Shown in pieces: positions 1 through 64,000 of a stretch of DNA of 64,000 nt. Under the pieces are notes generated by a model. That model ran no database searches. It was not told the DNA's origin and worked only from the letters and a program-made list of their open reading frames with translations. The stretch is taken from assembly GCA_963706025.1 (NCBI GenBank), contig CAVPLM010000005.1:1056001-1120000 (forward strand), given 5' to 3'. Source of the DNA: an uncultured Actinomycetes bacterium. GTDB taxonomy: Bacteria > Actinomycetota > Thermoleophilia > RBG-16-64-13. Positions within the stretch are counted from its first letter, which is position 1; each line of letters begins with the position of its first letter. A program made the translations under genes and the position numbers.

Positions 1-138
1 TATCTCCTTCTTCGACGACGGGTGCGTGCCCACGACCTCGAGCACGTCACCCGGGGAAGCCCGCCGCAAAGCCTTGCGAACTTCGACCAGGGGGACCGGA
101 CAGGTCTCCCCCTTCACATCGAGTCTTGTATCAGCCAC
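1..138 (-). CDS. TusA/SirA-family sulfur carrier protein (5' part; runs off window start)
   Basis: Not in the ORF track. Manual translation from GTG at 138 (GGAGG RBS upstream): MADTRLDVKGETCPVPLVEVRKALRRASPGDVLEVVGTHPSSKKEI, with the TusA LDxxGxxCPxP motif. Confidence 0.85.
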   Translation of the reverse strand, partial: MADTRLDVKGETCPVPLVEVRKALRRASPGDVLEVVGTHPSSKKEI

Positions 139-215
139 TCGCCGACCTCCCCTTCAACGACCTGCAGAAGACCGGTTGTCCCGGTCCGTTATCGGCTACC
201 CGCGTCTGCCCACGC

Positions 216-246
216 ACAAACAAAAGGCGCCGGTCTCCCGGCGCCT
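216..246 (-). terminator. Rho-independent terminator of the RRM gene
   Basis: Minus strand reads AGGCGCCGG-GAGA-CCGGCGCCT followed by TTTGTTTGT, about 60 nt after the stop at 305. Confidence 0.8.
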
Positions 247-304
247 CAGCCTCAAAACAGTGATGGGCCCGCCGGCGAGCGAGCCCCGGCCTGATCGGTC
301 GTGA

Positions 305-664
305 CTACCAGCGCGAACCTCCGCTTTGGCCGCCCCCGCCGTAGCCGCCGCCACCGTATCCGCCCCCGCCGTAGCCGCTGCGCCCGCCGCTGTAGCCACC
401 CGGCTTGCGTTGCTCTTGCTCGCGCGCGTTATCGACATTGATGCTGCGCCCGTCCAGATCGGTCCCGTTCAGGGCGGTCTTTGCCGCCTCTCCTTCCTCA
501 GGGGTGCTCATCTCTACGAAAGCGAACCCCTTCGGGCGCCCAGTCTGCCGATCGGTGATGATGTTCACTGACACCACTTCGCCGTGTTCCCCGAACGCCT
601 TTTCCAGGGTCTCTTTGGTGGTGCCGTAGGAGAGGTTACCGACATACAGTCTCGCCGTGCTCAT
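305..664 (-). CDS. RRM (RNP-1) RNA-binding protein with Gly-rich tail
   Basis: RNP2 LYVGNL, RNP1 KGFAFVEM and C-terminal GGGGY repeats. Start placed at ATG 664 from GGAGG spacing. Confidence 0.95.
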   Translation of the reverse strand: MSTARLYVGNLSYGTTKETLEKAFGEHGEVVSVNIITDRQTGRPKGFAFVEMSTPEEGEAAKTALNGTDLDGRSINVDNAREQEQRKPGGYSGGRSGYGGGGYGGGGYGGGGQSGGSRW

Positions 665-899
665 CATGTCCTCCACAGATCCCAGTGACAGAACCGCATG
701 CGTTCGGATGCACCTGCGGACGGACGAGTAGATGAAGCACTCTGCACGTCGCGGGGAGAGCTTCCTATCGATGCTGTTCCATCATACTGACTGAGAGGCA
801 AGTAAAGCAAGCGGCTTCCCGGATGACGAATCTGCGGGCAGCGAGAGCGGGTATATGATGTTGATAGGCACTCTAGAAATCCTGGAGGTCCACCAGTCT

Positions 900-1695
900 A
901 TGGCCGACGCCCACCCACCCGGGGCCCTCCACGCTCTGCCGGAGATCAGGCAGAGGATCGACGGGCGCAGGTGCGCATTCTTCTTGGATCTTGACGGCAC
1001 TCTGGCTCCCATCGCCCCCCATCCTGACCAGCTCCGGCTGCCAAGGAAGACCAGGACGACCCTGAGCCGTCTCGCTTCGCGCGATCTGGTCTGCATTGTC
1101 TCCGGTCGCGGCCTGGAGGATCTTCGGCTGAAGGTCGGCCTGGATCCCGTCTACTACGCTGCCGCTCACGGCCATCGTATCGTCGGGCCCGCGGGATCGG
1201 GGATCGACCTCGAGGTGGGGACAGGAGTACGAGGAGCAGTTGCGAGCAGCCGCCCAGGAATTGAGAGACAGGCTGCTCTCCGTCGAGGGGGTGGTCCTGG
1301 AAGAGAAGGGGCTCTCGCTCTCTATCCACTATCGTCTGGTGCCCGAGCGTAAGCGCCCGGTGGTCGACCGGGCAGTGGCGGACGTGACCCTGAGCTTCCC
1401 CGCGCTCCGTTTGACAGGGGGCAAGCTGGTGCACGAGCTACGACCCCCGGGGGACTGGGACAAGGGCCGGGCCGTGCTCTGGCTGCTGGAGACTCTGGGA
1501 TGGGAGCCAAGTGGCAGTTGTCCTATCTGTCTGGGTGACGATCTCACCGACGAAGACATGTTCGCGGCGGTAGACGGCTGGGGAGTGGCCATGGTGGTCG
1601 GCTATCCGGACCGGTCCACTCGGGCTCACTACCGGCTACGTGATTCTGACGAAGTCGTGACCCTACTGGAGTGGTTCACCGGCCGTGACGGCTAG
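900..1695 (+). CDS. otsB: Trehalose-6-phosphate phosphatase (HAD family), split by a +1 frameshift near 1217-1220
   Basis: [20 protein letters not shown] and [11 protein letters not shown] motifs are spread over ORFs 855-1352 and 1240-1695. Removing one G from the GGGG run joins them. ATG at 900 follows GGAGG. Confidence 0.88.
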
Positions 1696-1757
1696 AGACC
1701 CTCTCTAATCGGGTAACATATGCTCCCAAGCCGGTTTCGGCAGGAGGAGGTCTTGGA

Positions 1758-2444
1758 GTGGTCGATTTCGCGATCAAGGACTGCACTCTGGCCATAATGG
1801 CAACCGGTCGCCGTGCCCAGACCCTGCGCGAACTGCGCAATATCCTACGTGACATCCACCCGGGGTGTGTCTACCATCACTTCTGGGGCACCTTGCTACG
1901 GGCACAATTCTCAGACCGCGAGTTCAACAACGACTTCGCCACCTGGTGCCACCATAGTCTCCACGACAATAGGGCGGCGGAACGCCTGGCCGTCATCGAC
2001 CCGGCCGACTACGCAGACATGGAGGGACTCCGCCAGGAGGTGATCGAGGTAATCGACGAACGCCTGGACGAGACAGAGCTCATGTTGTTCGCCCGGGCCG
2101 ATCAACAGTTCCATTTCGTTCGCTCGGTCATCGTGGTCTTCGACACCTACCGGCGCGTCGCCGATCCGGCCGAGTTCGTACACCTGCTTCCGGAGCTCTC
2201 CATAGGTAGCATCTTCTATCATTTCATCGATGCCCGACGTCGAGAGCCGGTCGGGGTGGATGACTTCCGTGCCTGGCTCCTGGGACTGGGCCAGGAGTAC
2301 GAGGGTCTCTGCGGCGCCCTTGCCGAGGTGGACCCCTACTTCGAGTCGCTCTTCGTGCTTCGCAGCCGTCTTGCCGAACTGTTCGCCGAGCATCTGGAGG
2401 CTACCCAGCCGGACACACCGCCTGCCCCGTCCCGAGGAGGCTGA
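1758..2444 (+). CDS. DUF5752-like protein (trehalose-cluster associated)
   Basis: Two internal repeats (VYHHF...NDFATW and IFYHF...DDFRAW). GGAGGAGG RBS. Directly upstream of treT. Confidence 0.75.
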   Translation: MVDFAIKDCTLAIMATGRRAQTLRELRNILRDIHPGCVYHHFWGTLLRAQFSDREFNNDFATWCHHSLHDNRAAERLAVIDPADYADMEGLRQEVIEVIDERLDETELMLFARADQQFHFVRSVIVVFDTYRRVADPAEFVHLLPELSIGSIFYHFIDARRREPVGVDDFRAWLLGLGQEYEGLCGALAEVDPYFESLFVLRSRLAELFAEHLEATQPDTPPAPSRGG

Positions 2445-2445
2445 G

Positions 2446-3702
2446 ATGGCCAAGCATGCCGAACGGAGCCTGCTCGACCGTTATGCGGTGCACGCCGGGC
2501 AGGACGCCATCCAGCAACTCCGCCAGCTGGCAAGGCCTCTGTCGGGCCTGAAAGTCGTGCACGTGAACTCTACCCGCCAAGGCGGAGGAGTGGCCGAGAT
2601 CCTGGTGAAGTTGGTCCCCCTCATGCAGGAGCTCGGACTGGATACCAGCTGGGAGGTCATCGAGGGAAACGATGACTTCTTCGCCTGCACGAAGTCCTTC
2701 CACAATGCCCTCCAGGGCAAGAATCTGCGCATCCCCGAGCCTCTGCTGCGCGTTTACGAACAGGTCAACGCCGCCAACGCCGACAAGTTGCGCCCTGTTC
2801 TTGAAGCGGCCGATTTCGTGTTCATACACGACCCCCAACCCGCTCCGCTGCTGAGCCACTGCCCCGAGCGCCGGGGTAGATGGATCTGGCGCTGCCACAT
2901 CGATCTCAGCCACCCCTACAGGCCTGTCTGGAACTATCTCCGCCAGTTCGTCGCCTCCTACGATGCGAGCATCTTCTCCCTGGAAGCGTTCGCTCCGACG
3001 CTGCCGCACCCTGTCTTCATCATCCCACCCAGCATCGATCCCCTGAGCGAGAAGAACCAACCCCTCACGGAGAGGGAGGTGCGGAAGGTACTGGAGGAGT
3101 TCTCCATCGACCCGAACCGGCCGATGATCCTGCAGGTCTCGCGCTTCGACCGGTTCAAGGACCCTCTGGGTGTCATCCAGGCCTATCGACTGGCCACGCA
3201 GTTCGTGCCCAGCCTTCAACTGGTGCTGGCCGGAGGCGGCGCGGTCGACGACCCCGAAGGTGAAGGGGTTCTGAGAGAGGTGCGAGAGGCGGCTGAGGGA
3301 GACCCGGACATCCACGTCCTGTCTTCGGGCCATTACAGCGACAGAACGATCAATGCCCTGCAGACCGCGGCCGACATCGTCTTGCAGAAGTCCCTCCGTG
3401 AGGGTTTCGGCCTCACGGTCACAGAGGCGATGTGGAAGGGAAAGCCCGTCATCGGAGGCAATACGGGTGGGATCCGGCTCCAGATCACGAATCATCGTAC
3501 CGGGTTCCTGGTGGACACCCCTGAGGGTGCGGCCATGCGCATTCGCTACCTGCTCTTCGAGCGCCACCGCATAGGGCAGATCGGGAATAACGCGCGGGAG
3601 CTCGTTCGGCAGAGCTTTCTGAACACCCGGCATCTTCGCGAGTATCTGACTCTGATGGTCGCCCTCTTGCACGGCGTCGAGGATCGCATCGAGCTCGAAT
3701 AG
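2446..3702 (+). CDS. treT: Trehalose synthase TreT-type GT4 glycosyltransferase
   Basis: HVNSTxxGGGVAEIL, IHDPQP, WRCHID, SRFDRFKDP and EGFGLTVTEAMWKG motifs. True start is ATG 2446 after GAGGAGG. Confidence 0.9.
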   Translation: MAKHAERSLLDRYAVHAGQDAIQQLRQLARPLSGLKVVHVNSTRQGGGVAEILVKLVPLMQELGLDTSWEVIEGNDDFFACTKSFHNALQGKNLRIPEPLLRVYEQVNAANADKLRPVLEAADFVFIHDPQPAPLLSHCPERRGRWIWRCHIDLSHPYRPVWNYLRQFVASYDASIFSLEAFAPTLPHPVFIIPPSIDPLSEKNQPLTEREVRKVLEEFSIDPNRPMILQVSRFDRFKDPLGVIQAYRLATQFVPSLQLVLAGGGAVDDPEGEGVLREVREAAEGDPDIHVLSSGHYSDRTINALQTAADIVLQKSLREGFGLTVTEAMWKGKPVIGGNTGGIRLQITNHRTGFLVDTPEGAAMRIRYLLFERHRIGQIGNNARELVRQSFLNTRHLREYLTLMVALLHGVEDRIELE

Positions 3703-3734
3703 ACCTGTTCCTGCAGACCGACCAAGGAGTGCGC

Positions 3735-5223
3735 ATGGCCGCGCGAATCGACCAAGAGGCTCATCGTCGTATCCAACCGGCTCCCCTACGTGCTCGAGAA
3801 ACAGAACGGCGAGAAGTGGGCCCTCAGGCCAGGCTCGGGAGGTCTGGTCACCGCCCTCCTCCCCGTGCTACGCGACCGGGGCGGCGTCTGGATCGGTTGG
3901 CCGGGGGTCACCGAAGAGGTGCCGGGGGTCAAGGAGGTCTTCCGCGCGGCCGTACGAGGCGCCGGCTACGAGCTCAAGCCCGTCTCCCTTAGCAAGGATG
4001 AGATCGACAAGTACTATCACGGCTATTCCAACGAGAGCGTCTGGCCCTTGTTCCACGACCTCCAATCCAGGGCCGAGTTCGATCCCGAGTACTGGCACAC
4101 GTATGTCAAAGTCAACCGCAAGTTCGCCGAGGCGCTGGTCCATGAGTGCCGCCCCGACGATTTCGTGTGGATCCACGATTATCAACTGATGGATGTCGCC
4201 CACCACGTACGCGAGACGGACTGTGATGTAGACCTGGCCTTCTTTCTTCATATCCCGTTCCCGGCCCCCGACATCTTCATGAAGCTGCCCGAGCGCCAGG
4301 CTGTGCTCGACTCGCTCCTTGCCAACGATCTGGTCGGTTTTCAGACTCTGCGGGACCGGCGCAATTTCATCCAATGTGTGCGAACGCTCGTGAAGGGCGC
4401 CCGCCTTCGGGTGGAGGGACATCTGCACGTAGTAGGGCTTCAGGACCGAGAGATGCGGGTAGGCAACTTCCCCATCGGCATCGATGCACGGGCCTTCGCA
4501 GAACGGGCGGCGGCGCCCGAGGTCGAGGAGCGGCTGCAGGCGATCCGGGAACGGTTCGAAGGCAGGCAGATCGTGCTGGGGCTCGATAGGTTGGACTACA
4601 CGAAGGGGATCCCCCACAGGTTGCGGGCCTTCGCCAACCTTCTCGAGCGGTTCCCCGAGGTTCGGGGGCGGATCCACTTGTTTCAAGTGGTCGTCCCCAG
4701 CCGCGTGGGCATTCCCAAGTACGACGAACTCAAGGTCGAGATCGAACGGCTGGTCGGCGAGATCAACGGGCGCTACTCGCAGGTGGGCTGGGTGCCGGTC
4801 CACTACTTCTTCCGCAGCCTCGACTCGATCGAGCTGTTGGCCTTCTATCGGGCGGCGACCATCGCGCTCATCACTCCACTCAAGGACGGCATGAACCTGG
4901 TGGCCAAGGAGTTTTGCGCCTGCAGCCTGGAGGAGGACTCCGTGCTCATCCTTAGTCAATTCGCGGGGGCAGCGGCTCAAATGGGCCGAGCGGCGCTGGT
5001 GGTCAATCCCTACGACGTGGAGCAGACCGCCGACGCTATCTACAACGCGTTCCGCATGGGCTCGAGCGAGCGACGTTATCGCATGAGGCGCCTGCGCCGC
5101 AACTTGTACAATCAGGACGTCTTCTGGTGGGTTGACTCATTCATAGGAGCTGCGATCGACAAGGAGCTTCGCGACTTCCCGGTGCTGGAGGAGTACATCC
5201 CCGAGCATCACGAGCACCACTAG
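3735..5223 (+). CDS. otsA: Trehalose-6-phosphate synthase (GT20); apparent +1 frameshift just after the start codon
   Basis: RLIVVSNRLP lies upstream of and in frame with ORF 3790. Also GGLVTAL, WIHDYQL, FFLHIPFP, DRLDYTKGI and DGMNLVAKE. The RBS-preceded ATG 3735 is one base out of frame. Confidence 0.92.
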
Positions 5224-5346
5224 GTCAGGGAGTGGCTTCACCGTTGTGCGCCGCTCAGACGGACGATGCCCGGCACCTCGGCGGCCCCGCGGGCGTGGGG
5301 AAACCGACGAGTCCCTCCATCCTCGTCGGCCGCAGCCATATCCGGA

Positions 5347-5619
5347 CTACGAGGCCGAGTCGTCCGCGGCTTCCAGATCGGAGGACCCGGCTGCACTCTC
5401 CTGGCGATCGAGCGCCGAAAGGATGTCCTGCAACTCGGCCACGCGGCTGCTGAGCGCGGAGAGCTCGGTGGTAAGCCGTTCAGCAGCCTGAGAGACCTTC
5501 GAGCCCGCCTCTTCACTGAGCTCGTCCTCCAGGATCAACTCCTCGATCTCGTCCAGATAGAAGAAGGCCTCATCCAGTTTGAGCTTGGCTTTGTCCAGAT
5601 TGCCGATGATCCGTTCCAA
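5347..5619 (-). CDS. Small acidic coiled-coil hypothetical protein
   Basis: GGAGG RBS, TTG start, and a heptad-like Leu/Glu pattern over 90 aa. Confidence 0.6.
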   Translation of the reverse strand: MERIIGNLDKAKLKLDEAFFYLDEIEELILEDELSEEAGSKVSQAAERLTTELSALSSRVAELQDILSALDRQESAAGSSDLEAADDSAS

Positions 5620-5714
5620 TCGTTCCTCCCTCCAGCATCCGGTTGTATATTACACATTGTTGCCCGTTTGACGTCGTCCGTGAGCCAAGACTCAGCCAAA
5701 GGAGGCCCGCCCGG

Positions 5715-6431
5715 ATGCCTGGTCCCGCCGCGAGCGTATTCAAGGTCGGTGTCTCCGACCAGGTGGTCGTGACGGCGAAAGCGGCTGTCCCCAACCGGTT
5801 GAGGCCTGATACTCCGGCCCTTATCTTGGCCCATGGGGCCAACAACGACCTGGACCATCCGTTGCTCGCTTACTTGGCCGCCCACCTTGTAGAGATGACC
5901 GATGTCCTCGTGGTCCGTTTCAACTTCCCCTACGTGGAGCGCGGCGCCGTATCTCCGGACCCGCAGAGACTCCTCGAGGACACCTTTAGGCGGGTGCACG
6001 ATCACGTGGTTGACGAGTTGTGCGGACCCGGAGCCCCCATCTTCGTAGGGGGCAAGTCCCTAGGGGGTAGGGTGGCGGCCGAGTTGGTCTCGCGCGGCCG
6101 GGAGGGAGAAGGTCTTCTTGTCGTGGGGTTGATCGTGCTCGGTTATCCCCTGCACGCCCCGGGGCACAAAGACCGCCTGCACGTGGAGCCGCTCAGGCGT
6201 ATCGGCATCCCGAGCCTGTTCTGCGTTGGAAGTCGAGATCCCCTCTGCGACACGGAACTACTCGGGCCCATCATCGCCGGGCTGTCTCATCCCGGCGCGC
6301 TGTACGTCATCGCGGGCGGTGACCACTCGCTCCGTCTGTCCTCGGCGTCCCGCCGGCAGCCTGAGGAGGGCTACCAAGACGTCGCCCGCAAGATGGGCGG
6401 CTTCATGGAGAGCGTGGTCCAGGCGGCTTGA
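5715..6431 (+). CDS. Alpha/beta hydrolase (KANL3/Tex30-like family)
   Basis: LAHGA, RFNFPY, nucleophile elbow GGKSLGG, LGYPLH, GSRDPL and GGDHSL triad motifs. ATG 5715 follows GGAGG. Confidence 0.85.
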   Translation: MPGPAASVFKVGVSDQVVVTAKAAVPNRLRPDTPALILAHGANNDLDHPLLAYLAAHLVEMTDVLVVRFNFPYVERGAVSPDPQRLLEDTFRRVHDHVVDELCGPGAPIFVGGKSLGGRVAAELVSRGREGEGLLVVGLIVLGYPLHAPGHKDRLHVEPLRRIGIPSLFCVGSRDPLCDTELLGPIIAGLSHPGALYVIAGGDHSLRLSSASRRQPEEGYQDVARKMGGFMESVVQAA

Positions 6432-6450
6432 GCGGACGGCCGAACGCGGG

Positions 6451-7401
6451 TCATGGCGCGGGCGGCGCCGGTTCTGCGGCCAGTTCCGCCGTCTCTTCGG
6501 AGCCCAGCCGGGCAAGCGTGGTACCGGCGAAGACAAGGGCGAAGCCGAACAAGGTCCTCAGAGTCAGGCTGTCGTAGCCCACGGCTATGGAGACCATCAG
6601 GGCGAACACCGCCTCCAGGCTCATGAGCACCCCCGCCAGAGTGGGAGGCGTGTGTCGTTGACCAAGGGCCATAAGCATGTACGCCACCAGGCCTCCCATG
6701 ACTCCGGTCCAAAGAACGGCGCCCATCGCCCCCCAGCCGGGGAAGACCGCAGGCTGCTCGAAGGCGAACGAACCGGCCAGCGAGAGGACCGCGCACACCG
6801 TCAATTGCAGCTGTACGAACGCTATCGCGCTGATACGGGACGAACCGTAGCCCACCCCCAGGATGTGAAGAGCCCAGAAGACGGTGGCGAGCACGGTGAA
6901 GAGCTCCCCCCAGCCGAAGGTGAGCTCTCCATAGAGGGAGAGGAGGGCAAAACCGCCCGCGACCACGATCACCCCTATCCCCACCATAGGCGACGGCCAA
7001 CGACCCGTGAAGAGACCGATGATGAGGGGCACCATTATCACGTAGAGGCTGGTCAGGAAACCGGAGACTCCCGGCGACGTGGACTGCAGCCCGATCGTCT
7101 GCAGAACGAAGCCCGCGAACAACAGGACACCTACGCCGCATCCGATCATCCAGCCTTCACGGTTCAGCCTTCGTAGACGGCCGATGCTGAAGGGAGCCAG
7201 AAGAACGGCGCCGACCAAGAATCGAAGCCCCAGGTAGTAGAGGGGCGGCATCTCGCCCATCGCATACTTCACCAGGACGAAGTTGCCGCCCCATATGACC
7301 CCGGCGATCACCAGTGCGGTCTCGGCCAGCAGCCTCACCCGCCGCGGTGCCCCGGGACCGCCCCCGATGAGGCGCGTGCTAAGGCCCTTCAGCCCGGACA
7401 T
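6451..7401 (-). CDS. EamA/DMT family transporter
   Basis: About 10 TM segments. IWGGNFV, LRF, LQTIGLQSTS and SLEAVFA are typical of duplicated EamA domains. Confidence 0.9.
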   Translation of the reverse strand: MSGLKGLSTRLIGGGPGAPRRVRLLAETALVIAGVIWGGNFVLVKYAMGEMPPLYYLGLRFLVGAVLLAPFSIGRLRRLNREGWMIGCGVGVLLFAGFVLQTIGLQSTSPGVSGFLTSLYVIMVPLIIGLFTGRWPSPMVGIGVIVVAGGFALLSLYGELTFGWGELFTVLATVFWALHILGVGYGSSRISAIAFVQLQLTVCAVLSLAGSFAFEQPAVFPGWGAMGAVLWTGVMGGLVAYMLMALGQRHTPPTLAGVLMSLEAVFALMVSIAVGYDSLTLRTLFGFALVFAGTTLARLGSEETAELAAEPAPPAP

Positions 7402-7731
7402 CGTCTTGTCATGCAGCAGGAAGATCCACGACGAACGACTCCCATAGATCGCGAAGCGCTCAGGGAAGAGACGCGAGTCGCCCAGAAAGTAGCACAGCCG
7501 GCTCCTTTGGGGAGGAGCCGGCCATACCGCGGGGAATTATGCTCAGCTCTGCCACGGTCTGGGATGGGGGGGATCCCGAGATCGCGATAGCTCAGCGCTC
7601 AGCGTCATCAGTCTATTCTATGTATTATCATTAGTCCAATAGTTTGTTCTTATATGTGCTATAAGGTTTTTCTATTGATCGTGCTGCTCGATGGTGTCGC
7701 GACCCGTCTCCCCTGGGGGGAACGAAAAGCC

Positions 7732-8670
7732 TTGGAGCTCACCCAACTAAAATACTACGTCACCATCGCCGAGACCCTCAGCTTCACCAGGGCGGCCGAG
7801 CTCCTGCATGTGTCGCAGCCGGCCCTGAGCTATCAAATGAGGCGTCTGGAGTTGGAACTGGGGACTCGGCTGTTCGATCGCGGAGGGCGGAAGATAAGAC
7901 TCACGTCCGACGGCGAGATCTTCCTACCTCTTGCCCAGAACGTGTTGCTCAGGGCGGATGAGGCCGTGCGGGTCCTCAGGGAGCACATGGGTGTCGAGGC
8001 GGGAGAAGTGCGCATGGGCTGCAATCCGTCCGTCGCGACCTATCGGGGCCCGGCGCTGATCGCTTCTTTCCAACGCGATTTCCCCCGGGTACGGGTGCAA
8101 CTCATCGAGGGCGGCGATCTCGAGCTGGAGCAAGGGGTCCTCGAGGGCACGATCGATTTCGCGGTAGCTACCGCCCCAGGGTCGCCTCAGACCCTGGAGG
8201 TCACCCCTCTGGGGGCCGAGGACCTGCTGCTGATCGTGTCTCCGGCACACCGGCACGCCGACCGCTCGACCGTCGCGCTGGCCGAGTTGAGCTACGAGCA
8301 ATTCGTCTTTCCCACCCATCCTTTCAACGTGACGGCCCAGGTCATCGACGCCTGCCGCCGAGCAGGCTTCGAGCCGAGAGTGGCCTATCAGACCGGTTCC
8401 CTGGAGTTGGTCAAGGGCTTCGTCAGGCAGGGGTTGGGAATCTCGGTGCTGCCGCGGATGGCGGTGGAAGGGCCGAGTGGAGAAGGCCTGGCCGTGATCG
8501 GGATCGAAGGGGGATTGACCCGCGAACTGAATCTGATCCGAGGCAAGGACCGAGCGGCCACGGCAGCCACGCGAGCGCTCATGACGCATGTGCGCGCTCA
8601 ACTAGGCGAGAACGCGGGGATGTCGCAACCCTCCCAGCAGGCACCCCAAGCCGAGCTGACGGGATCCTGA
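7732..8670 (+). CDS. LysR-family transcriptional regulator
   Basis: LTQLKYY...SFTRAAELLHVSQPALSYQMRRLE HTH plus substrate-binding domain. TTG start at 7732. AT-rich T-N11-A region upstream. Confidence 0.93.
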   Translation: MELTQLKYYVTIAETLSFTRAAELLHVSQPALSYQMRRLELELGTRLFDRGGRKIRLTSDGEIFLPLAQNVLLRADEAVRVLREHMGVEAGEVRMGCNPSVATYRGPALIASFQRDFPRVRVQLIEGGDLELEQGVLEGTIDFAVATAPGSPQTLEVTPLGAEDLLLIVSPAHRHADRSTVALAELSYEQFVFPTHPFNVTAQVIDACRRAGFEPRVAYQTGSLELVKGFVRQGLGISVLPRMAVEGPSGEGLAVIGIEGGLTRELNLIRGKDRAATAATRALMTHVRAQLGENAGMSQPSQQAPQAELTGS

Positions 8671-8752
8671 ACACGATGCGGAGACGCGCCCCGGCGTCGC
8701 CCTCGCCCCGGCGTCGCTCGGCGCGCCCTCGCGCCGCGGGCCGTGTCGGACC

Positions 8753-9751
8753 CTATTCCAGTTTGCCGCCCTTTCCCAGCCAGGGCATCATGGCCCTGAG
8801 CTGGCGGCCCACGATCTCGATCTCGTGCTCGGCTTCCTCGCGTTTGATGGCGTTGTACACCGGGCGCCCGGCCAGATTCTCGAGGATCCACTCCCGGGCG
8901 AACTCCCCGCTCTGGATCTCTTCGAGGATGTACTCCATCTCTTCCCGGACGTCTTCGCTGATCACCCGCTTGCCTCGGGTCATGTCGCCATACTCGGCGG
9001 TATCGGAGATGGAATAGCGCATCCCGCTGATGCCGTGCTCGTGGATCAGGTCCACGATCAGCTTCAGCTCGTGCAGGCACTCGAAGTAAGCCACCTCCGG
9101 CTGATAGCCGGCGTCTACGAGGGTCTCGAAACCCGCGCGGATGAGCTCACTGACGCCCCCGCATAGAACCGCCTGCTCGCCGAACAGGTCGGTCTCGGTC
9201 TCCTCTTTGAAGGTAGTCTCGATCACGCCGGCCCGCAGAGCGCCGATCCCCTTGGCGTACGCTAGGGCTCGGTCTCTGGCCTTGCCGGTCGCATCCTGGT
9301 AGACGGCCAGAAGCGCGGGTACGCCCCCACCCTCGGTGTAGACCCGGCGCACCAGGTGCCCGGGGCCTTTGGGAGCGATCATGGTGACGTCCACGAAGGC
9401 CGGGGGAACGATCTGGCTGAAGTGGATGTTGAATCCGTGGGCGAACATCAGCATGTCGCCGTCTTTCAGGTTGTCGCGAACGGCGGTCTCGTAGACGACT
9501 TTCTGCGCCTGGTCGGGCACGACCATCATGATCACGTCCGCCACGGCCGCGGCGGCGTTGGCCGTCAGTACCTCGAAACCGGCCGCAGTCGCTCTGTCCC
9601 AGGCGGGCGTCCCGGGAGCCTCAGCTACCACCACCTTGACGCCGCTGTCCCTGAGGTTCTGCGAATGGGCGTGTCCTTGGCTGCCGAAACCGATTACCGC
9701 CACCGTCTTGCCGTCGAGAAGACTCGAATCGGCGTCCTTTTCGTACAACAT
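8753..9751 (-). CDS. ilvC: Ketol-acid reductoisomerase
   Basis: [25 protein letters not shown] and [16 protein letters not shown] motifs. Confidence 0.98.
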
Positions 9752-9788
9752 CTCTGCTTTCTACCTCCTGTGCTGGTACGTCATGGCT

Positions 9789-10274
9789 CTAGGTCGGCCG
9801 TTTTCCCCGGCTCATGGCGATGTGCCCGGTGCGCGTCAACTCGACCACCCCAAAGGGGGCCAGGAGTTCCACGAAGGCGCTCACCTTATCACGGGTGCCG
9901 GTCATCTCGATGATCAGCACCTCGCTGGACACATCGACGATCCTGGCCCGGAAGATCTCGACCATCTGCATGATCTCTGCCCGCGCTTCGGCGTCGGCCT
10001 TGACCTTGATGAGCATCAACTCCCGCTCGACGCTCCCCGTCGGGTCCAGATCGATGATCTTGAGGACGTTGATGAGCTTATGCAGTTGCTTGGTGACCTG
10101 TTCGATCGGCTGATCCTGCTCGTCCACGGTGATGGTCATGCGGGACACGGCAAGACTCTCGGTCTCGGCCACCACGAGGCTGTCGATGTTGAACCCCCGC
10201 CGGGCGAAGAGGCCGGCCACCCGGGTCAGCACCCCGGGCTTGTTCTCGACCAGAACGGAGAGCGTGTGCTTCAT
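9789..10274 (-). CDS. ilvN: Acetolactate synthase small (regulatory) subunit
   Basis: ACT domain HTLSVLVENKPGVLTRVAGLFARRGFNIDSL. Overlaps the ilvB stop. Confidence 0.97.
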   Translation of the reverse strand: MKHTLSVLVENKPGVLTRVAGLFARRGFNIDSLVVAETESLAVSRMTITVDEQDQPIEQVTKQLHKLINVLKIIDLDPTGSVERELMLIKVKADAEARAEIMQMVEIFRARIVDVSSEVLIIEMTGTRDKVSAFVELLAPFGVVELTRTGHIAMSRGKRPT

Positions 10275-11968
10275 CGGTCCCCCTCGGTCATGATCATGTC
10301 GCCGACGCTCCCTCCGGCCGGGATCATGGGATAGACGTTCGCCTCGCGTTTGACCCGGATGTCGATCACCGCCGGTCCCTCGGCGGTCAGGCCGACCCGC
10401 AGGACCTCTTCCAACTCCTCCGGCTTGGTGGCCCGCAGACCAAGGGCCCCGTAGGCCTCGGCCAGCTTGACGAAGTCAGGCTGGCACTCCATGCAGGTGT
10501 GACTGTAGCGTCCGCGCCAGAACAGCTCCTGCCACTGGCGCACCATCCCCAGGTACTGGTTGTTGATGATGCACACCTTCACCGGCAGCCCATACTGGAC
10601 CGCCGTGGCCAGTTCCTGCAGCGTCATCTGGAACGAGCCGTCACCCGCGATGTCGATAACCAGAGAGTCGGGAAGGGCCGCCTGAGCCCCGATGGCCGCG
10701 GGAAAACCGAAACCCATGGTCCCCAATCCTCCCGAGCTGATGAAGCGGCGGGGATGGCGGATAAGGTAATGCTGGGCCGCCCACATCTGGTGCTGCCCCA
10801 CCTCAGTGCAAACCACAGCCTCGCCTCGACTGACCTCCCAGATCTTGTTCACCGCGGACTCGGGCATGATCTCACCGTCCTCCGGTTCTCGGATCACCAG
10901 GGGATGATCGCGCTTCCAGGCCTCCACCTGCTTCATCCAGGTAAGATGCCTGTCGGGAGAGAGATCCAGTTTCTTGAGCTCTACCAGCAGCGCTGCCAGC
11001 ACCCGCTTTGCGTCTCCGACGATGGGGACCTCCACGCTCACGTTCTTCGAGATCTCCGCCGGATCCACGTCGATGTGCACGAAACGGGCCTCCGGAGCGA
11101 ACGCCTCCAACTTGCCCGTAACCCGGTCGTCGAAGCGAACCCCCACAGCCAAGATTAGGTCGGACCGACTGAGGGAGTAGTTGGCATACGGCGTACCGTG
11201 CATGCCCAGCATGCCCATCGCCAGATCTTCGTCTTCGGGGAAGCAGCCTTTGCCGGTGAGGGTGGTGGCAACCGGGATGTGCCCATAGAAGGCGAGCTCG
11301 CGCAGTTCTTCCGAAGCCTCGGCTGAGATCACTCCGCCGCCCGCGTAGATGAGAGGACGCTCGGCCGCCGCGATGACCCGCGCAGCTTCCCGGATCTGCT
11401 TAGGGTGCCCTTTGACCGTGGGCCTGTAACCGGGAAGCTGCATCGCGGGCAGCGCCGCGGGATCGAAGTCCATCTCCTCCCTGGTCACGTCGACCGGGAT
11501 GTCGATGAGCACCGGCCCAGGCCGGCCGGTGCTCGCTATGTAGAAGGCTTCCCGGATGATGCGCGGGAGATCCCCGGCGTCCTTGACCAAGTAGCTGTGC
11601 TTGACGATGGGAAGGGTGATGCCGGTGACGTCGGCCTCCTGGAACGAGTCCAGACCGATAAGCGGCCGGCTCACCTGCCCGGTGATGGCCACGATGGGCA
11701 CGCTGTCCATATAGGCGTTGGCGATGGCAGTAACGAGGTTCGTCGCGCCCGGACCGGAGGTGGCCAAGCACACCCCCACCTTGCCCGACGCTCGGGCATA
11801 GCCGTCGGCGGCATGGCCGGCTCCCTGCTCGTGACGGACCAGTATATGGTTGAGATCGAAGTCGTAGAGGGCGTCATAGATGGGTAGCAGCACGCCACCC
11901 GGGAAACCGAATATGGTGTCGACCCCTTCGCGCTTGAGCGCTTCGAGGATCACTCTGGATGCTTTCAT
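10271..11968 (-). CDS. ilvB: Acetolactate synthase large subunit
   Basis: RHEQGAGHAADGYAR, TSGPGATN and TPP motif GDGSFQM...NNQYLGMVRQWQ. Confidence 0.98.
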   Translation of the reverse strand: MKASRVILEALKREGVDTIFGFPGGVLLPIYDALYDFDLNHILVRHEQGAGHAADGYARASGKVGVCLATSGPGATNLVTAIANAYMDSVPIVAITGQVSRPLIGLDSFQEADVTGITLPIVKHSYLVKDAGDLPRIIREAFYIASTGRPGPVLIDIPVDVTREEMDFDPAALPAMQLPGYRPTVKGHPKQIREAARVIAAAERPLIYAGGGVISAEASEELRELAFYGHIPVATTLTGKGCFPEDEDLAMGMLGMHGTPYANYSLSRSDLILAVGVRFDDRVTGKLEAFAPEARFVHIDVDPAEISKNVSVEVPIVGDAKRVLAALLVELKKLDLSPDRHLTWMKQVEAWKRDHPLVIREPEDGEIMPESAVNKIWEVSRGEAVVCTEVGQHQMWAAQHYLIRHPRRFISSGGLGTMGFGFPAAIGAQAALPDSLVIDIAGDGSFQMTLQELATAVQYGLPVKVCIINNQYLGMVRQWQELFWRGRYSHTCMECQPDFVKLAEAYGALGLRATKPEELEEVLRVGLTAEGPAVIDIRVKREANVYPMIPAGGSVGDMIMTEGDR

Positions 11969-12064
11969 GGCACGCTCCGCTGTCGCAATATCCCGCGTCT
12001 ACTCAGACTACCGGCCGCAAGAGACCGGGCGAAGCCGGAGCCGCGAAGTCCGCGGCGGACAAGT

Positions 12065-13744
12065 TCAGGAGCCGACGCTCCCGCCGCTCAGCACCGCCCC
12101 GGTCTCGGCCCCGGAGACAAAGGCTACGTAGCGGCGCAGCACGCCCGAATACTCTCGAGCCGGACGCTGCCACGCCGTTCTCCTTCGCGTCATCTCTTCT
12201 CCGGTGACTTCCAGGGTCAGCGTCCGGCCCGGGATGTCGATGCTGATCAGGTCGCCGTCCTTGACCAAAGCGATGGGTCCGCCCTCCAAGGCTTCAGGCG
12301 CCACATGGCCGATGCTGGCTCCTCGGCTGGCCCCGCTGAAACGCCCGTCGGTGATGAGGGCCACGCTGTCGCCCAGTCCCGCCCCGGCCAAAGCGGAGGT
12401 GGGAGTGAGCATCTCCGGCATGCCCGGACCGCCCTTGGGTCCGACATAGCGGATCACCACTACGGAGCCCGGCTCGATGGTGCCCGCCTCTATGGCCTGC
12501 ATGAGAGTGGGCTCGTCGTCGAAAACACAAGCCGGTCCTCGATGCACCAGCATCTGCGGCAGGACGGCGGATTCCTTGACGACGGCCCCCCGTGGAGCCA
12601 GATTCCCGAAGAGCATGGCCAGCCCGCCGGTCGAACGGTGCGGCCGGTCTAGCGGCCGGATCACCTCGTCATCCCGCACGACCGCGGCTTCATACTGGGT
12701 GGCCAGATCGACACCCGAGACCGTGGGGACCGTCCCGTCGACCACACCCTTACCGGCCAGCCGGTTGAGCACAGCCATCACGCCCCCGGCCCGATGGAGG
12801 TCTTCCATGTGGTCGGTACCCGAAGGCGACAGCTTGACCAGGTTGGGCGTGGCAGCGGCCACTTCGTTGAAGGTCTCAGGCTTGAGTTCGACTTCAGCTT
12901 CATTGGCTATGGCCATCAGGTGCAGGACGGTGTTCGTCGAGCAACCGAGAGCCGCATCCACCGCCAGCGCGTTACGCAGGCTGGCGGGAGTGAGGAACCG
13001 CCGGGCGCCCCATCCCTCCCGGGCCACCTCCACCGCCGCGGCTCCGCTCTGTCGTGCCAGGATGAGCCGGGCCGAGAACGGGGCCGGGATGGTAGCGTCG
13101 CCGGGCAGGGCCAGTCCCAGGGTCTCGGTGACGCAACTCATCGAGTTGGCGGTGAACAGCCCGGCGCACGACCCGCAGGTCGGGCACGCGCAGTCCTCCA
13201 ACTCTGCCAGTTCCTCCGCTGTCATGTCGCCGCGGAAATGCCGGCCCACACCCTCGAACACTTGGCTGAGACTGACCTTGGCGCCGTGGTAGTCCCCGGC
13301 CAGCATCGGGCCCCCCGAGACCACGACCACGGGGATGTCCAGGCGGGCCGCGGCCATGACCATGCCGGGCACCACCTTGTCACAATTGGGCATCAGCACC
13401 AGACCGTCCAGAGCATGCGCCCTGGCCATGATCTCCACCGAGTCGGCGATGACTTCACGCGAGACCAGGGAGTAGTTCATGCCCTCGTGGTTCATGGCGA
13501 TGCCGTCGCAGACGCCGATTACGTTGAACTCCAGGGGCACCCCGCCGGCCTGCCACACGCCGAACTTCACCTGCTGGGCCAGCGTGTTCAGATGCATGTG
13601 GCCCGGTATCAGTTCGTTGTAGGAGTTGGCGATGCCGATCAGGGGCCGGCCGACATCGTCCCGGCCCACCCCCAGGGCGCGCAGGAGGGAACGGTGCGGT
13701 GCCCGGGCGGGACCGGAAAAGACACTTTGACTGCCGCTATTCAA
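12065..13744 (-). CDS. ilvD: Dihydroxy-acid dehydratase
   Basis: C-terminal 559 aa of ORF 12065-15529, with [35 protein letters not shown] and TDGRFSG. TTG start at 13744 after GAGGAG. Confidence 0.96.
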
Positions 13745-13984
13745 GACAGGCTCCTCGTGACAGGGGCGATGGATCACTTCAGTGCGATGAACGTTTAGTT
13801 TACTAGACATGGACATCGAATCAAGGCAGAGAGTGGCTGAGACGACGAGTGGAGGCCGCCCGAGCCAGATCGAAGGGCCCTCCATGCGTCTGGTCACCTG
13901 TCGCCGGCTCGTGGTACGCTCGCTAAACAGCGGAAGGACCCTTTCGCGGCGTCGCCTAGCGGACGGACATGAGGTGGAGGAACT

Positions 13985-15298
13985 ATGACCAACGCCGAGC
14001 TCAGCACTCTGAGAGCCGAAGTAGTGCCCCGGGGCGTGCCCAGCACCGCCCCCGTCTTCGTCGCCAAGGCCCGCAACGCCATGATCACCGATGTGGAGGG
14101 ACGGGAGTACATCGATTTCGCCGCCGGCATCGGGGTCATGAGCGTGGGCCACTGTCACCCCAAGGTAGTGGAGGCCGTCCAGGACCAAGCGGGGCTGTAC
14201 TCGCACATGTGCTTCGGCCTGTTCGGCTACGAATCCTATCTGCGTCTCGCCGAGAGGCTGAACCGGTTGGTCCCGGGCGACTTCCCCAAGCGGACCTTCT
14301 TCATGAACTCCGGGGCCGAAGCGGTGGAGAACGCCATCAAGATCGCCCGTTATGCCACCGGACGCAAAGCCATCATCGCCTTCGAAGACGCGTTCCACGG
14401 CCGCACCTATATGACCCTCAGCCTCACCTCTCAAGTTAGTCCCTACAAGGTGGGGTTCGGGCCATATGCCTCTGAGGTCTACCGCATCCCCTATGCTCAT
14501 TGCTACCGCTGCCCGCTGGCGCTCACCTACCCGGCATGTAGGTGCGAATGCGCGGGGTTGCTGGAGCAGGCTTTCGTTAAGCACGTGAACGCGGACGAGG
14601 TAGCCGCAGTGATAGCCGAGCCGGTCCTGGGCGAGGGTGGTTTCATCGTCCCGCCGCCCGAATACATGGGCAAGATCAAGACGATCTGCGAGCAGCACGG
14701 CATCCTGCTCATCGCCGACGAGATCCAGACCGGCATGGGCCGAACCGGTGCCTGGTTCGCCATGGAGCACTGGGGAGTGGCCGCCGACATCGTGACTACC
14801 GCCAAAGCCCTCGGAGCCGGCTTCCCCATCTCCGGCATCACCGGACGGCAGGAAGTGATGGATTCCGTGCATCCCAGCGGCGTCGGCACCACCTTCGGGG
14901 GCAACCCCACTGGCTGCCGGGCCGGCCTGGCTGTGTTCGATATCATCGAGAGCGAGGGGCTGCTGCAAAGAGCGACTGTGGTGGGCGAGCGGATCCGCGA
15001 CCGGTTCCGGGCCCTGCAGGCGCGGTACCCGGTCATCGGTGACGTGCGCGGCATCGGGGCCATGGCCGCCATGGAATTGGTCGAAGATCCGGAGACCAAG
15101 AAACCGGCGGGCGATTTCGCCAAGGCTTACCGTCTCAAGCTGTACCAGAACGGGGTCGTGAACGTGGGCGCGGGGACCTACCACAACGTCGTACGTATCC
15201 TGGTGCCGCTGACAATAGAGGATGAGACTCTGGCCCGGGGTCTTGACATCATGGAGGAGACGCTGGCCCAGGTCAGTGAGGCCAACGCCGCTGTCTGA
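13985..15298 (+). CDS. gabT: 4-aminobutyrate aminotransferase-like class III PLP aminotransferase
   Basis: [42 protein letters not shown] and TAK (PLP Lys). Confidence 0.88.
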
Positions 15299-15350
15299 GG
15301 ATCCCGGCAAAGAGAACCAATCGCCGGCGAAACCTGGAGAGGAGACCGAA

Positions 15351-17099
15351 GTGGTCGATACAAAGAAGATCCTCTTCGTCGATCTGACCTCAGGTAGGTC
15401 GCGCATCGACGATATCGACGTCCGGGGGCTTCTCGGACTGGGAGGTAAGGTCCTCGGCGTGCGCCTGTTGGAGAAGTATCTCGATCCGGCGGTCGACCCG
15501 CTGGCTCCAGAGAACGTGGTGGCCATCACCCCCAGTGCCTTGGCCGCCTATGCGATGTCGGGCTCCAATCGGTTCGGCGCCTTCACCCGAAGCCCCCTCA
15601 CCGGTATCTGGTTGGAATCGTACTGCGGAGGCACGTTCGGCCGCGCTCTCTGCGAGACGGGATGGGGGGCCTTGGTCATCACGGGAGCTGCCAAAGCTCC
15701 CGTGCACCTGCATGTCAACGCCGAAGGGGCGACTCTGCTACCCGCCGACGACCTGTGGGGAACGGACTGCTTCGCCGTGGAGGCTGAGTTGATCTCCCGC
15801 CTGGAAAGACGATCGTCCGTTCTTTGCATCGGCATCGCAGGCGAGAATCAGGTCAAGCTCGCCTCGGTGATGCACGAGCAGGCCCACACACTGGGCCGCG
15901 GAGGCATGGGCGCGGTATTCGGCAGCAAGATGCTCAAGGCCCTCAGCGTCACCTCTCCCGGCCCTGTCAAGAGCGAGGTCCAGGAGCAGTTCGCAGAGAC
16001 ACGGAGAGAGGTGTCAAAACTGGCCTCGGACTCACCGACGACAGCGGTCTACCGGCGCTTCGGTACCCCGGTCATGGTCGCTCTGGTCAACGAAGCCGGA
16101 GCCTTTCCCACCGACTTCTTCACCAAGGGCGTCGCTCCTCATCGGACGACTCTTGAGGCCGAGGGGTGGCCAAAGTGGGCCAAGATCGACAACGACAGCT
16201 GCCCTCCTTGTCCCCTGCGCTGCCGCAAGCGCCTCACCTTCATCGACGGCCCCGAGGCCGGGCGCGAGCTCCACGGCCCCGAATACGAGACCTTGTACTC
16301 GTTCGGAGGCTCCTGCATGGTGGAGCACGCGCGCGACGTGGCCAAGCTCAACGAACGCTGCAACCTGCTGGGCTTGGACACCATGAGCAGCGGCAATCTG
16401 GTCGGGGCAGCCATCAAGGCCGGGCAGTTGGGTCTGCTCGATGATGCCCCGGCTTCGGGCGATGTCGAGGGGATCTCCCGGCTTCTCGGTGAGATCGCCT
16501 CCCGGTCCACCTCCACCGGAGACACTCTTGCCCAAGGGTTGGACGAAGCTCTAGCCCGCTTCGGCATGAGCGAGTGGTCCATCACTTCCAAGCACCTCGA
16601 TCCCGCCGGGTACGAGCCGCGGAAGTTGAAGAGCATGGCTTTGAGCTACGCGCTGAACGTACGGGGAGCCTGCCACCTTCGGGCGACCTTCTACAAAGCA
16701 GAGCTGGGCGGTCTGTTGAAGGAACTGGATGACGACGCTTACGTCCGGACCTACATCGACTGGGAAGACCGCATGCTTATCTCGGACAGCCTCACCATGT
16801 GCCGCTTCTACCGGGATTTCATGGTCTGGGACTACCTGGTCTCCTCCGCCTCCCAGCTGAACGGCGGACCGCTCGCCAAGGAGGATCTGGAAGGGCTTTC
16901 CACAGAGACCATCACCCGCATTCGCCGTCTCAATATGGCGTTTGGATCTACACCGGCGGACGATACGGTGGCCGAGCGCTTCTTCACCGATCCGACCGAC
17001 ACGGCTCCCGCTCTCGACAGGCAGGAGATGGAGAGACGAGTCCGGATCTACTGGGCGAAACGGGGTTGGACCGAGGACGGTCTGGTGCCGGCCGGCTAG
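15351..17099 (+). CDS. Tungsten aldehyde:ferredoxin oxidoreductase family protein
   Basis: [23 protein letters not shown], CxxCxxxC (CPPCPLRC), GPEYET, GLDTMS and RGACH. GTG 15351 follows GGAG. Confidence 0.92.
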
Positions 17100-17196
17100 G
17101 ACGCTTCGCCCATCCACCGGGAGTCCAGGCCTCGGAGGCCGGGGTCGCCACCGGCCGCGCGGAGACGGCCTGCATGCGTCTCCGGCGCCCAGGTCG

Positions 17197-18213
17197 TCAC
17201 TCGATGAGCCGGCTCACCTCTTCGGCCACAGCTTCCCCCATGTCCCTGGTCCCCGAATCGCCGCCCAGGTCGCGGGTCACGCGCGTGCCCGCGCCGATGA
17301 CCGTGCGCACGCCCTCGAAGAGCGCGTGCGCGGCCTTCGCTTCACCCAGATGCTTCAGCATCAGCACGGCCGACAGGATGAGGGCAGTGGGATCAGCTGT
17401 GTCCAGCCCCGCGTACTTGGGAGCAGAGCCGTGCACCGGCTCGAAGACCGCGATCTCTGCGCCGATGTTGGCCCCCGGAGCCACACCGAGGCCGCCGACC
17501 AGACCGGCGCAGAGGTCGCTCAGGATATCGCCGTAGAGATTGGGGCACAGGAGCACGTCGTACAGTTCGGGCTTCTGGACCAACTGCATGCACATGTTGT
17601 CGACGATCCGGTCTTCGAACTCAATGTCGGGGTAGCCGTCGGCGATCTGCCGCGAGACCTCCAAGAAGAGCCCATCCGACAGCTTCATGATGTTGGCTTT
17701 GTGGACCGCGGTCACTTTGCGCCGGTCTTCTCGCCGCGCGTACTCGAAGGCGAATCTGGCGATACGCTCGGTCCCCTGCCGGGTGATGATCTTGATCGAC
17801 TCGGCCGCGTCGCGGCCGACCATGTGCTCTACCCCAGCATACAGGTCCTCGGTGTTCTCGCGCACGACCACGAGGTCGACGCCCTCAAACCGCGATTGCA
17901 CCCCTGGTATGGTCACGGCCGGGCGAAGATTCGCGTAGAGGTCGAGTTCCTTGCGCAGCGCCACGTTGACGCTGCGAAACCCGGAACCCACGGGGGTGGT
18001 GATCGGGCCCTTGAGGGCCGTTTTCGTATCCCGGATGGTGTCGATCACCGACTGCGGTAGCGGAGTGCCGCACTTGTCCATGACCTCGGCACCTGCCTCG
18101 ACGTCGACCCACTCGACGTGGACACCCGTGGCAGCTACGGCCACTTTGGTCGCCGCCATGATCTCGGGGCCGATTCCGTCCCCGGAAATGCACGTGACTC
18201 GGTGCTCTGTCAT
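17197..18213 (-). CDS. Isocitrate/isopropylmalate dehydrogenase family protein (NAD-IDH-like)
   Basis: [39 protein letters not shown] and FEPVHGSAP. Confidence 0.92.
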
Positions 18214-18692
18214 TCTTTTCCTCCTCGATTCTCCCCATTATCCGCGACTGCGGAGTGCCTGCCTGTCGAGGAAGCCTCGTGCCTGCCCAAATACGCTCCG
18301 GGCGGAGCCTTGGGCAGAGACTCAGACTCCAGGTCGTTCTGTGCGGCCGGCAAAGATCCAAGGGGGTGAGCTTCCTGCTCCCTGAACACGGACACCTGCT
18401 CGAGACGCCCGGCGTTCTCTGAGAGCATGTGCACGATCGCGTATCTGAGCCCGCTGGCGCGAAACCGAGCGTCGACCAGCACGTCGAAGACCACCCTGTT
18501 CATCGGGCCCAAGCGACACGAGCGTCCAAAACCGATGAGGTCACCATCGAGCTTGCAGACGACCCACTCTGCGGAAGCGGCAAGCACCCACTCCAACTTG
18601 GCTTCGGCGTCGACCTCGCGCCAGCCACAGCGGGCGAAGAACTCGCCCAGGGCGACGATGTCGACGGAACTGTTGCGTTCGAACTCAAGCAT
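18210..18692 (-). CDS. GNAT-like hypothetical protein (degenerate C-terminus)
   Basis: LIGFGR and [13 protein letters not shown] resemble GNAT motif A. ATGA overlap with the dehydrogenase gene. Confidence 0.55.
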
Positions 18693-18860
18693 GGCCCGGG
18701 CATGCTAGCAGAAGGTGTGGGGGCGCGACCAGCGGGAAGAGCTTTGGAACTCGTTTCAGAATGAAGTCTCGGCCGCCTATCCGCGCTGGGCGGAGCGATC
18801 CATCGTCATCAGTCGCGCCGATCGCGCCCTGTCGGCAAAGCGTCATTCTGAAACGAGCTC

Positions 18861-20175
18861 TTACAGACCGATGTCCGCCGGATCGAGGGGAGCGATGCTC
18901 TCGTCCGGTCGGTAGAGGAGCTCGCGCAGGTCCTCCCACACCTGGGCCATGCGCTCCTCCTCGCGACGGGTCAAAGGAGTGTCGGTCTGAGCGGCGAGAC
19001 CGGGCAGCACCGGCAGGACCCGGTAGCGCAAGGGCCACTCTGCCGCGGAGCGTTGCACGTACACCGGCAGGTAGCTCACTCCGGTGACGACCGCACGCAG
19101 ACCCCTCTTTTCGATATGCACGTAGGCCACGAGGCCGCTGTCGGAATAGCGCCATCTCTGATTCGAAACGAAATTGCCCACAGAATAGGCGGCGTACTTG
19201 CCGATCACCCTCCAGCTGGAGTATTGCACCACGTGCGCGATGGGCTGAACGACATGGGGGCCCGCCCCGATGATGACATCCACTCCCCGGGAGAGGATCT
19301 CTTGCGAGACCTCCACCTGCGTCTCGCTCGGCTTCCGCTCGTACTCGTCACCGTAGTGGAGCAGGGCGATCACCACGTCCGCGCCCCAGCTGACGAGCCG
19401 TCATGGCGTCCTCGGCCACCACGTCGGGGTCGAGGATGTTGACGGCGTACCCCTCGTGCTCCTCGGGCGGGGTCAAGCCGTTGAGGCTGGCGGTGTAGTT
19501 GAGAAAGGCCACCTTGATCCCCCGGATGTCGACAACGACCGGGGTGTTTCTCTCCTCGCTCGACCGGTTCGTGCCCACATGGGCCAGGCCGGCCCTGTCG
19601 AGCCTGTCCAGGGTGCCCACGATCCCCTCCCAGCCCATGTCGAGGGAATGGTTGTTCGCGGTGGCCGCCAGATCGACCCCGGCAGACTTCAGGGCGCCTG
19701 CAAGCTCGGTGGGGGAATTCATCAAGGGATAGCCGCTGTAGCCCTTCTCCGGGCCGGCGAGCCGGGTCTCCAAGTTGGCGACCGTGTAGTCCGCGCCGGC
19801 CAGATAAGGAGCGATAGGCGCAAGGACCGACTCGAAGTCGTGGGATCCTGTCTCGGGGTCGCGCACCGCCTCCAGGATGGCCTCATGAGGCAAGACGTCT
19901 CCCACCGCCGCCACTGTGATACTGATCGGCAGAGTCGTGCTGGTGGTGGTCGTGGTCACCGGCTCTGGCTCCGAGGGTGGTTCTGTGGTGGAGGTCGTTT
20001 CCGAGGCCGACGCCGTGGTCGGTACGACCACCGTCGGAGGCACGGTCGCGGTCACCTGGGCGAGTTCAAAGGAGGTCGGTCGCGCATCTTCAGCCGGCCA
20101 GAAGATCAGGGGCGTACAGAGCGCGATCACCGCAAGGGCGGCTCCCACGGCTTTCAGCGCATCTCTCACAGGCAC
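18861..20175 (-). CDS. CapA/PGA_cap family metallophosphoesterase-like membrane-anchored protein; +1 frameshift near 19385
   Basis: N-terminal TM and Thr/Pro linker, then AVGD, ANLET and ANNHSLD (ORF 19348-20175), and LHYGDEY, GPHVVQP and YSVGNF (ORF 18861-19376). An extra G in the GGGG run breaks GADVV. Confidence 0.87.
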
Positions 20176-20363
20176 GACCTCATCTGAGCATCAGCCGCCG
20201 ACTCCAGGCGGTCGCGGGGGCACGTCGCCCCTCTCTCGTCGCGACCCATTGTATCGTCCACGCGATGCGCACGTAGTATTATCGCTTGACGTCTTTCGCC
20301 TATTGACGTGTAAAGACGCCCTTAGGTTGCCTGGAGATCATTCCGAGAGGACGGGGTAGGTTA

Positions 20364-22466
20364 ATGCTTGAGTCTCTTCTTTATCCCAGCACTGTGGCCG
20401 TCATGGGGGCGTCTCGCACCCCAGGCAAGGTGGGCTATGAGATAGCGACCAACCTCATCGACAGCGAGTTCGGCGGCGACATAGTCCCGGTGAACCCTTC
20501 GGGAGGCGAGTTGCTCGGTCATAAGATCTATACGAGCCTCGGAGAGTACGGGAAGCCCATCCAGATGAGCGTCATAGCCGTACCGACGGCGGCGGTCAAA
20601 GAGGCTGTGATCAGCTCGCTCCACGCAGGGGCCAAGGCGATCGTGATCGTGACCGCCGGTTTCAGGGAAGTGGGGGAAGAAGGCGCCCGTCTGGAGCAGG
20701 AGATAGCAGACCTGTGCCGTGCTTCGGGCGCCCGCCTGATGGGCCCCAACTGCCTGGGTCTTATGAACACCCACCACAACATGAACGCGTCCTTCGGGAG
20801 GTTCATGCCCAATCGCGGCGGCATCTCGGTCCTCTCCCAGTCGGGCGCACTTTGCACGGCTATCTTGGATTGGGCAGCCTCCCGCAAGATGGGTCTCGCC
20901 ATCCTGCTCAGCATCGGGAACAAGGCCGACCTCAGCGAGATCGACTTCTTGGCCGCCCTAGCCGACGACGAAGAGACCAAGGTCATCATGGGGTATCTGG
21001 AGAGCATCGGCTCGGGTGAGGATTTCATTCGTGTGGCCGAGTCGGTGGCGGCGATCAAACCGGTGGTGATCCTCAAAGCGGGAACGACTGCGGCCGGCTC
21101 CAAGGCCGCTTCGTCACATACCGGCGCGCTGGCTGGAGCCGACATCGCCTACGGGGCGGCCTTCAAGCGGGCAGGCGTCATCCGGGCCGACACTTTCGAG
21201 TCTCTGCTCGATTTCGCCATGGCTCTAGCCATGCAGCCCCTCCCCAAAGGGGACCGGACGGCTATCATCACCAACGCAGGCGGTCCCGGGGCTATGGCCG
21301 CCGACGCCGTGGAACTGGCCGGCATGCGCGTCGCTTCGCTGCACCCCACCACCGCCGACGGCCTCCGGGGCAAACTCCCGGCCGCGGCGAGTGTCGGCAA
21401 TCCTATCGACGTCCTCGGAGACGCCGATCCCGAGCGCTACGCAGATGCGCTCGAAGCGGCCCAATCGGACCCTGAGGTAGATGCCATCATCGTCATTCTC
21501 ACGCCGCAGGCGATGACCAAACCCCTAGAGACCGCCCGGGCTATCACGACGCGGATCAGCGGCGAGAAACCGGTGCTCGCCTCCTTCATGGGCGGCGCGG
21601 ATGTCATGCCCGGTCGCGAGGAACTGGTGGCCGCGAACCTACCCGACTATCCGTCTCCGGAGAGGGCGGTGGCGGCCCTCAAAGCCATGGTGGACTATGC
21701 GGCCTGGCGCCTGCGCCCGCCGCGCGTGGTCGCCCGCTTCCCGGTCAACCGGCGCCGCGTGGACCGGATCCTCTCCCGACAGCTCCGCAGCGGAAGGCTG
21801 TACGTGGGTGAGGCCAAGGCCAAGGACATACTCAGAGCCTACGACTTCATCGTGCCCGACGGCCGCCTGGTGAGCACCGTGGAGGAAGCAGCGGAGGCGG
21901 CGCCCCGCATCGGCTACCCACTGGCCATGAAGATCGTCTCCCCCGACATCATCCACAAATCCGACATCGGGGGAGTGAAACTCAACCTCAACAGTGCGCA
22001 AGAGGTGGCCGACGCGTTCGAACTGATGATGCTCCGCATCGGTCGGAGGGCTCCCGAGGCCTTCCTGGAAGGAGTCTATCTCGAGCATATGGTGCCCAAG
22101 GGCCGCGAGGTCATCCTGGGGATGACCCGGGACCCGCAGTTCGGTCCCATGCTCATGTTCGGACTGGGCGGGATCTTCGTGGAAGTCATGAAGGACGTGA
22201 CCTTCCACCTGGCGCCGATCACCCACGACGAAGCCATGAACATGTTGATGGGGACCAGGTCGTACAAGCTGCTGGAAGGCGTGCGCGGTGAGGCGGGGGT
22301 CAACCTCTCGGCAATCGGCGAGGCGCTGCAGCGCATCAGCCAGTTGGTCACCGACTTCCCACAGATCGCCGAGCTCGACATCAATCCGTTCATCGTAGGA
22401 AGACTCGGAGAGGACTCAGTGGCGGCAGATGCACGAATCCAGCTGGTCGCGGGAGGTGGGCAGTGA
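20364..22466 (+). CDS. ADP-forming acetate/acyl-CoA ligase (fused alpha-beta)
   Basis: CoA-binding VMGASRTPGKVG, GPNCLG, SQSGA, phospho-His SHTGAL, NPIDVLGDA, and ATP-grasp HKSDIGGV and ELDINP. Confidence 0.92.
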   Translation: MLESLLYPSTVAVMGASRTPGKVGYEIATNLIDSEFGGDIVPVNPSGGELLGHKIYTSLGEYGKPIQMSVIAVPTAAVKEAVISSLHAGAKAIVIVTAGFREVGEEGARLEQEIADLCRASGARLMGPNCLGLMNTHHNMNASFGRFMPNRGGISVLSQSGALCTAILDWAASRKMGLAILLSIGNKADLSEIDFLAALADDEETKVIMGYLESIGSGEDFIRVAESVAAIKPVVILKAGTTAAGSKAASSHTGALAGADIAYGAAFKRAGVIRADTFESLLDFAMALAMQPLPKGDRTAIITNAGGPGAMAADAVELAGMRVASLHPTTADGLRGKLPAAASVGNPIDVLGDADPERYADALEAAQSDPEVDAIIVILTPQAMTKPLETARAITTRISGEKPVLASFMGGADVMPGREELVAANLPDYPSPERAVAALKAMVDYAAWRLRPPRVVARFPVNRRRVDRILSRQLRSGRLYVGEAKAKDILRAYDFIVPDGRLVSTVEEAAEAAPRIGYPLAMKIVSPDIIHKSDIGGVKLNLNSAQEVADAFELMMLRIGRRAPEAFLEGVYLEHMVPKGREVILGMTRDPQFGPMLMFGLGGIFVEVMKDVTFHLAPITHDEAMNMLMGTRSYKLLEGVRGEAGVNLSAIGEALQRISQLVTDFPQIAELDINPFIVGRLGEDSVAADARIQLVAGGGQ

Positions 22467-24379
22467 GCGACAAGGGCATGCCCAACTACGATGGCGACTG
22501 GCAGGACAGGTACCGGAACATGGTCGCGACCGCCGAGGAGGCGGTCGCGAAGATCAGACCGGGACAGAGGATCTTCATCGGAAGCGGGGGGGCACAGCCC
22601 CTACACCTGGTACAGGCCCTGGTCGCCCGGCACGCGGAGCTGGCCGACACTCAAGTCCTCTCGTCCCTGACACTCGGCGAAGCTCCCTATGCTTTCAAGG
22701 AACTTGCGGACCACTTCTCCGTGAACACCTTCTTCATATCGGCGAACGTAAGGAGCATGATCCAAGAAGGTTACGGGGACTACACTCCCATCTCTCTGTC
22801 CGACATACCGGCGTTGTTCGTCAGCGGGGAGATGCCGATCGACGTCGCCTTGATCCAGGTGACACCACCGGACCAACAAGGTCGTTGCAGCTTGGGCATC
22901 TCCGTCGACATCGTCAAATCGGCCACGGCAAACGCCGGCCTGGTGATAGCTCAGGTCAATCCGCAGATGCCGTGGACCCTGGGCGACAGCTTTGTGAGCG
23001 TGCTCGATCTGGACATCCTTGTTCCCGTAGACGAGCCCCTGATCGAGACGTCCTACGCCGGCTTCATAGACGACGTCCAGACGGGCGCGTGGGCGCCGGA
23101 GGCGGAGACTATCACTCGGGCGATCGGCGAGAACATCGCGTCACTTGTGGAGGATGGATCCACCATCGAGGTGGGCATCGGGCGAATCCCCCACGCGGTC
23201 GTCCCGCTCCTCAAAGAGAAGAAAGATCTGGGTATCCACACCGAGGTCATTACCGACGCGATCATCGCCCTTGTCGACGCGGGCGTCATAAACGGGACCC
23301 AGAAGTCGACCGACCGAGGCAAGATCGTTACCACGTTCGCGATCGGCACCAAGCGGCTCTACGACTACGTCGACAACAACCCGCTCTTCTCTTTCAACCC
23401 CACCGAGTACGTGAACGATCCCTTTGTCATAGGCCAGCAGAGCAAGATGGTGGCCATCAACACCGCGCTCGAGGTCGATCTCACCGGCCAGGTGTGCTCA
23501 GATTCTCTGGGCACAAGGTTCTATTCCGGCATCGGTGGTCAGGCCGACTTCAACCAGGGTGCCGGCCGTTCGTTCGGAGGGCGCGCCATCATCGCACTGC
23601 CCTCCACGGCCGTGGGGGGCTCGGTCTCCCGCATCGTTGCGACCCTCCAGCCGGGGGCAGGAGTGGTAACCACCCGAGGAGCCGTCCACTACGTGGTAAC
23701 CGAATATGGGATCGCGTACCTCCATGGAAAAAGCGTCCAGGAGCGGGCAATGGCCCTGATCACCATCGCCCATCCCGATTTCCGTGAGGAACTGCTTTCC
23801 AAGGCCGTCGAGTACAAATGGGTGCGCCCCGAGATGGCGGATGTGGAAGGCCGCCTCTTCGTCGGGCCCAAGGAGGCCCGCACCACGACGCTCCTGGACG
23901 ATGGAACGCTCATCAGCTTCCGTTCGATGAATCCGACGGACGAAACCGGCACCCGCGACCTCTTCTACTCGCTGTCCCAGGAGACCGTCTACTACCGTTA
24001 CATGTCGCACATGAAGCGCATCCCCAGGAAACAGCTTCAGAACTTCGTCTACGTCGACCACCGCAACGAGGTGGCGATCGTCGGGACGGTGCCGGAGGCC
24101 TACGGGGAAGAGATCATAGCCATCGGGCGCTACTACCTCGACCAGAAGACCAACCGGGCCGAGGTGGCCTTCGTCGTACGGGACGACTGGCAGAACCAGG
24201 GCATAGGGTCGTTCATCCTCAAGCACCTTGTCAACATCGCCAAGCGGAACGGGATCGCCGGCTTCACCGCCGAGGTCCTGCGAGACAACAAGGCCATGCA
24301 GACGGTGTTCAACCACAGCGGCCTCAAGGTCCGGAGCAAGCTGAGCGAGGGCGTGTATCACTTCGACATGGACTTCTGA
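22463..24379 (+). CDS. Acetyl-CoA hydrolase/CoA-transferase with C-terminal GNAT domain
   Basis: GIGRIP, LGIHTE (catalytic Glu), SGIGGQADF, VTEYG and IAHPDFR, followed by a Pat-type GNAT (AEVAFVVRDDWQNQGIG). GTGA overlap with the ligase gene. Confidence 0.9.
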   Translation: MSDKGMPNYDGDWQDRYRNMVATAEEAVAKIRPGQRIFIGSGGAQPLHLVQALVARHAELADTQVLSSLTLGEAPYAFKELADHFSVNTFFISANVRSMIQEGYGDYTPISLSDIPALFVSGEMPIDVALIQVTPPDQQGRCSLGISVDIVKSATANAGLVIAQVNPQMPWTLGDSFVSVLDLDILVPVDEPLIETSYAGFIDDVQTGAWAPEAETITRAIGENIASLVEDGSTIEVGIGRIPHAVVPLLKEKKDLGIHTEVITDAIIALVDAGVINGTQKSTDRGKIVTTFAIGTKRLYDYVDNNPLFSFNPTEYVNDPFVIGQQSKMVAINTALEVDLTGQVCSDSLGTRFYSGIGGQADFNQGAGRSFGGRAIIALPSTAVGGSVSRIVATLQPGAGVVTTRGAVHYVVTEYGIAYLHGKSVQERAMALITIAHPDFREELLSKAVEYKWVRPEMADVEGRLFVGPKEARTTTLLDDGTLISFRSMNPTDETGTRDLFYSLSQETVYYRYMSHMKRIPRKQLQNFVYVDHRNEVAIVGTVPEAYGEEIIAIGRYYLDQKTNRAEVAFVVRDDWQNQGIGSFILKHLVNIAKRNGIAGFTAEVLRDNKAMQTVFNHSGLKVRSKLSEGVYHFDMDF

Positions 24380-24384
24380 GTAGG

Positions 24385-24566
24385 CCAAGGGGTCAGACGG
24401 GTCCCCTTCCAGCTGCGCACAAAAGCCTGTGCGACTCTTCCAGGGGACCCGCCCGACCCCTTGGGACCTGCCAGAGATGGGGTGGCCTTCCGGCTGCGCA
24501 CAAAAGCTGTGCGACTCTTCCAGGGGACCCGCCGACCTTAGGACAGCCAGAGATGGGGTGGCCTTC
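24385..24566. repeat. REP-like stem-loop element, tandemly duplicated (copies A and B)
   Basis: A 23-bp inverted repeat (24385-24407 / 24442-24464) encloses CGCACA-AAAGCC-TGTGCG. The roughly 80-bp unit 24405-24485 is repeated at 24486-24561. Confidence 0.85.
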
Positions 24567-24687
24567 GGATGACACGGGCCGTCGCCTTAGTCACCTGCCA
24601 GAGCTTCGGCCTGAGAATCGTGCCTGCTCTTCTGGACTCTCTCGGAAAGCCCTGGACCCCTACTCCAGATCTTTCGGACCGGTCTGG

Positions 24688-25692
24688 TCAACCTCCTGGA
24701 TCCGCCCCGCCATCTTCCGCTCCTCGTTTGATCCTCCGCATCACGACGCTCCGAATGCGGTCGAAAATATCCAGCAGCCCGCCGGGGAAGAGTAGGACGA
24801 CGAGGATGAACAGGACCCCGAAAATGACTTGATGAACGTCGGTCAGGTTAGCCGCCAATCGCTCGCGAACCACCACATAGAAGGCGGCACCGACTACAGG
24901 GCCTGCCAGGGTGCCCACTCCACCGATGTAGGCGATCATCAGGGCTTGGAACGTCCAGGTTGGGAAGAATGGTGCCTCGGGATAGTAGCTGATCTGCTGG
25001 AAAGCGAACACGCCTCCAGCCAGACCCATGAAGAGACTGCTGATCGCGAGAGTCAGCAACTTGTGACGCAGAACGTAAACTCCCGTGGCTTGGGCGGCTT
25101 CTTCATCCTCCCGCACACCCAGAATGCCCAGACTCCACCGGGAACGCATGAGAAGGTAGGCTGCTCCGGTCGTGGCTATCGCCAACGCCAACGCCGCGTA
25201 GTAGCGCAGGGGCAGATTGTAGGAGGCGATCATCTCGCCGGACATCGCCGAAAGGTATGGTTGGTTCTGACCGATGGTGATCCTCATCACCTCTGCCACA
25301 GCCAGTGTGCCGATCGCGAAATAGGCCCCGCGCAGACGGAAGGTCGGTACACCGATCACCATGGCGAAGGCGACCGCGGTCACCCCCCCGACAATGAGTG
25401 CCAGGATGAAGGGGATGCCGCCGAACCATAGCAGGCGCGTGATCAGTGCCCCTATGCCGAAGAAGGCAGCGTGGCCAAGGCTAACCTGCCCGGCGAAACC
25501 CCCCAACATGTTCCAGCTTTGGCCCATGGCGACGCCCATACAAATGAGAAAGAACAGATTCCATACATTGTCCTGGGACATCTGTTGGGGAAAGAGGACC
25601 GCGAAAAGAAGGAGGACGACGATCCCCCCCGGCGCAAGCCAGCGTCGCAGGGAGCGCGGAGAAGACGATTGCGTAGGAGTCATCTTCGCCAT
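24688..25692 (-). CDS. Branched-chain amino acid-type ABC permease (LivM-like)
   Basis: WNMLGGFAGQVSLGHAAFFG, RLRGAYFAIGT, REDEEAA and GGVGTLAGP. Confidence 0.92.
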   Translation of the reverse strand: MAKMTPTQSSSPRSLRRWLAPGGIVVLLLFAVLFPQQMSQDNVWNLFFLICMGVAMGQSWNMLGGFAGQVSLGHAAFFGIGALITRLLWFGGIPFILALIVGGVTAVAFAMVIGVPTFRLRGAYFAIGTLAVAEVMRITIGQNQPYLSAMSGEMIASYNLPLRYYAALALAIATTGAAYLLMRSRWSLGILGVREDEEAAQATGVYVLRHKLLTLAISSLFMGLAGGVFAFQQISYYPEAPFFPTWTFQALMIAYIGGVGTLAGPVVGAAFYVVVRERLAANLTDVHQVIFGVLFILVVLLFPGGLLDIFDRIRSVVMRRIKRGAEDGGADPGG

Positions 25693-26570
25693 CACTTCCT
25701 CACGAACAGGCCCTGTGGACGCACGATCAGCACAACCAGGAAGAGGATCAGGCCGACCACTTCCTTGTAGGTCTGCGCCAGATACGCTCCGCTCAACGCC
25801 TCGACGACGCCCAAAAGGATCCCCGCAGGTAGAGCGCCGAAGACACTGCCGGTGCCGGCCAGGACGATCACGATCATCGCTTTGAGAGTCCAGAACATGC
25901 CGATGCTGGGGGCAAGGGCGTAGGTGAAGGTGACGAACTGCCCTGCGACGCCCGCGAGAGCGGCTCCGAGTGCAAACGTCATCATGTACACACGGCTGAT
26001 GTTGATCCCGGCCAGTTCCGCCGCTTCGTAGTCCTCCGCTGTCGCGCGGATGGCTTTCCCGAAATATGTCTTGCGAAGGAAGAGGGCAAGTGCGACCGTG
26101 ACGACCAGCACCACCGCCAGCGTCGCCAGACGCGTATAGGGAAAGAGGACGCCATAGATGTCAAAACCCTCCCCAGCATAGGAAACCTGCACCGAACGTT
26201 CATCGCCGGTGAAGGCCCATTGCGCCAGGTTCGTCAGGACAAGCCCCAAACCAAAGCTCACGAGCAGGGAGTTCTTGAGCTTCTCCTCTCCTTGGAGGCG
26301 GACGACGTGCCGGTAGATTATCCGGTCGAGGATCAAACCGAGCGCGAACAGAGCGACGATGACTACGGGCAGGGATAGGAAGGGATCGACCCCGAGCGTG
26401 CTGAAGGCCCAGAAACCAACGTAGCCGCCGATCATGACGAGTTCACCGTGGGCGATGTTGAGGATCTTCATCACCCCGAAGACCAAGGCCAGCCCCATCG
26501 CGGCGACGCCATAGATCGAACCCGCAAACACGCCGAAGACGATTGTCTGTATGAAGGATCCAAAGCCCAT
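25692..26570 (-). CDS. ABC permease (LivH-like)
   Basis: GLALVFGVMKILNIAHGE and GKAIRATAEDYEAAELAGIN. Confidence 0.92.
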   Translation of the reverse strand: MGFGSFIQTIVFGVFAGSIYGVAAMGLALVFGVMKILNIAHGELVMIGGYVGFWAFSTLGVDPFLSLPVVIVALFALGLILDRIIYRHVVRLQGEEKLKNSLLVSFGLGLVLTNLAQWAFTGDERSVQVSYAGEGFDIYGVLFPYTRLATLAVVLVVTVALALFLRKTYFGKAIRATAEDYEAAELAGINISRVYMMTFALGAALAGVAGQFVTFTYALAPSIGMFWTLKAMIVIVLAGTGSVFGALPAGILLGVVEALSGAYLAQTYKEVVGLILFLVVLIVRPQGLFVRK

Positions 26571-26573
26571 GGG

Positions 26574-27305
26574 TCAGTCCACCGGGGCTGGGCAGATGCC
26601 CAGATAGGCTTGCTGTACTCGATCGTCATGCAGGAGTTCCTGGCCGGCACCCGTGCCCACGATCCTTCCCTGCTCGAGGATGTAGGCGCGATGGGCAAGC
26701 TCGAGCGCCTGTCGGGCGTTCTGCTCCACCAGGAATATGGTCACACCGTGCTGGTTCATCGTTTGCACGGTTTCGAAGATACTCTCGACGACGAGGGGCC
26801 CCAGCCCGAGCGATGGCTCATCGAGCATGAGGAGCTTCGGCATCCCCATGAGGGCGCGTCCGACGGCGAGCATCTGCTGTTGCCCACCGCTCATCGTGTT
26901 CGCCCGCTGCTCCTTGCGCTCGGCCAACAAAGGAAAGAGCTCGAATACAAGCTTCATTGATTCGAAACGTGCTTCTCTGGCCCGCTTCGAATATGCTCCC
27001 AATTCCAGGTTGTCAAGAACGGTCAGCCCGCCGAAGAGCCGGCGCCCCTCGGGAACCAGGATCACACCCTGTTCCACTATCCTGTGAGCCGGCAGGGTGC
27101 TCAGGGACTTGTCTCGCAATTGCACCGATCCGGATTTGAGCGGTTGAAGACCGGAGATCGCCCGCATCAGAGTCGTCTTGCCCGCGCCGTTCGGGCCGAT
27201 GAGCGCGACGATCTCGCCTTCTTTGACGCTGAGAGACACGTCCCATAGCGCTTGGATGTCTCCGTAGGCAACGTCGATGCCCAGTATCTCGAGGAAATCA
27301 GTCAT
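26574..27305 (-). CDS. ABC ATP-binding protein (LivF-like)
   Basis: Walker A GPNGAGKT, MSGGQQQM and LDEPSLGL. Start at MTDFLEI. Confidence 0.93.
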   Translation of the reverse strand: MTDFLEILGIDVAYGDIQALWDVSLSVKEGEIVALIGPNGAGKTTLMRAISGLQPLKSGSVQLRDKSLSTLPAHRIVEQGVILVPEGRRLFGGLTVLDNLELGAYSKRAREARFESMKLVFELFPLLAERKEQRANTMSGGQQQMLAVGRALMGMPKLLMLDEPSLGLGPLVVESIFETVQTMNQHGVTIFLVEQNARQALELAHRAYILEQGRIVGTGAGQELLHDDRVQQAYLGICPAPVD

Positions 27306-28026
27306 GGAGGGACCTTCCCAGATAGGCATCGATGACCTTCTCGTCGCACGAGACCTCTGCCGGCGTACCTTCGGCGATCAGCTCGCCTGCGCTCAGGACG
27401 ACGATCCGGTCTGCGATCCCAAACACTGCCTTGACCAGATGCTCGACCATGATGATGGTGATGCCCGTGTCGCGAATGCTCTGGATCAGCGCCATCGCGG
27501 TCAAGACTTCGGAGGGGTTCAACCCGGCAAGGAGCTCGTCCAGCAGGAGCAGTTTTGGGTCGGCGGCCAGGGCACGGGCCAGTTCCAGGCGCTTGCGGTC
27601 TACCAGGGTCAGGCTCTTGGCCTTTTCAGATGCACGTTCGGCCAGTCCAACGATCTCGAGGGTCTTGATCGACTCTTTTTCGGCCCGGGACCTACTCCTG
27701 GTCGGGTTGCGCCCGTACACCCTGCCGATGGCCGCGTTGTCCAACACCGACAGCTCTGGGAGAGGTCGCACCAATTGAAACGTGCGCGCGATGCCCATCC
27801 AGCAACGGGCGTGCGACGGAACAGAGGTGATGTCCTTGTCCTCGAACCAGACCTTGCCGTTGGTGGGCGGGTAGACTCCCGTAATGAGGTTGAACAATGT
27901 GGTCTTGCCCGCGCCGTTCGGGCCGATCAAGCCGATGATCTCCCCCTCTGCGACGTGTGTCGAGACGGAGTTGACGGCCACCAACCCTTTGAAAGCTTTG
28001 GAGACATCTTCCAGATTCAGCAGCAA
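27298..28026 (-). CDS. ABC ATP-binding protein (LivG-like)
   Basis: GPNGAGKT, RTFQ, LELARALA, LLDELLAGL and VEH. Probable TTG start at 28026. Confidence 0.92.
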   Translation of the reverse strand: MLLNLEDVSKAFKGLVAVNSVSTHVAEGEIIGLIGPNGAGKTTLFNLITGVYPPTNGKVWFEDKDITSVPSHARCWMGIARTFQLVRPLPELSVLDNAAIGRVYGRNPTRSRSRAEKESIKTLEIVGLAERASEKAKSLTLVDRKRLELARALAADPKLLLLDELLAGLNPSEVLTAMALIQSIRDTGITIIMVEHLVKAVFGIADRIVVLSAGELIAEGTPAEVSCDEKVIDAYLGRSLHD

Positions 28027-28109
28027 ATCTGTTTCCTCGTATGTGTTTTGCCTGAGTTTGTGAGGCCTGGAGGTCACGCTGGACACGTGACCTCCAGGCG
28101 TATGTCAGA

Positions 28110-29438
28110 TTAGCGGTCCGCCCAGGGCAACGCCGGATAGATGATGGGGGCAAGCGCGACGTCGGCAGGGAAGACGAGCGCCTGCTTGCCGCCTTGCCAC
28201 TGGTTGACAGGGTCGAGAGCATTGGGCCAGGTGCCGTCTTCACTGAACGTCACACGGCCGACCAGGGTGTCCAGATCGGTCGCGGCGATCGCGTCGCGGA
28301 TCGCGTCACGATCCAGGCTCGCCGCGCGGGTGATCGCGTCGGCGAGGATCAGAACGCACGAGTAGGCCGGGCCGGTCAGCGCCGCAGCGGGTTTGCCGTA
28401 CACTTCCTTATATTGCGCGGCCATCTCGGCCACGCCCGCGTACGGAAGGCCGTTGTTCCAGCCGGGCAGCAGGAAGACTCCGTCGCTGTCCGTGCCCAGG
28501 TTCTCACCGAACGTGGGCGGATCGGGGGCGCGGATCATGAAGTAGACGCTGGCGTTCCAATCCAACTCCTTGATCTGCTTCATAATCGCCAGTCCGTCCG
28601 GGGAGTTGGGAAGAGCCAGCAGGACTTCGCCGCCGGCGTCTTTGGCGTCTTGGATGAGCGAGGAGTAGTCGGTCGTGCCGGGCGCGTATTCAAGGGTCGT
28701 GACCTCATAGCCACCACGGGTGGTGGCTTCTTTCGTCCACAACTCGACCATTTCCGCGCCCCAGTCCGTGGTCTCCGCGAAGATGACTACCTTCGCGGGT
28801 TTGGGACTAAGGGAATCCAACATCTCGAAGGTGATCCTTGCGTGGTCCTGGGATTTCGGGAAGGGCGAGAAGAGGTACTTGAATCCCTGATCATGCACCC
28901 CCGAGTACAAAGCGAACGCGATACCGAGGTAGGGGATCTGGTTCTTCTCGGCGATGCCGGCCGCCGCTGCGTGCAGGTCGCTTCCCGCGCCGCCCAGGTA
29001 GGCGACGACGTCGTTCGACGCCTGGGTCTCGAGCTGTTGCACGGTTTTGCTCGGGTCCGACTCATCGTCGAGCACGATCAACTCGATCGGGACCTTGGTG
29101 CCGCCCACGTCCAGGCCACCGGCGTCGTTGATGTTCTTGACCGCGAGTTCGTACCCGTTCTTGACCTGTTCGCCCAGACCGGAGTACTTCCCGGTGAGAG
29201 GAATGACGGCGCCGACTTTGATCGTGTCGGGAAGTTCCACCGGCGCTGCGGTGGTCTCGGTACTTGGCGCGGCGGTGGTCTCGGTACTAGGAGCCGCGGT
29301 GGTCTCGGTACCTGGTGCCGCGGTGGTCGTAGTCTCTTCTTCTTCGCCGCAGGCCGCTGCGAACAGGGCTAAGGCGAGCACCACGAGACCTAAGACGAGA
29401 AGTGAGAGTGGAATCCGCTTATAGGATTTCTTTTTCAT
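28110..29438 (-). CDS. Lipoprotein solute-binding protein (LivK/aromatic-acid-binding type)
   Basis: Lipobox FAAAC, Thr/Ala/Pro tether and TIKVGAVIPLTG...LDDESDP Peripla_BP_6 pattern. Confidence 0.9.
   Translation of the reverse strand: MKKKSYKRIPLSLLVLGLVVLALALFAAACGEEEETTTTAAPGTETTAAPSTETTAAPSTETTAAPVELPDTIKVGAVIPLTGKYSGLGEQVKNGYELAVKNINDAGGLDVGGTKVPIELIVLDDESDPSKTVQQLETQASNDVVAYLGGAGSDLHAAAAGIAEKNQIPYLGIAFALYSGVHDQGFKYLFSPFPKSQDHARITFEMLDSLSPKPAKVVIFAETTDWGAEMVELWTKEATTRGGYEVTTLEYAPGTTDYSSLIQDAKDAGGEVLLALPNSPDGLAIMKQIKELDWNASVYFMIRAPDPPTFGENLGTDSDGVFLLPGWNNGLPYAGVAEMAAQYKEVYGKPAAALTGPAYSCVLILADAITRAASLDRDAIRDAIAATDLDTLVGRVTFSEDGTWPNALDPVNQWQGGKQALVFPADVALAPIIYPALPWADR
29248..29328 (-). 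repeat. 24-bp coding tandem repeat ([G/S]TETTAAP linker)
   Basis: GCGGTGGTCTCGGTAC... unit repeated about 3.4 times. Confidence 0.85.
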
Positions 29439-29652
29439 ACCAACCCCCCAAAGTTAAAGGCACGAAGTCACAATGAGGAATACCGATGAGCAGATCACTC
29501 CATCGCGCTCCTTTCTTTCCGGTGACGATCACTGGCCACAGTGGAACCTGCAAAAAGTATATCAGAGTAGTAATTCGGTTTCCGATTCCATGCGGATATC
29601 CGTCTCAGCAGATGGCCTTCCGGGCTTTATCGACTGTTCTTTGCTTCAGTGA

Positions 29653-30837
29653 CTAGCCGAGCTCGTTCCCGGCGATCAGGACGCTGACCGTCGCGGCACC
29701 CGGCTCTCCACCCTGATTGTGGGTCAGACCGAGGCGCGGGTTCTTGACCTGGCGCTCGCCGGCCTTGCCTTGAAGCTGCTTGTAGACTTCGTACAGCATC
29801 CTCAAGCCCGTCGCACCGATGGGGTGACCGAAACACTTGAGGCCGCCGTCCGTATTCACGGGCAAAGACCCATCCAGGGTGAACGTGCCGGCTTCGATGT
29901 CTTCGCCGGCCTTGCCCCGTTCACTGAATTGCAGGTCTTCCATGATCGTGAGCTCGGTGATGGAAAAGCAGTCATGCACCTCGGCGATGCTGATCTCTTT
30001 GCGCGGGTCCGTGATACCGGCTTCCCTGTAGGCGGCGACACCGCCCCGATAGGTCTCCTCCACGTGGGCCAGATCATAGACCTGGCTCAGCCAGCCCTCA
30101 CGACCACCCTGGCAGATGGTGGCCGCCTTGATATAGATGGGATCCGAGCGGAAGTTTTTGGCGAGGTCGGCTCTGGTGATGATGGCCGCTGCTGCGCCGT
30201 CGCTTACCCCGCAGCAGTCGTAAAGACCCAGGGGATAAGAGACCATGGGGGCGTTGATGGCCTGCTCCAGAGTAATCTCACGTTGAAAGTGAGCCTTAGG
30301 GTTGAGCGAGCCGTTGTGATGGTTCTTGACCGCGATCTGCGCGAGCAGTCTCTTGCCTTCCTCGAAGCTGAGCCCGTATTTCGCAAAGTAGCCTGTGGCC
30401 ATCATCGCGAAACCGGCGGCGGGAGTCTGGGTCGTGAGGCGATAGCTCCAGGTGCATACGGGACGAGTCTGAGGAAGGCCCGAATAACCGGAGTCTTTGA
30501 GCTTCTCAGCCCCCACCGCGAGCACGACGTCGTACACGCCGGCGGCCACGGCATAGGCGGCACCGCGGATGGCTTCTGACCCGGTGGCGCATTGATTCTC
30601 CACGTGTGTCACCGGGATATAAGCGAGCTTCAGCGGCGTGGACATGATCGAGCCCGACTCGCCCGCGAAGACACTCCCCCACCAGGCTGCCTGTATATCA
30701 TGCGGCTCGATGCCGGCGTCCTCGAAGGCTTCGTAGGCCGCGTCGATGATCATATCTTCCAGACTCTGTCCCCAGTTCTCACCGAACTTGACACAGCCCA
30801 TCCCCACGATGGCGACCTTATCTTTGATGCTATCCAC
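29653..30837 (-). CDS. Thiolase (SCP-x/archaeal ACAT type)
   Basis: ENQCATG (catalytic Cys), KNHHNG..NP.A, DCCGVSDGAAA, EVHDCF and GHPIGATG. Confidence 0.92.
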   Translation of the reverse strand: MDSIKDKVAIVGMGCVKFGENWGQSLEDMIIDAAYEAFEDAGIEPHDIQAAWWGSVFAGESGSIMSTPLKLAYIPVTHVENQCATGSEAIRGAAYAVAAGVYDVVLAVGAEKLKDSGYSGLPQTRPVCTWSYRLTTQTPAAGFAMMATGYFAKYGLSFEEGKRLLAQIAVKNHHNGSLNPKAHFQREITLEQAINAPMVSYPLGLYDCCGVSDGAAAAIITRADLAKNFRSDPIYIKAATICQGGREGWLSQVYDLAHVEETYRGGVAAYREAGITDPRKEISIAEVHDCFSITELTIMEDLQFSERGKAGEDIEAGTFTLDGSLPVNTDGGLKCFGHPIGATGLRMLYEVYKQLQGKAGERQVKNPRLGLTHNQGGEPGAATVSVLIAGNELG

Positions 30838-30840
30838 GCG

Positions 30841-32268
30841 CTAACACCTCACCGGCTGGCACTTCCACCAGTAGTTGTAGACGCCTCCCACGTAGTAGAG
30901 CCGGCGGAAGGTCATTTCGACGGGCATTCCGACCTGTACCTCGACCGGATCCCGGTCCGTCATGTCGCACATGATGCGGCCGCCACCTTCGAAGTCCACA
31001 AAGGCCACGGTGACCGGCGAATCGAGAGTCTGCGTCACGTAGTCGTGAGAAAACGAGAACACTTTGGCCGGCACGTCACTGAACCGATACGGTTCCATCC
31101 GGTCCTTCGCATGGCAATTGACACACACACGTTGCGGCGGGTATTGGGGGGTGCTGCAATTCAGACATCTTGTGCCCGTGAGCCGCATCTCCCAGGGCAC
31201 TTCCCGCCACTGGGCCGCCGGCGAGGGCATCTTGAGCTCGATCGGTGGGCGGGCGGGCGGCTGTAAGGGCAGCAGTTCGCGCCAGCGCAGATACTGCTCG
31301 TAATTGCGAAGAAGATCCCTGGAGGCCACGCGCTTCTCGACACCCCGGCAGGCGCTCACCGAAGTGACCCGCTCGGTGGTCTCGAGGATGGCGACATCGC
31401 AGCCGTTTCCGTAGCAGGCGAGTAGGATGGTCTCCCCGACTCCGGCGCTCTCCAACGCGGCCACCAGGCCCAACAGACTCATGGCGCAGCCGGTATCGCC
31501 CACCGATGCGTGCAGCACATCCCTGACCTGTGTCTTCTCGTCGAGACCCAGCTTCTGCACGACGCTCCGCAACTGCCGCGCGTTGGGGGAATTGAGCGCG
31601 AACCGGGCGATGTCCCCCGTCGCCAGCCCGTATTTCTTGAGTACTGCCGCCACGCCCTCCACCATCACCTCGACGTAGCCCTCTTCCATGGCGAAACGGT
31701 CTTCCGCCGAACGGACGAAAGTGTCTTCGTCCGAGCGCCAGGTGTCCTGGATCTCGTAGAACCTGCTGTCGAAGTGCTTGATCTCGGCGATGGTCTGACC
31801 GCGGCTGACCAGCAGAGCTACCGCGCCGTCGCCGAAGTTCATCTCGGCCGGTCCGGACGGGTATCCGAGTCGGACGTCAGCGGCGCAGACCAGGATGCTC
31901 TCGGCACTTCCGCTCGAGACAGCGTCAAGCGCCGCCTTGAGAGCGTTGGTCCCGGCCCTCAGGGAGCCTGAGAAGTCGGCCGTGAACACGTGCATAGGCA
32001 GGTCCAGGACGGCGGCGACGGTGGCCGCGGTCTGCTTTTCTTTGTAGGGTGCGGTGGTGGAGGCGAAATACACCCCTCCGATCAATGCGCGGTCCACACC
32101 TTTCAGGCAGTCCCGGGCTGCAGCCACAGCCATGGTGAGACTGTCCTCGTCGTAGCTGGCGACGGCCCGCTCGCCCGGTGGGGCCGCGCAGCCCCATGCC
32201 CGCGCTATCTCCGCCCGGCTGAGCCGGAACAAAGGTATGTACGCTCCGTAAGAGGCTATTCCGGCCAT
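30841..32268 (-). CDS. HMG-CoA-synthase-like domain fused to DUF35 Zn-ribbon/OB domain
   Basis: GAYIP..R, DEDSLTMAV and GDGA, then CLNC..QYPPQRVCVNC and an OB-fold ending YWWK. The HMGS catalytic Cys position reads SGSLRAG. Confidence 0.88.
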   Translation of the reverse strand: MAGIASYGAYIPLFRLSRAEIARAWGCAAPPGERAVASYDEDSLTMAVAAARDCLKGVDRALIGGVYFASTTAPYKEKQTAATVAAVLDLPMHVFTADFSGSLRAGTNALKAALDAVSSGSAESILVCAADVRLGYPSGPAEMNFGDGAVALLVSRGQTIAEIKHFDSRFYEIQDTWRSDEDTFVRSAEDRFAMEEGYVEVMVEGVAAVLKKYGLATGDIARFALNSPNARQLRSVVQKLGLDEKTQVRDVLHASVGDTGCAMSLLGLVAALESAGVGETILLACYGNGCDVAILETTERVTSVSACRGVEKRVASRDLLRNYEQYLRWRELLPLQPPARPPIELKMPSPAAQWREVPWEMRLTGTRCLNCSTPQYPPQRVCVNCHAKDRMEPYRFSDVPAKVFSFSHDYVTQTLDSPVTVAFVDFEGGGRIMCDMTDRDPVEVQVGMPVEMTFRRLYYVGGVYNYWWKCQPVRC

Positions 32269-32277
32269 ATCAGTCTC

Positions 32278-33108
32278 TCACTTGCTCAGCACGATCTCGC
32301 CGAGAGACTGGTCTTTCGATGTCTTCGTCTTCACACTCTCGGCCTTGTATCCCGGAGCCGCGACCTTGACCGTGTACTCGGTGTTCTCCGCCAGCCCTTC
32401 GAACTCGAAATCGCCGAAACCGTTGGTCTTGGTGCTCCGGCTCCCGCCGTTGCCGCTCAAGACCACTTCCACGTCCTTGGCTACCTCATCTATATCGCCG
32501 TAGACGACGGTGCCGGCCACGAACTTCTTGGGCAGATGCCGGTAGGTGACCTTCTCTCCCATGACGTATTCGGGGCCCAGGACCTCGGTGGCCCCGGCGG
32601 CCACCAGTCTGGCCACGGCACTGGCGGGGTCGTCCAGATCACCGAAGACGAGCGCGCCTGAGGGGCACGATTCCACGCAGCGGGGCTCAGGCTCGCCCGC
32701 GTCTAGGAGATGGGCGCAGAAGGTGCACTTCTGGGCCAGCTGGAGCTCCTCGTTCCACTCGATTAGGCGATAGGGGCAGGTCTTGACCAGGCCCTTGTTG
32801 CCCTTGGCCTTCTCGGGATCGATGAGGACGATGCCGTCCGCCCGGCGGTAGATGGCCCCGGACTGGTCCAGCTTGACGCAGGCGGCCTCGGCGCAGTGAC
32901 TGCAGGTCACGGGGACGTGGTCCACCTTGACGTGCGGATACTGACCACGCTCGATCTCAAGAACTTTCATCCAGTTCATGCCGCTCATGGGCTGGGCGGC
33001 GGAGTAGCCGGGATACTCATTACCGGCGTATTCGTCGCGGCAGGTGAGGAAGCAGTTGTAGCACCCCACGCACTTGTCGACCTCGATCACCATTCCATAT
33101 CTGGTCAC
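32278..33108 (-). CDS. Fe-S small subunit, pyrogallol transhydroxylase beta-like
   Basis: CVGCYNCFLTC, CSHCAEAAC, CPY and CTFC...CVESCP, plus a C-terminal beta-sandwich (TNGFGDFEFEGL). Confidence 0.88.
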   Translation of the reverse strand: MTRYGMVIEVDKCVGCYNCFLTCRDEYAGNEYPGYSAAQPMSGMNWMKVLEIERGQYPHVKVDHVPVTCSHCAEAACVKLDQSGAIYRRADGIVLIDPEKAKGNKGLVKTCPYRLIEWNEELQLAQKCTFCAHLLDAGEPEPRCVESCPSGALVFGDLDDPASAVARLVAAGATEVLGPEYVMGEKVTYRHLPKKFVAGTVVYGDIDEVAKDVEVVLSGNGGSRSTKTNGFGDFEFEGLAENTEYTVKVAAPGYKAESVKTKTSKDQSLGEIVLSK

Positions 33109-33112
33109 TTCG

Positions 33113-35644
33113 CTACGCCTCCCACTTCGAGACTTCTACGAGAAAGGACATGTTGGCTTCGCCGTATGCGTTCTTGCTGGTCATGCGCGAATGCGACAGC
33201 AGGTTCACGCACCCGCCTCGGTCGATTGACTCGGCCACGCCCGGCTCCAACGGATCGTACTTGGCCGCGGCCTGGTAGGAATGGAGCAGTCCCGGACGGC
33301 AGCGTTCGGTCACCAGAGCCACACCGAGCACGCGGGCGCGGTCGTTGTAGACCATGACGATGTCGCCGTCCTTGATGCCCCGCGCTTCCGCGTCGGCAGG
33401 GTTCATGCGCATGGGCCAGTAGGCGTACCCGTTTTTGACGATGCGGTGCTGCCGTATGTCGTTCAGCCACTCGATCTTGTCGTCCTGGTGGGTGTGGTAG
33501 GAGAACCTGGCGTGCGGCGTCATGATGATGAGGGGGTACTTCTTGGCCAGTTCCGACTCGTGCCCCTCATAGAGAGGGATGTAGCGCGGCATGGGCGGCC
33601 GTTCCTCGTCGTCGGGGAAGTACTCCTGGAGTCTCGTCCGCACGAACTCGATCTTGCCGCTCGGGGTAGCCAACTCGGTGGCTTTGTCGGTCCCCTGCAG
33701 CGGGTTGAAGCGGTCGGGGGTGTCGACCGGCCGACCCTCGTAGTACCACTTGTTGGAGACGGTGGGCTTGTAGTCCTCAGGTAGCGACGGCACCACGAAG
33801 TAGCCCTTTTCTTTAAACTCCTCGTAGGTTACGTGCTTGGGCAGGTCGGTGTAGTCGAAGACCTTCCGTATCCAATCCTCTTCCGAGTTGCCCTCGGTGT
33901 ACTCCTCCAGGAAGCCCAGGCGCTCGGCCAGTTCGCAGTAGATCTGGTAGTCGGGCTTGGATTCCCACAGAGGCTCGATGCACTTCTGCTGGTACATGAG
34001 GATGCGGTGGTTGCAGTTGACGTTGCCGTTGCCGTAACCACCTGGCTGGGCCCACTCGGAGATGTCTTGGTGCTCGAAGTTGGTACTTGCCGGCAGGATG
34101 ACATCGCCGAAGGTGGTCTCACTCTGCCAGTGGCAGTCCTGCATGACCACGAACTCCAGCTTGGGCGACTGGTACATCCGCACCCATTTGCTGGTGTCGG
34201 TCATAGTGGAGATGAAGGAGCCGCCATGGCGGTGGATCATCCGGATCTCGGCGCCGTTCGGACCGGGCTCGGGGTACTGCATGGGCTTGAACTGCTGCTC
34301 GGCATACTGCACGCAGAAGCCTTCGCCCAGCCACTCTATGTGGCCGTCCAGGATCGCTTCGGGCAGGAGAACACGGTAGACCTTCTGAGTGACCTGGTTA
34401 CGGTCCGGGAAGGTGGGCTGCTTGGCGACCAAGCCGAAGACGTCCCACCCCACGTCGGAATAGCCGGCGCTCTTGAAGCTCATGTCGAGCGGTGCGCCGT
34501 GAGCGGTACCGCCCCAGAGGTTGACCCCGTCCTTACCGATACCCGTCATGGCAGCCAGGTGGATCATAAGGCTGCACCACTCGGTGGCATACGAGTTGCG
34601 GCAGGCGCCGGCGGTGCCGTACTGGGTGCCGGTAGCGATCATGGTCTTCTTGGACGCCCACTGCTGAGCCACCGCCTTGATGGTGTGAGCGGGGATGTCA
34701 CAGATGGGGGCAGCCCACTCCGGAGACTTGGGGATACCATCGGTCTCGCCCAGGATGTAGGCCTTCCACTCGTCGAAGTGGACGGTGCGGTTTTCGATGA
34801 ACCAGTGGTCGTAGGTGTCATCTACGATCCACTGGTAGGCGATGGCCTGCGCCAAAGCGGCGTCGGTGCCGGGCCGCGGAGCCAGCCACTTGTCGGCCAT
34901 ATGCGCTGCGGTGGCGTTGCAGTACGGGTCGATGAAGATGCCCGTGACACCCAGTTCCCTGAGCCACTCCCTCCAGATGACGGTCTCCTGGCCGCCGTAG
35001 CCACCGGCAGACGTGTTGGGATCCACGGACCAGTAGATGACCTGCTCGGTGTGCTTCAGGGCCTCGGCCAGCATGTCGAAGGCGTCGCTCTGGCCGAATC
35101 TCCAATACCAACCCCAGGTGTGCACGCTGCCCCAGTGCCAGCCTTCCCAGGAATCGGGGTTATCCAGGAGCTGGGTGTAGCCCAGGATGTTGTAGAAGCG
35201 GGGCATGGGGCCCATCTTGTAGTAGAGGAGACCGTAGTTGTGGTGGGAGGACACAAAGGCCGTGATGGCCGCCTTCCCGTAGGTACCCTGGATGCGCTTG
35301 ATCTCGCTCGTGACGATGTCCAGTGCCTCGTCCCAGCTGATGCGCACGTATTCGTCCTTGCCCCTGAGCTCGGGATGCCGCTCGCCGTTGGGGTCGAAGT
35401 TCTTGCGCTTCATGGGATACTTGATGCGGTTCTCCGCATAGACGCGCATGCGCTCGGCTATGTTGAAGGAGTTGATGGTGGTCTTCCGGGGATCGGAGAA
35501 CTTCTTGCCCTTGGCCTCGATGGTCCAGTGGCCGCCGTCCTCTTCGGTCAGACGCAGGGGGCGCATGCGGGTGATGACCCCGTCCTTGACGGTGACCTTC
35601 ACCATGCCCCCGATGCAACAGTTGATGAATTCTTGCTCTGCCAT
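33113..35644 (-). CDS. Mo-bis-MGD oxidoreductase large subunit, pyrogallol transhydroxylase/resorcinol hydroxylase family (paralog 1)
   Basis: SSHHNYG, NPDSWEGWHWG (Ser Mo ligand), PRPGTDAAL, ILPASTNFE and HARFSYHT. No Tat signal and no N-terminal Fe-S motif. Confidence 0.88.
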   Translation of the reverse strand: MAEQEFINCCIGGMVKVTVKDGVITRMRPLRLTEEDGGHWTIEAKGKKFSDPRKTTINSFNIAERMRVYAENRIKYPMKRKNFDPNGERHPELRGKDEYVRISWDEALDIVTSEIKRIQGTYGKAAITAFVSSHHNYGLLYYKMGPMPRFYNILGYTQLLDNPDSWEGWHWGSVHTWGWYWRFGQSDAFDMLAEALKHTEQVIYWSVDPNTSAGGYGGQETVIWREWLRELGVTGIFIDPYCNATAAHMADKWLAPRPGTDAALAQAIAYQWIVDDTYDHWFIENRTVHFDEWKAYILGETDGIPKSPEWAAPICDIPAHTIKAVAQQWASKKTMIATGTQYGTAGACRNSYATEWCSLMIHLAAMTGIGKDGVNLWGGTAHGAPLDMSFKSAGYSDVGWDVFGLVAKQPTFPDRNQVTQKVYRVLLPEAILDGHIEWLGEGFCVQYAEQQFKPMQYPEPGPNGAEIRMIHRHGGSFISTMTDTSKWVRMYQSPKLEFVVMQDCHWQSETTFGDVILPASTNFEHQDISEWAQPGGYGNGNVNCNHRILMYQQKCIEPLWESKPDYQIYCELAERLGFLEEYTEGNSEEDWIRKVFDYTDLPKHVTYEEFKEKGYFVVPSLPEDYKPTVSNKWYYEGRPVDTPDRFNPLQGTDKATELATPSGKIEFVRTRLQEYFPDDEERPPMPRYIPLYEGHESELAKKYPLIIMTPHARFSYHTHQDDKIEWLNDIRQHRIVKNGYAYWPMRMNPADAEARGIKDGDIVMVYNDRARVLGVALVTERCRPGLLHSYQAAAKYDPLEPGVAESIDRGGCVNLLSHSRMTSKNAYGEANMSFLVEVSKWEA

Positions 35645-35648
35645 ACCT

Positions 35649-38214
35649 TTACGCCTCCCACTTTGCGATCTCGACCAGGCAGGAATTCTGGGCTTCGCCC
35701 GGGACGTTCTTTGAGACCAACTTGCTGGGGGTCAACAGGTTGACGCAGCCGCCCCTGTCGGGGCTGCCGGCCTTGCCCGGCTCCAGCGGATCGTACTTAG
35801 CCGCCGCTTCGTATGAGTGGACGGTCCCCGGCCTCACCCGTTCGGTCACCAAGGCGGCACAGATGACCGTGCCGCGGTCGTTGAAGACCTTCACCAAGTC
35901 GCCATGCTTGATGCCGCGCGCCTTGGCATCCTCCGGGTTGATGCGCACCGGCCAATAAGCGTAGCCGTCCACCTTGACCCGGTGCTGCGGTATGTCGTCC
36001 AGCCAGAAGCTCTTGTTGTCGTGATGGGTGTGATACGAGAACCGCGGATGCGGTGAGATCATCTGTAGTGGCCACTTCTCGACAAGACCCTTGGTGTCGT
36101 AGCCTTCCCAGCTGGGGATGTACCGGGCCATGGGCGGCCGCTCTTGGTCGTTCGGGTCGAAGGCCATGAGGGTCTGGGACACGAACTCCACCTTACCGCT
36201 GGGAGTGGCCAGGTTGGGCCCATTGAACGGCGGGTTCGGAGGATTCCTCTTCTCCGAGGGCACGTCAGCGTCGCGGCCCTCATAGAACCAGCGGAAAGAG
36301 ACCTTGGGCTCTTCATCATCGGGTCTACACGGCACCACGAAGTAGCCCTTCCTCTTGAACTCCTCGTAGGTGATGTACTTGGGCAGGTCGGACTTCTTGA
36401 AGACGATGCGGTTCCAGCCCTCGATATCGTGGCCTTCGGTGTACTCGTCCTTGAAGCCCAATCTCTCAGCCAGAAGCGTGTAGATCTCGTAATCGGGCTT
36501 GGACTCCCACAGCGGCTCGATGCACTTGTGCTGGTAGATGCAGATGCGGTGGTTGGCGTTGAAGTCGTTGAACCCGTAGCCGCCCGCTGCACCCCACTCT
36601 GAGAGGTCGGAGTGCTCGAAGTTGGTGCTGGCGGGCAGGATGACGTCGCCGAACTTGGTCTCGCTCTGCCAGTGGCAGTCCTGCATGACTACGAACTCGA
36701 GGTTGGGGTGCTGATACATCTGCACCCACCTGTTGGTCTCGCTCATGGTGCTGATGAACGAACCGCCGTGGCGGTGGATCATCTTGATGGGAGCGCCGTC
36801 GGGCCCTTCCTCCGGACAGGTGAAGCGATGGAACTGCTGCTCGATGTTCTGGCCGCAGAAGCCTTCGCCGATCCAGCTCACCGGGGGGTTCATGACGATC
36901 TCCGGCAGCAGAAGACGGTACGTCTTCTGAGTCACCGGGTTGCCGACAGGGAAGTACGACTTTTCCGCCACAGTCCCGAAGGCGTCCCAACCGTTGTCGG
37001 AGTAGCCGAACATGTGGAAGCCCATATCGAGGGGCGAACCTTTGCCGGTGCCTCCCCAGAAGTTGACCCCCGGCTTGCCGAAGCCCTGCATGGCCATGAG
37101 GTAGATGCACAGGCGGCACCACTCGGTGGCGTACGCCTGACGGCAGGCGCCGGCGGCTCCAAAGATGCTGGCCACGGCCAACATGGTCTTCTTGGCCGCC
37201 CACTCGCGCGCCAAAGCCGTGATGGTGTGAGCCGGGACGTCACAGATAGGCGCCGCCCACTGCGGGGTCTTGGGCGTTTTGTCCTCGCCCTGGCCCAGGA
37301 TGTGCTTCTTCCATTCGTCGAAGCCGTAGGTCCGGTTCTCGATGAAGAAGTGATCGTAGGTGTCATCGGTGAGCCACACGTACGCGACGGCCTCCGCCAG
37401 CGCAGCGTCGGTGCCCGGGCGCGGAGCGATCCACTTGTCGCCCATGGTGCTCATGGTGCAGTTGTTGTGGGGGTCGATGACCACGAACTGGATGCCCAGC
37501 TCCTTCATCCAGTGCCGCCAGATGAGGTTCTCTTGGCCGCTGTACATGTAGGAGGTGCTGTTCGGATCCACCGACCAGAAGATGATCTGCTCGGTGTGCT
37601 TGAGCGCATCCTGCAGCAACTCGGACTGCTCGCAATGACCGAGGCGCCACCAGTAGCCCCAGGCGTGCGTCGCCCCCCAGTGCCACCCCTCCCAGCTATC
37701 GGGGTTGTCGAGGCACATGCTGTAGCCCAGGATATTGAAGAAGCGGCCGAGAGGGCCGAGTTTGTAGTGCAGGAAGCCCCAGTTGTGGTGCGAGGAGGTC
37801 ATGGCGGTGATGGCCGCCCGGCCGTACGTTTCCCGGATGCGGGTGATCTCCCCCGCCACGAGGTCGAGGGCCTCATCCCAGGAGATGCGCACGTACTCGT
37901 CCTTGCCGCGAAGCTCCGGATGGCGGTCGCCGGCGGGGTCGAAGTTCTTGCGTCGCATCGGATACTGGATGCGATTGTTGTAGACACGCTGCCGCTCGGG
38001 CACTTCCCAGCGACTGCAGCGTGGTCTTGCGCGGTGGGGTGTATTTCTTCCCCCGCGCCTCGATGGTCCACGACGGAGCGTCAGACTCGTCGAAGATGAT
38101 GGGGCGCATCCGGGTGATGACGCCGTCCTTCACATAGACCCTGACGGGTCCACCGACCGTGCACTGTATGAACACCTGTTCATCTGACATCCCACTACTC
38201 TGGTCGAAGGACAT
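35649..38214 (-). CDS. Mo-bis-MGD oxidoreductase large subunit, same family (paralog 2); +1 frameshift near 38010
   Basis: The N-terminus (QCTVGGPVRVYVKDGVITRMRP) is in ORF 37873-38277. The rest (SSHHNWG, NPDSWEGWHWG, HPRFSYHT) is in ORF 35649-38003. Collinear with paralog 1. Confidence 0.87.
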
Positions 38215-38291
38215 TGCATTCTCCTTCAGCGGGGCGTGGCTGTCGTGCTTCTGGCTCCCCATGGGGGCCAGAAGCACAGTGGTCAGGCCGG

Positions 38292-39485
38292 CTAGAGTTC
38301 GACAAACTGGATGAAGACCGGGTTCTGAACCGGGACTTCCGTCAGGACCTTCAGGCTTCCATCATTTGCGTCTACCGCATATGACCGGATCACATCCGCC
38401 GGGCGATCCGGGACGAGCAGGAATGCGCCGTCGGGCGAGAGCGTCATGCAGCGTGTTGCGTCTTTGGGATCCTCAGATTTGCTTAGCTCAACCCGTCCAG
38501 CCTTCTTGAGATGGCCATCCTCAGAGATGCTGAACCAGACGACGTCATCTTGTCCCCGGTTGTTCATATACACGAAACGGCCGTTCGGATGCACCTGCAA
38601 GGTGGCCGTCTCGTTGCGTCCCGTGAACCCGGAGAGCGTCGATTGCTTGTCGATGAAACTCAGCACCCCGCTGGAACTATCGAAGTCGAAGGACCAGAGT
38701 TCAGAAGAGAACTCGCACGTCATGAACATGCGGCCTTTCCTATCAAAGGCAGCATGCCTGGGACCGGTTCCCGCCGGGCACTGGTAAACAGAGGCGAGCG
38801 TCAGTCTTCTTCCTCCGATCCGGTAGACGTAGATCCGCTCCCCTGCCTTTTCGCACACCACCAGGAACTTGCCTGAGGGGTCGATCACGACGATGTGCGC
38901 GTGAGGACTGGCCTGCGCGTGGCCTCCGCCCTGCGGGGAATCGTTCGGATCCGTGCCATATCCGGTCAGTACATGCACGTCTTGAACTTCACCGATGGAA
39001 CCGTCCTCTTCAAGCCCGTACTGGACGACCGTCGAATCGTCATATTCGAACTTCTCCACCCACTTGCCATCAGCAATCTCGACCGCTTTAACCACGTGAT
39101 CGAAGAAGCCATGGTTGGCAGTGAAGAGGAGCTTCTTGTCTTCGTCAACGGTTATAGAGGCCGGCATTGCCCCCAAAGACGGCTGCCTGTTCAGAAAGGT
39201 CAACTGTCCGGACTGCGGATCCACCTTGAACGCTAGTACGCCCGAGGCCGGCTTCTTGGGTCCTCGTCCGTCGGTCTTCCTTTCGTCGACCGCATAGAGG
39301 ACCTTCGCTTCTGGTGCATAGGCGAGATATCCCGCCCTCTTCGGCATATCCTCCACACCGCCTGGAAAGGGCGTGATGCTGCTTCCATCCGCGCTGATTT
39401 CAAAGACCGAGATGCCGCCGCCCTCAAATCTATCAACGTGATTGCGTCCCACGTAAGCAATCAGCCGCTTCTTGTCCGTGCTCAC
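38292..39485 (-). CDS. Lactonase family 7-bladed beta-propeller (6-phosphogluconolactonase/cycloisomerase-like)
   Basis: HAH..VIDPSGKF, GTGPRHAAF, HPNGRFVYMNNRG and LSPDGAFL blades. Confidence 0.85.
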   Translation of the reverse strand: MSTDKKRLIAYVGRNHVDRFEGGGISVFEISADGSSITPFPGGVEDMPKRAGYLAYAPEAKVLYAVDERKTDGRGPKKPASGVLAFKVDPQSGQLTFLNRQPSLGAMPASITVDEDKKLLFTANHGFFDHVVKAVEIADGKWVEKFEYDDSTVVQYGLEEDGSIGEVQDVHVLTGYGTDPNDSPQGGGHAQASPHAHIVVIDPSGKFLVVCEKAGERIYVYRIGGRRLTLASVYQCPAGTGPRHAAFDRKGRMFMTCEFSSELWSFDFDSSSGVLSFIDKQSTLSGFTGRNETATLQVHPNGRFVYMNNRGQDDVVWFSISEDGHLKKAGRVELSKSEDPKDATRCMTLSPDGAFLLVPDRPADVIRSYAVDANDGSLKVLTEVPVQNPVFIQFVEL

Positions 39486-39515
39486 GTCTCTTCTCCTGTC
39501 TAGCGTTCTGTTCTC

Positions 39516-40670
39516 TTACAGTTTTGGAGGCACGCCGGGAAGATCGGGGTACTTGGCCGCGACCTCGAGCACTCTCGGATCCTGCAGGCACATGAGGTAG
39601 CCGTTGTCGTAGACAAGCTTGTCGTTGACCTTGAGGGTGACGTTGCGGATGTCCGCGGTGATATGCGGATAGTAGTTGTAGTTCTCATTGGCCGGGGCCG
39701 AGCCGACGTGCCAGTGCACGTTCGAGTGGTGCGAGTGGTCGATTATCCGCTTGTAGATCGCGTGCGGGCACTGGGCATCCGTGACCTTCGCGTTCGGGTG
39801 GATGCCGAAGTGGAAGGTGTCGAACTTCCACATGCCGTCGCCGACCTTGCCTTCCATGACCTTCAGGAAGCGATTGATCGCGTCGGCTTCTTTGCCGCCC
39901 GAGATCTTGACCATGCGGCTGTCCTTGACGTCCACACGGACCGGTTCCTTCCAGGCCGGGGGGAGGCCCATGTAGCGCGACCACCAGGGGAGCATGCAGT
40001 CGAAGAAGAAGACGCCGTTGACGTCCTTACTGTTGATCGGAGGGTGGACCCACTCGGGGTAAGGGATGTAGTGGCTCGCATCCCTGCGCCAGGAGTTGTA
40101 GGGCATGCCGGGGATGCCGGGGCGCTGCACCGGATCGAGCGAGTAGCCTTCGAGCTCCGTGCCGTTGGGATCGGTCATCACCCATTTGGCCTCATGGGTC
40201 ATGAAGGGATCGGAGCTTACGTGGCGGACCATGACCACGAGCTCATGCGGCGTCTGGGCCCACTCGCTCATCAGGAGCGAGGCGGTGACGGGGAACATGC
40301 GCACGTACCAGGTCTTGACCTCTTCGATGTACTTGCGGAACTCGGCGACCTCTTCGATGGCCAGGTCGAGGGAGGTATTGATGAACAGATCGGCGTTGGC
40401 GATGGCGCCCTTGACGACGGGCGGCAGGCGCCACTCGTGGGCCTTCATCACCTCGTCGATCCAGAGGATCGAGCAGTTGGCGCCGCGCGACTGGACCACA
40501 GCCTGGGTCCAGCTGATGGCCTGCTCATCGACCAGGTTGTCACTGCCATAGAGGCCGTCGCTGTGGGCCAGGATGACGACCTCCATGCCCGGCTTGACCT
40601 GGGCGTCGTGGTCCACCATCTGGATGAGCGAGTTCAGCGCTGCCTTGGGAATGCCCAATTGATGACTCAC
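39516..40670 (-). CDS. Aminopeptidase-T/NicX-fold metalloprotein of unknown function
   Basis: VKPGMEVVIL N-domain, DPNGTEL, GVFFFD, FHFGIHPNA, HWHVGS and PHITADIRNVTLKV resemble the M29/NicX architecture. Confidence 0.6.
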   Translation of the reverse strand: MSHQLGIPKAALNSLIQMVDHDAQVKPGMEVVILAHSDGLYGSDNLVDEQAISWTQAVVQSRGANCSILWIDEVMKAHEWRLPPVVKGAIANADLFINTSLDLAIEEVAEFRKYIEEVKTWYVRMFPVTASLLMSEWAQTPHELVVMVRHVSSDPFMTHEAKWVMTDPNGTELEGYSLDPVQRPGIPGMPYNSWRRDASHYIPYPEWVHPPINSKDVNGVFFFDCMLPWWSRYMGLPPAWKEPVRVDVKDSRMVKISGGKEADAINRFLKVMEGKVGDGMWKFDTFHFGIHPNAKVTDAQCPHAIYKRIIDHSHHSNVHWHVGSAPANENYNYYPHITADIRNVTLKVNDKLVYDNGYLMCLQDPRVLEVAAKYPDLPGVPPKL

Positions 40671-40698
40671 GATCTCTCTCCTTTGTTCTCTTACGCCA

Positions 40699-41211
40699 CT
40701 AGGTGTCTAAGCCCGCGCGACCGTTGGGGTCGAGCGGGAAATGCAGGTGCCACTCAGGGATCCCTAGATCCTCGAGCACCTTTCCTCTGAGTTTGAACAG
40801 GGTCGTCGCCAAACGCTCACGCTCGCTCTTGGTGAGCACCGAGAAGAGCCGCCGGTCGGTCTCGTTGTGGAGCGACTGCCTGAACACATCCAGGCCTTTT
40901 TCCGTCAGGCTGACCTCGATCCGCGACCGGCCGGCCGACTTCTCTCGCTTGATCAGCCCGTCTTTTTCCATGCGCTTGAGCATCTCAGTGACGGAGTTGA
41001 GCTCGCGGAAGAGATCCCGCGCGATCTCGACGGGCGTCGCCCGGCCCCCGTTATTCTGGATGATGAACAGCACAGCCCGTCGTTCGTTGCTGATACCGAA
41101 GCGCGCGTAGTCCCTCTCCCGCGCCCTGAGGATCGCGTCTTTCGTCTGGGCGATCAGCACCCACAGCATGAAGTACTCATCCGGGAGCTGCGTGTCTTCG
41201 GTAACGGGCAT
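40699..41211 (-). CDS. MarR-family transcriptional regulator
   Basis: GISNERRAVL..TPVEIAR..SVTEMLKRMEKDGLIKR..VSLTEKG winged helix. Confidence 0.9.
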   Translation of the reverse strand: MPVTEDTQLPDEYFMLWVLIAQTKDAILRARERDYARFGISNERRAVLFIIQNNGGRATPVEIARDLFRELNSVTEMLKRMEKDGLIKREKSAGRSRIEVSLTEKGLDVFRQSLHNETDRRLFSVLTKSERERLATTLFKLRGKVLEDLGIPEWHLHFPLDPNGRAGLDT

Positions 41212-41212
41212 C

Positions 41213-42253
41213 TCATTCCCCTATCTTGAAGAGCCTCTGCGCATTCCCACTCAGAATAAGGGATTTGCTCTCTTCGGGAATGTCCAGGTTCTTGACGAAG
41301 TCGATACCGGTCACGAACCAATCCCGCCTGACCGGATATGAGCTGCCATACAGGATGTGGTCGGCCCCCAAGACCTCCACCGCGCACTCGAGTTGGGCCT
41401 TGCCCCACTGCATGGCGCCGGAGGTATCGTAGAAGATGTTCTTCTCGAGACGGTCCCATGCCGTATCGGCGCTGTCGAAGCGTTCCAACTCTTCCTTGGA
41501 CCTGCGAGAGCGGGGCGCCAGCATGTTGGAGTACGCAAAGAAGCCGCCGCCCAGCATGGTGTGGATGAGCTTGAGGTTGGGACACTCCTCAAACAGGTCG
41601 CTAAAGATCTCGCGGCCCACCCCGGTAGCCTGATCGACACAACGGCCGTATTGGCGGCGCTGGTTGGTGTACTTGATCAGTGAGGCATAGTCCACCGGCA
41701 GCGGGGTGTGGTGGACGACTACGGGGACATCGAGCTTGTTGAGTTCCCTGAAGTAGGGGCGAAACTCCGGCTCGTCCAGGTATAGGCTGCCGTAGTGGAC
41801 GGCCATCTGCACTCCCGAGAAGCCGAGTTTGTTCAAGCAGCGCTCGACCTCGGCAAGGCACTCGGGGGTGCCCCACGGGGGCGCCACGGCCAGAGTGCAG
41901 AACCGACCGGGATACTTGTTGATGTGCGCGTACAGCTTGTCGTTGACCTGCCTGCACTGTTCGAGCGAGAGCCACTCCTGCCAGCAAGGGACCCGCAGGA
42001 CGCCGATGCCCACTCCGGCGGCGTCCATGTCCTTGAGCTGGGTCTCGATGTCGTACTGATTCTCGGCGTAGTTGAGGTTCTCGTAACCCTGCGGCTTCTC
42101 CAAGACGATCTGCTGGAGGTCGGTGCCCGGCATGGGCTTGACGCAGCCGTACCACTCATCGTCGTTCGGGACACAACTGACGAAAGAGTCCCTCAGCGCC
42201 ACGTCCGTGAAAAGGTCTTCGGGAAGCCAATGCATATTGGCGTCTATGATCAT
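41213..42253 (-). CDS. Amidohydrolase-2 family metalloenzyme (aromatic decarboxylase/cyclohydrolase-like)
   Basis: IIDANMHW, VVVHH, IHTMLGG, YDTSG and ILYGSSYP...NAQRLF. Confidence 0.85.
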   Translation of the reverse strand: MIIDANMHWLPEDLFTDVALRDSFVSCVPNDDEWYGCVKPMPGTDLQQIVLEKPQGYENLNYAENQYDIETQLKDMDAAGVGIGVLRVPCWQEWLSLEQCRQVNDKLYAHINKYPGRFCTLAVAPPWGTPECLAEVERCLNKLGFSGVQMAVHYGSLYLDEPEFRPYFRELNKLDVPVVVHHTPLPVDYASLIKYTNQRRQYGRCVDQATGVGREIFSDLFEECPNLKLIHTMLGGGFFAYSNMLAPRSRRSKEELERFDSADTAWDRLEKNIFYDTSGAMQWGKAQLECAVEVLGADHILYGSSYPVRRDWFVTGIDFVKNLDIPEESKSLILSGNAQRLFKIGE

Positions 42254-42273
42254 CCTCTACCTCCACCCAGATA

Positions 42274-42332
42274 CGTATCAGAGTTCGTATACGAAGTTAT
42301 ATCACGGTACTTTACGGCACCCTCGAAGTCAA
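42274..42332 (-). promoter_or_regulatory. Sigma-A promoter plus operator copy 1
   Basis: Minus strand: TTGACT(42332-42327)-N17-TACCGT(42309-42304), 7 nt, then CTTCGTATACGAACTCTGATACG (42296-42274), just upstream of the amidohydrolase gene. Confidence 0.8.
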
Positions 42333-42353
42333 GGAGGGTTCCCCTCCGGAGTG

Positions 42354-42399
42354 ATGGCGCCGGCTCGGTGCGGGGGGTGCATACACGAGCCGGCGCCAT
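42354..42399 (-). terminator. GC-rich hairpin after dctM
   Basis: 14-bp perfect stem ATGGCGCCGGCTCG/CGAGCCGGCGCCAT about 35 nt after the dctM stop. No clear U-tract. Confidence 0.6.
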
Positions 42400-42432
42400 G
42401 ATCAAAGGGGGATCACACCGTTGGGTGCCACA

Positions 42433-43746
42433 TCATTGGTACATCAGGTTCGGCAGCCACGTGGACAGCCAGGGCAAGAACACGAGCAGCACCAGGAAGA
42501 TCAGCATCGTCCATACGAACGGCCAACATCCTCTGAAGATCGTGTACATGGGCACCTCTTTGTGCATCCCGGCCAGGGAGAACACCACGACCCCTACCGG
42601 AGGCGTGATGCAGCCCACCATGATGCAGAGGATGGCGACGACCCCCAGTTGGAGCGGGTCGAAGCCCATGTCCGTGAGGATGGGGAAGAAGATGGGCAGG
42701 GTGATAATCATCACCGACCAGATGTCCATCAGCATCCCCAGGATGAAGTACAGGAAGATCACGAGGAGCAGCACCAGATACCTGCTGAGTTCGGCCTCCA
42801 CCAGCGCGTTGGAGATGGCCGGAGCGATCTCGCTGGTGGTGAGGAAGTGGCTGAAGTACTGGGCGCCGAAGATGAGCAGCAGGATCATGGCCGAGATCTG
42901 GGCGGCCTCGAGCAGGGCGTGGCCGATCATCTTGAGCGAGAACCGCTTGTAGAAGATGCTCACGATGATGACCGCCAGCGTGCCGGCGGCGCCGGCTTCG
43001 GTTGGGGTGAACAGACCCGACAGAAGACCGCCCATGACGAAGATGAACACGATCAGGATGCCGATGATCCCTTTGAGCGACTTGAGCCGCTCCGTCCAAG
43101 TGGCCTTCGGCTGGACCGAGGACAGATTGGGATTGATCCTACATTGCAGTGCGATCTGGATCATGAACATGAGGGTCAGGACGATGCCCGGCAAGATACC
43201 GGCGATGAACAAGGCGGCGATGGATGTCTGGGTGATGAAGCCGAACACGACGAAAGCCGTGCTCGGGGGGATGAGGATCCCCAGGTTGCCGCCCGCTGCG
43301 ATGGAACCGAAGGAGAGCCGGTCGTCGTAGCCGTACTTACGCATCTCGGGCAGGGCCGCCTTGTCCATGGTGGCTGCCGTGGCGATGTTGTCACCGCAGA
43401 CCGCGCCAAAAGCCGCGCAGGTGCCGACGGTGGCCATGGCTAAGCCGCCGCGCAGGTGGCCCACCCAGCGGTTGAAGGTCTTGAAGGCGCTCTCGGTCAC
43501 CCCGCCCTTCCCGGCGACAATGCCCATGAGGACGAAGAGTGGGATCACCACCAGGTACTGGGAGTTGCCCACGCGCCACACCGTGGTGGCCAGGGTGTTG
43601 AGGGCCGGTTCCAGACCCCGGGAGAGCCAGATGCCGACGAACCCCGCGACCATGAGCGACAGCCCCACGTGCATTCGCAGGAACATGAGTATGAAGAAGA
43701 GGCCGGCGCCGATGAGCCCTAGGGCCCACAGGGGAAGCTCGCTCAT
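42433..43746 (-). CDS. dctM: TRAP transporter large permease
   Basis: IPLFVLMG, GGLAMA, GNLGILIPPS, FTPTEAG and ITPPVG. Confidence 0.93.
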   Translation of the reverse strand: MSELPLWALGLIGAGLFFILMFLRMHVGLSLMVAGFVGIWLSRGLEPALNTLATTVWRVGNSQYLVVIPLFVLMGIVAGKGGVTESAFKTFNRWVGHLRGGLAMATVGTCAAFGAVCGDNIATAATMDKAALPEMRKYGYDDRLSFGSIAAGGNLGILIPPSTAFVVFGFITQTSIAALFIAGILPGIVLTLMFMIQIALQCRINPNLSSVQPKATWTERLKSLKGIIGILIVFIFVMGGLLSGLFTPTEAGAAGTLAVIIVSIFYKRFSLKMIGHALLEAAQISAMILLLIFGAQYFSHFLTTSEIAPAISNALVEAELSRYLVLLLVIFLYFILGMLMDIWSVMIITLPIFFPILTDMGFDPLQLGVVAILCIMVGCITPPVGVVVFSLAGMHKEVPMYTIFRGCWPFVWTMLIFLVLLVFLPWLSTWLPNLMYQ

Positions 43747-44297
43747 TTCTTCACCGCCTCAGCCAGGGACCGAAGGAAGCGCATCACAAAGATGGGGATC
43801 ATGGTGAAGATCCCGAAGGCGGCCAGATACGTGAACGGGTAGATCTCGATGGGGACGTTGCGTGTCCGCTGGTTGGCCTCCTGGTAGGTCATGGCCAGCT
43901 TCACCAGTTGCCAGCACAGGATGCAGAAGATGGCTATGCCCAGGAGATAGATGATCGGCTGGACGATCAGTTGCACCCGCTTCGGCAGGTGCTTGGCCAC
44001 GATGTCGACCGTCATCTTCTCGTGCCGCCCCATGTGCTCGTAACCGATAACCAAGAAGGTGATGACCACCAGCCCCAACTGGGTGATCTCGGTCGACCCC
44101 TTGAGAGGCGCATTGAAGAAGCGGCGCCCGATGATCGACCAGATCATCGCCAGGACCATCGCTCCCAGGGCCGCGGCTCCGATGTACGCAAGCCACTTGT
44201 AGATAGGCTTGATGAAGGCCTCGACGGAGTCCGCGGCCTTGGCAAGGCCGGTGGTCGGCACTGCGGCCGCGCCCTCGGGTTGCCCGTGTTCACTCAT
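43743..44297 (-). CDS. dctQ: TRAP transporter small permease
   Basis: 4 TM segments, GRRFFNAPLKGSTEI and MTVDIV. Lies between dctP and dctM. Confidence 0.88.
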   Translation of the reverse strand: MSEHGQPEGAAAVPTTGLAKAADSVEAFIKPIYKWLAYIGAAALGAMVLAMIWSIIGRRFFNAPLKGSTEITQLGLVVITFLVIGYEHMGRHEKMTVDIVAKHLPKRVQLIVQPIIYLLGIAIFCILCWQLVKLAMTYQEANQRTRNVPIEIYPFTYLAAFGIFTMIPIFVMRFLRSLAEAVKK

Positions 44298-44316
44298 GCG
44301 TGTCCTCCAACTGGGT

Positions 44317-44351
44317 CGATCGGCCCCGGCCGGGATGGCCGGGGCCGATCG
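44317..44351 (-). terminator. Intercistronic hairpin between dctP and dctQ
   Basis: 15-bp perfect stem CGATCGGCCCCGGCC/GGCCGGGGCCGATCG with a 5-nt loop. Confidence 0.65.
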
Positions 44352-44364
44352 TCATCGCGTTGGC

Positions 44365-45816
44365 TTACGGGATCATGTACTCGTAGGTAGCGCCACCGTG
44401 CGCAACATCGGTGGCGACGATCTTCGCGAGGCCGGCGACTCCGGAGTAGTCGAGCACGCCCTCCGCCGCCTCGGGGATATCAAGCGGGCCGAGGCTCTTG
44501 CCGCTTGCGTCGAAGCCCTCGACCTTGGCACCGAACGGACCTTCTGTGGAGACCGCGAACTGCTGCCCCGGCTCAGGCACGATTGTGAGCTTGACCTTGC
44601 TGTTGCCCAGGTCTTCGAAGAAGATCCCGGTGGTTCCGGCCGGTGCGGTGGTGGTGGTCACCTCGGTCGGGGCCATGGCGCCGTACTTTTCGACGAGTTG
44701 GACGGCCTGATCAAGCACCGCCTGAGCCTCGCCACCGGTCTCCTGCACCCACGTGCCCCACACCGGCTCGGCAGCGGCCTTCCACAACGCCAGCTCTTCC
44801 GCGGTGGGCACATAGATAGGAGGATTGCCCGCACCCTTGTCGGACCCTTCGATAGCGGCCTTGTCCTCCGCCGCCAACGCCTCGTTCGCCGCGTTGTAAG
44901 CCGAGAAGGCGTCGGGATTGCTGACGCTCACGATCTGGTCCTGAAGCACCTTGGGCATGGAATCCCAGACATCCTTGTTCAGGATCAGGGCGAAGGCGCG
45001 GTAGAACATGTCGGTCTCAGTACGGTACTGGGTGACGTCTTTGATCCCGGTGATCAGGGCGAAGGAGTAGCTGAGGAAGCAGGAGTCGGCCATGCCTCTT
45101 TCCATGGAGGTCGCCAGTTCACCTGTGCTGATCTCCACCGGAGTCGCGCCAAGAGCCTCGATGAGCCAGGCCTCGATCTGTCCGCCCGACCGCACCCTCT
45201 GGCCGGTCATGTCGGCGGGGACTTTGGCCTCTTTGCTACCGAAATACTGGGCCGGAGCGATGACTGGGCAGCCCACCAGCACTACATCCTTCCATTCCTC
45301 GGCAGCGGGAGAGTCGGTGAGGATATCCCAGTAGACCCGGCCCGTCACTTCGGCGCTGGGGAACATCTGCGGCAGGCCGTAGAATTCCGACAGCGGGAAG
45401 CGGCCCGGAGTGGCGTCGGCCGTCAGCGAGGCGATGTCGGCAAGACCGGAGGTGACGGCGTCGTACTGGTCGGCCTCTTTCACCAAGGTCTCTTCGGCAT
45501 ACAGTTCGATGGTCACGCGATTGTTGGTCGCCGCCGCGACCGCGTCAATCCACGGCTTGTAGTAGGCCCCGACGATGCTGGCCCTGTCCGGGACGTGGAT
45601 GGACATCTTCAGTTCGTAGGTCTGCCCGGTGTCGGGCACTCCGGCCACCGTGGTGGTGGTCTCGGGTGCCGCGGTGGTCTCGGTGCTCGGAGCCGCAGTG
45701 GTCACCGGCGCGGCGGTGGTGGTGGTCTCTTCTTCGCCGCAGGCCGCCATCAGCGTAGCGAGACCCAGCGCCAATACCAGGGCCAGCAGGCCGACGGCCC
45801 ATTTTCTTTTCTTCAT
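44365..45816 (-). CDS. dctP: TRAP lipoprotein solute-binding protein with extra C-terminal domain
   Basis: Lipobox MAAC, Thr-rich tether, DAVTSGLADI, TPGRFPL, GQRVRSGG and MERGMAD. Start at MKKRKW (45816). Confidence 0.88.
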   Translation of the reverse strand: MKKRKWAVGLLALVLALGLATLMAACGEEETTTTAAPVTTAAPSTETTAAPETTTTVAGVPDTGQTYELKMSIHVPDRASIVGAYYKPWIDAVAAATNNRVTIELYAEETLVKEADQYDAVTSGLADIASLTADATPGRFPLSEFYGLPQMFPSAEVTGRVYWDILTDSPAAEEWKDVVLVGCPVIAPAQYFGSKEAKVPADMTGQRVRSGGQIEAWLIEALGATPVEISTGELATSMERGMADSCFLSYSFALITGIKDVTQYRTETDMFYRAFALILNKDVWDSMPKVLQDQIVSVSNPDAFSAYNAANEALAAEDKAAIEGSDKGAGNPPIYVPTAEELALWKAAAEPVWGTWVQETGGEAQAVLDQAVQLVEKYGAMAPTEVTTTTAPAGTTGIFFEDLGNSKVKLTIVPEPGQQFAVSTEGPFGAKVEGFDASGKSLGPLDIPEAAEGVLDYSGVAGLAKIVATDVAHGGATYEYMIP

Positions 45817-45960
45817 CTCACTCCCCCTCTGCAATATCCGATAGCTCGTCTTCATGCAACTGTCTTTTGGGACCCGACAAAGCCGTGTGCCTGTGTTTCC
45901 ACCCCCTCCATTCTCGACCCATCGCCCACCGAGTTCTGTTTCGAACCAAGTGAGCGGCTG

Positions 45961-45986
45961 CTTCGTATCGGAGTTCGTATACGAAG
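45961..45986 (-). promoter_or_regulatory. Operator copy 2 (upstream of dctP)
   Basis: CTTCGTATCGGAGTTCGTATACGAAG, nearly identical to the copies at 42274 and 52449. Confidence 0.8.
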
Positions 45987-46136
45987 CGCTCTCACGACCA
46001 CCTGTGTTTACACCGGTACCGATCCGTTGTCCATCACTTTAGTTGGTAAACTTTGGTCGAGGCTAAGGTTGAGTGGAGCAGGGGGTCCCTTTCTGAGGAT
46101 GGTAGACGTGTCTCTTGCCGAGGCATCGTGACGGCC

Positions 46137-47279
46137 ATGTTCGGTGCGGTGCCCGTCAGACTATGGTCTATGACCACTCGGGTCGCGAGGAACCCACACT
46201 TCTGGGTGGTGGTCGTTCTCTCCGCCATACTTCTATTCATATACCAGGCTTGGCCTTGGCCCGAGTCACGGTTCAACAGCGGAGTGTGGCGTTCTTTCTC
46301 CTGGTTGTCCGCGCTCGAATCCCTCGTCATAGAGGTGGAGCTCAAGTACCATCTGTTCGGCGCGTTGTTCTTGATACCGATCCTATATGGTTCGCTGACC
46401 CTGTCGTGGACCGGAGGCATCTTCGCCTGGTGTTTGGCGCTGATCTGGGTGTTGCCGACCGTTCTTTCGTGGTCGAGCGCCCCGCTGCTGCTCAACCTCA
46501 CCCTCCTCCTCTTGCCCGTGTTGCTCGTAGCCATCATCAGCGGGGAACGACGATGGCGCGAGAACAAAAGACGCTACTTCGCCGAGCGCGAACGAGAGCG
46601 ACAGGCGTACATCGCCAAGCTGGTCGAGACCGAAGAGATAGAACGTAGACGTATCGCCCAGGAACTCCACGACGAGACCCTCCAGACTCTTATGGTCATC
46701 GCGAACAAAGCGGATTCCCTCGCCCTGTCGGGAACCGATGAGAGGCAGGTCAGAGGCAATCTATGGATCAAGCAGGAAGTGCTTCAGACGATGGACGACC
46801 TGAGGCGACTGAGCATGAACCTGCGACCGAGCGTGTTGGACAACTTTGGCCTCGTCTCCGGGGTCAGATGGCTGATCAACAACAGCAACAGCCAGAACGG
46901 TTGCCATCTGGACGTCGCCGTGATCGGCGAGGAGCGGAAGATGTCGAGCCTCTCCGAAGTCACCGCGTTCCGGGTCGTCCAGGAGGCGATCAACAACATA
47001 CAGCGGCACGCGTACGCGAAGAGCGGTACCGTCAGTCTGGAGTTCGGAGACGACCGCCTGCTACTGCAGGTCAAGGACGACGGCGTGGGCTTTCGGCCAC
47101 CCGATAGACTTGCGGTTTACGTGGTCGAGAGCAAGCTGGGCATGATGGGGATGGAGCAGAGGGTACTTTCGGTCGGAGGTGAGATCAGCGTCGACTCCAG
47201 CCCCGGGGAAGGCACAAGAATCTGGGCCTCAGTCCCCTACACGGCCTCAGCCCAGGTCTTCCAGGGTGAGAATGCCTGA
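46137..47279 (+). CDS. Membrane sensor histidine kinase (HisKA_3, NarX/DegS type); start uncertain
   Basis: N-terminal TM segments, ERRRIAQELHDE (phospho-His), QEAINNI, DDGVGF, GMMGM and GEGT. Confidence 0.92.
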   Translation: MFGAVPVRLWSMTTRVARNPHFWVVVVLSAILLFIYQAWPWPESRFNSGVWRSFSWLSALESLVIEVELKYHLFGALFLIPILYGSLTLSWTGGIFAWCLALIWVLPTVLSWSSAPLLLNLTLLLLPVLLVAIISGERRWRENKRRYFAERERERQAYIAKLVETEEIERRRIAQELHDETLQTLMVIANKADSLALSGTDERQVRGNLWIKQEVLQTMDDLRRLSMNLRPSVLDNFGLVSGVRWLINNSNSQNGCHLDVAVIGEERKMSSLSEVTAFRVVQEAINNIQRHAYAKSGTVSLEFGDDRLLLQVKDDGVGFRPPDRLAVYVVESKLGMMGMEQRVLSVGGEISVDSSPGEGTRIWASVPYTASAQVFQGENA

Positions 47280-47927
47280 CTTGAGACTGACGAAGATGGC
47301 CTCCGTCCGCGAGCGCACGTTCAGCTTCTGAAACACATCTACGAAGTAGCTTTTGACCGTGGCTTCACTGATCCCCAGATTGGCCCCTATCTCCTTGTTG
47401 GAGAGGCCCCTGGCCGCCAGAGTGAGAACCTCCATGCCCTTCGCCGAGAGCTTCTCCTGATCGACCTGCTTGATCGGCCTGACGACGTGCTGCAGCGCGT
47501 ACTTGAGGACCTCTTGGGACACCTCTGGGGACAGCACCATGTCGCCGTCCATGACGGCCCGAATGGTGTGGATCACCTCGGGACCGAAGATCGACTTGAC
47601 GAGGTACCCGCTGGCCCCGGCCTGCAGGATGCTGAAGATCGTCTCGACGTCGGTATGGACGGTGAGGATCAGCACCGCGGTGAGAGGGTCGGCTGCTTTG
47701 ATCCGCTTGGTGGCCTCGACTCCGTTCATGGTGGGCATGCTGATGTCCATGATGACGATGTCCGGGCGATGCTCCCCGGTCATGGTCACGGCCTCCTGGC
47801 CGTCACCGGCCTCACCGATGACGCGAAGATCCGGCTCCTTTTCCAGGATGTCGCGCAGAGCGCGGCGGACGAGGGGATGATCGTCCACCAGGAGGATCCG
47901 GGTCTCTTGCTGTTCAGCCGATTCCAC
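47247..47927 (-). CDS. NarL/LuxR-family response regulator
   Basis: LVDDHPLVR, DIVIMDISMP, GYLVK and LuxR HTH GLSNKEIG..ISEATVK. Confidence 0.94.
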   Translation of the reverse strand: MESAEQQETRILLVDDHPLVRRALRDILEKEPDLRVIGEAGDGQEAVTMTGEHRPDIVIMDISMPTMNGVEATKRIKAADPLTAVLILTVHTDVETIFSILQAGASGYLVKSIFGPEVIHTIRAVMDGDMVLSPEVSQEVLKYALQHVVRPIKQVDQEKLSAKGMEVLTLAARGLSNKEIGANLGISEATVKSYFVDVFQKLNVRSRTEAIFVSLKSGILTLEDLG

Positions 47928-47971
47928 TTCGGGGTCTCTCCCTGCCGCGCTTCCACCAGCTCGGGTCAGTG

Positions 47972-48001
47972 ACCTGTCGCAGCCTCACCTGTCGCAGCCT
48001 C
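47972..48001. repeat. 15-bp perfect direct repeat upstream of the response regulator gene
   Basis: ACCTGTCGCAGCCTC twice (47972-47986 and 47987-48001). Confidence 0.75.
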
Positions 48002-48118
48002 TGGTCTCTAATCATATAGTAGGAAGTGGATGCAGGTGAAAAACGGGGAGCGGCTCCGCGCGGGGCGCCTGTTCTCGGCGAGCGCATGAGGCAGACCCCA
48101 CGCGGGATACGACGTGAT

Positions 48119-48142
48119 AAGATATATCTTGATATATCTAGA
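48119..48142. promoter_or_regulatory. AT-rich palindromic operator-like site
   Basis: AAGATATATCTT palindrome followed immediately by a second GATATATC, about 30 nt upstream of the His-rich ORF. Confidence 0.6.
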
Positions 48143-48172
48143 CACAGCGTATCCGACTGCTGGAGGACCGAC

Positions 48173-48475
48173 TTGCAGCACCACAAGCACCACCATAAAC
48201 ACCACCGCGACCATGACCACGGACGTGACCACGGACATGGCAACCACCCCCACGGCTCTCCGCACGAGCACGGTCACCACGATCGGGCATCGCATTCCTC
48301 TGGTGGGGCGGACTACTCACCCGGAGCCCAATGGCCCTCTGTTGCCTGCGAATCAAGCCCCGCCGGGCACGTGACGCCCTCTCCCGCAGACGCAGCCCTC
48401 GAGGGTTGCCCGAAGCGAGGCGGCTCGAGCGAGTGCCTGGGAGATTGCCGAACCTGTCCCTACCGGGGGCTCTAG
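48173..48475 (+). CDS. Small His-rich/Cys-rich putative metal-binding protein (100 aa)
   Basis: GGAGG RBS then TTG 48173. 17 His in the first 36 aa and a C-terminal C-x8-C-x3-C-x2-CPY. Confidence 0.65.
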   Translation: MQHHKHHHKHHRDHDHGRDHGHGNHPHGSPHEHGHHDRASHSSGGADYSPGAQWPSVACESSPAGHVTPSPADAALEGCPKRGGSSECLGDCRTCPYRGL

Positions 48476-48524
48476 ATCAGGACGACACCGGTCGAGCCCA
48501 CAAGCCGGGCGTGACTCGCCCCCG

Positions 48525-49340
48525 TCACCCCACCAGTTCGGGCGACAGTTTCAGCCGCTCCACCACCTCGTCGACGGTCGCCGGCTCGAGGTTCATCGAC
48601 CTCGCCACGCCCACGAGTTGCTCGACGAGCTGAGCGTTGGAGGTGGCCAGCTCCTTCGGCCTGACGTAGAGCGTGTCCTCGAGACCGGTGCGCGCGTTGC
48701 CGCCCATGGCCAGACCGATGGTGGTCAGCGGCAGGTTGGCCTTCGAGATGGCGATCACCTGCCAGCTGGTGTTCGGGGGCAACTCGCGGACGAGATAGGA
48801 GAGCAGCATGGGATCGGCCGGCATGCCGCCCTTGACACCCATGACGAACGAGACCTGCAGCGGTTCGGTGAGGAGGTCCCTCTTGAGGAGGTCCAGCATC
48901 AGGCCAAGGTGCCCGGTGTCGTAGATCTCGACCTCCGCCTTCACGCCCAGCTCGCGCATGCGCGCAGCCAGCTGAAGCATCTGCTTCGGCGGGTTCCGGA
49001 ACTCGATCTCGCCGATGGTCATGGTGGCGGGATTCAAGCTGGCCATGGCCGGCTTTGCCTCCACGATCTTCATGCGGTCCTCGTAGGGGAACCCGCCGCC
49101 AGTGGAGAGCTGCACGATACCTGGACACTTCTCGCGCACCAAATCCACCGTGCGCCGCGCCACGTCCAGGTCGGTGGTGAAATCGTCGTTGTCCCGCAGA
49201 TGGATGTGGATAACGGCGGCGCCGGCCTCGTAGGCTCCCTTGGCGCTTTCGGCGATCTCCTCCGGGGAGCCCGGCATCGCGGGGCTGTCCTTCTTGGTGG
49301 CGGCGGGGCCGGTGAGCGAGGCGGTGATGATCGGGTTCAT
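48525..49340 (-). CDS. Beta-keto acid cleavage enzyme (BKACE/DUF849; Kce-like)
   Basis: IITASLTG, EEIAE..AYEAGAAVIHIHLR (HxH), STGG, EIYD.GH and RTGLED. Confidence 0.92.
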   Translation of the reverse strand: MNPIITASLTGPAATKKDSPAMPGSPEEIAESAKGAYEAGAAVIHIHLRDNDDFTTDLDVARRTVDLVREKCPGIVQLSTGGGFPYEDRMKIVEAKPAMASLNPATMTIGEIEFRNPPKQMLQLAARMRELGVKAEVEIYDTGHLGLMLDLLKRDLLTEPLQVSFVMGVKGGMPADPMLLSYLVRELPPNTSWQVIAISKANLPLTTIGLAMGGNARTGLEDTLYVRPKELATSNAQLVEQLVGVARSMNLEPATVDEVVERLKLSPELVG

Positions 49341-49510
49341 GGTGTGAGGCCTCCTAGCAGAGCGTTGTGCATGAGAACGTTGTAGACAGAGTGTTGCGCG
49401 TCGTGTCGATCAGTGGGTCGCGCAGCAGTATGCCGCCTCCGAGCCCACGCGTTCCGCGAAAGCGGTCTTTTCATAGGCGCGCGACCTTCTTCCCGGCCTG
49501 AGCGGGCCGC

Positions 49511-50268
49511 TCAGACCGCGGACAGTCCACCGTCGACGTAGATGATCTGCCCGGTCATGAAGTCCGATTCGTCCGACGCCAGCAGGATGATGGGACCGAA
49601 TAGGTCCTCCGGCGCGCCCAGGCGGGACAGCGGGATCTCCGCCGTCATCTTGGAGTAGATCTCCGGCTTGGAGAGGAATTCACGGGTCATGTCGGTGATG
49701 ACGAGCGCCGGCGCGATGGCGTTCACGTTGATGTTGTACTTGGCCCACTCCGCCGCCAAGGTCCGGGTCAGCTGGTCCACGCCGCCCTTGCTCGTGGCGT
49801 AGGCTGAACCACCGATCGAGGGGGCGACCCGTCCTCTCACCGAGGACATGTTGATGATCTTGCCGCGCTTCTGCTCGATCATGACTCTGCCCACAGCCTG
49901 GCACGCCAGGAACATACCGACGATATTGAACTTGACGACCCTCTCGAACTCCTCCGGAGGCATCTCCTCCGCCGAGAAGCGTGCGTTGGTACCGGCGATG
50001 TTGACGAAGGATGTCGATCTTGCCGAACTCCTTCATCGACCTGGTCGACCATGTCCTTCATCGCAGAGGCGCTGGTGACGTCGGCCGAGACGGCCAAGGC
50101 CTTGCGTCCCGTCCCTTCGATGTCCTTGACCACCGCCTCCAGGTGCCCCGGGTCGAAGTCGGCGGCGACCATGTCCGCGCCGCACTGTGCCAGACGGACG
50201 GAGATCGGTCGCCCCAATCCGCCGCCAGCCCCCGTTACGACCGCAACCTTGCCTGTCAGATCGAACAT
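49511..50268 (-). CDS. Short-chain dehydrogenase/reductase (candidate phloroglucinol reductase); two +1 frameshifts near 50037 and 50008
   Basis: MFDLTGKVAVVTGAGGGLG, FGKIDIL, VNIAG, NMSS, YATSK and VNAIAP are spread over three frames. AAGGAGG RBS. Confidence 0.85.
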
Positions 50269-50333
50269 CGGACCTCCTTGAGTTTCTGGAAAAACGACGG
50301 GCATCTTGTCGCCCTGCCTCAGTCGCGGCTCAC

Positions 50334-51285
50334 TCAGTCGCGGCTCATGAACAGCTTGAGTTGCGGCAGCAGCCGGCGATTCTTCTCTTCGAGGACTTCC
50401 GCGCGCGTCTTGCCGCTGTAGTCGTACCAGCCCTTGCCCGACTTGATCCCCAACTCGCCTTTGTTGACCTTCTCCACCAGGATCGGCGACGGTTCGGTCG
50501 CGTTGCTCAGGCCCTTGAACACCCGGCCCGATACCACCATGGCGATGTCGAGACCGATCATGTCCTCCACCTCCATGGGGCCCAGGCAGGCGAACCTGAA
50601 ACCGGTGCTGCTCTTGATGGCGATGTCCAGGTCCTCGGGGGTCACGATCCCTTCGTCGAGCAGGTAGTCGATCTCCCGCTCGATCGCGCCCATGATGCGG
50701 TTCACGATGAAGCCCGGCACCTCTTTGCGCACGAGCACGGTCTTCTTGCCCGAGGCCTCCATGAGGCGCTTGGTCTCCTCGAAAGCGGCATCAGAGGTCT
50801 CGCTGCCCCGGTGGATCTCGACCAAGGGGATGATGTGCCCGGGATTGAAGTAGTGGATGCCGATGATGTTATCGGGATTCGGCATCCCCTCGGCCAGCGA
50901 ATCGACCGTCAGGCTGCCGGTGTTGCTCCCGATGATCACATCCGGGTTGGCCGCCTGGATGAGCGCCCAAGAGAGCCCTCTTGTCGTCGAGGATCTCGCG
51001 GATCGTCTCCACCACGTAGCTGCATCCCTCGACCGCTTGGACCATGTCGGTGGTGACCATGCCCTCGATGCGGTCCATCACTTGGTCGACCGTCTCCTCG
51101 ATCAGGTCGAATTCGATGAACTGCTGGATGTTGTGGCGAAGCTGCTCGAGAGCCCGGGTCAGCGGCTCTTCACGGCGCGCCACGAGCCGTACGTCGAACC
51201 CGTTCTGTGCGAAGGTCTGAGCGATGCCTTCGCCCATCGTCCCCGTGCCCACGATCAGTATCTTCTGCGCGTTTCCTGTACTCAT
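50334..51285 (-). CDS. 3-hydroxyacyl(-CoA) dehydrogenase family protein; +1 frameshift near 50965
   Basis: IVGTGTMGEGIA and VVETIRE in one frame, then SNTGS, IHYFNP, PGFIVNR and GKGWYDY in the next. Confidence 0.88.
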
Positions 51286-51304
51286 GCTTGACCTCCGGTC
51301 GCGC

Positions 51305-52160
51305 CTACTTCTTGTGCTGGGGCCGATCCCCCAGGAAGTCGGCAGCGATCTTGTCGAAATTGTGCCGAGTGGCCTGCAGCGCAACGGCGTACATCTCGGC
51401 CAGAACGTGGACGCGTTCATCGTCCTGCAGGGCGCGTTTCCACGGGCGCATCACGAGCTCATGGGTTAGGCGGCGGACGGCCCGGCCCTGACTTCATGAT
51501 GTGGTTGGCGATCTCGTAGGCGCGCGGGATGAGCTGGTCGTGCTCGACGATCTCGTTGATGAGACCCCAGTCCAGGGCGGTCTTGGCGTCGATCTTGGGC
51601 TCCATGTAGGCCATGTAGGCCGCCCGCTTCTGCCCGACACACACGCGGTAGGAGAAGTTCATGCCATCGCCGGGAACGATGTTGTGCGAGAAATGGGCAT
51701 CCGAGAAGTAGAAGTCGGGGACGCAGATGGCGATGTCCGCCATCAGGGCGAATTCGTAGTGCTGTCCGATCCCGTTGATGGCGGCGATGACGGGGACTTC
51801 GATGTCGTTGATGAAGTTCTCGACGAAGTTCATCGTGTCTGGAACGTTGCAGTTGTACTTGAGAGCAAGGTCGGTGGAGTCCTCGACTTCATCGAACGAG
51901 GCGGGGTCGCTCCTCTGGGTAATCCAGTAGGGGTCCGCGCAGGTCAGGATGATGATCTCGTTCTGCTTGTCGTGTCCGATGGCGGTCCACAGTTCGCCGT
52001 AAGCATTCTGGGTCTGGTAGCTCCAAACACAGGCCTCGCCTCTCCAGTGAAGACGACAGAGAAGAATGCCGTCCTCCGTGCGCTCCAGGTGGGCGAAATC
52101 CTTGAACCGTTCGCTGTATTCCTCTAACGTTTCCACGTGTACATAAGGCTGCATTGCCAC
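51305..52160 (-). CDS. Crotonase-superfamily beta-diketone hydrolase (6-oxocamphor hydrolase-like); +1 frameshift near 51485
   Basis: EEYSERF..LERTEDGILL..H..G..VW, IEVPVIAAINGIGQH and DAHFSHNIVPGDG. The corrected C-terminus ...RAVRRLTHELVMRPWKRALQDDERVHVLAEMY...KK ends at TAG 51305. Confidence 0.8.
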
Positions 52161-52185
52161 GGTTGCTTCCTCCTCCTCTGGGTCT

Positions 52186-52425
52186 CTACATCTCGGCTAT
52201 CTTGTCGTCTTTGTATTCGATGTAATCGAAGTCATGCGCTGATTTGCTCAGGTTGAACGAGTACATCTCCGAGATCACCTGGGTGCGAAGGTACTTCTCG
52301 ACGTACTCACGCCAGGGTTTCACGCAAAGATGATGGGTCATGCGCCGGCAGGAGCGGGTCTTCTGCATGATGTTGCGAGCCAGTTCCCAGGACCTGTCCA
52401 TGATCTTGTCTCTCTCCACGATAAC
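52186..52425 (-). pseudogene. 3' remnant of a second crotonase paralog
   Basis: IVERDKIMDRSWELARNIMQK..RRMTHHLCVKPW..ISEMY..HDFD aligns with the C-terminal part of the adjacent crotonase. The catalytic N-terminal part is absent. Confidence 0.75.
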
Positions 52426-52448
52426 GGGTACGATGGATGATCCATTAA

Positions 52449-52510
52449 CTTCGTATCGGAGTTCGTGTACGAAGCCCAGCCAAGCTACCGCCTGGCGAGA
52501 CGAAAGTCAA
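52449..52510 (-). promoter_or_regulatory. Sigma-A promoter plus operator copy 3
   Basis: Minus strand: TTGACT(52510-52505)-N17-TAGCTT(52487-52482), 7 nt, then CTTCGTACACGAACTCCGATACGAAG (52474-52449). Confidence 0.8.
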
Positions 52511-52519
52511 CAGCCCTTG

Positions 52520-52588
52520 TCAGCTTTCTCCCGGGGAGAGCGGGCCGAACCCTTTCTTGTCCTCGCGAACCCATTGGAGATCAGCCAT
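52520..52588 (-). CDS. 22-codon ORF with strong RBS (small peptide or 5' gene remnant)
   Basis: TAGAAT ... GGGAGG-AACA-ATG; translates as MADLQWVREDKKGFGPLSPGES-stop. Confidence 0.35.
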   Translation of the reverse strand: MADLQWVREDKKGFGPLSPGES

Positions 52589-52730
52589 TGTTCCTCCCTC
52601 GGTTGATTCTACTCTGCTACCTGAAGTAGCCATCGTCTCGGCCCCATTGATCCCATCTCGAGGGACCATGGGTAGAGCCACCGGAGAGCCCGACGGCAGG
52701 CACTGTGTTCTCCGGCATTGAGTGCGCAGC

Positions 52731-52893
52731 CCTCACCGGCTTCGGGAAGAGTCGCACAGGCTTCTGTGCGGAACGGAGACACCGACGGTCAGGTCGCCGG
52801 GGTCTGTGTGGGTCCGGCCGCGGGGCTCGGCGGACCTCCGCTGAAGAGTCGCACCCGCGCAGCTGAAGCGGGGGTTCGCCGGGTATCGCGGCC
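52731..52893. repeat. REP-like stem-loop elements (copies C and D)
   Basis: GGAAGAGTCGCACAGGCTTCTGTGCG near 52745, and stem-GAAGAGTCGCACCCGCGCAGCTGA-stem at about 52826-52883. Same core as the 24.4 kb copies, in inverted orientation. Confidence 0.75.
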
Positions 52894-53697
52894 CTACCCG
52901 AAGAGATCGCGGCGCCGGTGCCGCTGTACGGGCATGCGCTCCCGCACCGAGCGAAGGTAGTCCAGGTCCAGCTCCACGCTGATGGTGTCCACCCCTTCGC
53001 GACACTGAGCTACGACGATCCCCCAGGGGTCGACCACCAGGCTGTGCCCATAGTTCTGCCTACCGTGGGCATACCGGCCCCACTGCCCGCAGGCGGCCAC
53101 ATAGCAGCCGTTCTCGATGGCGCGAGCGCGGAGGAGAGGCTCCCAGTGACCGATCCCGGTGGGCACGGTGAAGGCGGCCGGCAGGAGCAGCAACTGGGTC
53201 CCACGGTCGGCCAGGGCGTGGAACAGCTCGGGAAAACGCAGGTCGTAACAGATGGCGAGCCCGATCGTCACCTCCTCGCAAGCAACAACGACCACCTCGT
53301 CCCCGGCAGTGATGTCAGCGGATTCCGAATAGACCAGGCCGTCAGGCGTTTGCACGTCGAAAAGGTGGATCTTGCTGTAGCGGGCTATCTCGGCCCCGGC
53401 ACGATCGAACACCACACTGGTGTTGTAGAGACTGTCGCCACGACGCTCGATGAGACTACCGCAGTGTAAGAAGATCCCGTGTTCCCGGGCTTGGCCTGAG
53501 GCCCACTCGGCGCTGGGTCCCGGGATCGTCTCAGCCGCAGCAGCGTTGGCGTCGTCCAAGCCGTGATAGTTGAACATCTCAGGCAGAAGGACCAGATCGA
53601 CTGCTTGCGCCGCGAGATGGTCGATGGCCTGCCCCGCCGCGGCCAGATTGGCGGACTTGTTCTGACGAGAGTTGAGTTGGGCCAGTCCGACCTTCAA
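52894..53697 (-). CDS. Carbon-nitrogen hydrolase (Nit1/deaminated glutathione amidase-like)
   Basis: Glu-Lys-Cys triad motifs LLPEM, YSKIHLFD and ICYDLRFPE, plus LRARAIEN and GHSLVVDPWG. Confidence 0.92.
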   Translation of the reverse strand: MKVGLAQLNSRQNKSANLAAAGQAIDHLAAQAVDLVLLPEMFNYHGLDDANAAAAETIPGPSAEWASGQAREHGIFLHCGSLIERRGDSLYNTSVVFDRAGAEIARYSKIHLFDVQTPDGLVYSESADITAGDEVVVVACEEVTIGLAICYDLRFPELFHALADRGTQLLLLPAAFTVPTGIGHWEPLLRARAIENGCYVAACGQWGRYAHGRQNYGHSLVVDPWGIVVAQCREGVDTISVELDLDYLRSVRERMPVQRHRRRDLFG

Positions 53698-53723
53698 CCG
53701 CCCCTCTTTTCCTATGGAGAGAG

Positions 53724-53785
53724 CCCCTTACCCGGTCTCCGCGAAGACTCGCACCCGCGCTGCTTCGCGGAGACCGGGTAAGGGG
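53724..53785. repeat. REP-like stem-loop element (copy E)
   Basis: Perfect 23-bp stem CCCCTTACCCGGTCTCCGCGAAG/CTTCGCGGAGACCGGGTAAGGGG around ACTCGCACCCGCGCTG. Confidence 0.8.
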
Positions 53786-53793
53786 TCACCCCA

Positions 53794-54513
53794 CTATTCG
53801 GTCTCGATGTACTCCAGAGCCATATGCCGGAGTAGCTCCGCGTTCTGGCTGCAGCGGTCGGCGATCGACTCCAGGCGCTCGATGATGGACTTGAGTTGGT
53901 GGAAGGTCTTGAAATCGGTGTCCATGTCGAACATGGAGCGGTAGATACCGGCGAAGATATCGTCAGCCTGGCTCTCTTTCTCGTCCACTATCCCGGCCAG
54001 TCTGATCGCCTCCCGCATGTCGCCGCCCATGGCGACGACCGCGTCCCTCAGGCCTTGCACCGCCTCGACATCCATCTGGGCCATGGTGACCAGTTGCTCG
54101 TTCATCAGGGGAGGGAGCGAGAATCTGCGCATGACGATGCGATCGGCTGCACCGGCGGCCAGGTTGGCGATGCTATCCATGGAGCCCACTAGGCGGGCGA
54201 GGTCGGCCCTGTGCAGGGGGAATACCGTTCCCAGCGACAACTGGTCGAGGATCGCTTCCTTGCTATCGTCCGCCTGACTCTCGAGTTCGTCGAGCTCGCG
54301 GGCCGACTCTTCGAGCTCGTCGTAGCGGTCGGCTGCGAACCGCTCGACAACATCGCGCAACTTGACCACGATGACGACGACCTGGTCGGCGAAATCGGCA
54401 AGATGCACGATCACCTGCTCTTCACGTTCTTTGCCCATCGCGTCGATCGCACCTTCGAGGGTCGTCTCGCCCCCGAGCGTGCGCCGTATCTTCTTGAGTC
54501 GCGAATGAGCCAT
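53794..54513 (-). CDS. DUF47/PhoU-like phosphate transport regulator
   Basis: LESQADD..., RADL..L...MDSIA and ESQADD...LESIADR helical repeats. Downstream of the Pit gene. Confidence 0.88.
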   Translation of the reverse strand: MAHSRLKKIRRTLGGETTLEGAIDAMGKEREEQVIVHLADFADQVVVIVVKLRDVVERFAADRYDELEESARELDELESQADDSKEAILDQLSLGTVFPLHRADLARLVGSMDSIANLAAGAADRIVMRRFSLPPLMNEQLVTMAQMDVEAVQGLRDAVVAMGGDMREAIRLAGIVDEKESQADDIFAGIYRSMFDMDTDFKTFHQLKSIIERLESIADRCSQNAELLRHMALEYIETE

Positions 54514-54555
54514 GGATGCCTTTCCTCTTGCCCTATCTCCTGGGCGCTGAGCCCA

Positions 54556-55599
54556 TCACATCACCAAGTTGAGAAGGTAGTAGATCGCCGCGGCAGTAGC
54601 CGCGCAGAACGGCAACGTGACCACCCAGGCCAGCATGATAGCACGGAAGACTTTCCAGCTTACGGCTCCCAAGTGGCTGGCAAGACCGGTTCCGGTCACG
54701 GCCGACGTCACCACGTGCGTCGTCGACACGGGCAGACCGAACACGGACGCGAGCTGGATGATCAAGGCTCCCCCGGCCTCGGCGCTGAACCCGTTGATGG
54801 GATGCAGCTTGGTTATCTTCTCGCCCAGGGTCCGGATGAGCCGGAACGACTTCACCGAAAGAAACGTGCCGATCGCCATGGCCGCCGCGCACGCGATAAT
54901 CACCCAGATCGGGAAGCCGTTCTGATCGACGTAGTCGGTGACGCCGAGCCCTTCCTGGGCGGCCAAGAAGATGACGATGATCCCCATGACCTTGGTGGCG
55001 TCGTTCGCGCCGTGACTGAACGACACCCAGCTCGAAGACAGTATCTGCATGTGCTTGTAGAAGCGGTCGGCTCTCGCCATGTCCATGCGCATCTTCGCGA
55101 AGAACAACCGGCTGAGACGCATGAGCACAAAGCCGGTCACGATCCCCAAGAACGGTGAGATCAGCAGGGAGGCGAACACCAGTCCGAGCTTCTGCCAGTT
55201 GATGCCTCCAGTACCCAGAGCGGCCAGACCGGCGCCCAGCAAACCCCCCACCAAGGCATGGGAAGAACTCACCGGCAGTGCCCAGAGCCACGTGAGGACC
55301 TCCCACACACAGGCCCCCAGCAAGGCGGCTATGACCAGATGAGCCGTGGCATCCTCGGCGTTGATGATGCCGCCGATGGTCTTGGCCACGGCCACCCCCA
55401 CGATCAGGGGGCCGATGAAGTTGAACAGAGCCGAGAGGCCGATGGCGAAGCGGGGCTTGAGGGCCTTTGTGTAGATGACGGTGGAGACGGCATTGCAGCC
55501 GTCGTGAAAACCATTCAGAAGATCGAAGATGAGTGCCACAGCCACCACCGCGATGAGCTGTATGGTGCCGGCGCTCAAAGCCCCGGGGCCTCCCTCCAT
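54556..55599 (-). CDS. Inorganic phosphate transporter (PiT family)
   Basis: NGFHDGCNAV, PVSSSHALVG, HGANDA and PVSTTH. Confidence 0.93.
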   Translation of the reverse strand: MEGGPGALSAGTIQLIAVVAVALIFDLLNGFHDGCNAVSTVIYTKALKPRFAIGLSALFNFIGPLIVGVAVAKTIGGIINAEDATAHLVIAALLGACVWEVLTWLWALPVSSSHALVGGLLGAGLAALGTGGINWQKLGLVFASLLISPFLGIVTGFVLMRLSRLFFAKMRMDMARADRFYKHMQILSSSWVSFSHGANDATKVMGIIVIFLAAQEGLGVTDYVDQNGFPIWVIIACAAAMAIGTFLSVKSFRLIRTLGEKITKLHPINGFSAEAGGALIIQLASVFGLPVSTTHVVTSAVTGTGLASHLGAVSWKVFRAIMLAWVVTLPFCAATAAAIYYLLNLVM

Positions 55600-55770
55600 G
55601 GAAAGAGCCGACGAGCACCATGCTCTGCCGGCTCTGTCATGACTACTGGACTCAGGTTCATCGCGTCCAATAGTAAACGAACTTCGGTAGGGTCACAATA
55701 AGCCTAGGACCATAGGCGACCCCTGCCGGCCCGCGGCCCGGCGCTAAGCGGGGTTACTTGCCTCCCCTAT

Positions 55771-56190
55771 CTATTCCTTCGGCACCAGCGCGCGAAGTTC
55801 TGCAGCCTGAGTCAGGAAGGCCTGGACGGGGGGCAAAATGATCGTCGCAGCCTCTAATATCGTCGCATCCTTGGGAATCGAATCGACGGCCGCGTCCACG
55901 TCGGCCCATGCTTGCTCGGCCGCGGAGGTGGTCTCCTCGTCGACCTTCTTACCGGCCTCGACCACCGCTGCCCAGTCCTCCTTCACCGCATCACGCGCGG
56001 CTACGATGTCGTCCACCGTCGAGTCGGCTCCCATCGTTTGGAACCCGGCGATGGAAGTCTCCAACTGGTCCAATGCCGCGCTCAGTTCTGCCTTCGCGTC
56101 CTCTTCGGAGCCGCCGCAACCCACGATCACGATCATGCTCACCGCCAGGATGACGGCCAACCCCAGGAGCAGTCCACTTCTCAGTCTCAC
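55771..56190 (-). CDS. Hypothetical helical lipoprotein
   Basis: Signal peptide with lipobox IVGC. GGAGG RBS. Confidence 0.75.
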   Translation of the reverse strand: MRLRSGLLLGLAVILAVSMIVIVGCGGSEEDAKAELSAALDQLETSIAGFQTMGADSTVDDIVAARDAVKEDWAAVVEAGKKVDEETTSAAEQAWADVDAAVDSIPKDATILEAATIILPPVQAFLTQAAELRALVPKE

Positions 56191-56499
56191 TCTTCCTCCT
56201 TCGATCGTTTCCGTTCAGGCCGGCAAACACGGCCACTTGCAGTCTCTAGGCAAACTGTAGGGCACCGCCCGGCTGATATCAACTCGCATAGGTTGTACCT
56301 GGCGGCCAGCCACCTGAAACGATGTCACCGTCTTGCTATGCGAAAAGTACCGATCTTCCTCGACCTCGCCCGCAGTAGATCCGCTCTCCTCCCGATCACG
56401 GACCCGGCCTCGGCTCCGCCGGGGGGAAGCGGAGCACGAGACTGGAGCCCGCCGTCTGCCCTTACGCCGGGAGCCGGGACTCCGGGCGCCGTGGTTCTC

Positions 56500-58017
56500 T
56501 TACCGGTTAACCGTACCCTCCCAGGTACCGACCTTCTTTTCCTTCTTCTCGGCCTCGGTGAACCAGCGCGACGTGACGCACTTGGTCTCGGTGAAAAAGC
56601 GGATGCCGTCCAGGCCGAACACGTGGCTCTCGCCGAAGAACGAGTCCTTGTGACCCGCGAAGGGGAAGAAGCTGACCGGAACCGGAATGCCGACATTGAT
56701 GCCGACCATGCCGGCGTGCGTGCGGCGGGCGAACTCGCGGGCGTAGTAGCCGCTTTCGGTGAAGACACAGGAACCGTTGGCGAAGCGGCTCTCGTTCATG
56801 AGGGTGATGCCCTCTTCGAAGTCCCGGACGCGCTTGACGGCGAGGACGGGGCCGAAGATCTCGTCGCGGCCGACAGTCATGTCCTCGGTCACGTTGTCGA
56901 AAATCGTAGGGCCGACGAAGAAGCCCTTCTCGAAGCCCGGCACGACCAGATCGCGCCCGTCGAGGACGAGATCGGCGCCTTCTTCGACGCCCTTGTCGAT
57001 CCAGCTCTTGACGAAGGCCTGGTGCTCGGCGCTGACGACCGGCCCAAGCTCGGTCTTCGGGTCGTAGGAGCAACCGACGACGCGCTGCTGGGCGAACTTG
57101 TTCATGTAGCCGATGAACTCGTCGGCGACACTCTCCTCGACGACGCAGACCGGCAGGGCCATACAGCGCATGCCGGCGCAACCGAAAGTCGAGTTGATGA
57201 TGCCGGCGGCGGCACGCTCGAGCGACGCGTCGGCGAGCACGAGGCCGTGGTTCTTGGCTTCGGTCTGGGCCTGGACGCGCTTGCCGTGGGCGGCAGCGAC
57301 CGAATAGACGTGCTTGCCCACACTGGTCGAGCCCACGAAGCTCACGCCGCGCACCAGCGGGTGGGTCATCAGGATCTCGGCCTCGTTGCGCGAGCAGGTA
57401 ACGACGTTGACGACACCCTTGGGCAGCCCGGCTTCCTGGAGCAGCTCGAGCAGGCGGACGCTGGAAGTCGGCACCAGGCTGGCGGCCTTGAGCACGAACG
57501 TGTTGCCGGTCACGATGCATAGAGGAATCATCCAGCCCCAGGGAATCATGGCGGGGAAGTTGAAGGGGGCGATGCCCGCGAACACGCCCAACGGCTCGCG
57601 ATAGCTCACCGTGTCGTGGCCGGCGGACACGTTCATGAGCGACTCGCCCTTGGCGATCATGGGGGCGGCCACCCCGACCTCGCACCCTTCGATGATCTTG
57701 ATGATCTCGCCGCGGGCTTCCTCAAGGTTCTTGCCCACCTCACGCGAACAGATATAGGCGAGCTCCTCCATGTTGTCCTCAAGGAGGGCCTTCCACTTGA
57801 ACAGGACCTGGGTGCGCTTCTGGAGCGGCAGTCCAGACCAACTCTCGTAGGCCGTGTGAGCGGCCAGGATCGCGGCCTCGACCTCGCCGGCGGTGCAGCA
57901 CGGAGCCTGCGCGAAGACCTCGCCGGTGCTCGAGTCGGTCACGTCCATGTACTTGTCGGTGATCGACTCGCACCACTCACCGTCGACACAGTAGTTCAGG
58001 GTCTTTGTCTCTGTCAC
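56500..58017 (-). CDS. mmsA: CoA-acylating (methyl)malonate-semialdehyde dehydrogenase
   Basis: PFNFPAMIP, SFVGST, GKRVQA..EAKNH, GCAGMRCMA, EIFGPV and GINVGIPVP. Confidence 0.93.
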   Translation of the reverse strand: MTETKTLNYCVDGEWCESITDKYMDVTDSSTGEVFAQAPCCTAGEVEAAILAAHTAYESWSGLPLQKRTQVLFKWKALLEDNMEELAYICSREVGKNLEEARGEIIKIIEGCEVGVAAPMIAKGESLMNVSAGHDTVSYREPLGVFAGIAPFNFPAMIPWGWMIPLCIVTGNTFVLKAASLVPTSSVRLLELLQEAGLPKGVVNVVTCSRNEAEILMTHPLVRGVSFVGSTSVGKHVYSVAAAHGKRVQAQTEAKNHGLVLADASLERAAAGIINSTFGCAGMRCMALPVCVVEESVADEFIGYMNKFAQQRVVGCSYDPKTELGPVVSAEHQAFVKSWIDKGVEEGADLVLDGRDLVVPGFEKGFFVGPTIFDNVTEDMTVGRDEIFGPVLAVKRVRDFEEGITLMNESRFANGSCVFTESGYYAREFARRTHAGMVGINVGIPVPVSFFPFAGHKDSFFGESHVFGLDGIRFFTETKCVTSRWFTEAEKKEKKVGTWEGTVNR

Positions 58018-58085
58018 GTCTATCTACCTTGCCCTTTCTATCGGTTGCTCGAAACGATAGTCACCTGGTTTGTGCCCTCTCCCGC

Positions 58086-59405
58086 CTAGGCCAGCATCTG
58101 GTCCACTTGAGCCAGAGCTTCCTCGATGATGTCCAGACCAAACTTGAGTTCCTCGCGATTGATGATCAAAGGCGGCACCACGAAGAACACGTTGAAACGA
58201 CCGTACGTATAGAGATGCTTCGACTTGAGATACCCGTTCAGTTTGGCCATCTCCGGAGAGGTGCCGTTGTAGGGCGCCAGCGGCTCCTTGGTAGCCTTGT
58301 CTCTCACCAGCTCCACCATGCTGAAAAGTCCCTTGTAGCGCACGTCGCCCACGCAGGCATACCGGGCCTTCATCGCTTCCAGCCGTTCGGCCAGATAGGC
58401 GCCCTGCCGCTCCACGTTCTCAAAGACCTTCTCCTCCTCGTAGGCGGCGAGGTTCGCCACGGCCGCGGCGCACGAGACTGGGTGCCCGGAATAGGTTAGG
58501 CCGCACGCGAGCATCCTGTCCTCGAAGAACGCCCCGATCTCCTCGGAGACGATCACCGCCCCCAGAGGCATATAGCCGCTGGTGAGTCCCTTTGCCGCGG
58601 TCACGATGTCGGGAACGATGCCGTAGTGCTGAGTGGCCAGCCACTTGCCGGTGCGCCCGAACCCGGACATGACCTCATCGTCGATGAGCAAGATCCCGTA
58701 TTTGTCGAGGAGAGCGCGCAGCTTGGGATAGTAGTCGTCGGGCGGCACCAGGAGACCGTTGGTGCCGGTGATGCCCTCCACTAGCATGGCCGCGATGGTA
58801 TGCGGCCCCTCCATCTCGATGACCTCTTCGACGTGGCTCACGCACTCGCGTTTGCAGGAGTCGACCGTGTGGCCGAACGGGCAGCGGTAGCAGTAGGGAT
58901 CGAAGACCCGGACGATGCCGGGTACGCCCGGTTCCACGGGCCACCGGCGCAGGTCACCCGAGGCCGTCATGGCCCCCATGGTGGCACCGTGATACGAACG
59001 GTACCGGGTTATGATCTTGTTCTTGCCCGTATACATGCGTGCCATCTTCATGGCGTTCTCGTTGGCCTCTGCCCCACCCAAGCAATAGAACGACTTGGCC
59101 AGACCGGTGACCTCGGCCAGCTTCTTGCCGAGCTGGGCCCGGGGCTCGGTGGCGAAACTGGGACCGGCGAAACAGAGCTCGTCCACCTGCTTCTTGATAG
59201 CCGCGAGCATCTTGGGGTGTTGGTGCCCGATGTTGAGATTGACCAGTTGGGAGTTGAAGTCCAGCCATTTGTTGCCGTCGCCGTCCCAGAACCAGACCCC
59301 CTCGGCCTTGGTCATATGGATGGGATCGGTGGCGCTCTGGACCGACCACGAAAACAAGGTGTAGTCACGGTTGTCTTGGATCACTTGTGCGGAAGTGCGG
59401 CCCAT
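58086..59405 (-). CDS. Class III omega-aminotransferase (beta-alanine/taurine-pyruvate-like)
   Basis: LDFNSQL, GGAEANENA, SYHGAT, DEVMSGFGRTG and AKGLTSG. Co-oriented with mmsA. Confidence 0.88.
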   Translation of the reverse strand: MGRTSAQVIQDNRDYTLFSWSVQSATDPIHMTKAEGVWFWDGDGNKWLDFNSQLVNLNIGHQHPKMLAAIKKQVDELCFAGPSFATEPRAQLGKKLAEVTGLAKSFYCLGGAEANENAMKMARMYTGKNKIITRYRSYHGATMGAMTASGDLRRWPVEPGVPGIVRVFDPYCYRCPFGHTVDSCKRECVSHVEEVIEMEGPHTIAAMLVEGITGTNGLLVPPDDYYPKLRALLDKYGILLIDDEVMSGFGRTGKWLATQHYGIVPDIVTAAKGLTSGYMPLGAVIVSEEIGAFFEDRMLACGLTYSGHPVSCAAAVANLAAYEEEKVFENVERQGAYLAERLEAMKARYACVGDVRYKGLFSMVELVRDKATKEPLAPYNGTSPEMAKLNGYLKSKHLYTYGRFNVFFVVPPLIINREELKFGLDIIEEALAQVDQMLA

Positions 59406-59537
59406 ATGTCCTCCCTGATACTCGATGCTACATGGTACCCATGTCTGCAGGCGCGATTCAACGGACAGAGTGTCAAAATCCTTTGGAAATAGGCAATGAT
59501 CCTCGTGCGGGCAGCCCTTGGTCGGCGCAGGCCTGGG

Positions 59538-60263
59538 TCAGTACTGGGAACCGGTGCGCTTCAGAAGCTCGAGCGCCACTACCAAGCCCGTCCGCCGGTG
59601 GGGGGCATCCAGGTCGCCCAGCATCCCGTTCAGTTGCTCGAGCCGGTAGTAGATCGTCTGCCGGCGGACGCCGAGTCTCCGCGCTGCTTCGGCGATGTTG
59701 GACCGTGAGGCGAACAAAGCCTCCAGCGTGGCAAGCAGCGTTGCCCGGGGGCGTGCGGGCAAGGCCAGGATCGGCCCCAACTGTCCTTCGATGAAGTGGG
59801 CGCTCCGCTCGGTCTCGATGAGCGAATCTAACAGCGCGTCCAGCATGGGTTCTTCTTGAGAGGGGGCCTGTCGCCCCAAGATACGTTGATGCGCGGCCTT
59901 GGTGAGATCCGCGAACCGCACCTCCTCGTGAAACACGACTAACGGGAACTCCATCAGCCGCGCCGACTGGAGCATGTCGTCGGGCACTTCGCTGAGCCAC
60001 TGGACCAACTCAAGCACCAGCCCCTGCGCCCCCGCCTCCACAAGCGAGCGAAGATAGGATTCCCTCTCCTCAGGCATCACCCGGGCCAACTCGAGCCCGG
60101 TGCTCACCAGAAGCTCGCCGCCGGAAAGAAAGCGCCACGCATCCAGGAGCTCGGACACATGCACCCACGTCACCGGGTCGTCCAGACGCGACCGGCCGGT
60201 CAGCAGCTCCGCCCCAGCAAAGGCCGGGAGTGCCAAGATCTCGCGAAGCGAGGGTAGGCTCAC
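59538..60263 (-). CDS. PucR-family regulator (PucR sensor domain plus HTH_30)
   Basis: VTWVHVSE..GGELLVSTG N-domain and NIAEAARRLGVRRQTIYYRL HTH. Confidence 0.88.
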   Translation of the reverse strand: MSLPSLREILALPAFAGAELLTGRSRLDDPVTWVHVSELLDAWRFLSGGELLVSTGLELARVMPEERESYLRSLVEAGAQGLVLELVQWLSEVPDDMLQSARLMEFPLVVFHEEVRFADLTKAAHQRILGRQAPSQEEPMLDALLDSLIETERSAHFIEGQLGPILALPARPRATLLATLEALFASRSNIAEAARRLGVRRQTIYYRLEQLNGMLGDLDAPHRRTGLVVALELLKRTGSQY

Positions 60264-60467
60264 AGCGATTTCCGGGCCATTAGGGACACACCCGAAGCAT
60301 CTGTGTCACATCGCCCTTTAGACATGGCCTCACTATAGACCATGGAAGACGCCGATTGAGAGATGGGCATCGGTGGACTATGCTCTATCTGCCTGGCGAG
60401 ACGCCCGGCACCAACGTGACCCAGCCGACCGCTTCTGGCCTCCGGGTCCGAAGCTGAAGGAGTCCAC

Positions 60468-60896
60468 ATGACCCTGATCACGACGCTCACCCTCACCGAC
60501 GAGACCGACAGCGAAGCACACTACGCCGAGAAGCTGGGAGAGGATGGATCCCCCCTGCTGGGAACGGTGAGCGTGCAGAAATGGGCCTTGCCCAAGCCAA
60601 CCCCCTCCACCGTGAGAGTCGTTCTTGACTTCTACGAGACCGTCCGGCCTTCATCCTCGCGCCCTGCGGCCGACGTCGCCCACCGGCCCTACGCGGCCGA
60701 GGGCGTTCTTCGACTGGGCGCCAAGGTGATCATCGTCAAGAACCGGCTCTCCGGCATCCACCAGCCCCCTGAATGGCTGGAGCAGTACCTGGGCCGGACG
60801 GGCACGGTCTTGTGGACCACGGCCGGTGGAGCCATGGTGAAACTCGACAACGAAGCGACCTGGTTTCCTTACGCCGAGCTAGAGGTCAGTGGCTGA
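60468..60896 (+). CDS. Hypothetical protein with SH3/KOW-like C-terminal domain
   Basis: AAGGAG RBS and ATG. LGAKVIIV...YLGRTGTV..AMVKLD..WFPYAELEV beta-barrel pattern. Confidence 0.7.
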   Translation: MTLITTLTLTDETDSEAHYAEKLGEDGSPLLGTVSVQKWALPKPTPSTVRVVLDFYETVRPSSSRPAADVAHRPYAAEGVLRLGAKVIIVKNRLSGIHQPPEWLEQYLGRTGTVLWTTAGGAMVKLDNEATWFPYAELEVSG

Positions 60897-60939
60897 CGCG
60901 TCCCCGGCAGCGTTGGCGGGGGACGCCCGAAAAGACCGG

Positions 60940-62097
60940 CTAACTCTCCGGTTCAGGAGGTTCGGCCGTCGGAGGTGACGGGACGTCCGGGGCGGCTGCC
61001 GGCGACGCAGGTGCCGCTGCTGACGTGGGCGACACCGCTGCCGGCGTGGCGCCGGATAGAACCGGGGGTGGCGGGGCGGGCGGAGCTTCTTGGGTGAAGC
61101 AGACCGTCTCCAGGCAGAGACGTCTGCGCACAGGGAAGAGATCAGCGGGCCAGCGCCGGTAGATCGCGCCCCACAGGCCTCGCTGTGCGAAGACGACCAC
61201 CAGGGCCGCGATCAGGCCAATCAGGATCAGATACCAGGTGCCGTAATCCGCGAGGAGCTGCTGGAGGGCGAAGAACACGATGGCCCCTATGATCGGCCCC
61301 TCGATGGTGCCCAATCCGCCGATGACAACGGCGAAGATCATCAGGGCGCTCCATTGCAGACTGAAGGCAGCTTCGGGCTGCGCCCGAAGCAGGTTGAGAT
61401 AGATGACCGCGCCGGTGGCTCCGGTGCCGAACGCGGCCAAGACGTACACCCAGAGCTTGGAACGGGTGATGTTCACCCCCAGGCTGCGAGCCCCAACCTC
61501 GTCGTCCCGGATGGCCGTGAGGGCGACGCCTCGTCGAGAACGCAGGACCAAGTAGACCAGGGCGATAGACCCGACGGCCACAGCTAGAGCCCACCAGAAG
61601 ACGACGGCCTCCCGGGTGGAACGTTCGATCGCGCCCGCACTGTTGATACTGACCCCTGAGCCTCCACCCAACCAGGAGATCTGTGTGACCAGCAGCCGGT
61701 ATACCTCGGCGATCACCCAGGTACCGACGGCAAAGTAGCCGCCCCGGAGCCGGAAAGCGAGTCCGGCCGTGGGGAAGGCGAAAAGCGCCGCCACTATTCC
61801 GGCGATCGGGACGCATAAGAACGGGTTGATGCCGAATTTCTCGGCGAAGACCCACAGCGTGTAGGCGCCGATACCGATGAAGGCCTGCTGGCCGACGGAC
61901 ACCAGGCCGCCATAGCCCGCAAGCAGGTTCCACATCTGAGCCAGGGCTACGAGGGTCAAGAACGTGACCCCCTGCTTCATGATGTTCGAGGAGCCCCAGG
62001 CGGGGACGGTGGCGGCGGCGATGATCACAACCGCGACGAGGGGCAGGGCGATACGGCTCGCTCGGGTGTAGCGTTCGACCTTGAGGGGTGCCGCCAT
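60940..62097 (-). CDS. ABC permease (LivM-like) with Pro/Ala-rich tail
   Basis: WNLLAGYGGLVSVG, RLRGGYFAVGT, AIRDDE and GGLGTIEGP. Confidence 0.92.
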   Translation of the reverse strand: MAAPLKVERYTRASRIALPLVAVVIIAAATVPAWGSSNIMKQGVTFLTLVALAQMWNLLAGYGGLVSVGQQAFIGIGAYTLWVFAEKFGINPFLCVPIAGIVAALFAFPTAGLAFRLRGGYFAVGTWVIAEVYRLLVTQISWLGGGSGVSINSAGAIERSTREAVVFWWALAVAVGSIALVYLVLRSRRGVALTAIRDDEVGARSLGVNITRSKLWVYVLAAFGTGATGAVIYLNLLRAQPEAAFSLQWSALMIFAVVIGGLGTIEGPIIGAIVFFALQQLLADYGTWYLILIGLIAALVVVFAQRGLWGAIYRRWPADLFPVRRRLCLETVCFTQEAPPAPPPPVLSGATPAAVSPTSAAAPASPAAAPDVPSPPTAEPPEPES

Positions 62098-62963
62098 CAC
62101 TGCACCTGCTTCGCGAAGAGGCCCTGCGGCCGGAAGGCGAGGATGGCCAGAAACACAAGGTGTCCGACCAGCATCCCCCAGCCCTGCTGGATGTGATCAC
62201 CCATAACCTGAGCGATACCGAGGATGATTCCACCCACCAAAGTGCCCCAGAGTGAACCCAGGCCCCCGATGATGACGGCCTCGTACGCGAAGATCAGCCG
62301 GAACGGCCCGGCGCTCGGGCTGAACGTCGTCCTGATGCCTATGAACACGCCGCCGATGGCCACTATGGCCAGGGCGACGGCCATGGCCATGCCGTAGAGA
62401 TGACGGTTATCGATGCCCATCAGTTGCGCGGCCCGCTGGTTGTCGGCGGTGGCCCGAAAGGCCCGACCCATGCGGGTGCGGCCCAAGAACAGCTGCAGAC
62501 CGAAAAGGACGATGACCGAGGTTATGATCGTCAGCAACGGGAACCAGCCTATGACCACCTGGTCGCTGATCCGTATGAAGGCGTTCTCGATGACTCCGGC
62601 ATCGAGACCCTTGCTGTTGGCGGTGAATCCCTCGAGCAGCAGGTTCTGGATGATGATGGCGATGCCGAAAGTGGCTAGGATGGCCTGCAGGGGCCCGGCG
62701 TCCATGGCGTAGTTCAGCAGTCCCCGCTGCAGCAGGTAGCCGAAGACGGCCATGACGATCATCACCAGGATGAGGGTGTAGAACGGGTTGATGTTGAGGG
62801 AGCCGACTATGACCAGGGAGATGTAGGCGGCCATGACGCCGAAGTCCCCGTGGGCCAGGTTGACCAGGCGCATGACGCCGAACACGAGCGAGAGACCGGC
62901 GGCGAACAGGGCATAGAGTCCGCCGAGAAGGATCCCTTGGATGATGTCGTTTACCCAGACCAC
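62097..62963 (-). CDS. ABC permease (LivH-like)
   Basis: GLSLVFGVMRLVNLAHGD and GRAFRATADN..AQLMGI. Confidence 0.92.
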   Translation of the reverse strand: MVWVNDIIQGILLGGLYALFAAGLSLVFGVMRLVNLAHGDFGVMAAYISLVIVGSLNINPFYTLILVMIVMAVFGYLLQRGLLNYAMDAGPLQAILATFGIAIIIQNLLLEGFTANSKGLDAGVIENAFIRISDQVVIGWFPLLTIITSVIVLFGLQLFLGRTRMGRAFRATADNQRAAQLMGIDNRHLYGMAMAVALAIVAIGGVFIGIRTTFSPSAGPFRLIFAYEAVIIGGLGSLWGTLVGGIILGIAQVMGDHIQQGWGMLVGHLVFLAILAFRPQGLFAKQVQ

Positions 62964-62966
62964 CCG

Positions 62967-63666
62967 TCACACCCCGAAATAGGCGGCGAAGATCTCTTCG
63001 CTCGATATCTCCGCCGGACTGCCCTCGAGAACCTGGCGTCCCTCGAGCATGCAGGTGATGCGGTCGGCGAACTTCATGGCCTGGCCCACGTCCTGTTCCA
63101 CCAGGAGCACGGTGGTGCCCGATTCGACGATGGCCGGCATGGCCTCGTAGATCTTCTCCACCACCACCGGCGCGAGCCCCAGCGACACCTCGTCCAGAAG
63201 CAGAAGCCGAGGGTTCGACATAAGACCCCGAGCGATGGCCAGCGCCTGCTGCTCTCCGCCGGAGAGGCTGAAGGCCTGCCGCTGGCGGAGCCTGGAGAGG
63301 AGCGGGAAAGAGCTCGTAGACCTTGTCCATGGTCCAGAGCCCCGTGCGCCGGGAGTGGGCCCCTACCATGAGGTTCTCGGCGACGGTCAGGCTGGGGAAC
63401 ACCCAGCGCCCCTCCGGGACGTAGCTGATGCCCAGCCCCACCCTCTTGTGCGGGGGCAGCTGCCCGATGGACTGCCCGTCGAACCGCACCTTGTCGCTGT
63501 CGGTGGGGATGAGACCGCAGATAGTACGGAGAAGCGTGGACTTGCCCGCCCCGTTCGCGCCGATGACGGCGTGCGTCTCCCCTTCCTCGATGCGCAAGTT
63601 GATACCGAAGAGAGCCTGAAAATGGCCGTAGCCGCTGCAGATATCGGTCAGTTCGAGGAGGCTCAT
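62967..63666 (-). CDS. ABC ATP-binding protein (LivF-like); +1 frameshift near 63305
   Basis: GANGAGKST and VPEGR in one frame; LSGGEQQ, LDEVSLGL and VEQD in the next. Extra C in a CCC run. Confidence 0.88.
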
Positions 63667-64000
63667 GGGGCCATGCTTCCCATGTAGACGTCGCGGACTT
63701 GGGGACTGTTTATGACCTCGTTAGGATCGCCCTCGGCGATCAGCCGCCCGAAGTCGATGGCCATCAGTCGGTCGACCACGGCCAGCAGGGCGTGGACGAT
63801 GTGCTCGATCCAGATGATGCTGATCCCTTCGTCCCGAAGCTGCTTGATGGTGTCGATGAGATCGTGGACCTCATGCTCCGTCAGACCGCCGGCGATCTCA
63901 TCGAGAAGCAAGACCTTGGGCTCGGTGGCCAATGCCCGCGCCAACTCTAGGCGCTTACGCTCGAGGAGGCCGAGCGATTCCGCGAGCACATTCGCCCGCG
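63663..64000 (-). CDS. ABC ATP-binding protein (LivG-like), 3' part
   Basis: RKRLELARALA, LLDEIAGGL and IEH. Extends beyond the window end. Confidence 0.9.
   Translation of the reverse strand, partial: RANVLAESLGLLERKRLELARALATEPKVLLLDEIAGGLTEHEVHDLIDTIKQLRDEGISIIWIEHIVHALLAVVDRLMAIDFGRLIAEGDPNEVINSPQVRDVYMGSMAP

Follow-up and report, generated by a model that had tools for sequence, protein, structure and literature searches.

The window, 64,000 nucleotides from the genome of an uncultured anaerobic sediment bacterium of the Actinomycetota, probably one of the Thermoleophilia, contains an island (positions 24688-52510) that we read, with slightly more confidence than doubt, as a parallel pathway under MarR control that would degrade a related polyhydroxylated aromatic compound, built like the reductive phloroglucinol route yet distinct from it. 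The gene content matches that of the original prediction, and all of its enzyme-class calls held when families were assigned with Pfam (Table 1); the histidine kinase gene, which it does not mention, is on the plus strand. Genes for aldehyde:ferredoxin oxidoreductase and ADP-forming acetyl-CoA synthetase border the island and are counted toward an anaerobic host; a CoA-transferase gene also flanks it, and neither COX1 nor cytochrome bd had a match in the host genome (3.66 Mb, 92% complete). Because that genome is 7.3% contaminated and some of its contigs appear redundant, paralog counts are upper bounds.

Table 1. Features of the island, in window coordinates.
Feature	Position	Strand	Basis and remarks
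Liv-type ABC importer (LivM, LivH, LivF, LivG, binding protein LivK)	24688-29438	-	Pfam; LivK has a Thr-rich linker and 24-nt tandem repeats in its N-terminus
SCP-x/archaeal-type thiolase, PhlC-like position in trio	29653-30837	-	Pfam
HMGS-like domain fused to DUF35 (PhlA+PhlB-like scaffold)	30841-32268	-	Pfam, PDB
BthL-like Fe-S subunit	32278-33108	-	Pfam Fer4_11 and CarboxypepD_reg
AthL-like Mo2, 843 aa, Lys153 subclass	33113-35644	-	PDB 4v4c, E 5e-240
AthL-like Mo1, Lys153 subclass	35649-38170 (upper limit approximate)	-	PDB 4v4c, E 2e-233
7-bladed beta-propeller lactonase	38292-39485	-	Pfam PF10282, E 3.6e-65
NicX/M29-fold His-rich metalloprotein, 384 aa	39516-40670	-	Foldseek top match 7cn3
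MarR-family regulator	40699-41211	-	Pfam
Amidohydro_2 enzyme, ACMSD/LigW/gamma-resorcylate decarboxylase branch	41213-42253	-	Pfam and homolog comparison
Operator copy 1	42274-42296		21-43 nt upstream of Amidohydro_2 start
TRAP transporter DctM, DctQ, DctP	42433-45855	-	Pfam
Operator copy 2	45964-45986		upstream of dctP
HisKA_3 histidine kinase	46053-47279	+	Pfam; convergent with response regulator
NarL/LuxR-type response regulator	47247-47927	-	Pfam
BKACE-family enzyme, intact	48525-49340	-	Pfam
SDR, NAD-type Asp after strand 2; two 1-nt insertions	49511-50304	-	Pfam
3-Hydroxyacyl(-CoA) dehydrogenase-family enzyme (3HCDH); 1-nt insertion at 50960	50334-51285	-	Pfam
Crotonase-fold beta-diketone hydrolase, type A; 1-nt insertion near 51488	51305-52160	-	Pfam, PDB
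Type-B crotonase paralog, C-terminal remnant	52186-52419	-	covered by contigs of runs X2 and X3
Operator copy 3	52452-52474		upstream of crotonase module

The textbook gallate/pyrogallol/phloroglucinol route, which had been placed in the island, is better matched by another locus of the genome. On contig C17 (20979-28874), genes for a BKACE, an SDR, a 3HCDH, and a cyclase are followed by an AthL/BthL pair with Arg153, a predicted complete canonical phloroglucinol cluster of the PGR/cyclase/TfD/TAL type. The island SDR, 3HCDH, and BKACE are 44%, 39%, and 37% identical to these copies, and in the island a crotonase of the 6-oxocamphor-hydrolase type stands in for the cyclase. In all five other genomes with the crotonase module that were tested (six of six including the host), a BKACE gene elsewhere lies no more than 3 kb from a gene for a cyclase. 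The C17 cluster, the low identities, and the BKACE-cyclase pairs in other genomes therefore make the island look like a parallel pathway, not a phloroglucinol pathway with extra enzymes.

The proposed link of three transcription units by a shared operator is borne out. The host genome (3.66 Mb) contains exactly three copies of the 23-nt operator (CGTATCnGAGTTCGTRTACGAAG), each of them inside the island and upstream of one transcription unit. An exact copy of the operator core occurs six times in related loci that total 1.32 Mb, and five of these copies lie in the relatives' versions of the island; in loci L034 and L036 the operator is directly upstream of a MarR gene, and the MarR-family regulator of the island is likely the operator-binding protein. 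L034 also has the identical arrangement of histidine kinase and response regulator genes.

As anticipated, the genes are found together in other genomes as well, and the network of modules is seen again in Actinomycetota, Chloroflexota, Acidobacteriota, Bacillota, Desulfobacterota, and Proteobacteria. The neighborhood of L035 contains Mo1-Mo2-FeS-HMGS/DUF35-thiolase-ECH-B-ECH-A-3HCDH-SDR-BKACE (68-96% identity). The Lys153 Mo genes, Fe-S subunit, HMGS/DUF35, and thiolase are kept in L056 (Dehalococcoidaceae), L025 (Acidobacteriaceae), L043, and L049, with a tandem Lys153 Mo pair in L043, L056, and L025, and in the Lachnospiraceae-like L029 and L030 ECH-A (82% and 70%) is found with BKACE, 3HCDH, and SDR. 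Such genes are no novelty in this lineage: AthL-like genes are described from sediment Chloroflexi in the available portions of two reports (PMC3971608, PMC4959651).

In the ring-reduction and ring-cleavage module, the SDR, 3HCDH, and BKACE match NCBIfam models that are generic only or match below the cut-off. The call of the crotonase as a beta-diketone hydrolase is confirmed by its best PDB matches, 6-oxocamphor hydrolase (E 2.7e-29) and the Anabaena beta-diketone hydrolase, and by conservation of the catalytic His122, His145, and Asp154. In a quick crotonase tree, at least one partner gene is in the locus for 36 of the 44 rows in one clade (SH-aLRT 98) and for five of the 42 rows in its sister clade. 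In Alteromonas-type loci the type-B crotonase is accompanied by cyclases, without BKACE, and may cleave a linear triketide instead; with a single crotonase in the window against a pair of paralogs in relatives, the enzyme of the ring-opening step can be named only tentatively.

The N-terminus of the Amidohydro_2 enzyme reads Asn-x-His, where relatives have the motif His-x-His or Glu-x-His. Decarboxylases of this family work on ortho-hydroxy acids, and gallate is not one, a point against a gallate route. Because the family also includes a ring-cleaving beta-diketone hydrolase (PMC11780191, in its accessible part), the island enzyme may be a hydrolase and not a decarboxylase. The 384-aa metalloprotein has no Pfam match and 303 homologs; among the matches listed (120), all are named 'hypothetical protein'. 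Its structure model (pLDDT 92.8) agrees with the NicX fold named from the sequence (7cn3, E 1e-18); an oxygen-dependent reaction is unlikely, given that the search of the host genome gave no terminal oxidase.

In the proposed pathway, the substrate would be imported by the TRAP transporter (if carboxylated) or by the Liv-type ABC transporter, the Amidohydro_2 enzyme would decarboxylate it at a position ortho to a hydroxyl, and the two Lys153 AthL-like subunits, sharing one Fe-S subunit, would reposition or add a hydroxyl. The meta-hydroxylated ring would then be reduced by the SDR with NADH, the resulting cyclic beta-diketone opened by the oxocamphor-hydrolase-like crotonase in a retro-Claisen reaction, the product oxidized by the 3-hydroxyacyl dehydrogenase, and the beta-keto acid cleaved by BKACE with acetyl-CoA. 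Final thiolysis may be catalyzed by the thiolase in a PhlACB-shaped complex with the inactive HMGS-like/DUF35 scaffold, and the CoA-transferase and ADP-forming acetyl-CoA synthetase encoded next to the island would convert the products to acetate with formation of ATP. In place of phloroglucinol itself, the substrate may be a resorcylate or resorcinol, via hydroxyhydroquinone, or a compound of the 1,2,3,5-tetrahydroxybenzene type; putative roles of the lactonase and the NicX-fold protein are in handling an extra hydroxyl or lactone.

The earlier reading, that the island itself converts gallate or pyrogallol via phloroglucinol to acetyl-CoA with the crotonase replacing the cyclase-family dihydrophloroglucinol hydrolase, is one that we regard as tentative and rather unlikely. 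Mo2, which like Mo1 clearly belongs to the AthL family of transhydroxylases, as predicted, retains the AthL residues His144, Asp174, Ser175 (the Mo ligand), Tyr404, and Tyr560, and this would fit that route. So would the beta-diketone hydrolase type of the crotonase, the absence of a cyclase from 75 of 80 crotonase loci (it is present in five), the presence of all enzyme classes of Zhou et al. 2023 (PMC10470551) except the cyclase, and SAR116 genomes in which, in the part of a 2026 preprint available, PGR is found and the cyclase gene is not. However, the canonical cluster coexists in six of six genomes examined; the island enzymes are only 37-44% identical to the canonical paralogs; Lys replaces Arg153 in Mo1, Mo2, and all eight orthologs with at least 60% identity, which by their sequences form a conserved Lys153 subclass; and the SDR carries Asp at the site of the NADPH motif TR(S/N) of PGRs (PMC10470551). 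We think it improbable that the Mo-Mo-FeS-HMGS/DUF35-thiolase block acts on acylated phloroglucinols or resorcinols, that is, that the trio is a PhlACB-like CoA-independent C-acyl transferase, not a beta-ketothiolase, and removes acyl groups from the aromatic ring, or relocates them on it, ahead of its reduction. The trio has the PhlACB architecture, its HMGS-like part has Leu for Cys114 and Thr for Glu82 of HMGCS, that is, the synthase catalytic residues are missing, as they are in PhlA (PMC6392133, accessible part), and the block is always joined to AthL-like genes in L035, L043, L049, L056, and L025. Yet each of the three parts gives a higher score with the archaeal thiolase/HMGCS/DUF35 complex than with its counterpart among PhlA, PhlB, and PhlC (112.6 vs 91.1, 53.7 vs 24.3, and 209.4 vs 113.1 bits); the thiolase matches 6esq_A with E 8.9e-61 and PhlC with E 1.6e-31, retains Cys83 and the GHPIGATG motif, and exceeds the cut-off of the NCBIfam acetyl-CoA acetyltransferase model (NF004810, 553.8 bits).

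Five 1-nt insertions disrupt four genes: Mo1 (near 38010, placing its N-terminal domain in a different frame), SDR (50005-50008 and 50037-50039), 3HCDH (50960), and crotonase (near 51488). With four of the five within 1.5 kb, they could be taken as real pseudogenization of a decaying ring-cleavage module that leaves the island partly functional in this strain; we consider this highly improbable, although the type-B crotonase is truly truncated (the X2 and X3 contigs agree with the window). All breaks are 1-nt insertions, and, compared with the window, metagenome contigs lack 1 nt at 50005 and 50039 in four of four runs, at 50960 in three of four, and at 38010 in one of the three runs having depth there. 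The L035 ortholog (90% identical) has none of the four insertions compared, and comparison with it points to the same sites. Since independent contigs lack four insertions and the L035 ortholog lacks the four compared, the breaks are most likely assembly errors in genes that would be intact in nature. Many paralogs elsewhere in the host genome, and genes of the related MAG L035, are likewise split into several in-frame pieces, a pattern of noisy assembly. In part of the population the break in Mo1 may be real, because the 38010 deletion is absent in X2 (0 of 12 depth) and X3 (0 of 6.7 depth).

The parallel pathway that we favor resembles several known systems. AthL/BthL of Pelobacter acidigallici (PDB 4v4c) matches over its full length, with the five residues retained and an Fe-S partner with a C-terminal Ig-like domain; the island differs in having two tandem large subunits with one small subunit gene as partner for both, Lys for Arg153, and a single operon with the thiolase trio. 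As in the phloroglucinol cluster of Clostridium scatologenes (PGR, DPGC, TfD, TAL; PMC10470551), a single unit encodes an SDR, an enzyme of the 3-hydroxyacyl-CoA-dehydrogenase family, and a BKACE, a thiolase and a CoA-transferase are close by, and the logic is to reduce, open by retro-Claisen reaction, oxidize, and cleave; in contrast, the island has a crotonase-fold enzyme instead of a cyclase-family hydrolase, an NAD-type SDR, and only distant similarity to the canonical cluster that coexists in the same genome. The enzymes nearest to the crotonase (1o8u; 2j5g/2j5s) also have the crotonase fold and hydrolyze cyclic beta-diketones by a CoA-independent retro-Claisen reaction; identity to them is low, because the E-value is only ~1e-29, and a context of SDR, 3HCDH, and BKACE is not described for them. 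The NicX-fold protein shares its fold (TM about 0.6) and a His-rich conserved center with 2,5-dihydroxypyridine dioxygenase (7cn3) and M29 aminopeptidases, but with 13% identity. Finally, the trio has the three parts of the PhlACB acyltransferase (5m3k) and the archaeal complex (6esq), is nearer in sequence to the archaeal set, and differs from both in the fusion of HMGS-like and DUF35 parts in one protein and in the linkage of its genes to AthL-like genes.

The Pfam annotations bear out the gene list of the original prediction, that is, a minus-strand chain that encodes transport systems (a Liv-type ABC importer and the TRAP importer DctMQP), enzymes (thiolase, an HMGS-like/DUF35 fusion, an Fe-S subunit, two AthL-like Mo subunits (Mo1 and Mo2), lactonase, and Amidohydro_2), and a ring module (BKACE, SDR, 3-hydroxyacyl dehydrogenase (3HCDH), and crotonase); the regulators are MarR and a response regulator, with a kinase on the plus strand that is convergent with the latter. 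The enzyme-class calls made in that prediction are accurate, and the observation is real. The source genome (3.66 Mb, 30 contigs, 64% G+C, completeness 92.3%, contamination 7.3%), in which the window spans 1056001–1120000 of contig C5, contains UbiD-family genes, none of them within the window. No match to heme-copper oxidase, cytochrome bd, or CdhC was found in this 92%-complete genome, and genes for a tungsten-type aldehyde oxidoreductase, an ADP-forming acetyl-CoA synthetase, and an acetyl-CoA hydrolase/transferase are located just upstream of the island; the lack of a terminal oxidase match together with these flanking acetate and aldehyde enzymes fits a predicted anaerobic, acetate-forming lifestyle. 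An Rfam search of the window gave no match, and the promoter and terminator scans remained at chance level.

Coordinates of the features discussed (window positions unless a contig is named)
Feature	Position	Remark
Island	24688–52510	Mostly minus strand
ORF of the 384-aa protein	39516–40670	
Palindromic repeat, core GGAAGAGTCGCACAGGC	24385–24531; 52745–52770	Inverted copies on both sides of the island
24-nt tandem repeats	29227–29352; 45626–45727	Encode linkers of LivK and DctP
Spacer, response regulator to BKACE	47928–48524	About 600 nt, no Pfam-matching ORF
Spacer, 3HCDH to SDR	50305–50333	15-nt repeat; metagenome run X8 has 30 extra letters of it
ORF of 1154 aa	12065–15529	
Compared base	38010	Absent in 1/3 runs with depth there; runs X2 and X3 keep it
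Compared base	50005 (~50008 vs L035)	+1 in window vs L035; absent in 4/4 runs
Compared base	50039 (~50037 vs L035)	+1 in window vs L035; absent in 4/4 runs
Compared base	50960	+1 in window vs L035; absent in 3/4 runs
Compared base	~51488	+1 in window vs L035
Canonical phloroglucinol-type gene set and the AthL/BthL-like genes after it	C17:20979–42299	
Third module	C3:634928–642587	LivHMGFK-3HCDH-BKACE-SDR

The palindromic repeat that flanks the island has 10 genome matches at ≤2 mismatches; it may be REP-like or serve as a terminator. The linkers at the N-termini of LivK and DctP are Thr-rich, and DctP is unusually long (496 aa). In the contigs of other metagenome runs, the spacer that separates the response regulator from BKACE has diverged or been replaced. 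In the 1154-aa ORF, the dihydroxy-acid dehydratase domains are confined to the C-terminal half (residues 628–1145); nothing in the long N-terminal region matches Pfam, and this region may be an artefact of high G+C or of a frame error.

Four genes are split: those for the first Mo subunit (whose N-terminal domain is out of frame with the rest), the SDR (shifted twice), 3HCDH, and the crotonase. The extra bases in the table were located by comparison with the orthologous DNA (79–90% identical) of L035, a related MAG, and four sites (38010, 50005, 50039, and 50960) were compared with contigs of public metagenome runs (freshwater and sediment, four studies). Split genes also occur among paralogs elsewhere in the genome and in L035 itself. 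We read the frame breaks as probable assembly errors and consider real decay unlikely.

The operator (CGTATCnGAGTTCGTRTACGAAG; 23 nt, enclosing the 12-bp palindrome TTCGTATACGAA) has three copies genome-wide, each upstream of an island unit. Across 1.32 Mb of related loci, its core has six exact matches, and five fall within the relatives' versions of the island; in two of those loci (L034 and L036) it directly precedes the MarR gene. A palindromic operator is located both before the regulated units (here) and before marR (in the two relatives), as in a MarR regulon. The simplest reading is that the operator is a putative MarR binding site, through which MarR would regulate its own gene and control the three units; the operator and MarR together provide a convenient entry point for identifying the inducer.

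The original prediction had proposed a variant phloroglucinol route for the island, a reading that is the less likely one here. In Zhou et al., 2023 (PMC10470551), the pathway is defined by PGR (an SDR), DPGC (of the cyclase family), TfD, and TAL (a BKACE), four enzymes in all. The canonical set (BKACE, SDR, 3HCDH, and cyclase) is located instead on contig C17, where five AthL-like and three BthL-like genes follow it (an AthL/BthL pair first and then four more AthL-like genes); the island copies are 37–44% identical to the C17 copies, and the window contains no cyclase (PF04199), all six matches in the genome being outside it. The module on contig C3 adjoins no cyclase and no crotonase. Zhou et al., 2023 (PMC10470551) give TR(S/N) as the NADPH motif of PGRs; the island SDR has neither this motif nor an adjoining DPGC cyclase, and at the motif position the window reads VAADFD and L035 VVVDDL, with the Asp after strand 2 that marks the NAD type. 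TSR is found in three window-type SDR orthologs (L043, L049, and L057; 79–90% identical over the C-terminal half). Against the PDB, the C-terminal half of the SDR matches generic SDRs only, with no phloroglucinol reductase among the 60 matches listed. The island BKACE contains the full-length PF05853 domain and reaches the cut-off of no NCBIfam BKACE model (for the Kce model, 249.8 bits vs 328.2 bits for the C17 copy); a search of NCBIfam yielded no specific model for any of the SDR, 3HCDH, crotonase, cyclase, or BKACE proteins.

The crotonase was predicted to be a beta-diketone hydrolase, a call that its closest solved relatives support: these are 6-oxocamphor hydrolase (OCH) and the Anabaena beta-diketone hydrolase (ABDH), with ordinary enoyl-CoA hydratases far lower, and the triad of this type (His122/His145/Asp154) is conserved. 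Entry 1szo has Ala at position 122, consistent with the H122A mutant. Among 1.84 billion representatives searched, 34 matched at E≤1e-30; relatives are few in a sample of the phylum, with 8 of 301 genomes (including the source genome) matching at E≤1e-20. In a quick tree (80 loci kept of 173 confirmed), a clade of 44 rows, made up of 18 type A rows, 24 type B rows, and two rows on long branches, is separate from a clade of 42 rows. Partner genes (SDR, 3HCDH, BKACE, Mo, thiolase, and the 384-aa protein) accompany 36/44 rows in the first clade vs 5/42 in the second; the neighborhood conservation proposed as a check in the original prediction is borne out. The closest loci are from MAGs labelled Actinomycetota, Actinomycetes, and Thermoleophilia; close relatives encode type B and then type A, and of type B the window retains no more than the final 77 codons. 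A cyclase is found in 5 of the 80 crotonase loci. We considered whether the crotonase is the genome-wide substitute for an absent cyclase and dropped this explanation: in all five genomes searched whole, a BKACE is located within 3 kb of a cyclase elsewhere, which argues that the predicted crotonase module is an additional system, not a substitute in cyclase-free genomes.

The nearest relatives of the Amidohydro_2 protein are LigW, gamma-resorcylate decarboxylase, and ACMSD; each of its top 10 PDB matches (E 2e-19 to 8e-17) is a decarboxylase or an unnamed amidohydrolase, and it has Asn at the first metal-ligand position. According to PMC11780191, a ring-A beta-diketone hydrolase belongs to the family as well. 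The 384-aa protein has no match in the Pfam copy used, which lacks PF26233, a domain of some of its homologs; its fold, predicted with high confidence, is nearest to NicX and then to M29 aminopeptidases, and many of its His residues are invariant. One homolog (P0202) is listed as a 515-aa protein fused to a lactonase domain, either a genuine fusion or the product of a frame error that joined the two neighboring genes.

In AthL, we take Ser175 to be the Mo ligand and His144, Asp174, Tyr404, Tyr560, and Arg153 to be pocket residues, roles that reportedly derive from the 2004 work of Messerschmidt et al. Mo1 and Mo2 retain all of these except Arg153, which is Lys in both and in eight orthologs. 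The genome contains several split AthL-like ORFs and 23 full-length ones (some perhaps redundant), the latter in three residue classes: Arg153, as in AthL (the C17 gene adjoining the canonical cluster); Lys153 (Mo1, Mo2, and all of their orthologs at ≥60% identity); and proteins that lack Tyr404 and Tyr560. This large expansion extends across contigs C3, C5, C14, C17, C19, C1, C8, and C29, often with BthL-like genes and Liv-type ABC importers as partners; near-equal copies are found on C1, C8, and C29, which may be redundant contigs.

The best-supported reading of these gene contents is that the island encodes a MarR-controlled pathway that would run parallel to the phloroglucinol route and act on a related substrate. 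A more specific proposal, which we consider unlikely, is that the crotonase module and the Lys153 AthL pair form a reductive route for hydroxyhydroquinone/tetrahydroxybenzene-type rings, fed from resorcylates/resorcinol, with crotonases A and B as a new, widespread family of ring-opening hydrolases; if so, this family would coexist with the phloroglucinol pathway in many anaerobes, marine bacteria, and soil bacteria. To our knowledge, such a reductive pathway has been studied in cell extracts only, with no genes assigned. In a search of openly accessible article texts, we found no link between a crotonase-fold hydrolase or an AthL-thiolase operon and such a pathway, nor a description of the module. 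Oxygen-free polyphenol turnover governs carbon storage in sediments and peat, and the cyclase-type phloroglucinol route is the only one that annotation tools recognize; a second conserved module that has another ring-opening enzyme and its own Mo subclass would mean that polyhydroxybenzene degradation is under-counted and would provide testable candidate genes for substrates without assigned anaerobic pathway genes.

Among known systems, the closest solved Mo enzyme for both Mo1 and Mo2 is the large subunit of the Pelobacter transhydroxylase (4v4c_A; full-length matches of 801.9 and 779.8 bits, far above the next match, DMSO reductase at ~271 bits), in agreement with the predicted transhydroxylase-family assignment. 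In Actinomycetota, one Dehalococcoidaceae MAG, and one Acidobacteriaceae MAG, a conserved block encodes both Mo subunits together with the Fe-S subunit, the fusion protein, and the thiolase. The thiolase trio is most similar to the archaeal thiolase/HMGCS/DUF35 complex and then to PhlC, PhlA, and PhlB. Its thiolase retains the nucleophilic Cys; its HMGS-like domain has Leu for Cys114, Thr for Glu82 (6esq numbering), and Asn for the catalytic His of FHQPN. PMC6392133 identifies Cys114 and Glu82 as catalytic in HMG-CoA synthase and describes PhlA as likewise lacking these residues; judged by its residues, the HMGS-like protein cannot be an HMG-CoA synthase, and it resembles PhlA in this loss. 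Compared with PhlACB, a CoA-independent acyltransferase that combines a Cys-less PhlA-like subunit, DUF35, and a thiolase-like protein with Cys88, the trio matches in both its architecture and its Cys-less subunit.

Follow-up and report, generated by a model that had tools for sequence, protein, structure and literature searches.

A 6-oxocamphor-hydrolase-type crotonase as a candidate ring-opening enzyme in a putative anaerobic polyphenol-degradation operon

Phloroglucinol is a funnel for the anoxic mineralisation of tannins and flavonoids, and to our knowledge a single type of ring-opening enzyme is known on this route, the Mn-dependent, cyclase-family dihydrophloroglucinol cyclohydrolase (DPGC). 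The window analyzed here, a 64,000-nt stretch of DNA from an uncultured Actinomycetes bacterium, contains a crotonase-fold gene, cro1, upstream of genes for a 3-hydroxyacyl-dehydrogenase-family protein (HADH), an SDR and a beta-keto acid cleavage enzyme (BKACE). An initial annotation, made from the sequence alone, had likened the cro1 product to 6-oxocamphor hydrolase (OCH). The locus therefore raises the question of whether a crotonase may open the ring of dihydrophloroglucinol or of a similar cyclic 1,3-dione, such as cyclohexane-1,3-dione formed from resorcinol.

Table 1. Features of the window discussed in the text
Feature	Position	Strand	Basis
cro1, predicted OCH/ABDH-type crotonase-fold beta-diketone hydrolase	51305..52160	-	frames, Pfam ECH_1, PDB sequence searches, model and Foldseek, invariant residues
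cro1 frameshift site, GGG versus GG in 4/4 aligned relatives	51486..51488	-	alignment
cro2 remnant (tandem paralogue of cro1), last ~78 codons; 5' three quarters missing	52186..52422	-	ORF, tblastn
HADH_B, 3-hydroxyacyl-dehydrogenase-family, TfD-like, frameshifted at 50960	50334..51285	-	Pfam 3HCDH_N and 3HCDH, alignment
SDR, probable start about 50268, extra bases 50037 and 50008	49511..50304	-	Pfam adh_short, adh_short_C2, alignment
BKACE-family beta-keto acid cleavage enzyme, intact	48525..49340	-	PF05853, 9.7e-85
TRAP transporter DctM, DctQ, DctP	42433..45855	-
Lactonase beta-propeller, NicX-like protein (no Pfam family), MarR regulator, Amidohydro_2 protein	38292..42253	-
Pyrogallol-hydroxytransferase-like molybdopterin large subunits, two	35649-38003, 33113-35644	-	PF00384, PF21423 AhtL-like_1st
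Fe-S small subunit of pyrogallol-hydroxytransferase-like set	32278-33108	-	Fer4_11 and CarboxypepD_reg
HMG-CoA-synthase-like/DUF35 fusion	30841-32268	-
Thiolase-like gene	29653-30837	-

Reading frame of cro1 and state of the operon

The cro1 span of 856 nt (285 codons plus 1 nt) encodes, if read through, a product of 284 aa. The first frame is a 233-aa ORF at 52160..51459 on the minus strand; the last ~59 codons lie in the next frame, 51484..51305, with the stop at 51307..51305. A frameshift had been suspected near 51485, and alignment to four relatives traced it to one surplus G at 51488. Pfam bore out HADH, SDR and BKACE as the downstream neighbours. The description of cro1 as the first intact gene of this operon has to be corrected, as cro1, HADH and SDR are all frameshifted in the window and only BKACE is intact.

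Upstream of cro1, the broken gene preserves the 3' end of another crotonase, the paralogue cro2, and is 60-76% identical to the cro2 of relatives (tblastn). Its DNA homology to loci L004-L006 begins at 52421/52422. The truncation is real, because a contig of another population, X2, is collinear with the window through 52726.

Four 1-nt insertions are present within 1.5 kb, at 51488 in cro1, 50960 in HADH and 50037 and 50008 in SDR. This observation could be explained by decay of cro1 and its operon into pseudogenes in the present genome, which would concern their state here and not the function of the family. Such decay would agree with the packing of the insertions across three genes, with the other window genes looked at, in which no frameshift was noticed, with the truncated cro2 and the cupin gene absent from the window operon, and with the loss through the frameshift of the invariant C-terminal helix of cro1 (R226 to H266). 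Against it, every change is an insertion and none occurs in the four aligned relatives. Contigs from other metagenomes, ~97% identical to the window, were also compared; the read runs had been screened by sampled words and the best run shared 0.54, so contigs of other populations were used. These contigs omit letters at 50005 and 50039 in SDR in all four runs and the HADH letter at 50960 in three of the four. The result at 51488 in cro1 is taken from the lengths of contigs spanning that site: there are three, one from each of three other runs, and all fall short of the window by exactly one letter. The X2 population has the cro2 truncation too, yet its frames are open. In addition, a CCWGG motif lies within 3 nt of two of the four sites, where the background is 4.7% per site; noticed post hoc, this hints at a base-calling artefact. 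Overall, the frameshifts in cro1, HADH and SDR are probably an assembly artefact, and strain-specific decay of the operon appears somewhat improbable.

Family and active-site residues of cro1

Searches of the PDB with phmmer matched cro1 to OCH (2.7e-29) and to the Anabaena beta-diketone hydrolase ABDH (1.2e-26) over residues 12-223; ordinary hydratases scored 2.5e-10 or worse, except for 7mcm (3.9e-20, C-terminal half only). The profile search gave 2.8e-45 for OCH and 2.8e-43 for ABDH, versus 2.7e-20 for the best hydratase, which was the next match. An AF2 model of cro1 (pLDDT 86.3, pTM 0.88) was then compared by Foldseek, a structural check that the initial annotation had proposed. Ranks 1-11 were all OCH or ABDH chains and the first hydratase appeared at rank 13; alignment with 1o8u_A had TM-scores of 0.79/0.90, an rmsd of 2.1 A and 30% identity.

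The His145/Asp154 dyad of OCH has a catalytic role. Residues W40, F82, H122, H145 and D154 of OCH correspond to W46, F89, H134, H156 and D165 of cro1, all invariant in the 29 aligned sequences, and 1szo, the H122A mutant of OCH, differs from 1o8u exactly at the column of cro1 H134. In OCH an acidic residue of the C-terminal helix, Glu244, reaches the active site; E255 of cro1 is invariant and lies at about the extrapolated position of Glu244, the HMMER alignment stopping at OCH residue 239. Both motifs recognized earlier, N-G-I-G-Q-H and D-A-H-F-S-H-N-I-V-P-G-D-G, are present. With OCH and ABDH the best matches in sequence and in fold, and the His/His/Asp set invariant, the likeness to 6-oxocamphor hydrolase stands. 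The claim that the usual Glu motifs are lacking holds in part: in an alignment with a canonical hydratase from this genome, cro1 retains the first catalytic Glu (E136) and has His156 in place of the second.

These results bear on the possibility that cro1 is an ordinary CoA-dependent enoyl-CoA hydratase/isomerase in a beta-oxidation-like route with 3-hydroxy-5-oxohexanoyl-CoA-type intermediates. The Pfam match to ECH_1 points that way, as do the database names (at least 120 listed relatives of cro1 are called only 'enoyl-CoA hydratase' or are unnamed) and the older Pelobacter acidigallici scheme, which has CoA esters after ring opening. However, ECH_1, the sole Pfam match, is limited to residues 117-226, and none of the NCBIfam hydratase models matched cro1 at its cut-off, the best reaching 98 bits versus 354. 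His replaces the second catalytic Glu, the OCH and ABDH matches are better by more than 20 orders of magnitude, the adjoining HADH has no CoA-contact residues, and free beta-keto acids are the substrates of BKACE. A hydratase function is accordingly highly improbable, and we conclude that cro1 is an OCH-type and not a hydratase-type crotonase. [quoted passage not shown] The organism-labelled members of the cro1 cluster that were looked at are all MAGs, with no isolate among them.

Gene order and a parallel cyclase-type module

Gene order was compared at 21 loci. Within 8 kb of cro1, HADH was found at 15, SDR at 14 and BKACE at 14, with all three partners at 14, where the same genes follow the cro1-type gene; the synteny search suggested by the initial annotation thus recovered the expected arrangement. 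A pyrogallol-transhydroxylase-like large subunit lies within this distance at 12 of the 21 loci and a cupin gene also at 12, while no cyclase gene was detected within 8 kb save for one marginal match (E 2.6e-4). In the distant lineage of L016 (GC 48%) the order is TRAP-SDR-cro2-thiolase-BKACE-HADH-cro1-acetate-kinase-like-PTA. HADH, SDR and BKACE are all missing from the neighbourhood of cro1 at five loci, which come from Acidobacteriota, Oscillospiraceae and one doubtful bin. Transhydroxylase-like genes adjoin cro1 at the Acidobacteriota loci L020 and L024, the former also having a thiolase and HMGS-like/DUF35 set. Two CobW-type GTPase genes adjoin cro1 at L022 (Oscillospiraceae), a locus uninformative on the pathway because its context otherwise consists of housekeeping genes only.

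The thiolase and HMGS-like/DUF35 proteins of the window match PhlC (1.6e-31) and PhlA (5.8e-25). A PhlACB-type acylphloroglucinol enzyme was considered for this pair and rejected, since the archaeal thiolase/HMG-CoA synthase complex fits better (8.9e-61 and 1.7e-31); the pair is a lead only. The Amidohydro_2 gene (41213-42253) belongs to the same island as cro1. It could encode a competing ring opener, because its family includes the steroid ring-A beta-diketone hydrolase according to an excerpt of Jacoby et al. 2025 (PMC11780191).

On another contig of this genome, C17, the gene order is BKACE-cupin-SDR-HADH-cyclase-THL-THS-THL, in which the cyclase is DPGC-like (with the W20/Y22 signature) and the THL and THS genes are transhydroxylase-like. 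The window-type module consists of the same gene families with one or two crotonases in place of the cyclase, so that cro1 does stand in the ring-opening position, as had been supposed. Only two weak cyclase-family matches (3.1e-05 and 1.6e-04) were obtained for the C17 cyclase in the PDB, and its assignment as DPGC is based on Pfam, W20/Y22 and context. It had also been suggested that the crotonase may replace the metal-dependent cyclohydrolases. The data do not support this: a DPGC-like gene is present in the same genome, in all 22 crotonase-bearing genomes of a 301-genome class sample (crotonase counted as present at 47% identity or above) and, at 69-81% identity, in four of five distant crotonase-bearing genomes. 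Such co-occurrence indicates an addition and not a substitute: the crotonase module runs parallel to the DPGC-like module, not instead of it. As the crotonase is accompanied by a DPGC-like gene, dihydrophloroglucinol may already be served.

Proposed reaction, its alternatives and known systems

We give an even chance to the reading that cro1 is a CoA-independent retro-Claisen hydrolase which, within the parallel module, opens the ring of dihydrophloroglucinol or of an analogous cyclic 1,3-dione. We infer the reaction, its substrate and the order of pathway steps as follows. By analogy with OCH, the His156/Asp165 dyad would activate water for attack on one carbonyl of the cyclic 1,3-dione; the C-C bond would break and the enolate would be protonated with the assistance of His134 and the C-terminal helix. 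The neighbouring SDR would supply the ring 1,3-dione (dihydrophloroglucinol or a substituted or isomeric analogue) by reducing a phloroglucinol-type polyphenol. Opening by cro1 would yield a 3-hydroxy-5-oxo acid, to be oxidised by the presumably CoA-independent HADH-family dehydrogenase, and BKACE would split the oxidised product with acetyl-CoA. Hydroxyhydroquinone was considered as a substrate and set aside, because its dihydro form would by inference be hydrolysed to 2- or 4-hydroxy-5-oxohexanoate, unfit for a 3-hydroxyacid dehydrogenase and BKACE.

The partner enzymes agree with this scheme only in part. An intact HADH_B orthologue has Leu at the position of Lys56 and Gly at that of Asn221 (with a 3-residue insert; C. 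butyricum HBD numbering) and retains His138 and Asn188; Zhou et al. 2023 (PMC10470551) reported the same losses of CoA contacts for TfD, a dehydrogenase of free acids. The Ser117 position, tied to stereo-recognition in that study, is Gly in 10/10 module-B sequences and Ser in 3/3 module-A sequences and in L016. For phloroglucinol reductases, Zhou et al. 2023 (PMC10470551) describe a T-R-(S/N) motif for NADPH; neither T-R-S nor T-R-N is present in the intact SDR orthologue, where Asp follows beta-strand 2. Gluconate 5-dehydrogenase is the best PDB match of the window SDR, and no phloroglucinol reductase by name is found among the best 60 of 420 matching PDB chains. BKACE clearly matches its family but falls below all NCBIfam equivalog cut-offs, including those for 3,5-dioxohexanoate:acetyl-CoA acetone transferase (170 bits, cut-off 430) and the lysine-fermentation Kce (250 bits, cut-off 382); none of the genes in the crotonase module has an NCBIfam equivalog. 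The missing SDR motif, the Gly of HADH_B, the first of these BKACE scores and the five loci lacking the partners count against this reading. So does the chemistry of the known relatives: OCH and ABDH are known to act on non-enolisable bicyclic diketones and dihydrophloroglucinol is strongly enolised. No literature tying the cro1 crotonase family to polyphenol degradation was found.

A sub-case of the ring-opening reading takes dihydrophloroglucinol itself as the substrate, cro1 being an isofunctional, metal-independent hydrolase and a second copy of the Mn-dependent DPGC function that might serve under other conditions or yield a different enantiomer of the product. The two modules share their gene families and differ solely in the ring opener. 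Hydrolysis of dihydrophloroglucinol would be a desymmetrisation, the type of reaction for which OCH was described according to the title of Grogan et al. 2001, and HADH_B differs from HADH_A at the stereo-recognition position. The CobW-type genes beside cro1 at L022 add a weak hint from one locus. On the other hand, a different substrate would be a simpler explanation than full redundancy in 22/22 genomes, the identity of only 37-47% between the partners of the two modules suggests long-separate specificities, and the SDR is without the reductase motif. We consider the isofunctional case unlikely.

Phloretin and DAPG hydrolases cleave the acyl groups of acylphloroglucinols, using other folds. 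By comparison, cro1 could cleave a beta-dicarbonyl C-C bond outside a ring, either at the exocyclic acyl group of a (reduced) acylphloroglucinol or in a linear acid with two or three keto groups, for example triacetate. An upstream feeder enzyme of this kind would suit the nested co-occurrence with the DPGC-like gene, and would fit L020 and L024, with their transhydroxylase-like genes and, in L020, the thiolase and HMGS-like/DUF35 set. However, 14 of the 21 loci bring along an SDR, an HADH and a BKACE of their own, as a ring-opening step requires, triacetate cleavage is already covered by BKACE, and both characterized relatives cleave ring bonds, as stated in the titles of their PDB entries. 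Such a reaction is decidedly unlikely, and hydrolysis of a ring 1,3-dione remains our preferred reading.

The OCH/ABDH family is small, known so far from camphor degradation and used for biocatalytic desymmetrisation. We propose, tentatively and at somewhat less than even confidence, that the cro1/cro2 family adds to the cyclase-type DPGC and the Amidohydro_2-type steroid hydrolase a third class of enzymes, independent of metal, that open the rings of reduced polyphenols under anaerobic conditions. If so, a second, parallel phloroglucinol-type pathway would exist, with gene transfer among Actinomycetota, Acidobacteriota, Firmicutes and Desulfobacterota of sediments and soils, and the range of ring substrates would be wider than assumed. 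Annotation tools that seek DPGC alone would under-count polyphenol degraders in these habitats, and the OCH/ABDH family would acquire a physiological function in the anaerobic carbon cycle as well as new enzymes to try. According to an excerpt of Jacoby et al. 2025 (PMC11780191), no gene is yet known for the enzyme that hydrolyses simple cyclohexane-1,3-diones, and the cro1/cro2 family may also be this gene type, missing for so long.

Among known systems, DPGC of Clostridium scatologenes (PF04199, Mn-dependent; PMC10470551) occupies the equivalent position among SDR, HADH-family and BKACE genes and would share with cro1 the retro-Claisen opening of a cyclic 1,3-dione, but its fold is unrelated and its mechanism metal-dependent. 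The steroid ring-A beta-diketone hydrolase SRAH likewise opens a cyclic 1,3-dione hydrolytically under anaerobic conditions, as proposed for cro1; it differs in superfamily (Amidohydro_2), and in the text excerpted from Jacoby et al. 2025 (PMC11780191) it is stimulated by metal and all but inactive towards simple cyclohexane-1,3-diones. The paralogue G000:C12 (locus L002), a canonical enoyl-CoA hydratase, has the fold and the first catalytic Glu position in common with cro1, but is only 28% identical over 153 residues, its G-F-G-G turn and second Glu being G-D-G and His in cro1. The beta-diketone hydrolase ABDH (Alr4455) of Anabaena sp. PCC 7120 (2j5g, 2j5s) belongs to the same subfamily (E 2.8e-43, Foldseek ranks 8-11), is 27-28% identical and lies in another gene context; we know of no physiological substrate for it. 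The best sequence match, OCH/CamK of Rhodococcus sp. NCIMB 9784 (1o8u, 1szo), shares with cro1 the crotonase fold, the five residues W40, F82, H122, H145 and D154 and an Arg-rich C-terminal helix at ~30% identity. In contrast to OCH, cro1 is ~27 residues longer, and its longer C-terminus has invariant residues of its own (H233, R238-P-W240, E255 and H266). OCH belongs to camphor degradation and acts on a bicyclic terpene diketone, whereas cro1 is found in apparently anaerobic polyphenol-degradation islands and its expected substrate would be a small, polar, enolisable ring.

Reading frame of the crotonase gene

The crotonase-fold gene cro1 spans 856 nt, equal to 285 codons and one base, and is read in two frames (see the table). 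Multiple DNA alignment with four relatives placed the extra G at 51488, where the window has GGG and all four relatives have GG. In the 21 related loci from GTDB genomes both parts are in frame and contiguous; the intact product is 284 aa long and is 69-97% identical across the first frame. Both motifs reported in the initial annotation, NGxxxH and DxHFxxxIVPGDG, were found in the translation. One relative, P0001, is a 490-aa form (87% identity over the full query); another, P0078, looks chimeric, with the N-terminal two thirds similar to cro2, the tandem paralogue of cro1, and the C-terminal third similar to cro1.

The four single-base insertions of the window fall within a 1.5-kb stretch. 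They could be explained by recent decay of the operon in this strain, and their clustering is in favor of this: no frameshifts were noticed in the other window genes that were read, so a local cause is needed. However, four public runs, each belonging to a different study, yielded contigs (the spanning ones being about 2-3% different from the window) that lack additional letters: one letter was omitted at 50005 and at 50039 in all four runs and at 50960 in three of them. Position 51488 is spanned by three contigs (X1 record 5, X2 record 13 and X3 record 22), all of which show exactly one gap and are shorter than the window by a single letter. Collinearity of the X2 contig with the window extends through 52726; therefore the truncation of cro2 is real and is common to a population with open frames, which also argues against decay. 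In addition, a CCWGG motif occurs no more than 3 nt away from two of the four sites (background 4.7% per site), hinting, post hoc, at an artefact of base calling.

Genes for a BKACE enzyme, a histidine kinase and a NicX-like protein are split into three to four shifted-frame tblastn pieces in related long-contig MAGs (L007 13741-14553, L008 7422-8233, L013 14952-16106 and L017 14929-16073), which suggests that frameshift errors are frequent among these assemblies. Overall, the four frameshifts of the window are probably an assembly artefact, and recent decay of the operon is less likely. The frameshift suspected earlier in cro1 is thus confirmed as an extra base relative to relatives, but a genuine mutation is disfavored by the contigs of other runs. 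Of the public runs searched, the best matched 0.54 of the sampled sequence words.

Features of the window and of the parallel module on another contig of the source genome
Feature	Position	Strand	Remark
cro1, first frame, 233-codon ORF	52160..51459	-	ORF reading
cro1, end in next frame, stop codon	51307..51305	-	frame reading
Extra base in cro1	51488		absent from all four relatives
cro2, 3' remnant	52186..~52422		upstream of cro1
HADH-family gene	50334-51285	-	Pfam; downstream of cro1
Extra base in HADH	50960		absent from all four relatives
SDR	49511-50304	-	Pfam; downstream of cro1
Extra bases in SDR	50037, 50008		absent from all four relatives
BKACE gene	48525-49340	-	Pfam; downstream of cro1
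Amidohydro_2 protein	41213-42253		adjoins MarR regulator and TRAP transporter
NicX-like protein and 7-bladed lactonase	38292-40670
Two transhydroxylase-like (pyrogallol-hydroxytransferase-like) large subunits and one Fe-S small subunit	32278-38003
Thiolase-like gene and HMGS-like/DUF35 fusion	29653-32268
BKACE-cupin-SDR-HADH-cyclase-THL-THS-THL (THL/THS, transhydroxylase-like large/small subunit)	G000:C17:20985-31000 (L031 6980-17000)		PF04199 cyclase; all frames open

Enzyme family and catalytic residues

Pfam gave only a partial ECH_1 match to cro1 (residues 117-226, 3.7e-17) and no NCBIfam model reached its cut-off. When the window ORF was compared with all PDB chains, the best matches were 6-oxocamphor hydrolase (OCH, 1o8u; 2.7e-29, residues 12-222) and Anabaena beta-diketone hydrolase (ABDH, 2j5g; 1.2e-26). 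Ordinary hydratases had values of at least 2.5e-10, except 7mcm (3.9e-20), which matched in the C-terminal half only. A profile of 29 family members gave 2.8e-45 for OCH and 2.8e-43 for ABDH against 2.7e-20 for the next match. An AlphaFold2 model of an intact orthologue (pLDDT 86.3, pTM 0.88) was submitted to Foldseek: ranks 1-11 were all OCH or ABDH chains, the first hydratase being at rank 13, and the comparison with 1o8u_A yielded TM-scores of 0.79/0.90, an rmsd of 2.1 A and 30% identity. The OCH-type identity proposed initially is therefore borne out by PDB sequence, profile and structure searches, with CoA-dependent hydratases ranking behind.

According to HMMER alignments, OCH residues W40, F82, H122, H145 and D154 correspond to W46, F89, H134, H156 and D165 of cro1, which are invariant in all 29 sequences. 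It is precisely in the column of H134 that 1szo, the H122A mutant of OCH, departs from 1o8u. Alignment with a canonical hydratase paralogue from the same genome showed that the first catalytic Glu position is kept (E136), the second is replaced by His156, and the G-F-G-G turn is replaced by G-D-G; the reported lack of hydratase Glu motifs thus holds for the second Glu but not for the first. Further invariant residues (R226, R229, R230, H233, R238, P239, W240, E255 and H266) belong to a long C-terminal helix, and the window frameshift falls just ahead of it. We assign the cro1 protein with high confidence to the OCH/ABDH-type hydrolases; it is very probably a CoA-independent enzyme acting on a beta-dicarbonyl C-C bond.

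The family is a small, discrete branch. A word-indexed protein search detected 542 proteins at E <=1e-10 among 990 candidates, and the 120 matches listed were named 'enoyl-CoA hydratase' or had no name. A search of 1.84 billion representatives detected 57 at E <=1e-30 and 443 at <=1e-10. Organism-labelled cluster members all originate from MAGs (Clostridiales, Lachnospiraceae, Oscillospiraceae, Thermodesulfobacteriota, Rhodospirillales and Burkholderiales).

Gene neighbourhood of the crotonase

The operon described in the initial annotation, with a 3-hydroxyacyl dehydrogenase (HADH), an SDR and a BKACE enzyme, was upheld by Pfam. For each of the 21 loci, homologues located up to 8 kb from cro1 were counted as neighbours (identity >=30%, coverage >=50%). 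HADH was found in 15 loci, SDR and BKACE in 14 each, and all three together in 14. Seven loci lack the full set: L004 (HADH only), L018 (contig ends at cro1) and L020-L024, which are three Acidobacteriota, one Oscillospiraceae and one 'Pseudobutyrivibrio' contig. The last (L023, 4872 bases, 62% GC), whose cro1 is 69% identical to that of the window, is probably mis-binned. Intact cro2, about 48% identical to cro1, is in tandem with it in 9 of 21 loci. L016, from a distant lineage (GC 48%), has the order TRAP-SDR-cro2-thiolase-BKACE-HADH-cro1-acetate-kinase-like-phosphotransacetylase.

Other neighbours were a pyrogallol-hydroxytransferase-like large subunit (12/21 loci), its Fe-S small subunit (10/21) and an ATP-grasp_5 protein of the acyl-CoA synthetase beta-domain type (10/21). 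In relatives, cro1 is surrounded by as many as three large-subunit genes, and transhydroxylase-like genes adjoin it in two of the three Acidobacteriota loci. A small cupin gene is located between SDR and BKACE in 12/21 loci (L005: 10577-10981); comparison with L005 and L006 shows that the window (49340-49511) has lost it by a genuine deletion. URO-D-family (methyltransferase/decarboxylase) genes are upstream of crotonases in 4/21 loci (e.g. L005 5732-7078; L010, L015) and may point to O-demethylation of methoxylated aromatics. In one locus, from an Oscillospiraceae MAG (L022 9105-11215), cro1 stands alone beside a pair of genes for CobW-type (COG0523-like) GTPases, which are often encoded together with metal-sparing paralogues.

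The window region is a polyhydroxybenzene catabolic island. Its transhydroxylase-like large subunits are molybdopterin proteins of 784 and 843 aa, the latter with an AhtL-like first domain, and the small subunit carries a CarboxypepD_reg-like domain. The best PDB match of the thiolase-like and HMGS-like/DUF35 genes is the archaeal thiolase/HMGS/DUF35 complex (6esq), PhlC and PhlA of diacetylphloroglucinol acyltransferase ranking lower; the pair possibly serves acetoacetyl-CoA thiolysis or is an acylphloroglucinol enzyme. The 384-aa NicX-like protein had no match in Pfam and NCBIfam; its language-model features (score 0.95) resemble those of NicX (2,5-dihydroxypyridine dioxygenase, M29-like). 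The NicX-like/lactonase pair recurs with 65-75% identity in L014, L017 and L024, and in L024 (Acidobacteriota) it is directly upstream of cro1. The Amidohydro_2 family includes non-oxidative hydroxybenzoate decarboxylases; the window member may supply the pathway as a decarboxylase, or may itself open rings in competition with cro1. In the window, L006 and L016, the module has a TRAP transporter close by, which hints at a carboxylated substrate.

Parallel cyclase module and proposed role

Six genes of the cyclase family were detected in the source genome, together with seven BKACE-family matches distributed over six places; one cyclase/BKACE pair is 2.4 kb apart. This pair belongs to a module (A) whose proteins are 37-47% identical pairwise to those of the crotonase module (B); the module-A cupin is 46% identical to that of module B. 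The organism thus has two parallel modules of the same gene families with different ring openers. The module-A cyclase carries Trp20 and Tyr22, which, according to excerpts of Zhou et al. 2023 (PMC10470551), distinguish CsDPGC from isatin hydrolase.

Crotonase matches (E <=1e-40) were found in 25 of 301 genomes sampled evenly from the same class: 16 of cro1 type (>=84% identity, source genome included), six of cro2 type only (45-52%) and three weaker (38-42%). DPGC-like genes, i.e. those resembling the Mn-dependent dihydrophloroglucinol cyclohydrolase, were found in 54 (E <=1e-60). These include all 22 cro1- or cro2-type genomes and 32 without a crotonase match, the three weaker ones being outside; kin are not independent, and co-occurrence is a pattern rather than a test. 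Four of five distant cro1 genomes have a DPGC-like gene (69-81% identical) beside HADH, SDR, BKACE or cupin homologues, and in the fifth, cyclase genes arranged in tandem (27-31% identical) adjoin SDR and BKACE. The suggestion that the crotonase replaces metal-dependent cyclohydrolases is not supported: it was never found as a substitute, with a DPGC-like gene in 22/22 genomes, and is an addition to organisms already having the cyclase-type module. The initial reading stands as regards enzyme type and operon place.

In the pathway of Zhou et al. 2023 (PMC10470551), as given in excerpts, an SDR (PGR) reduces phloroglucinol, the Mn-dependent cyclase-family DPGC opens dihydrophloroglucinol, the CoA-independent HADH-family TfD oxidises the hydroxy acid and the BKACE enzyme TAL splits triacetate. 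Module B has every one of these families except the cyclase, in place of which it has the crotonase(s); in none of the 21 loci was a cyclase-family gene found less than 8 kb from cro1, a marginal match (E 2.6e-4) excepted. Based on the conserved order SDR/crotonase/HADH/BKACE and the parallel with module A, the best explanation is that cro1 would open the ring of a reduced phloroglucinol-type compound. In view of the constant presence of DPGC beside it, cro1 may have as its substrate a substituted, carboxylated or isomeric analogue and not dihydrophloroglucinol itself; alternatively, both enzymes could act on dihydrophloroglucinol.

An intact module-B HADH has Leu at Lys56 and Gly with a 3-residue insert at Asn221 (C. 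butyricum HBD numbering), the CoA-contact losses reported for TfD in the same excerpts, and retains His138 and Asn188. Three features point against a simple second phloroglucinol pathway. Position Ser117 is Gly in 10/10 module-B HADHs, in contrast to Ser in 3/3 module-A HADHs and L016; the SDR carries an Asp of NAD type and lacks the T-R-(S/N) motif, although this also applies to the SDR of the cyclase module; and the BKACE scores below the NCBIfam 3,5-dioxohexanoate equivalog cut-off.

Full-text searches, most subscription journals being outside them, returned no paper tying a crotonase/OCH-type hydrolase to dihydrophloroglucinol or polyphenol ring opening. A steroid ring-A beta-diketone hydrolase of the Amidohydro_2 type is reported in Jacoby et al. 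2025 (PMC11780191), who give the gene for cyclohexane-1,3-dione hydrolase as still unknown. The cro1 protein represents a new, uncharacterised subfamily within a known kind of enzyme, and its physiological setting is new as well.
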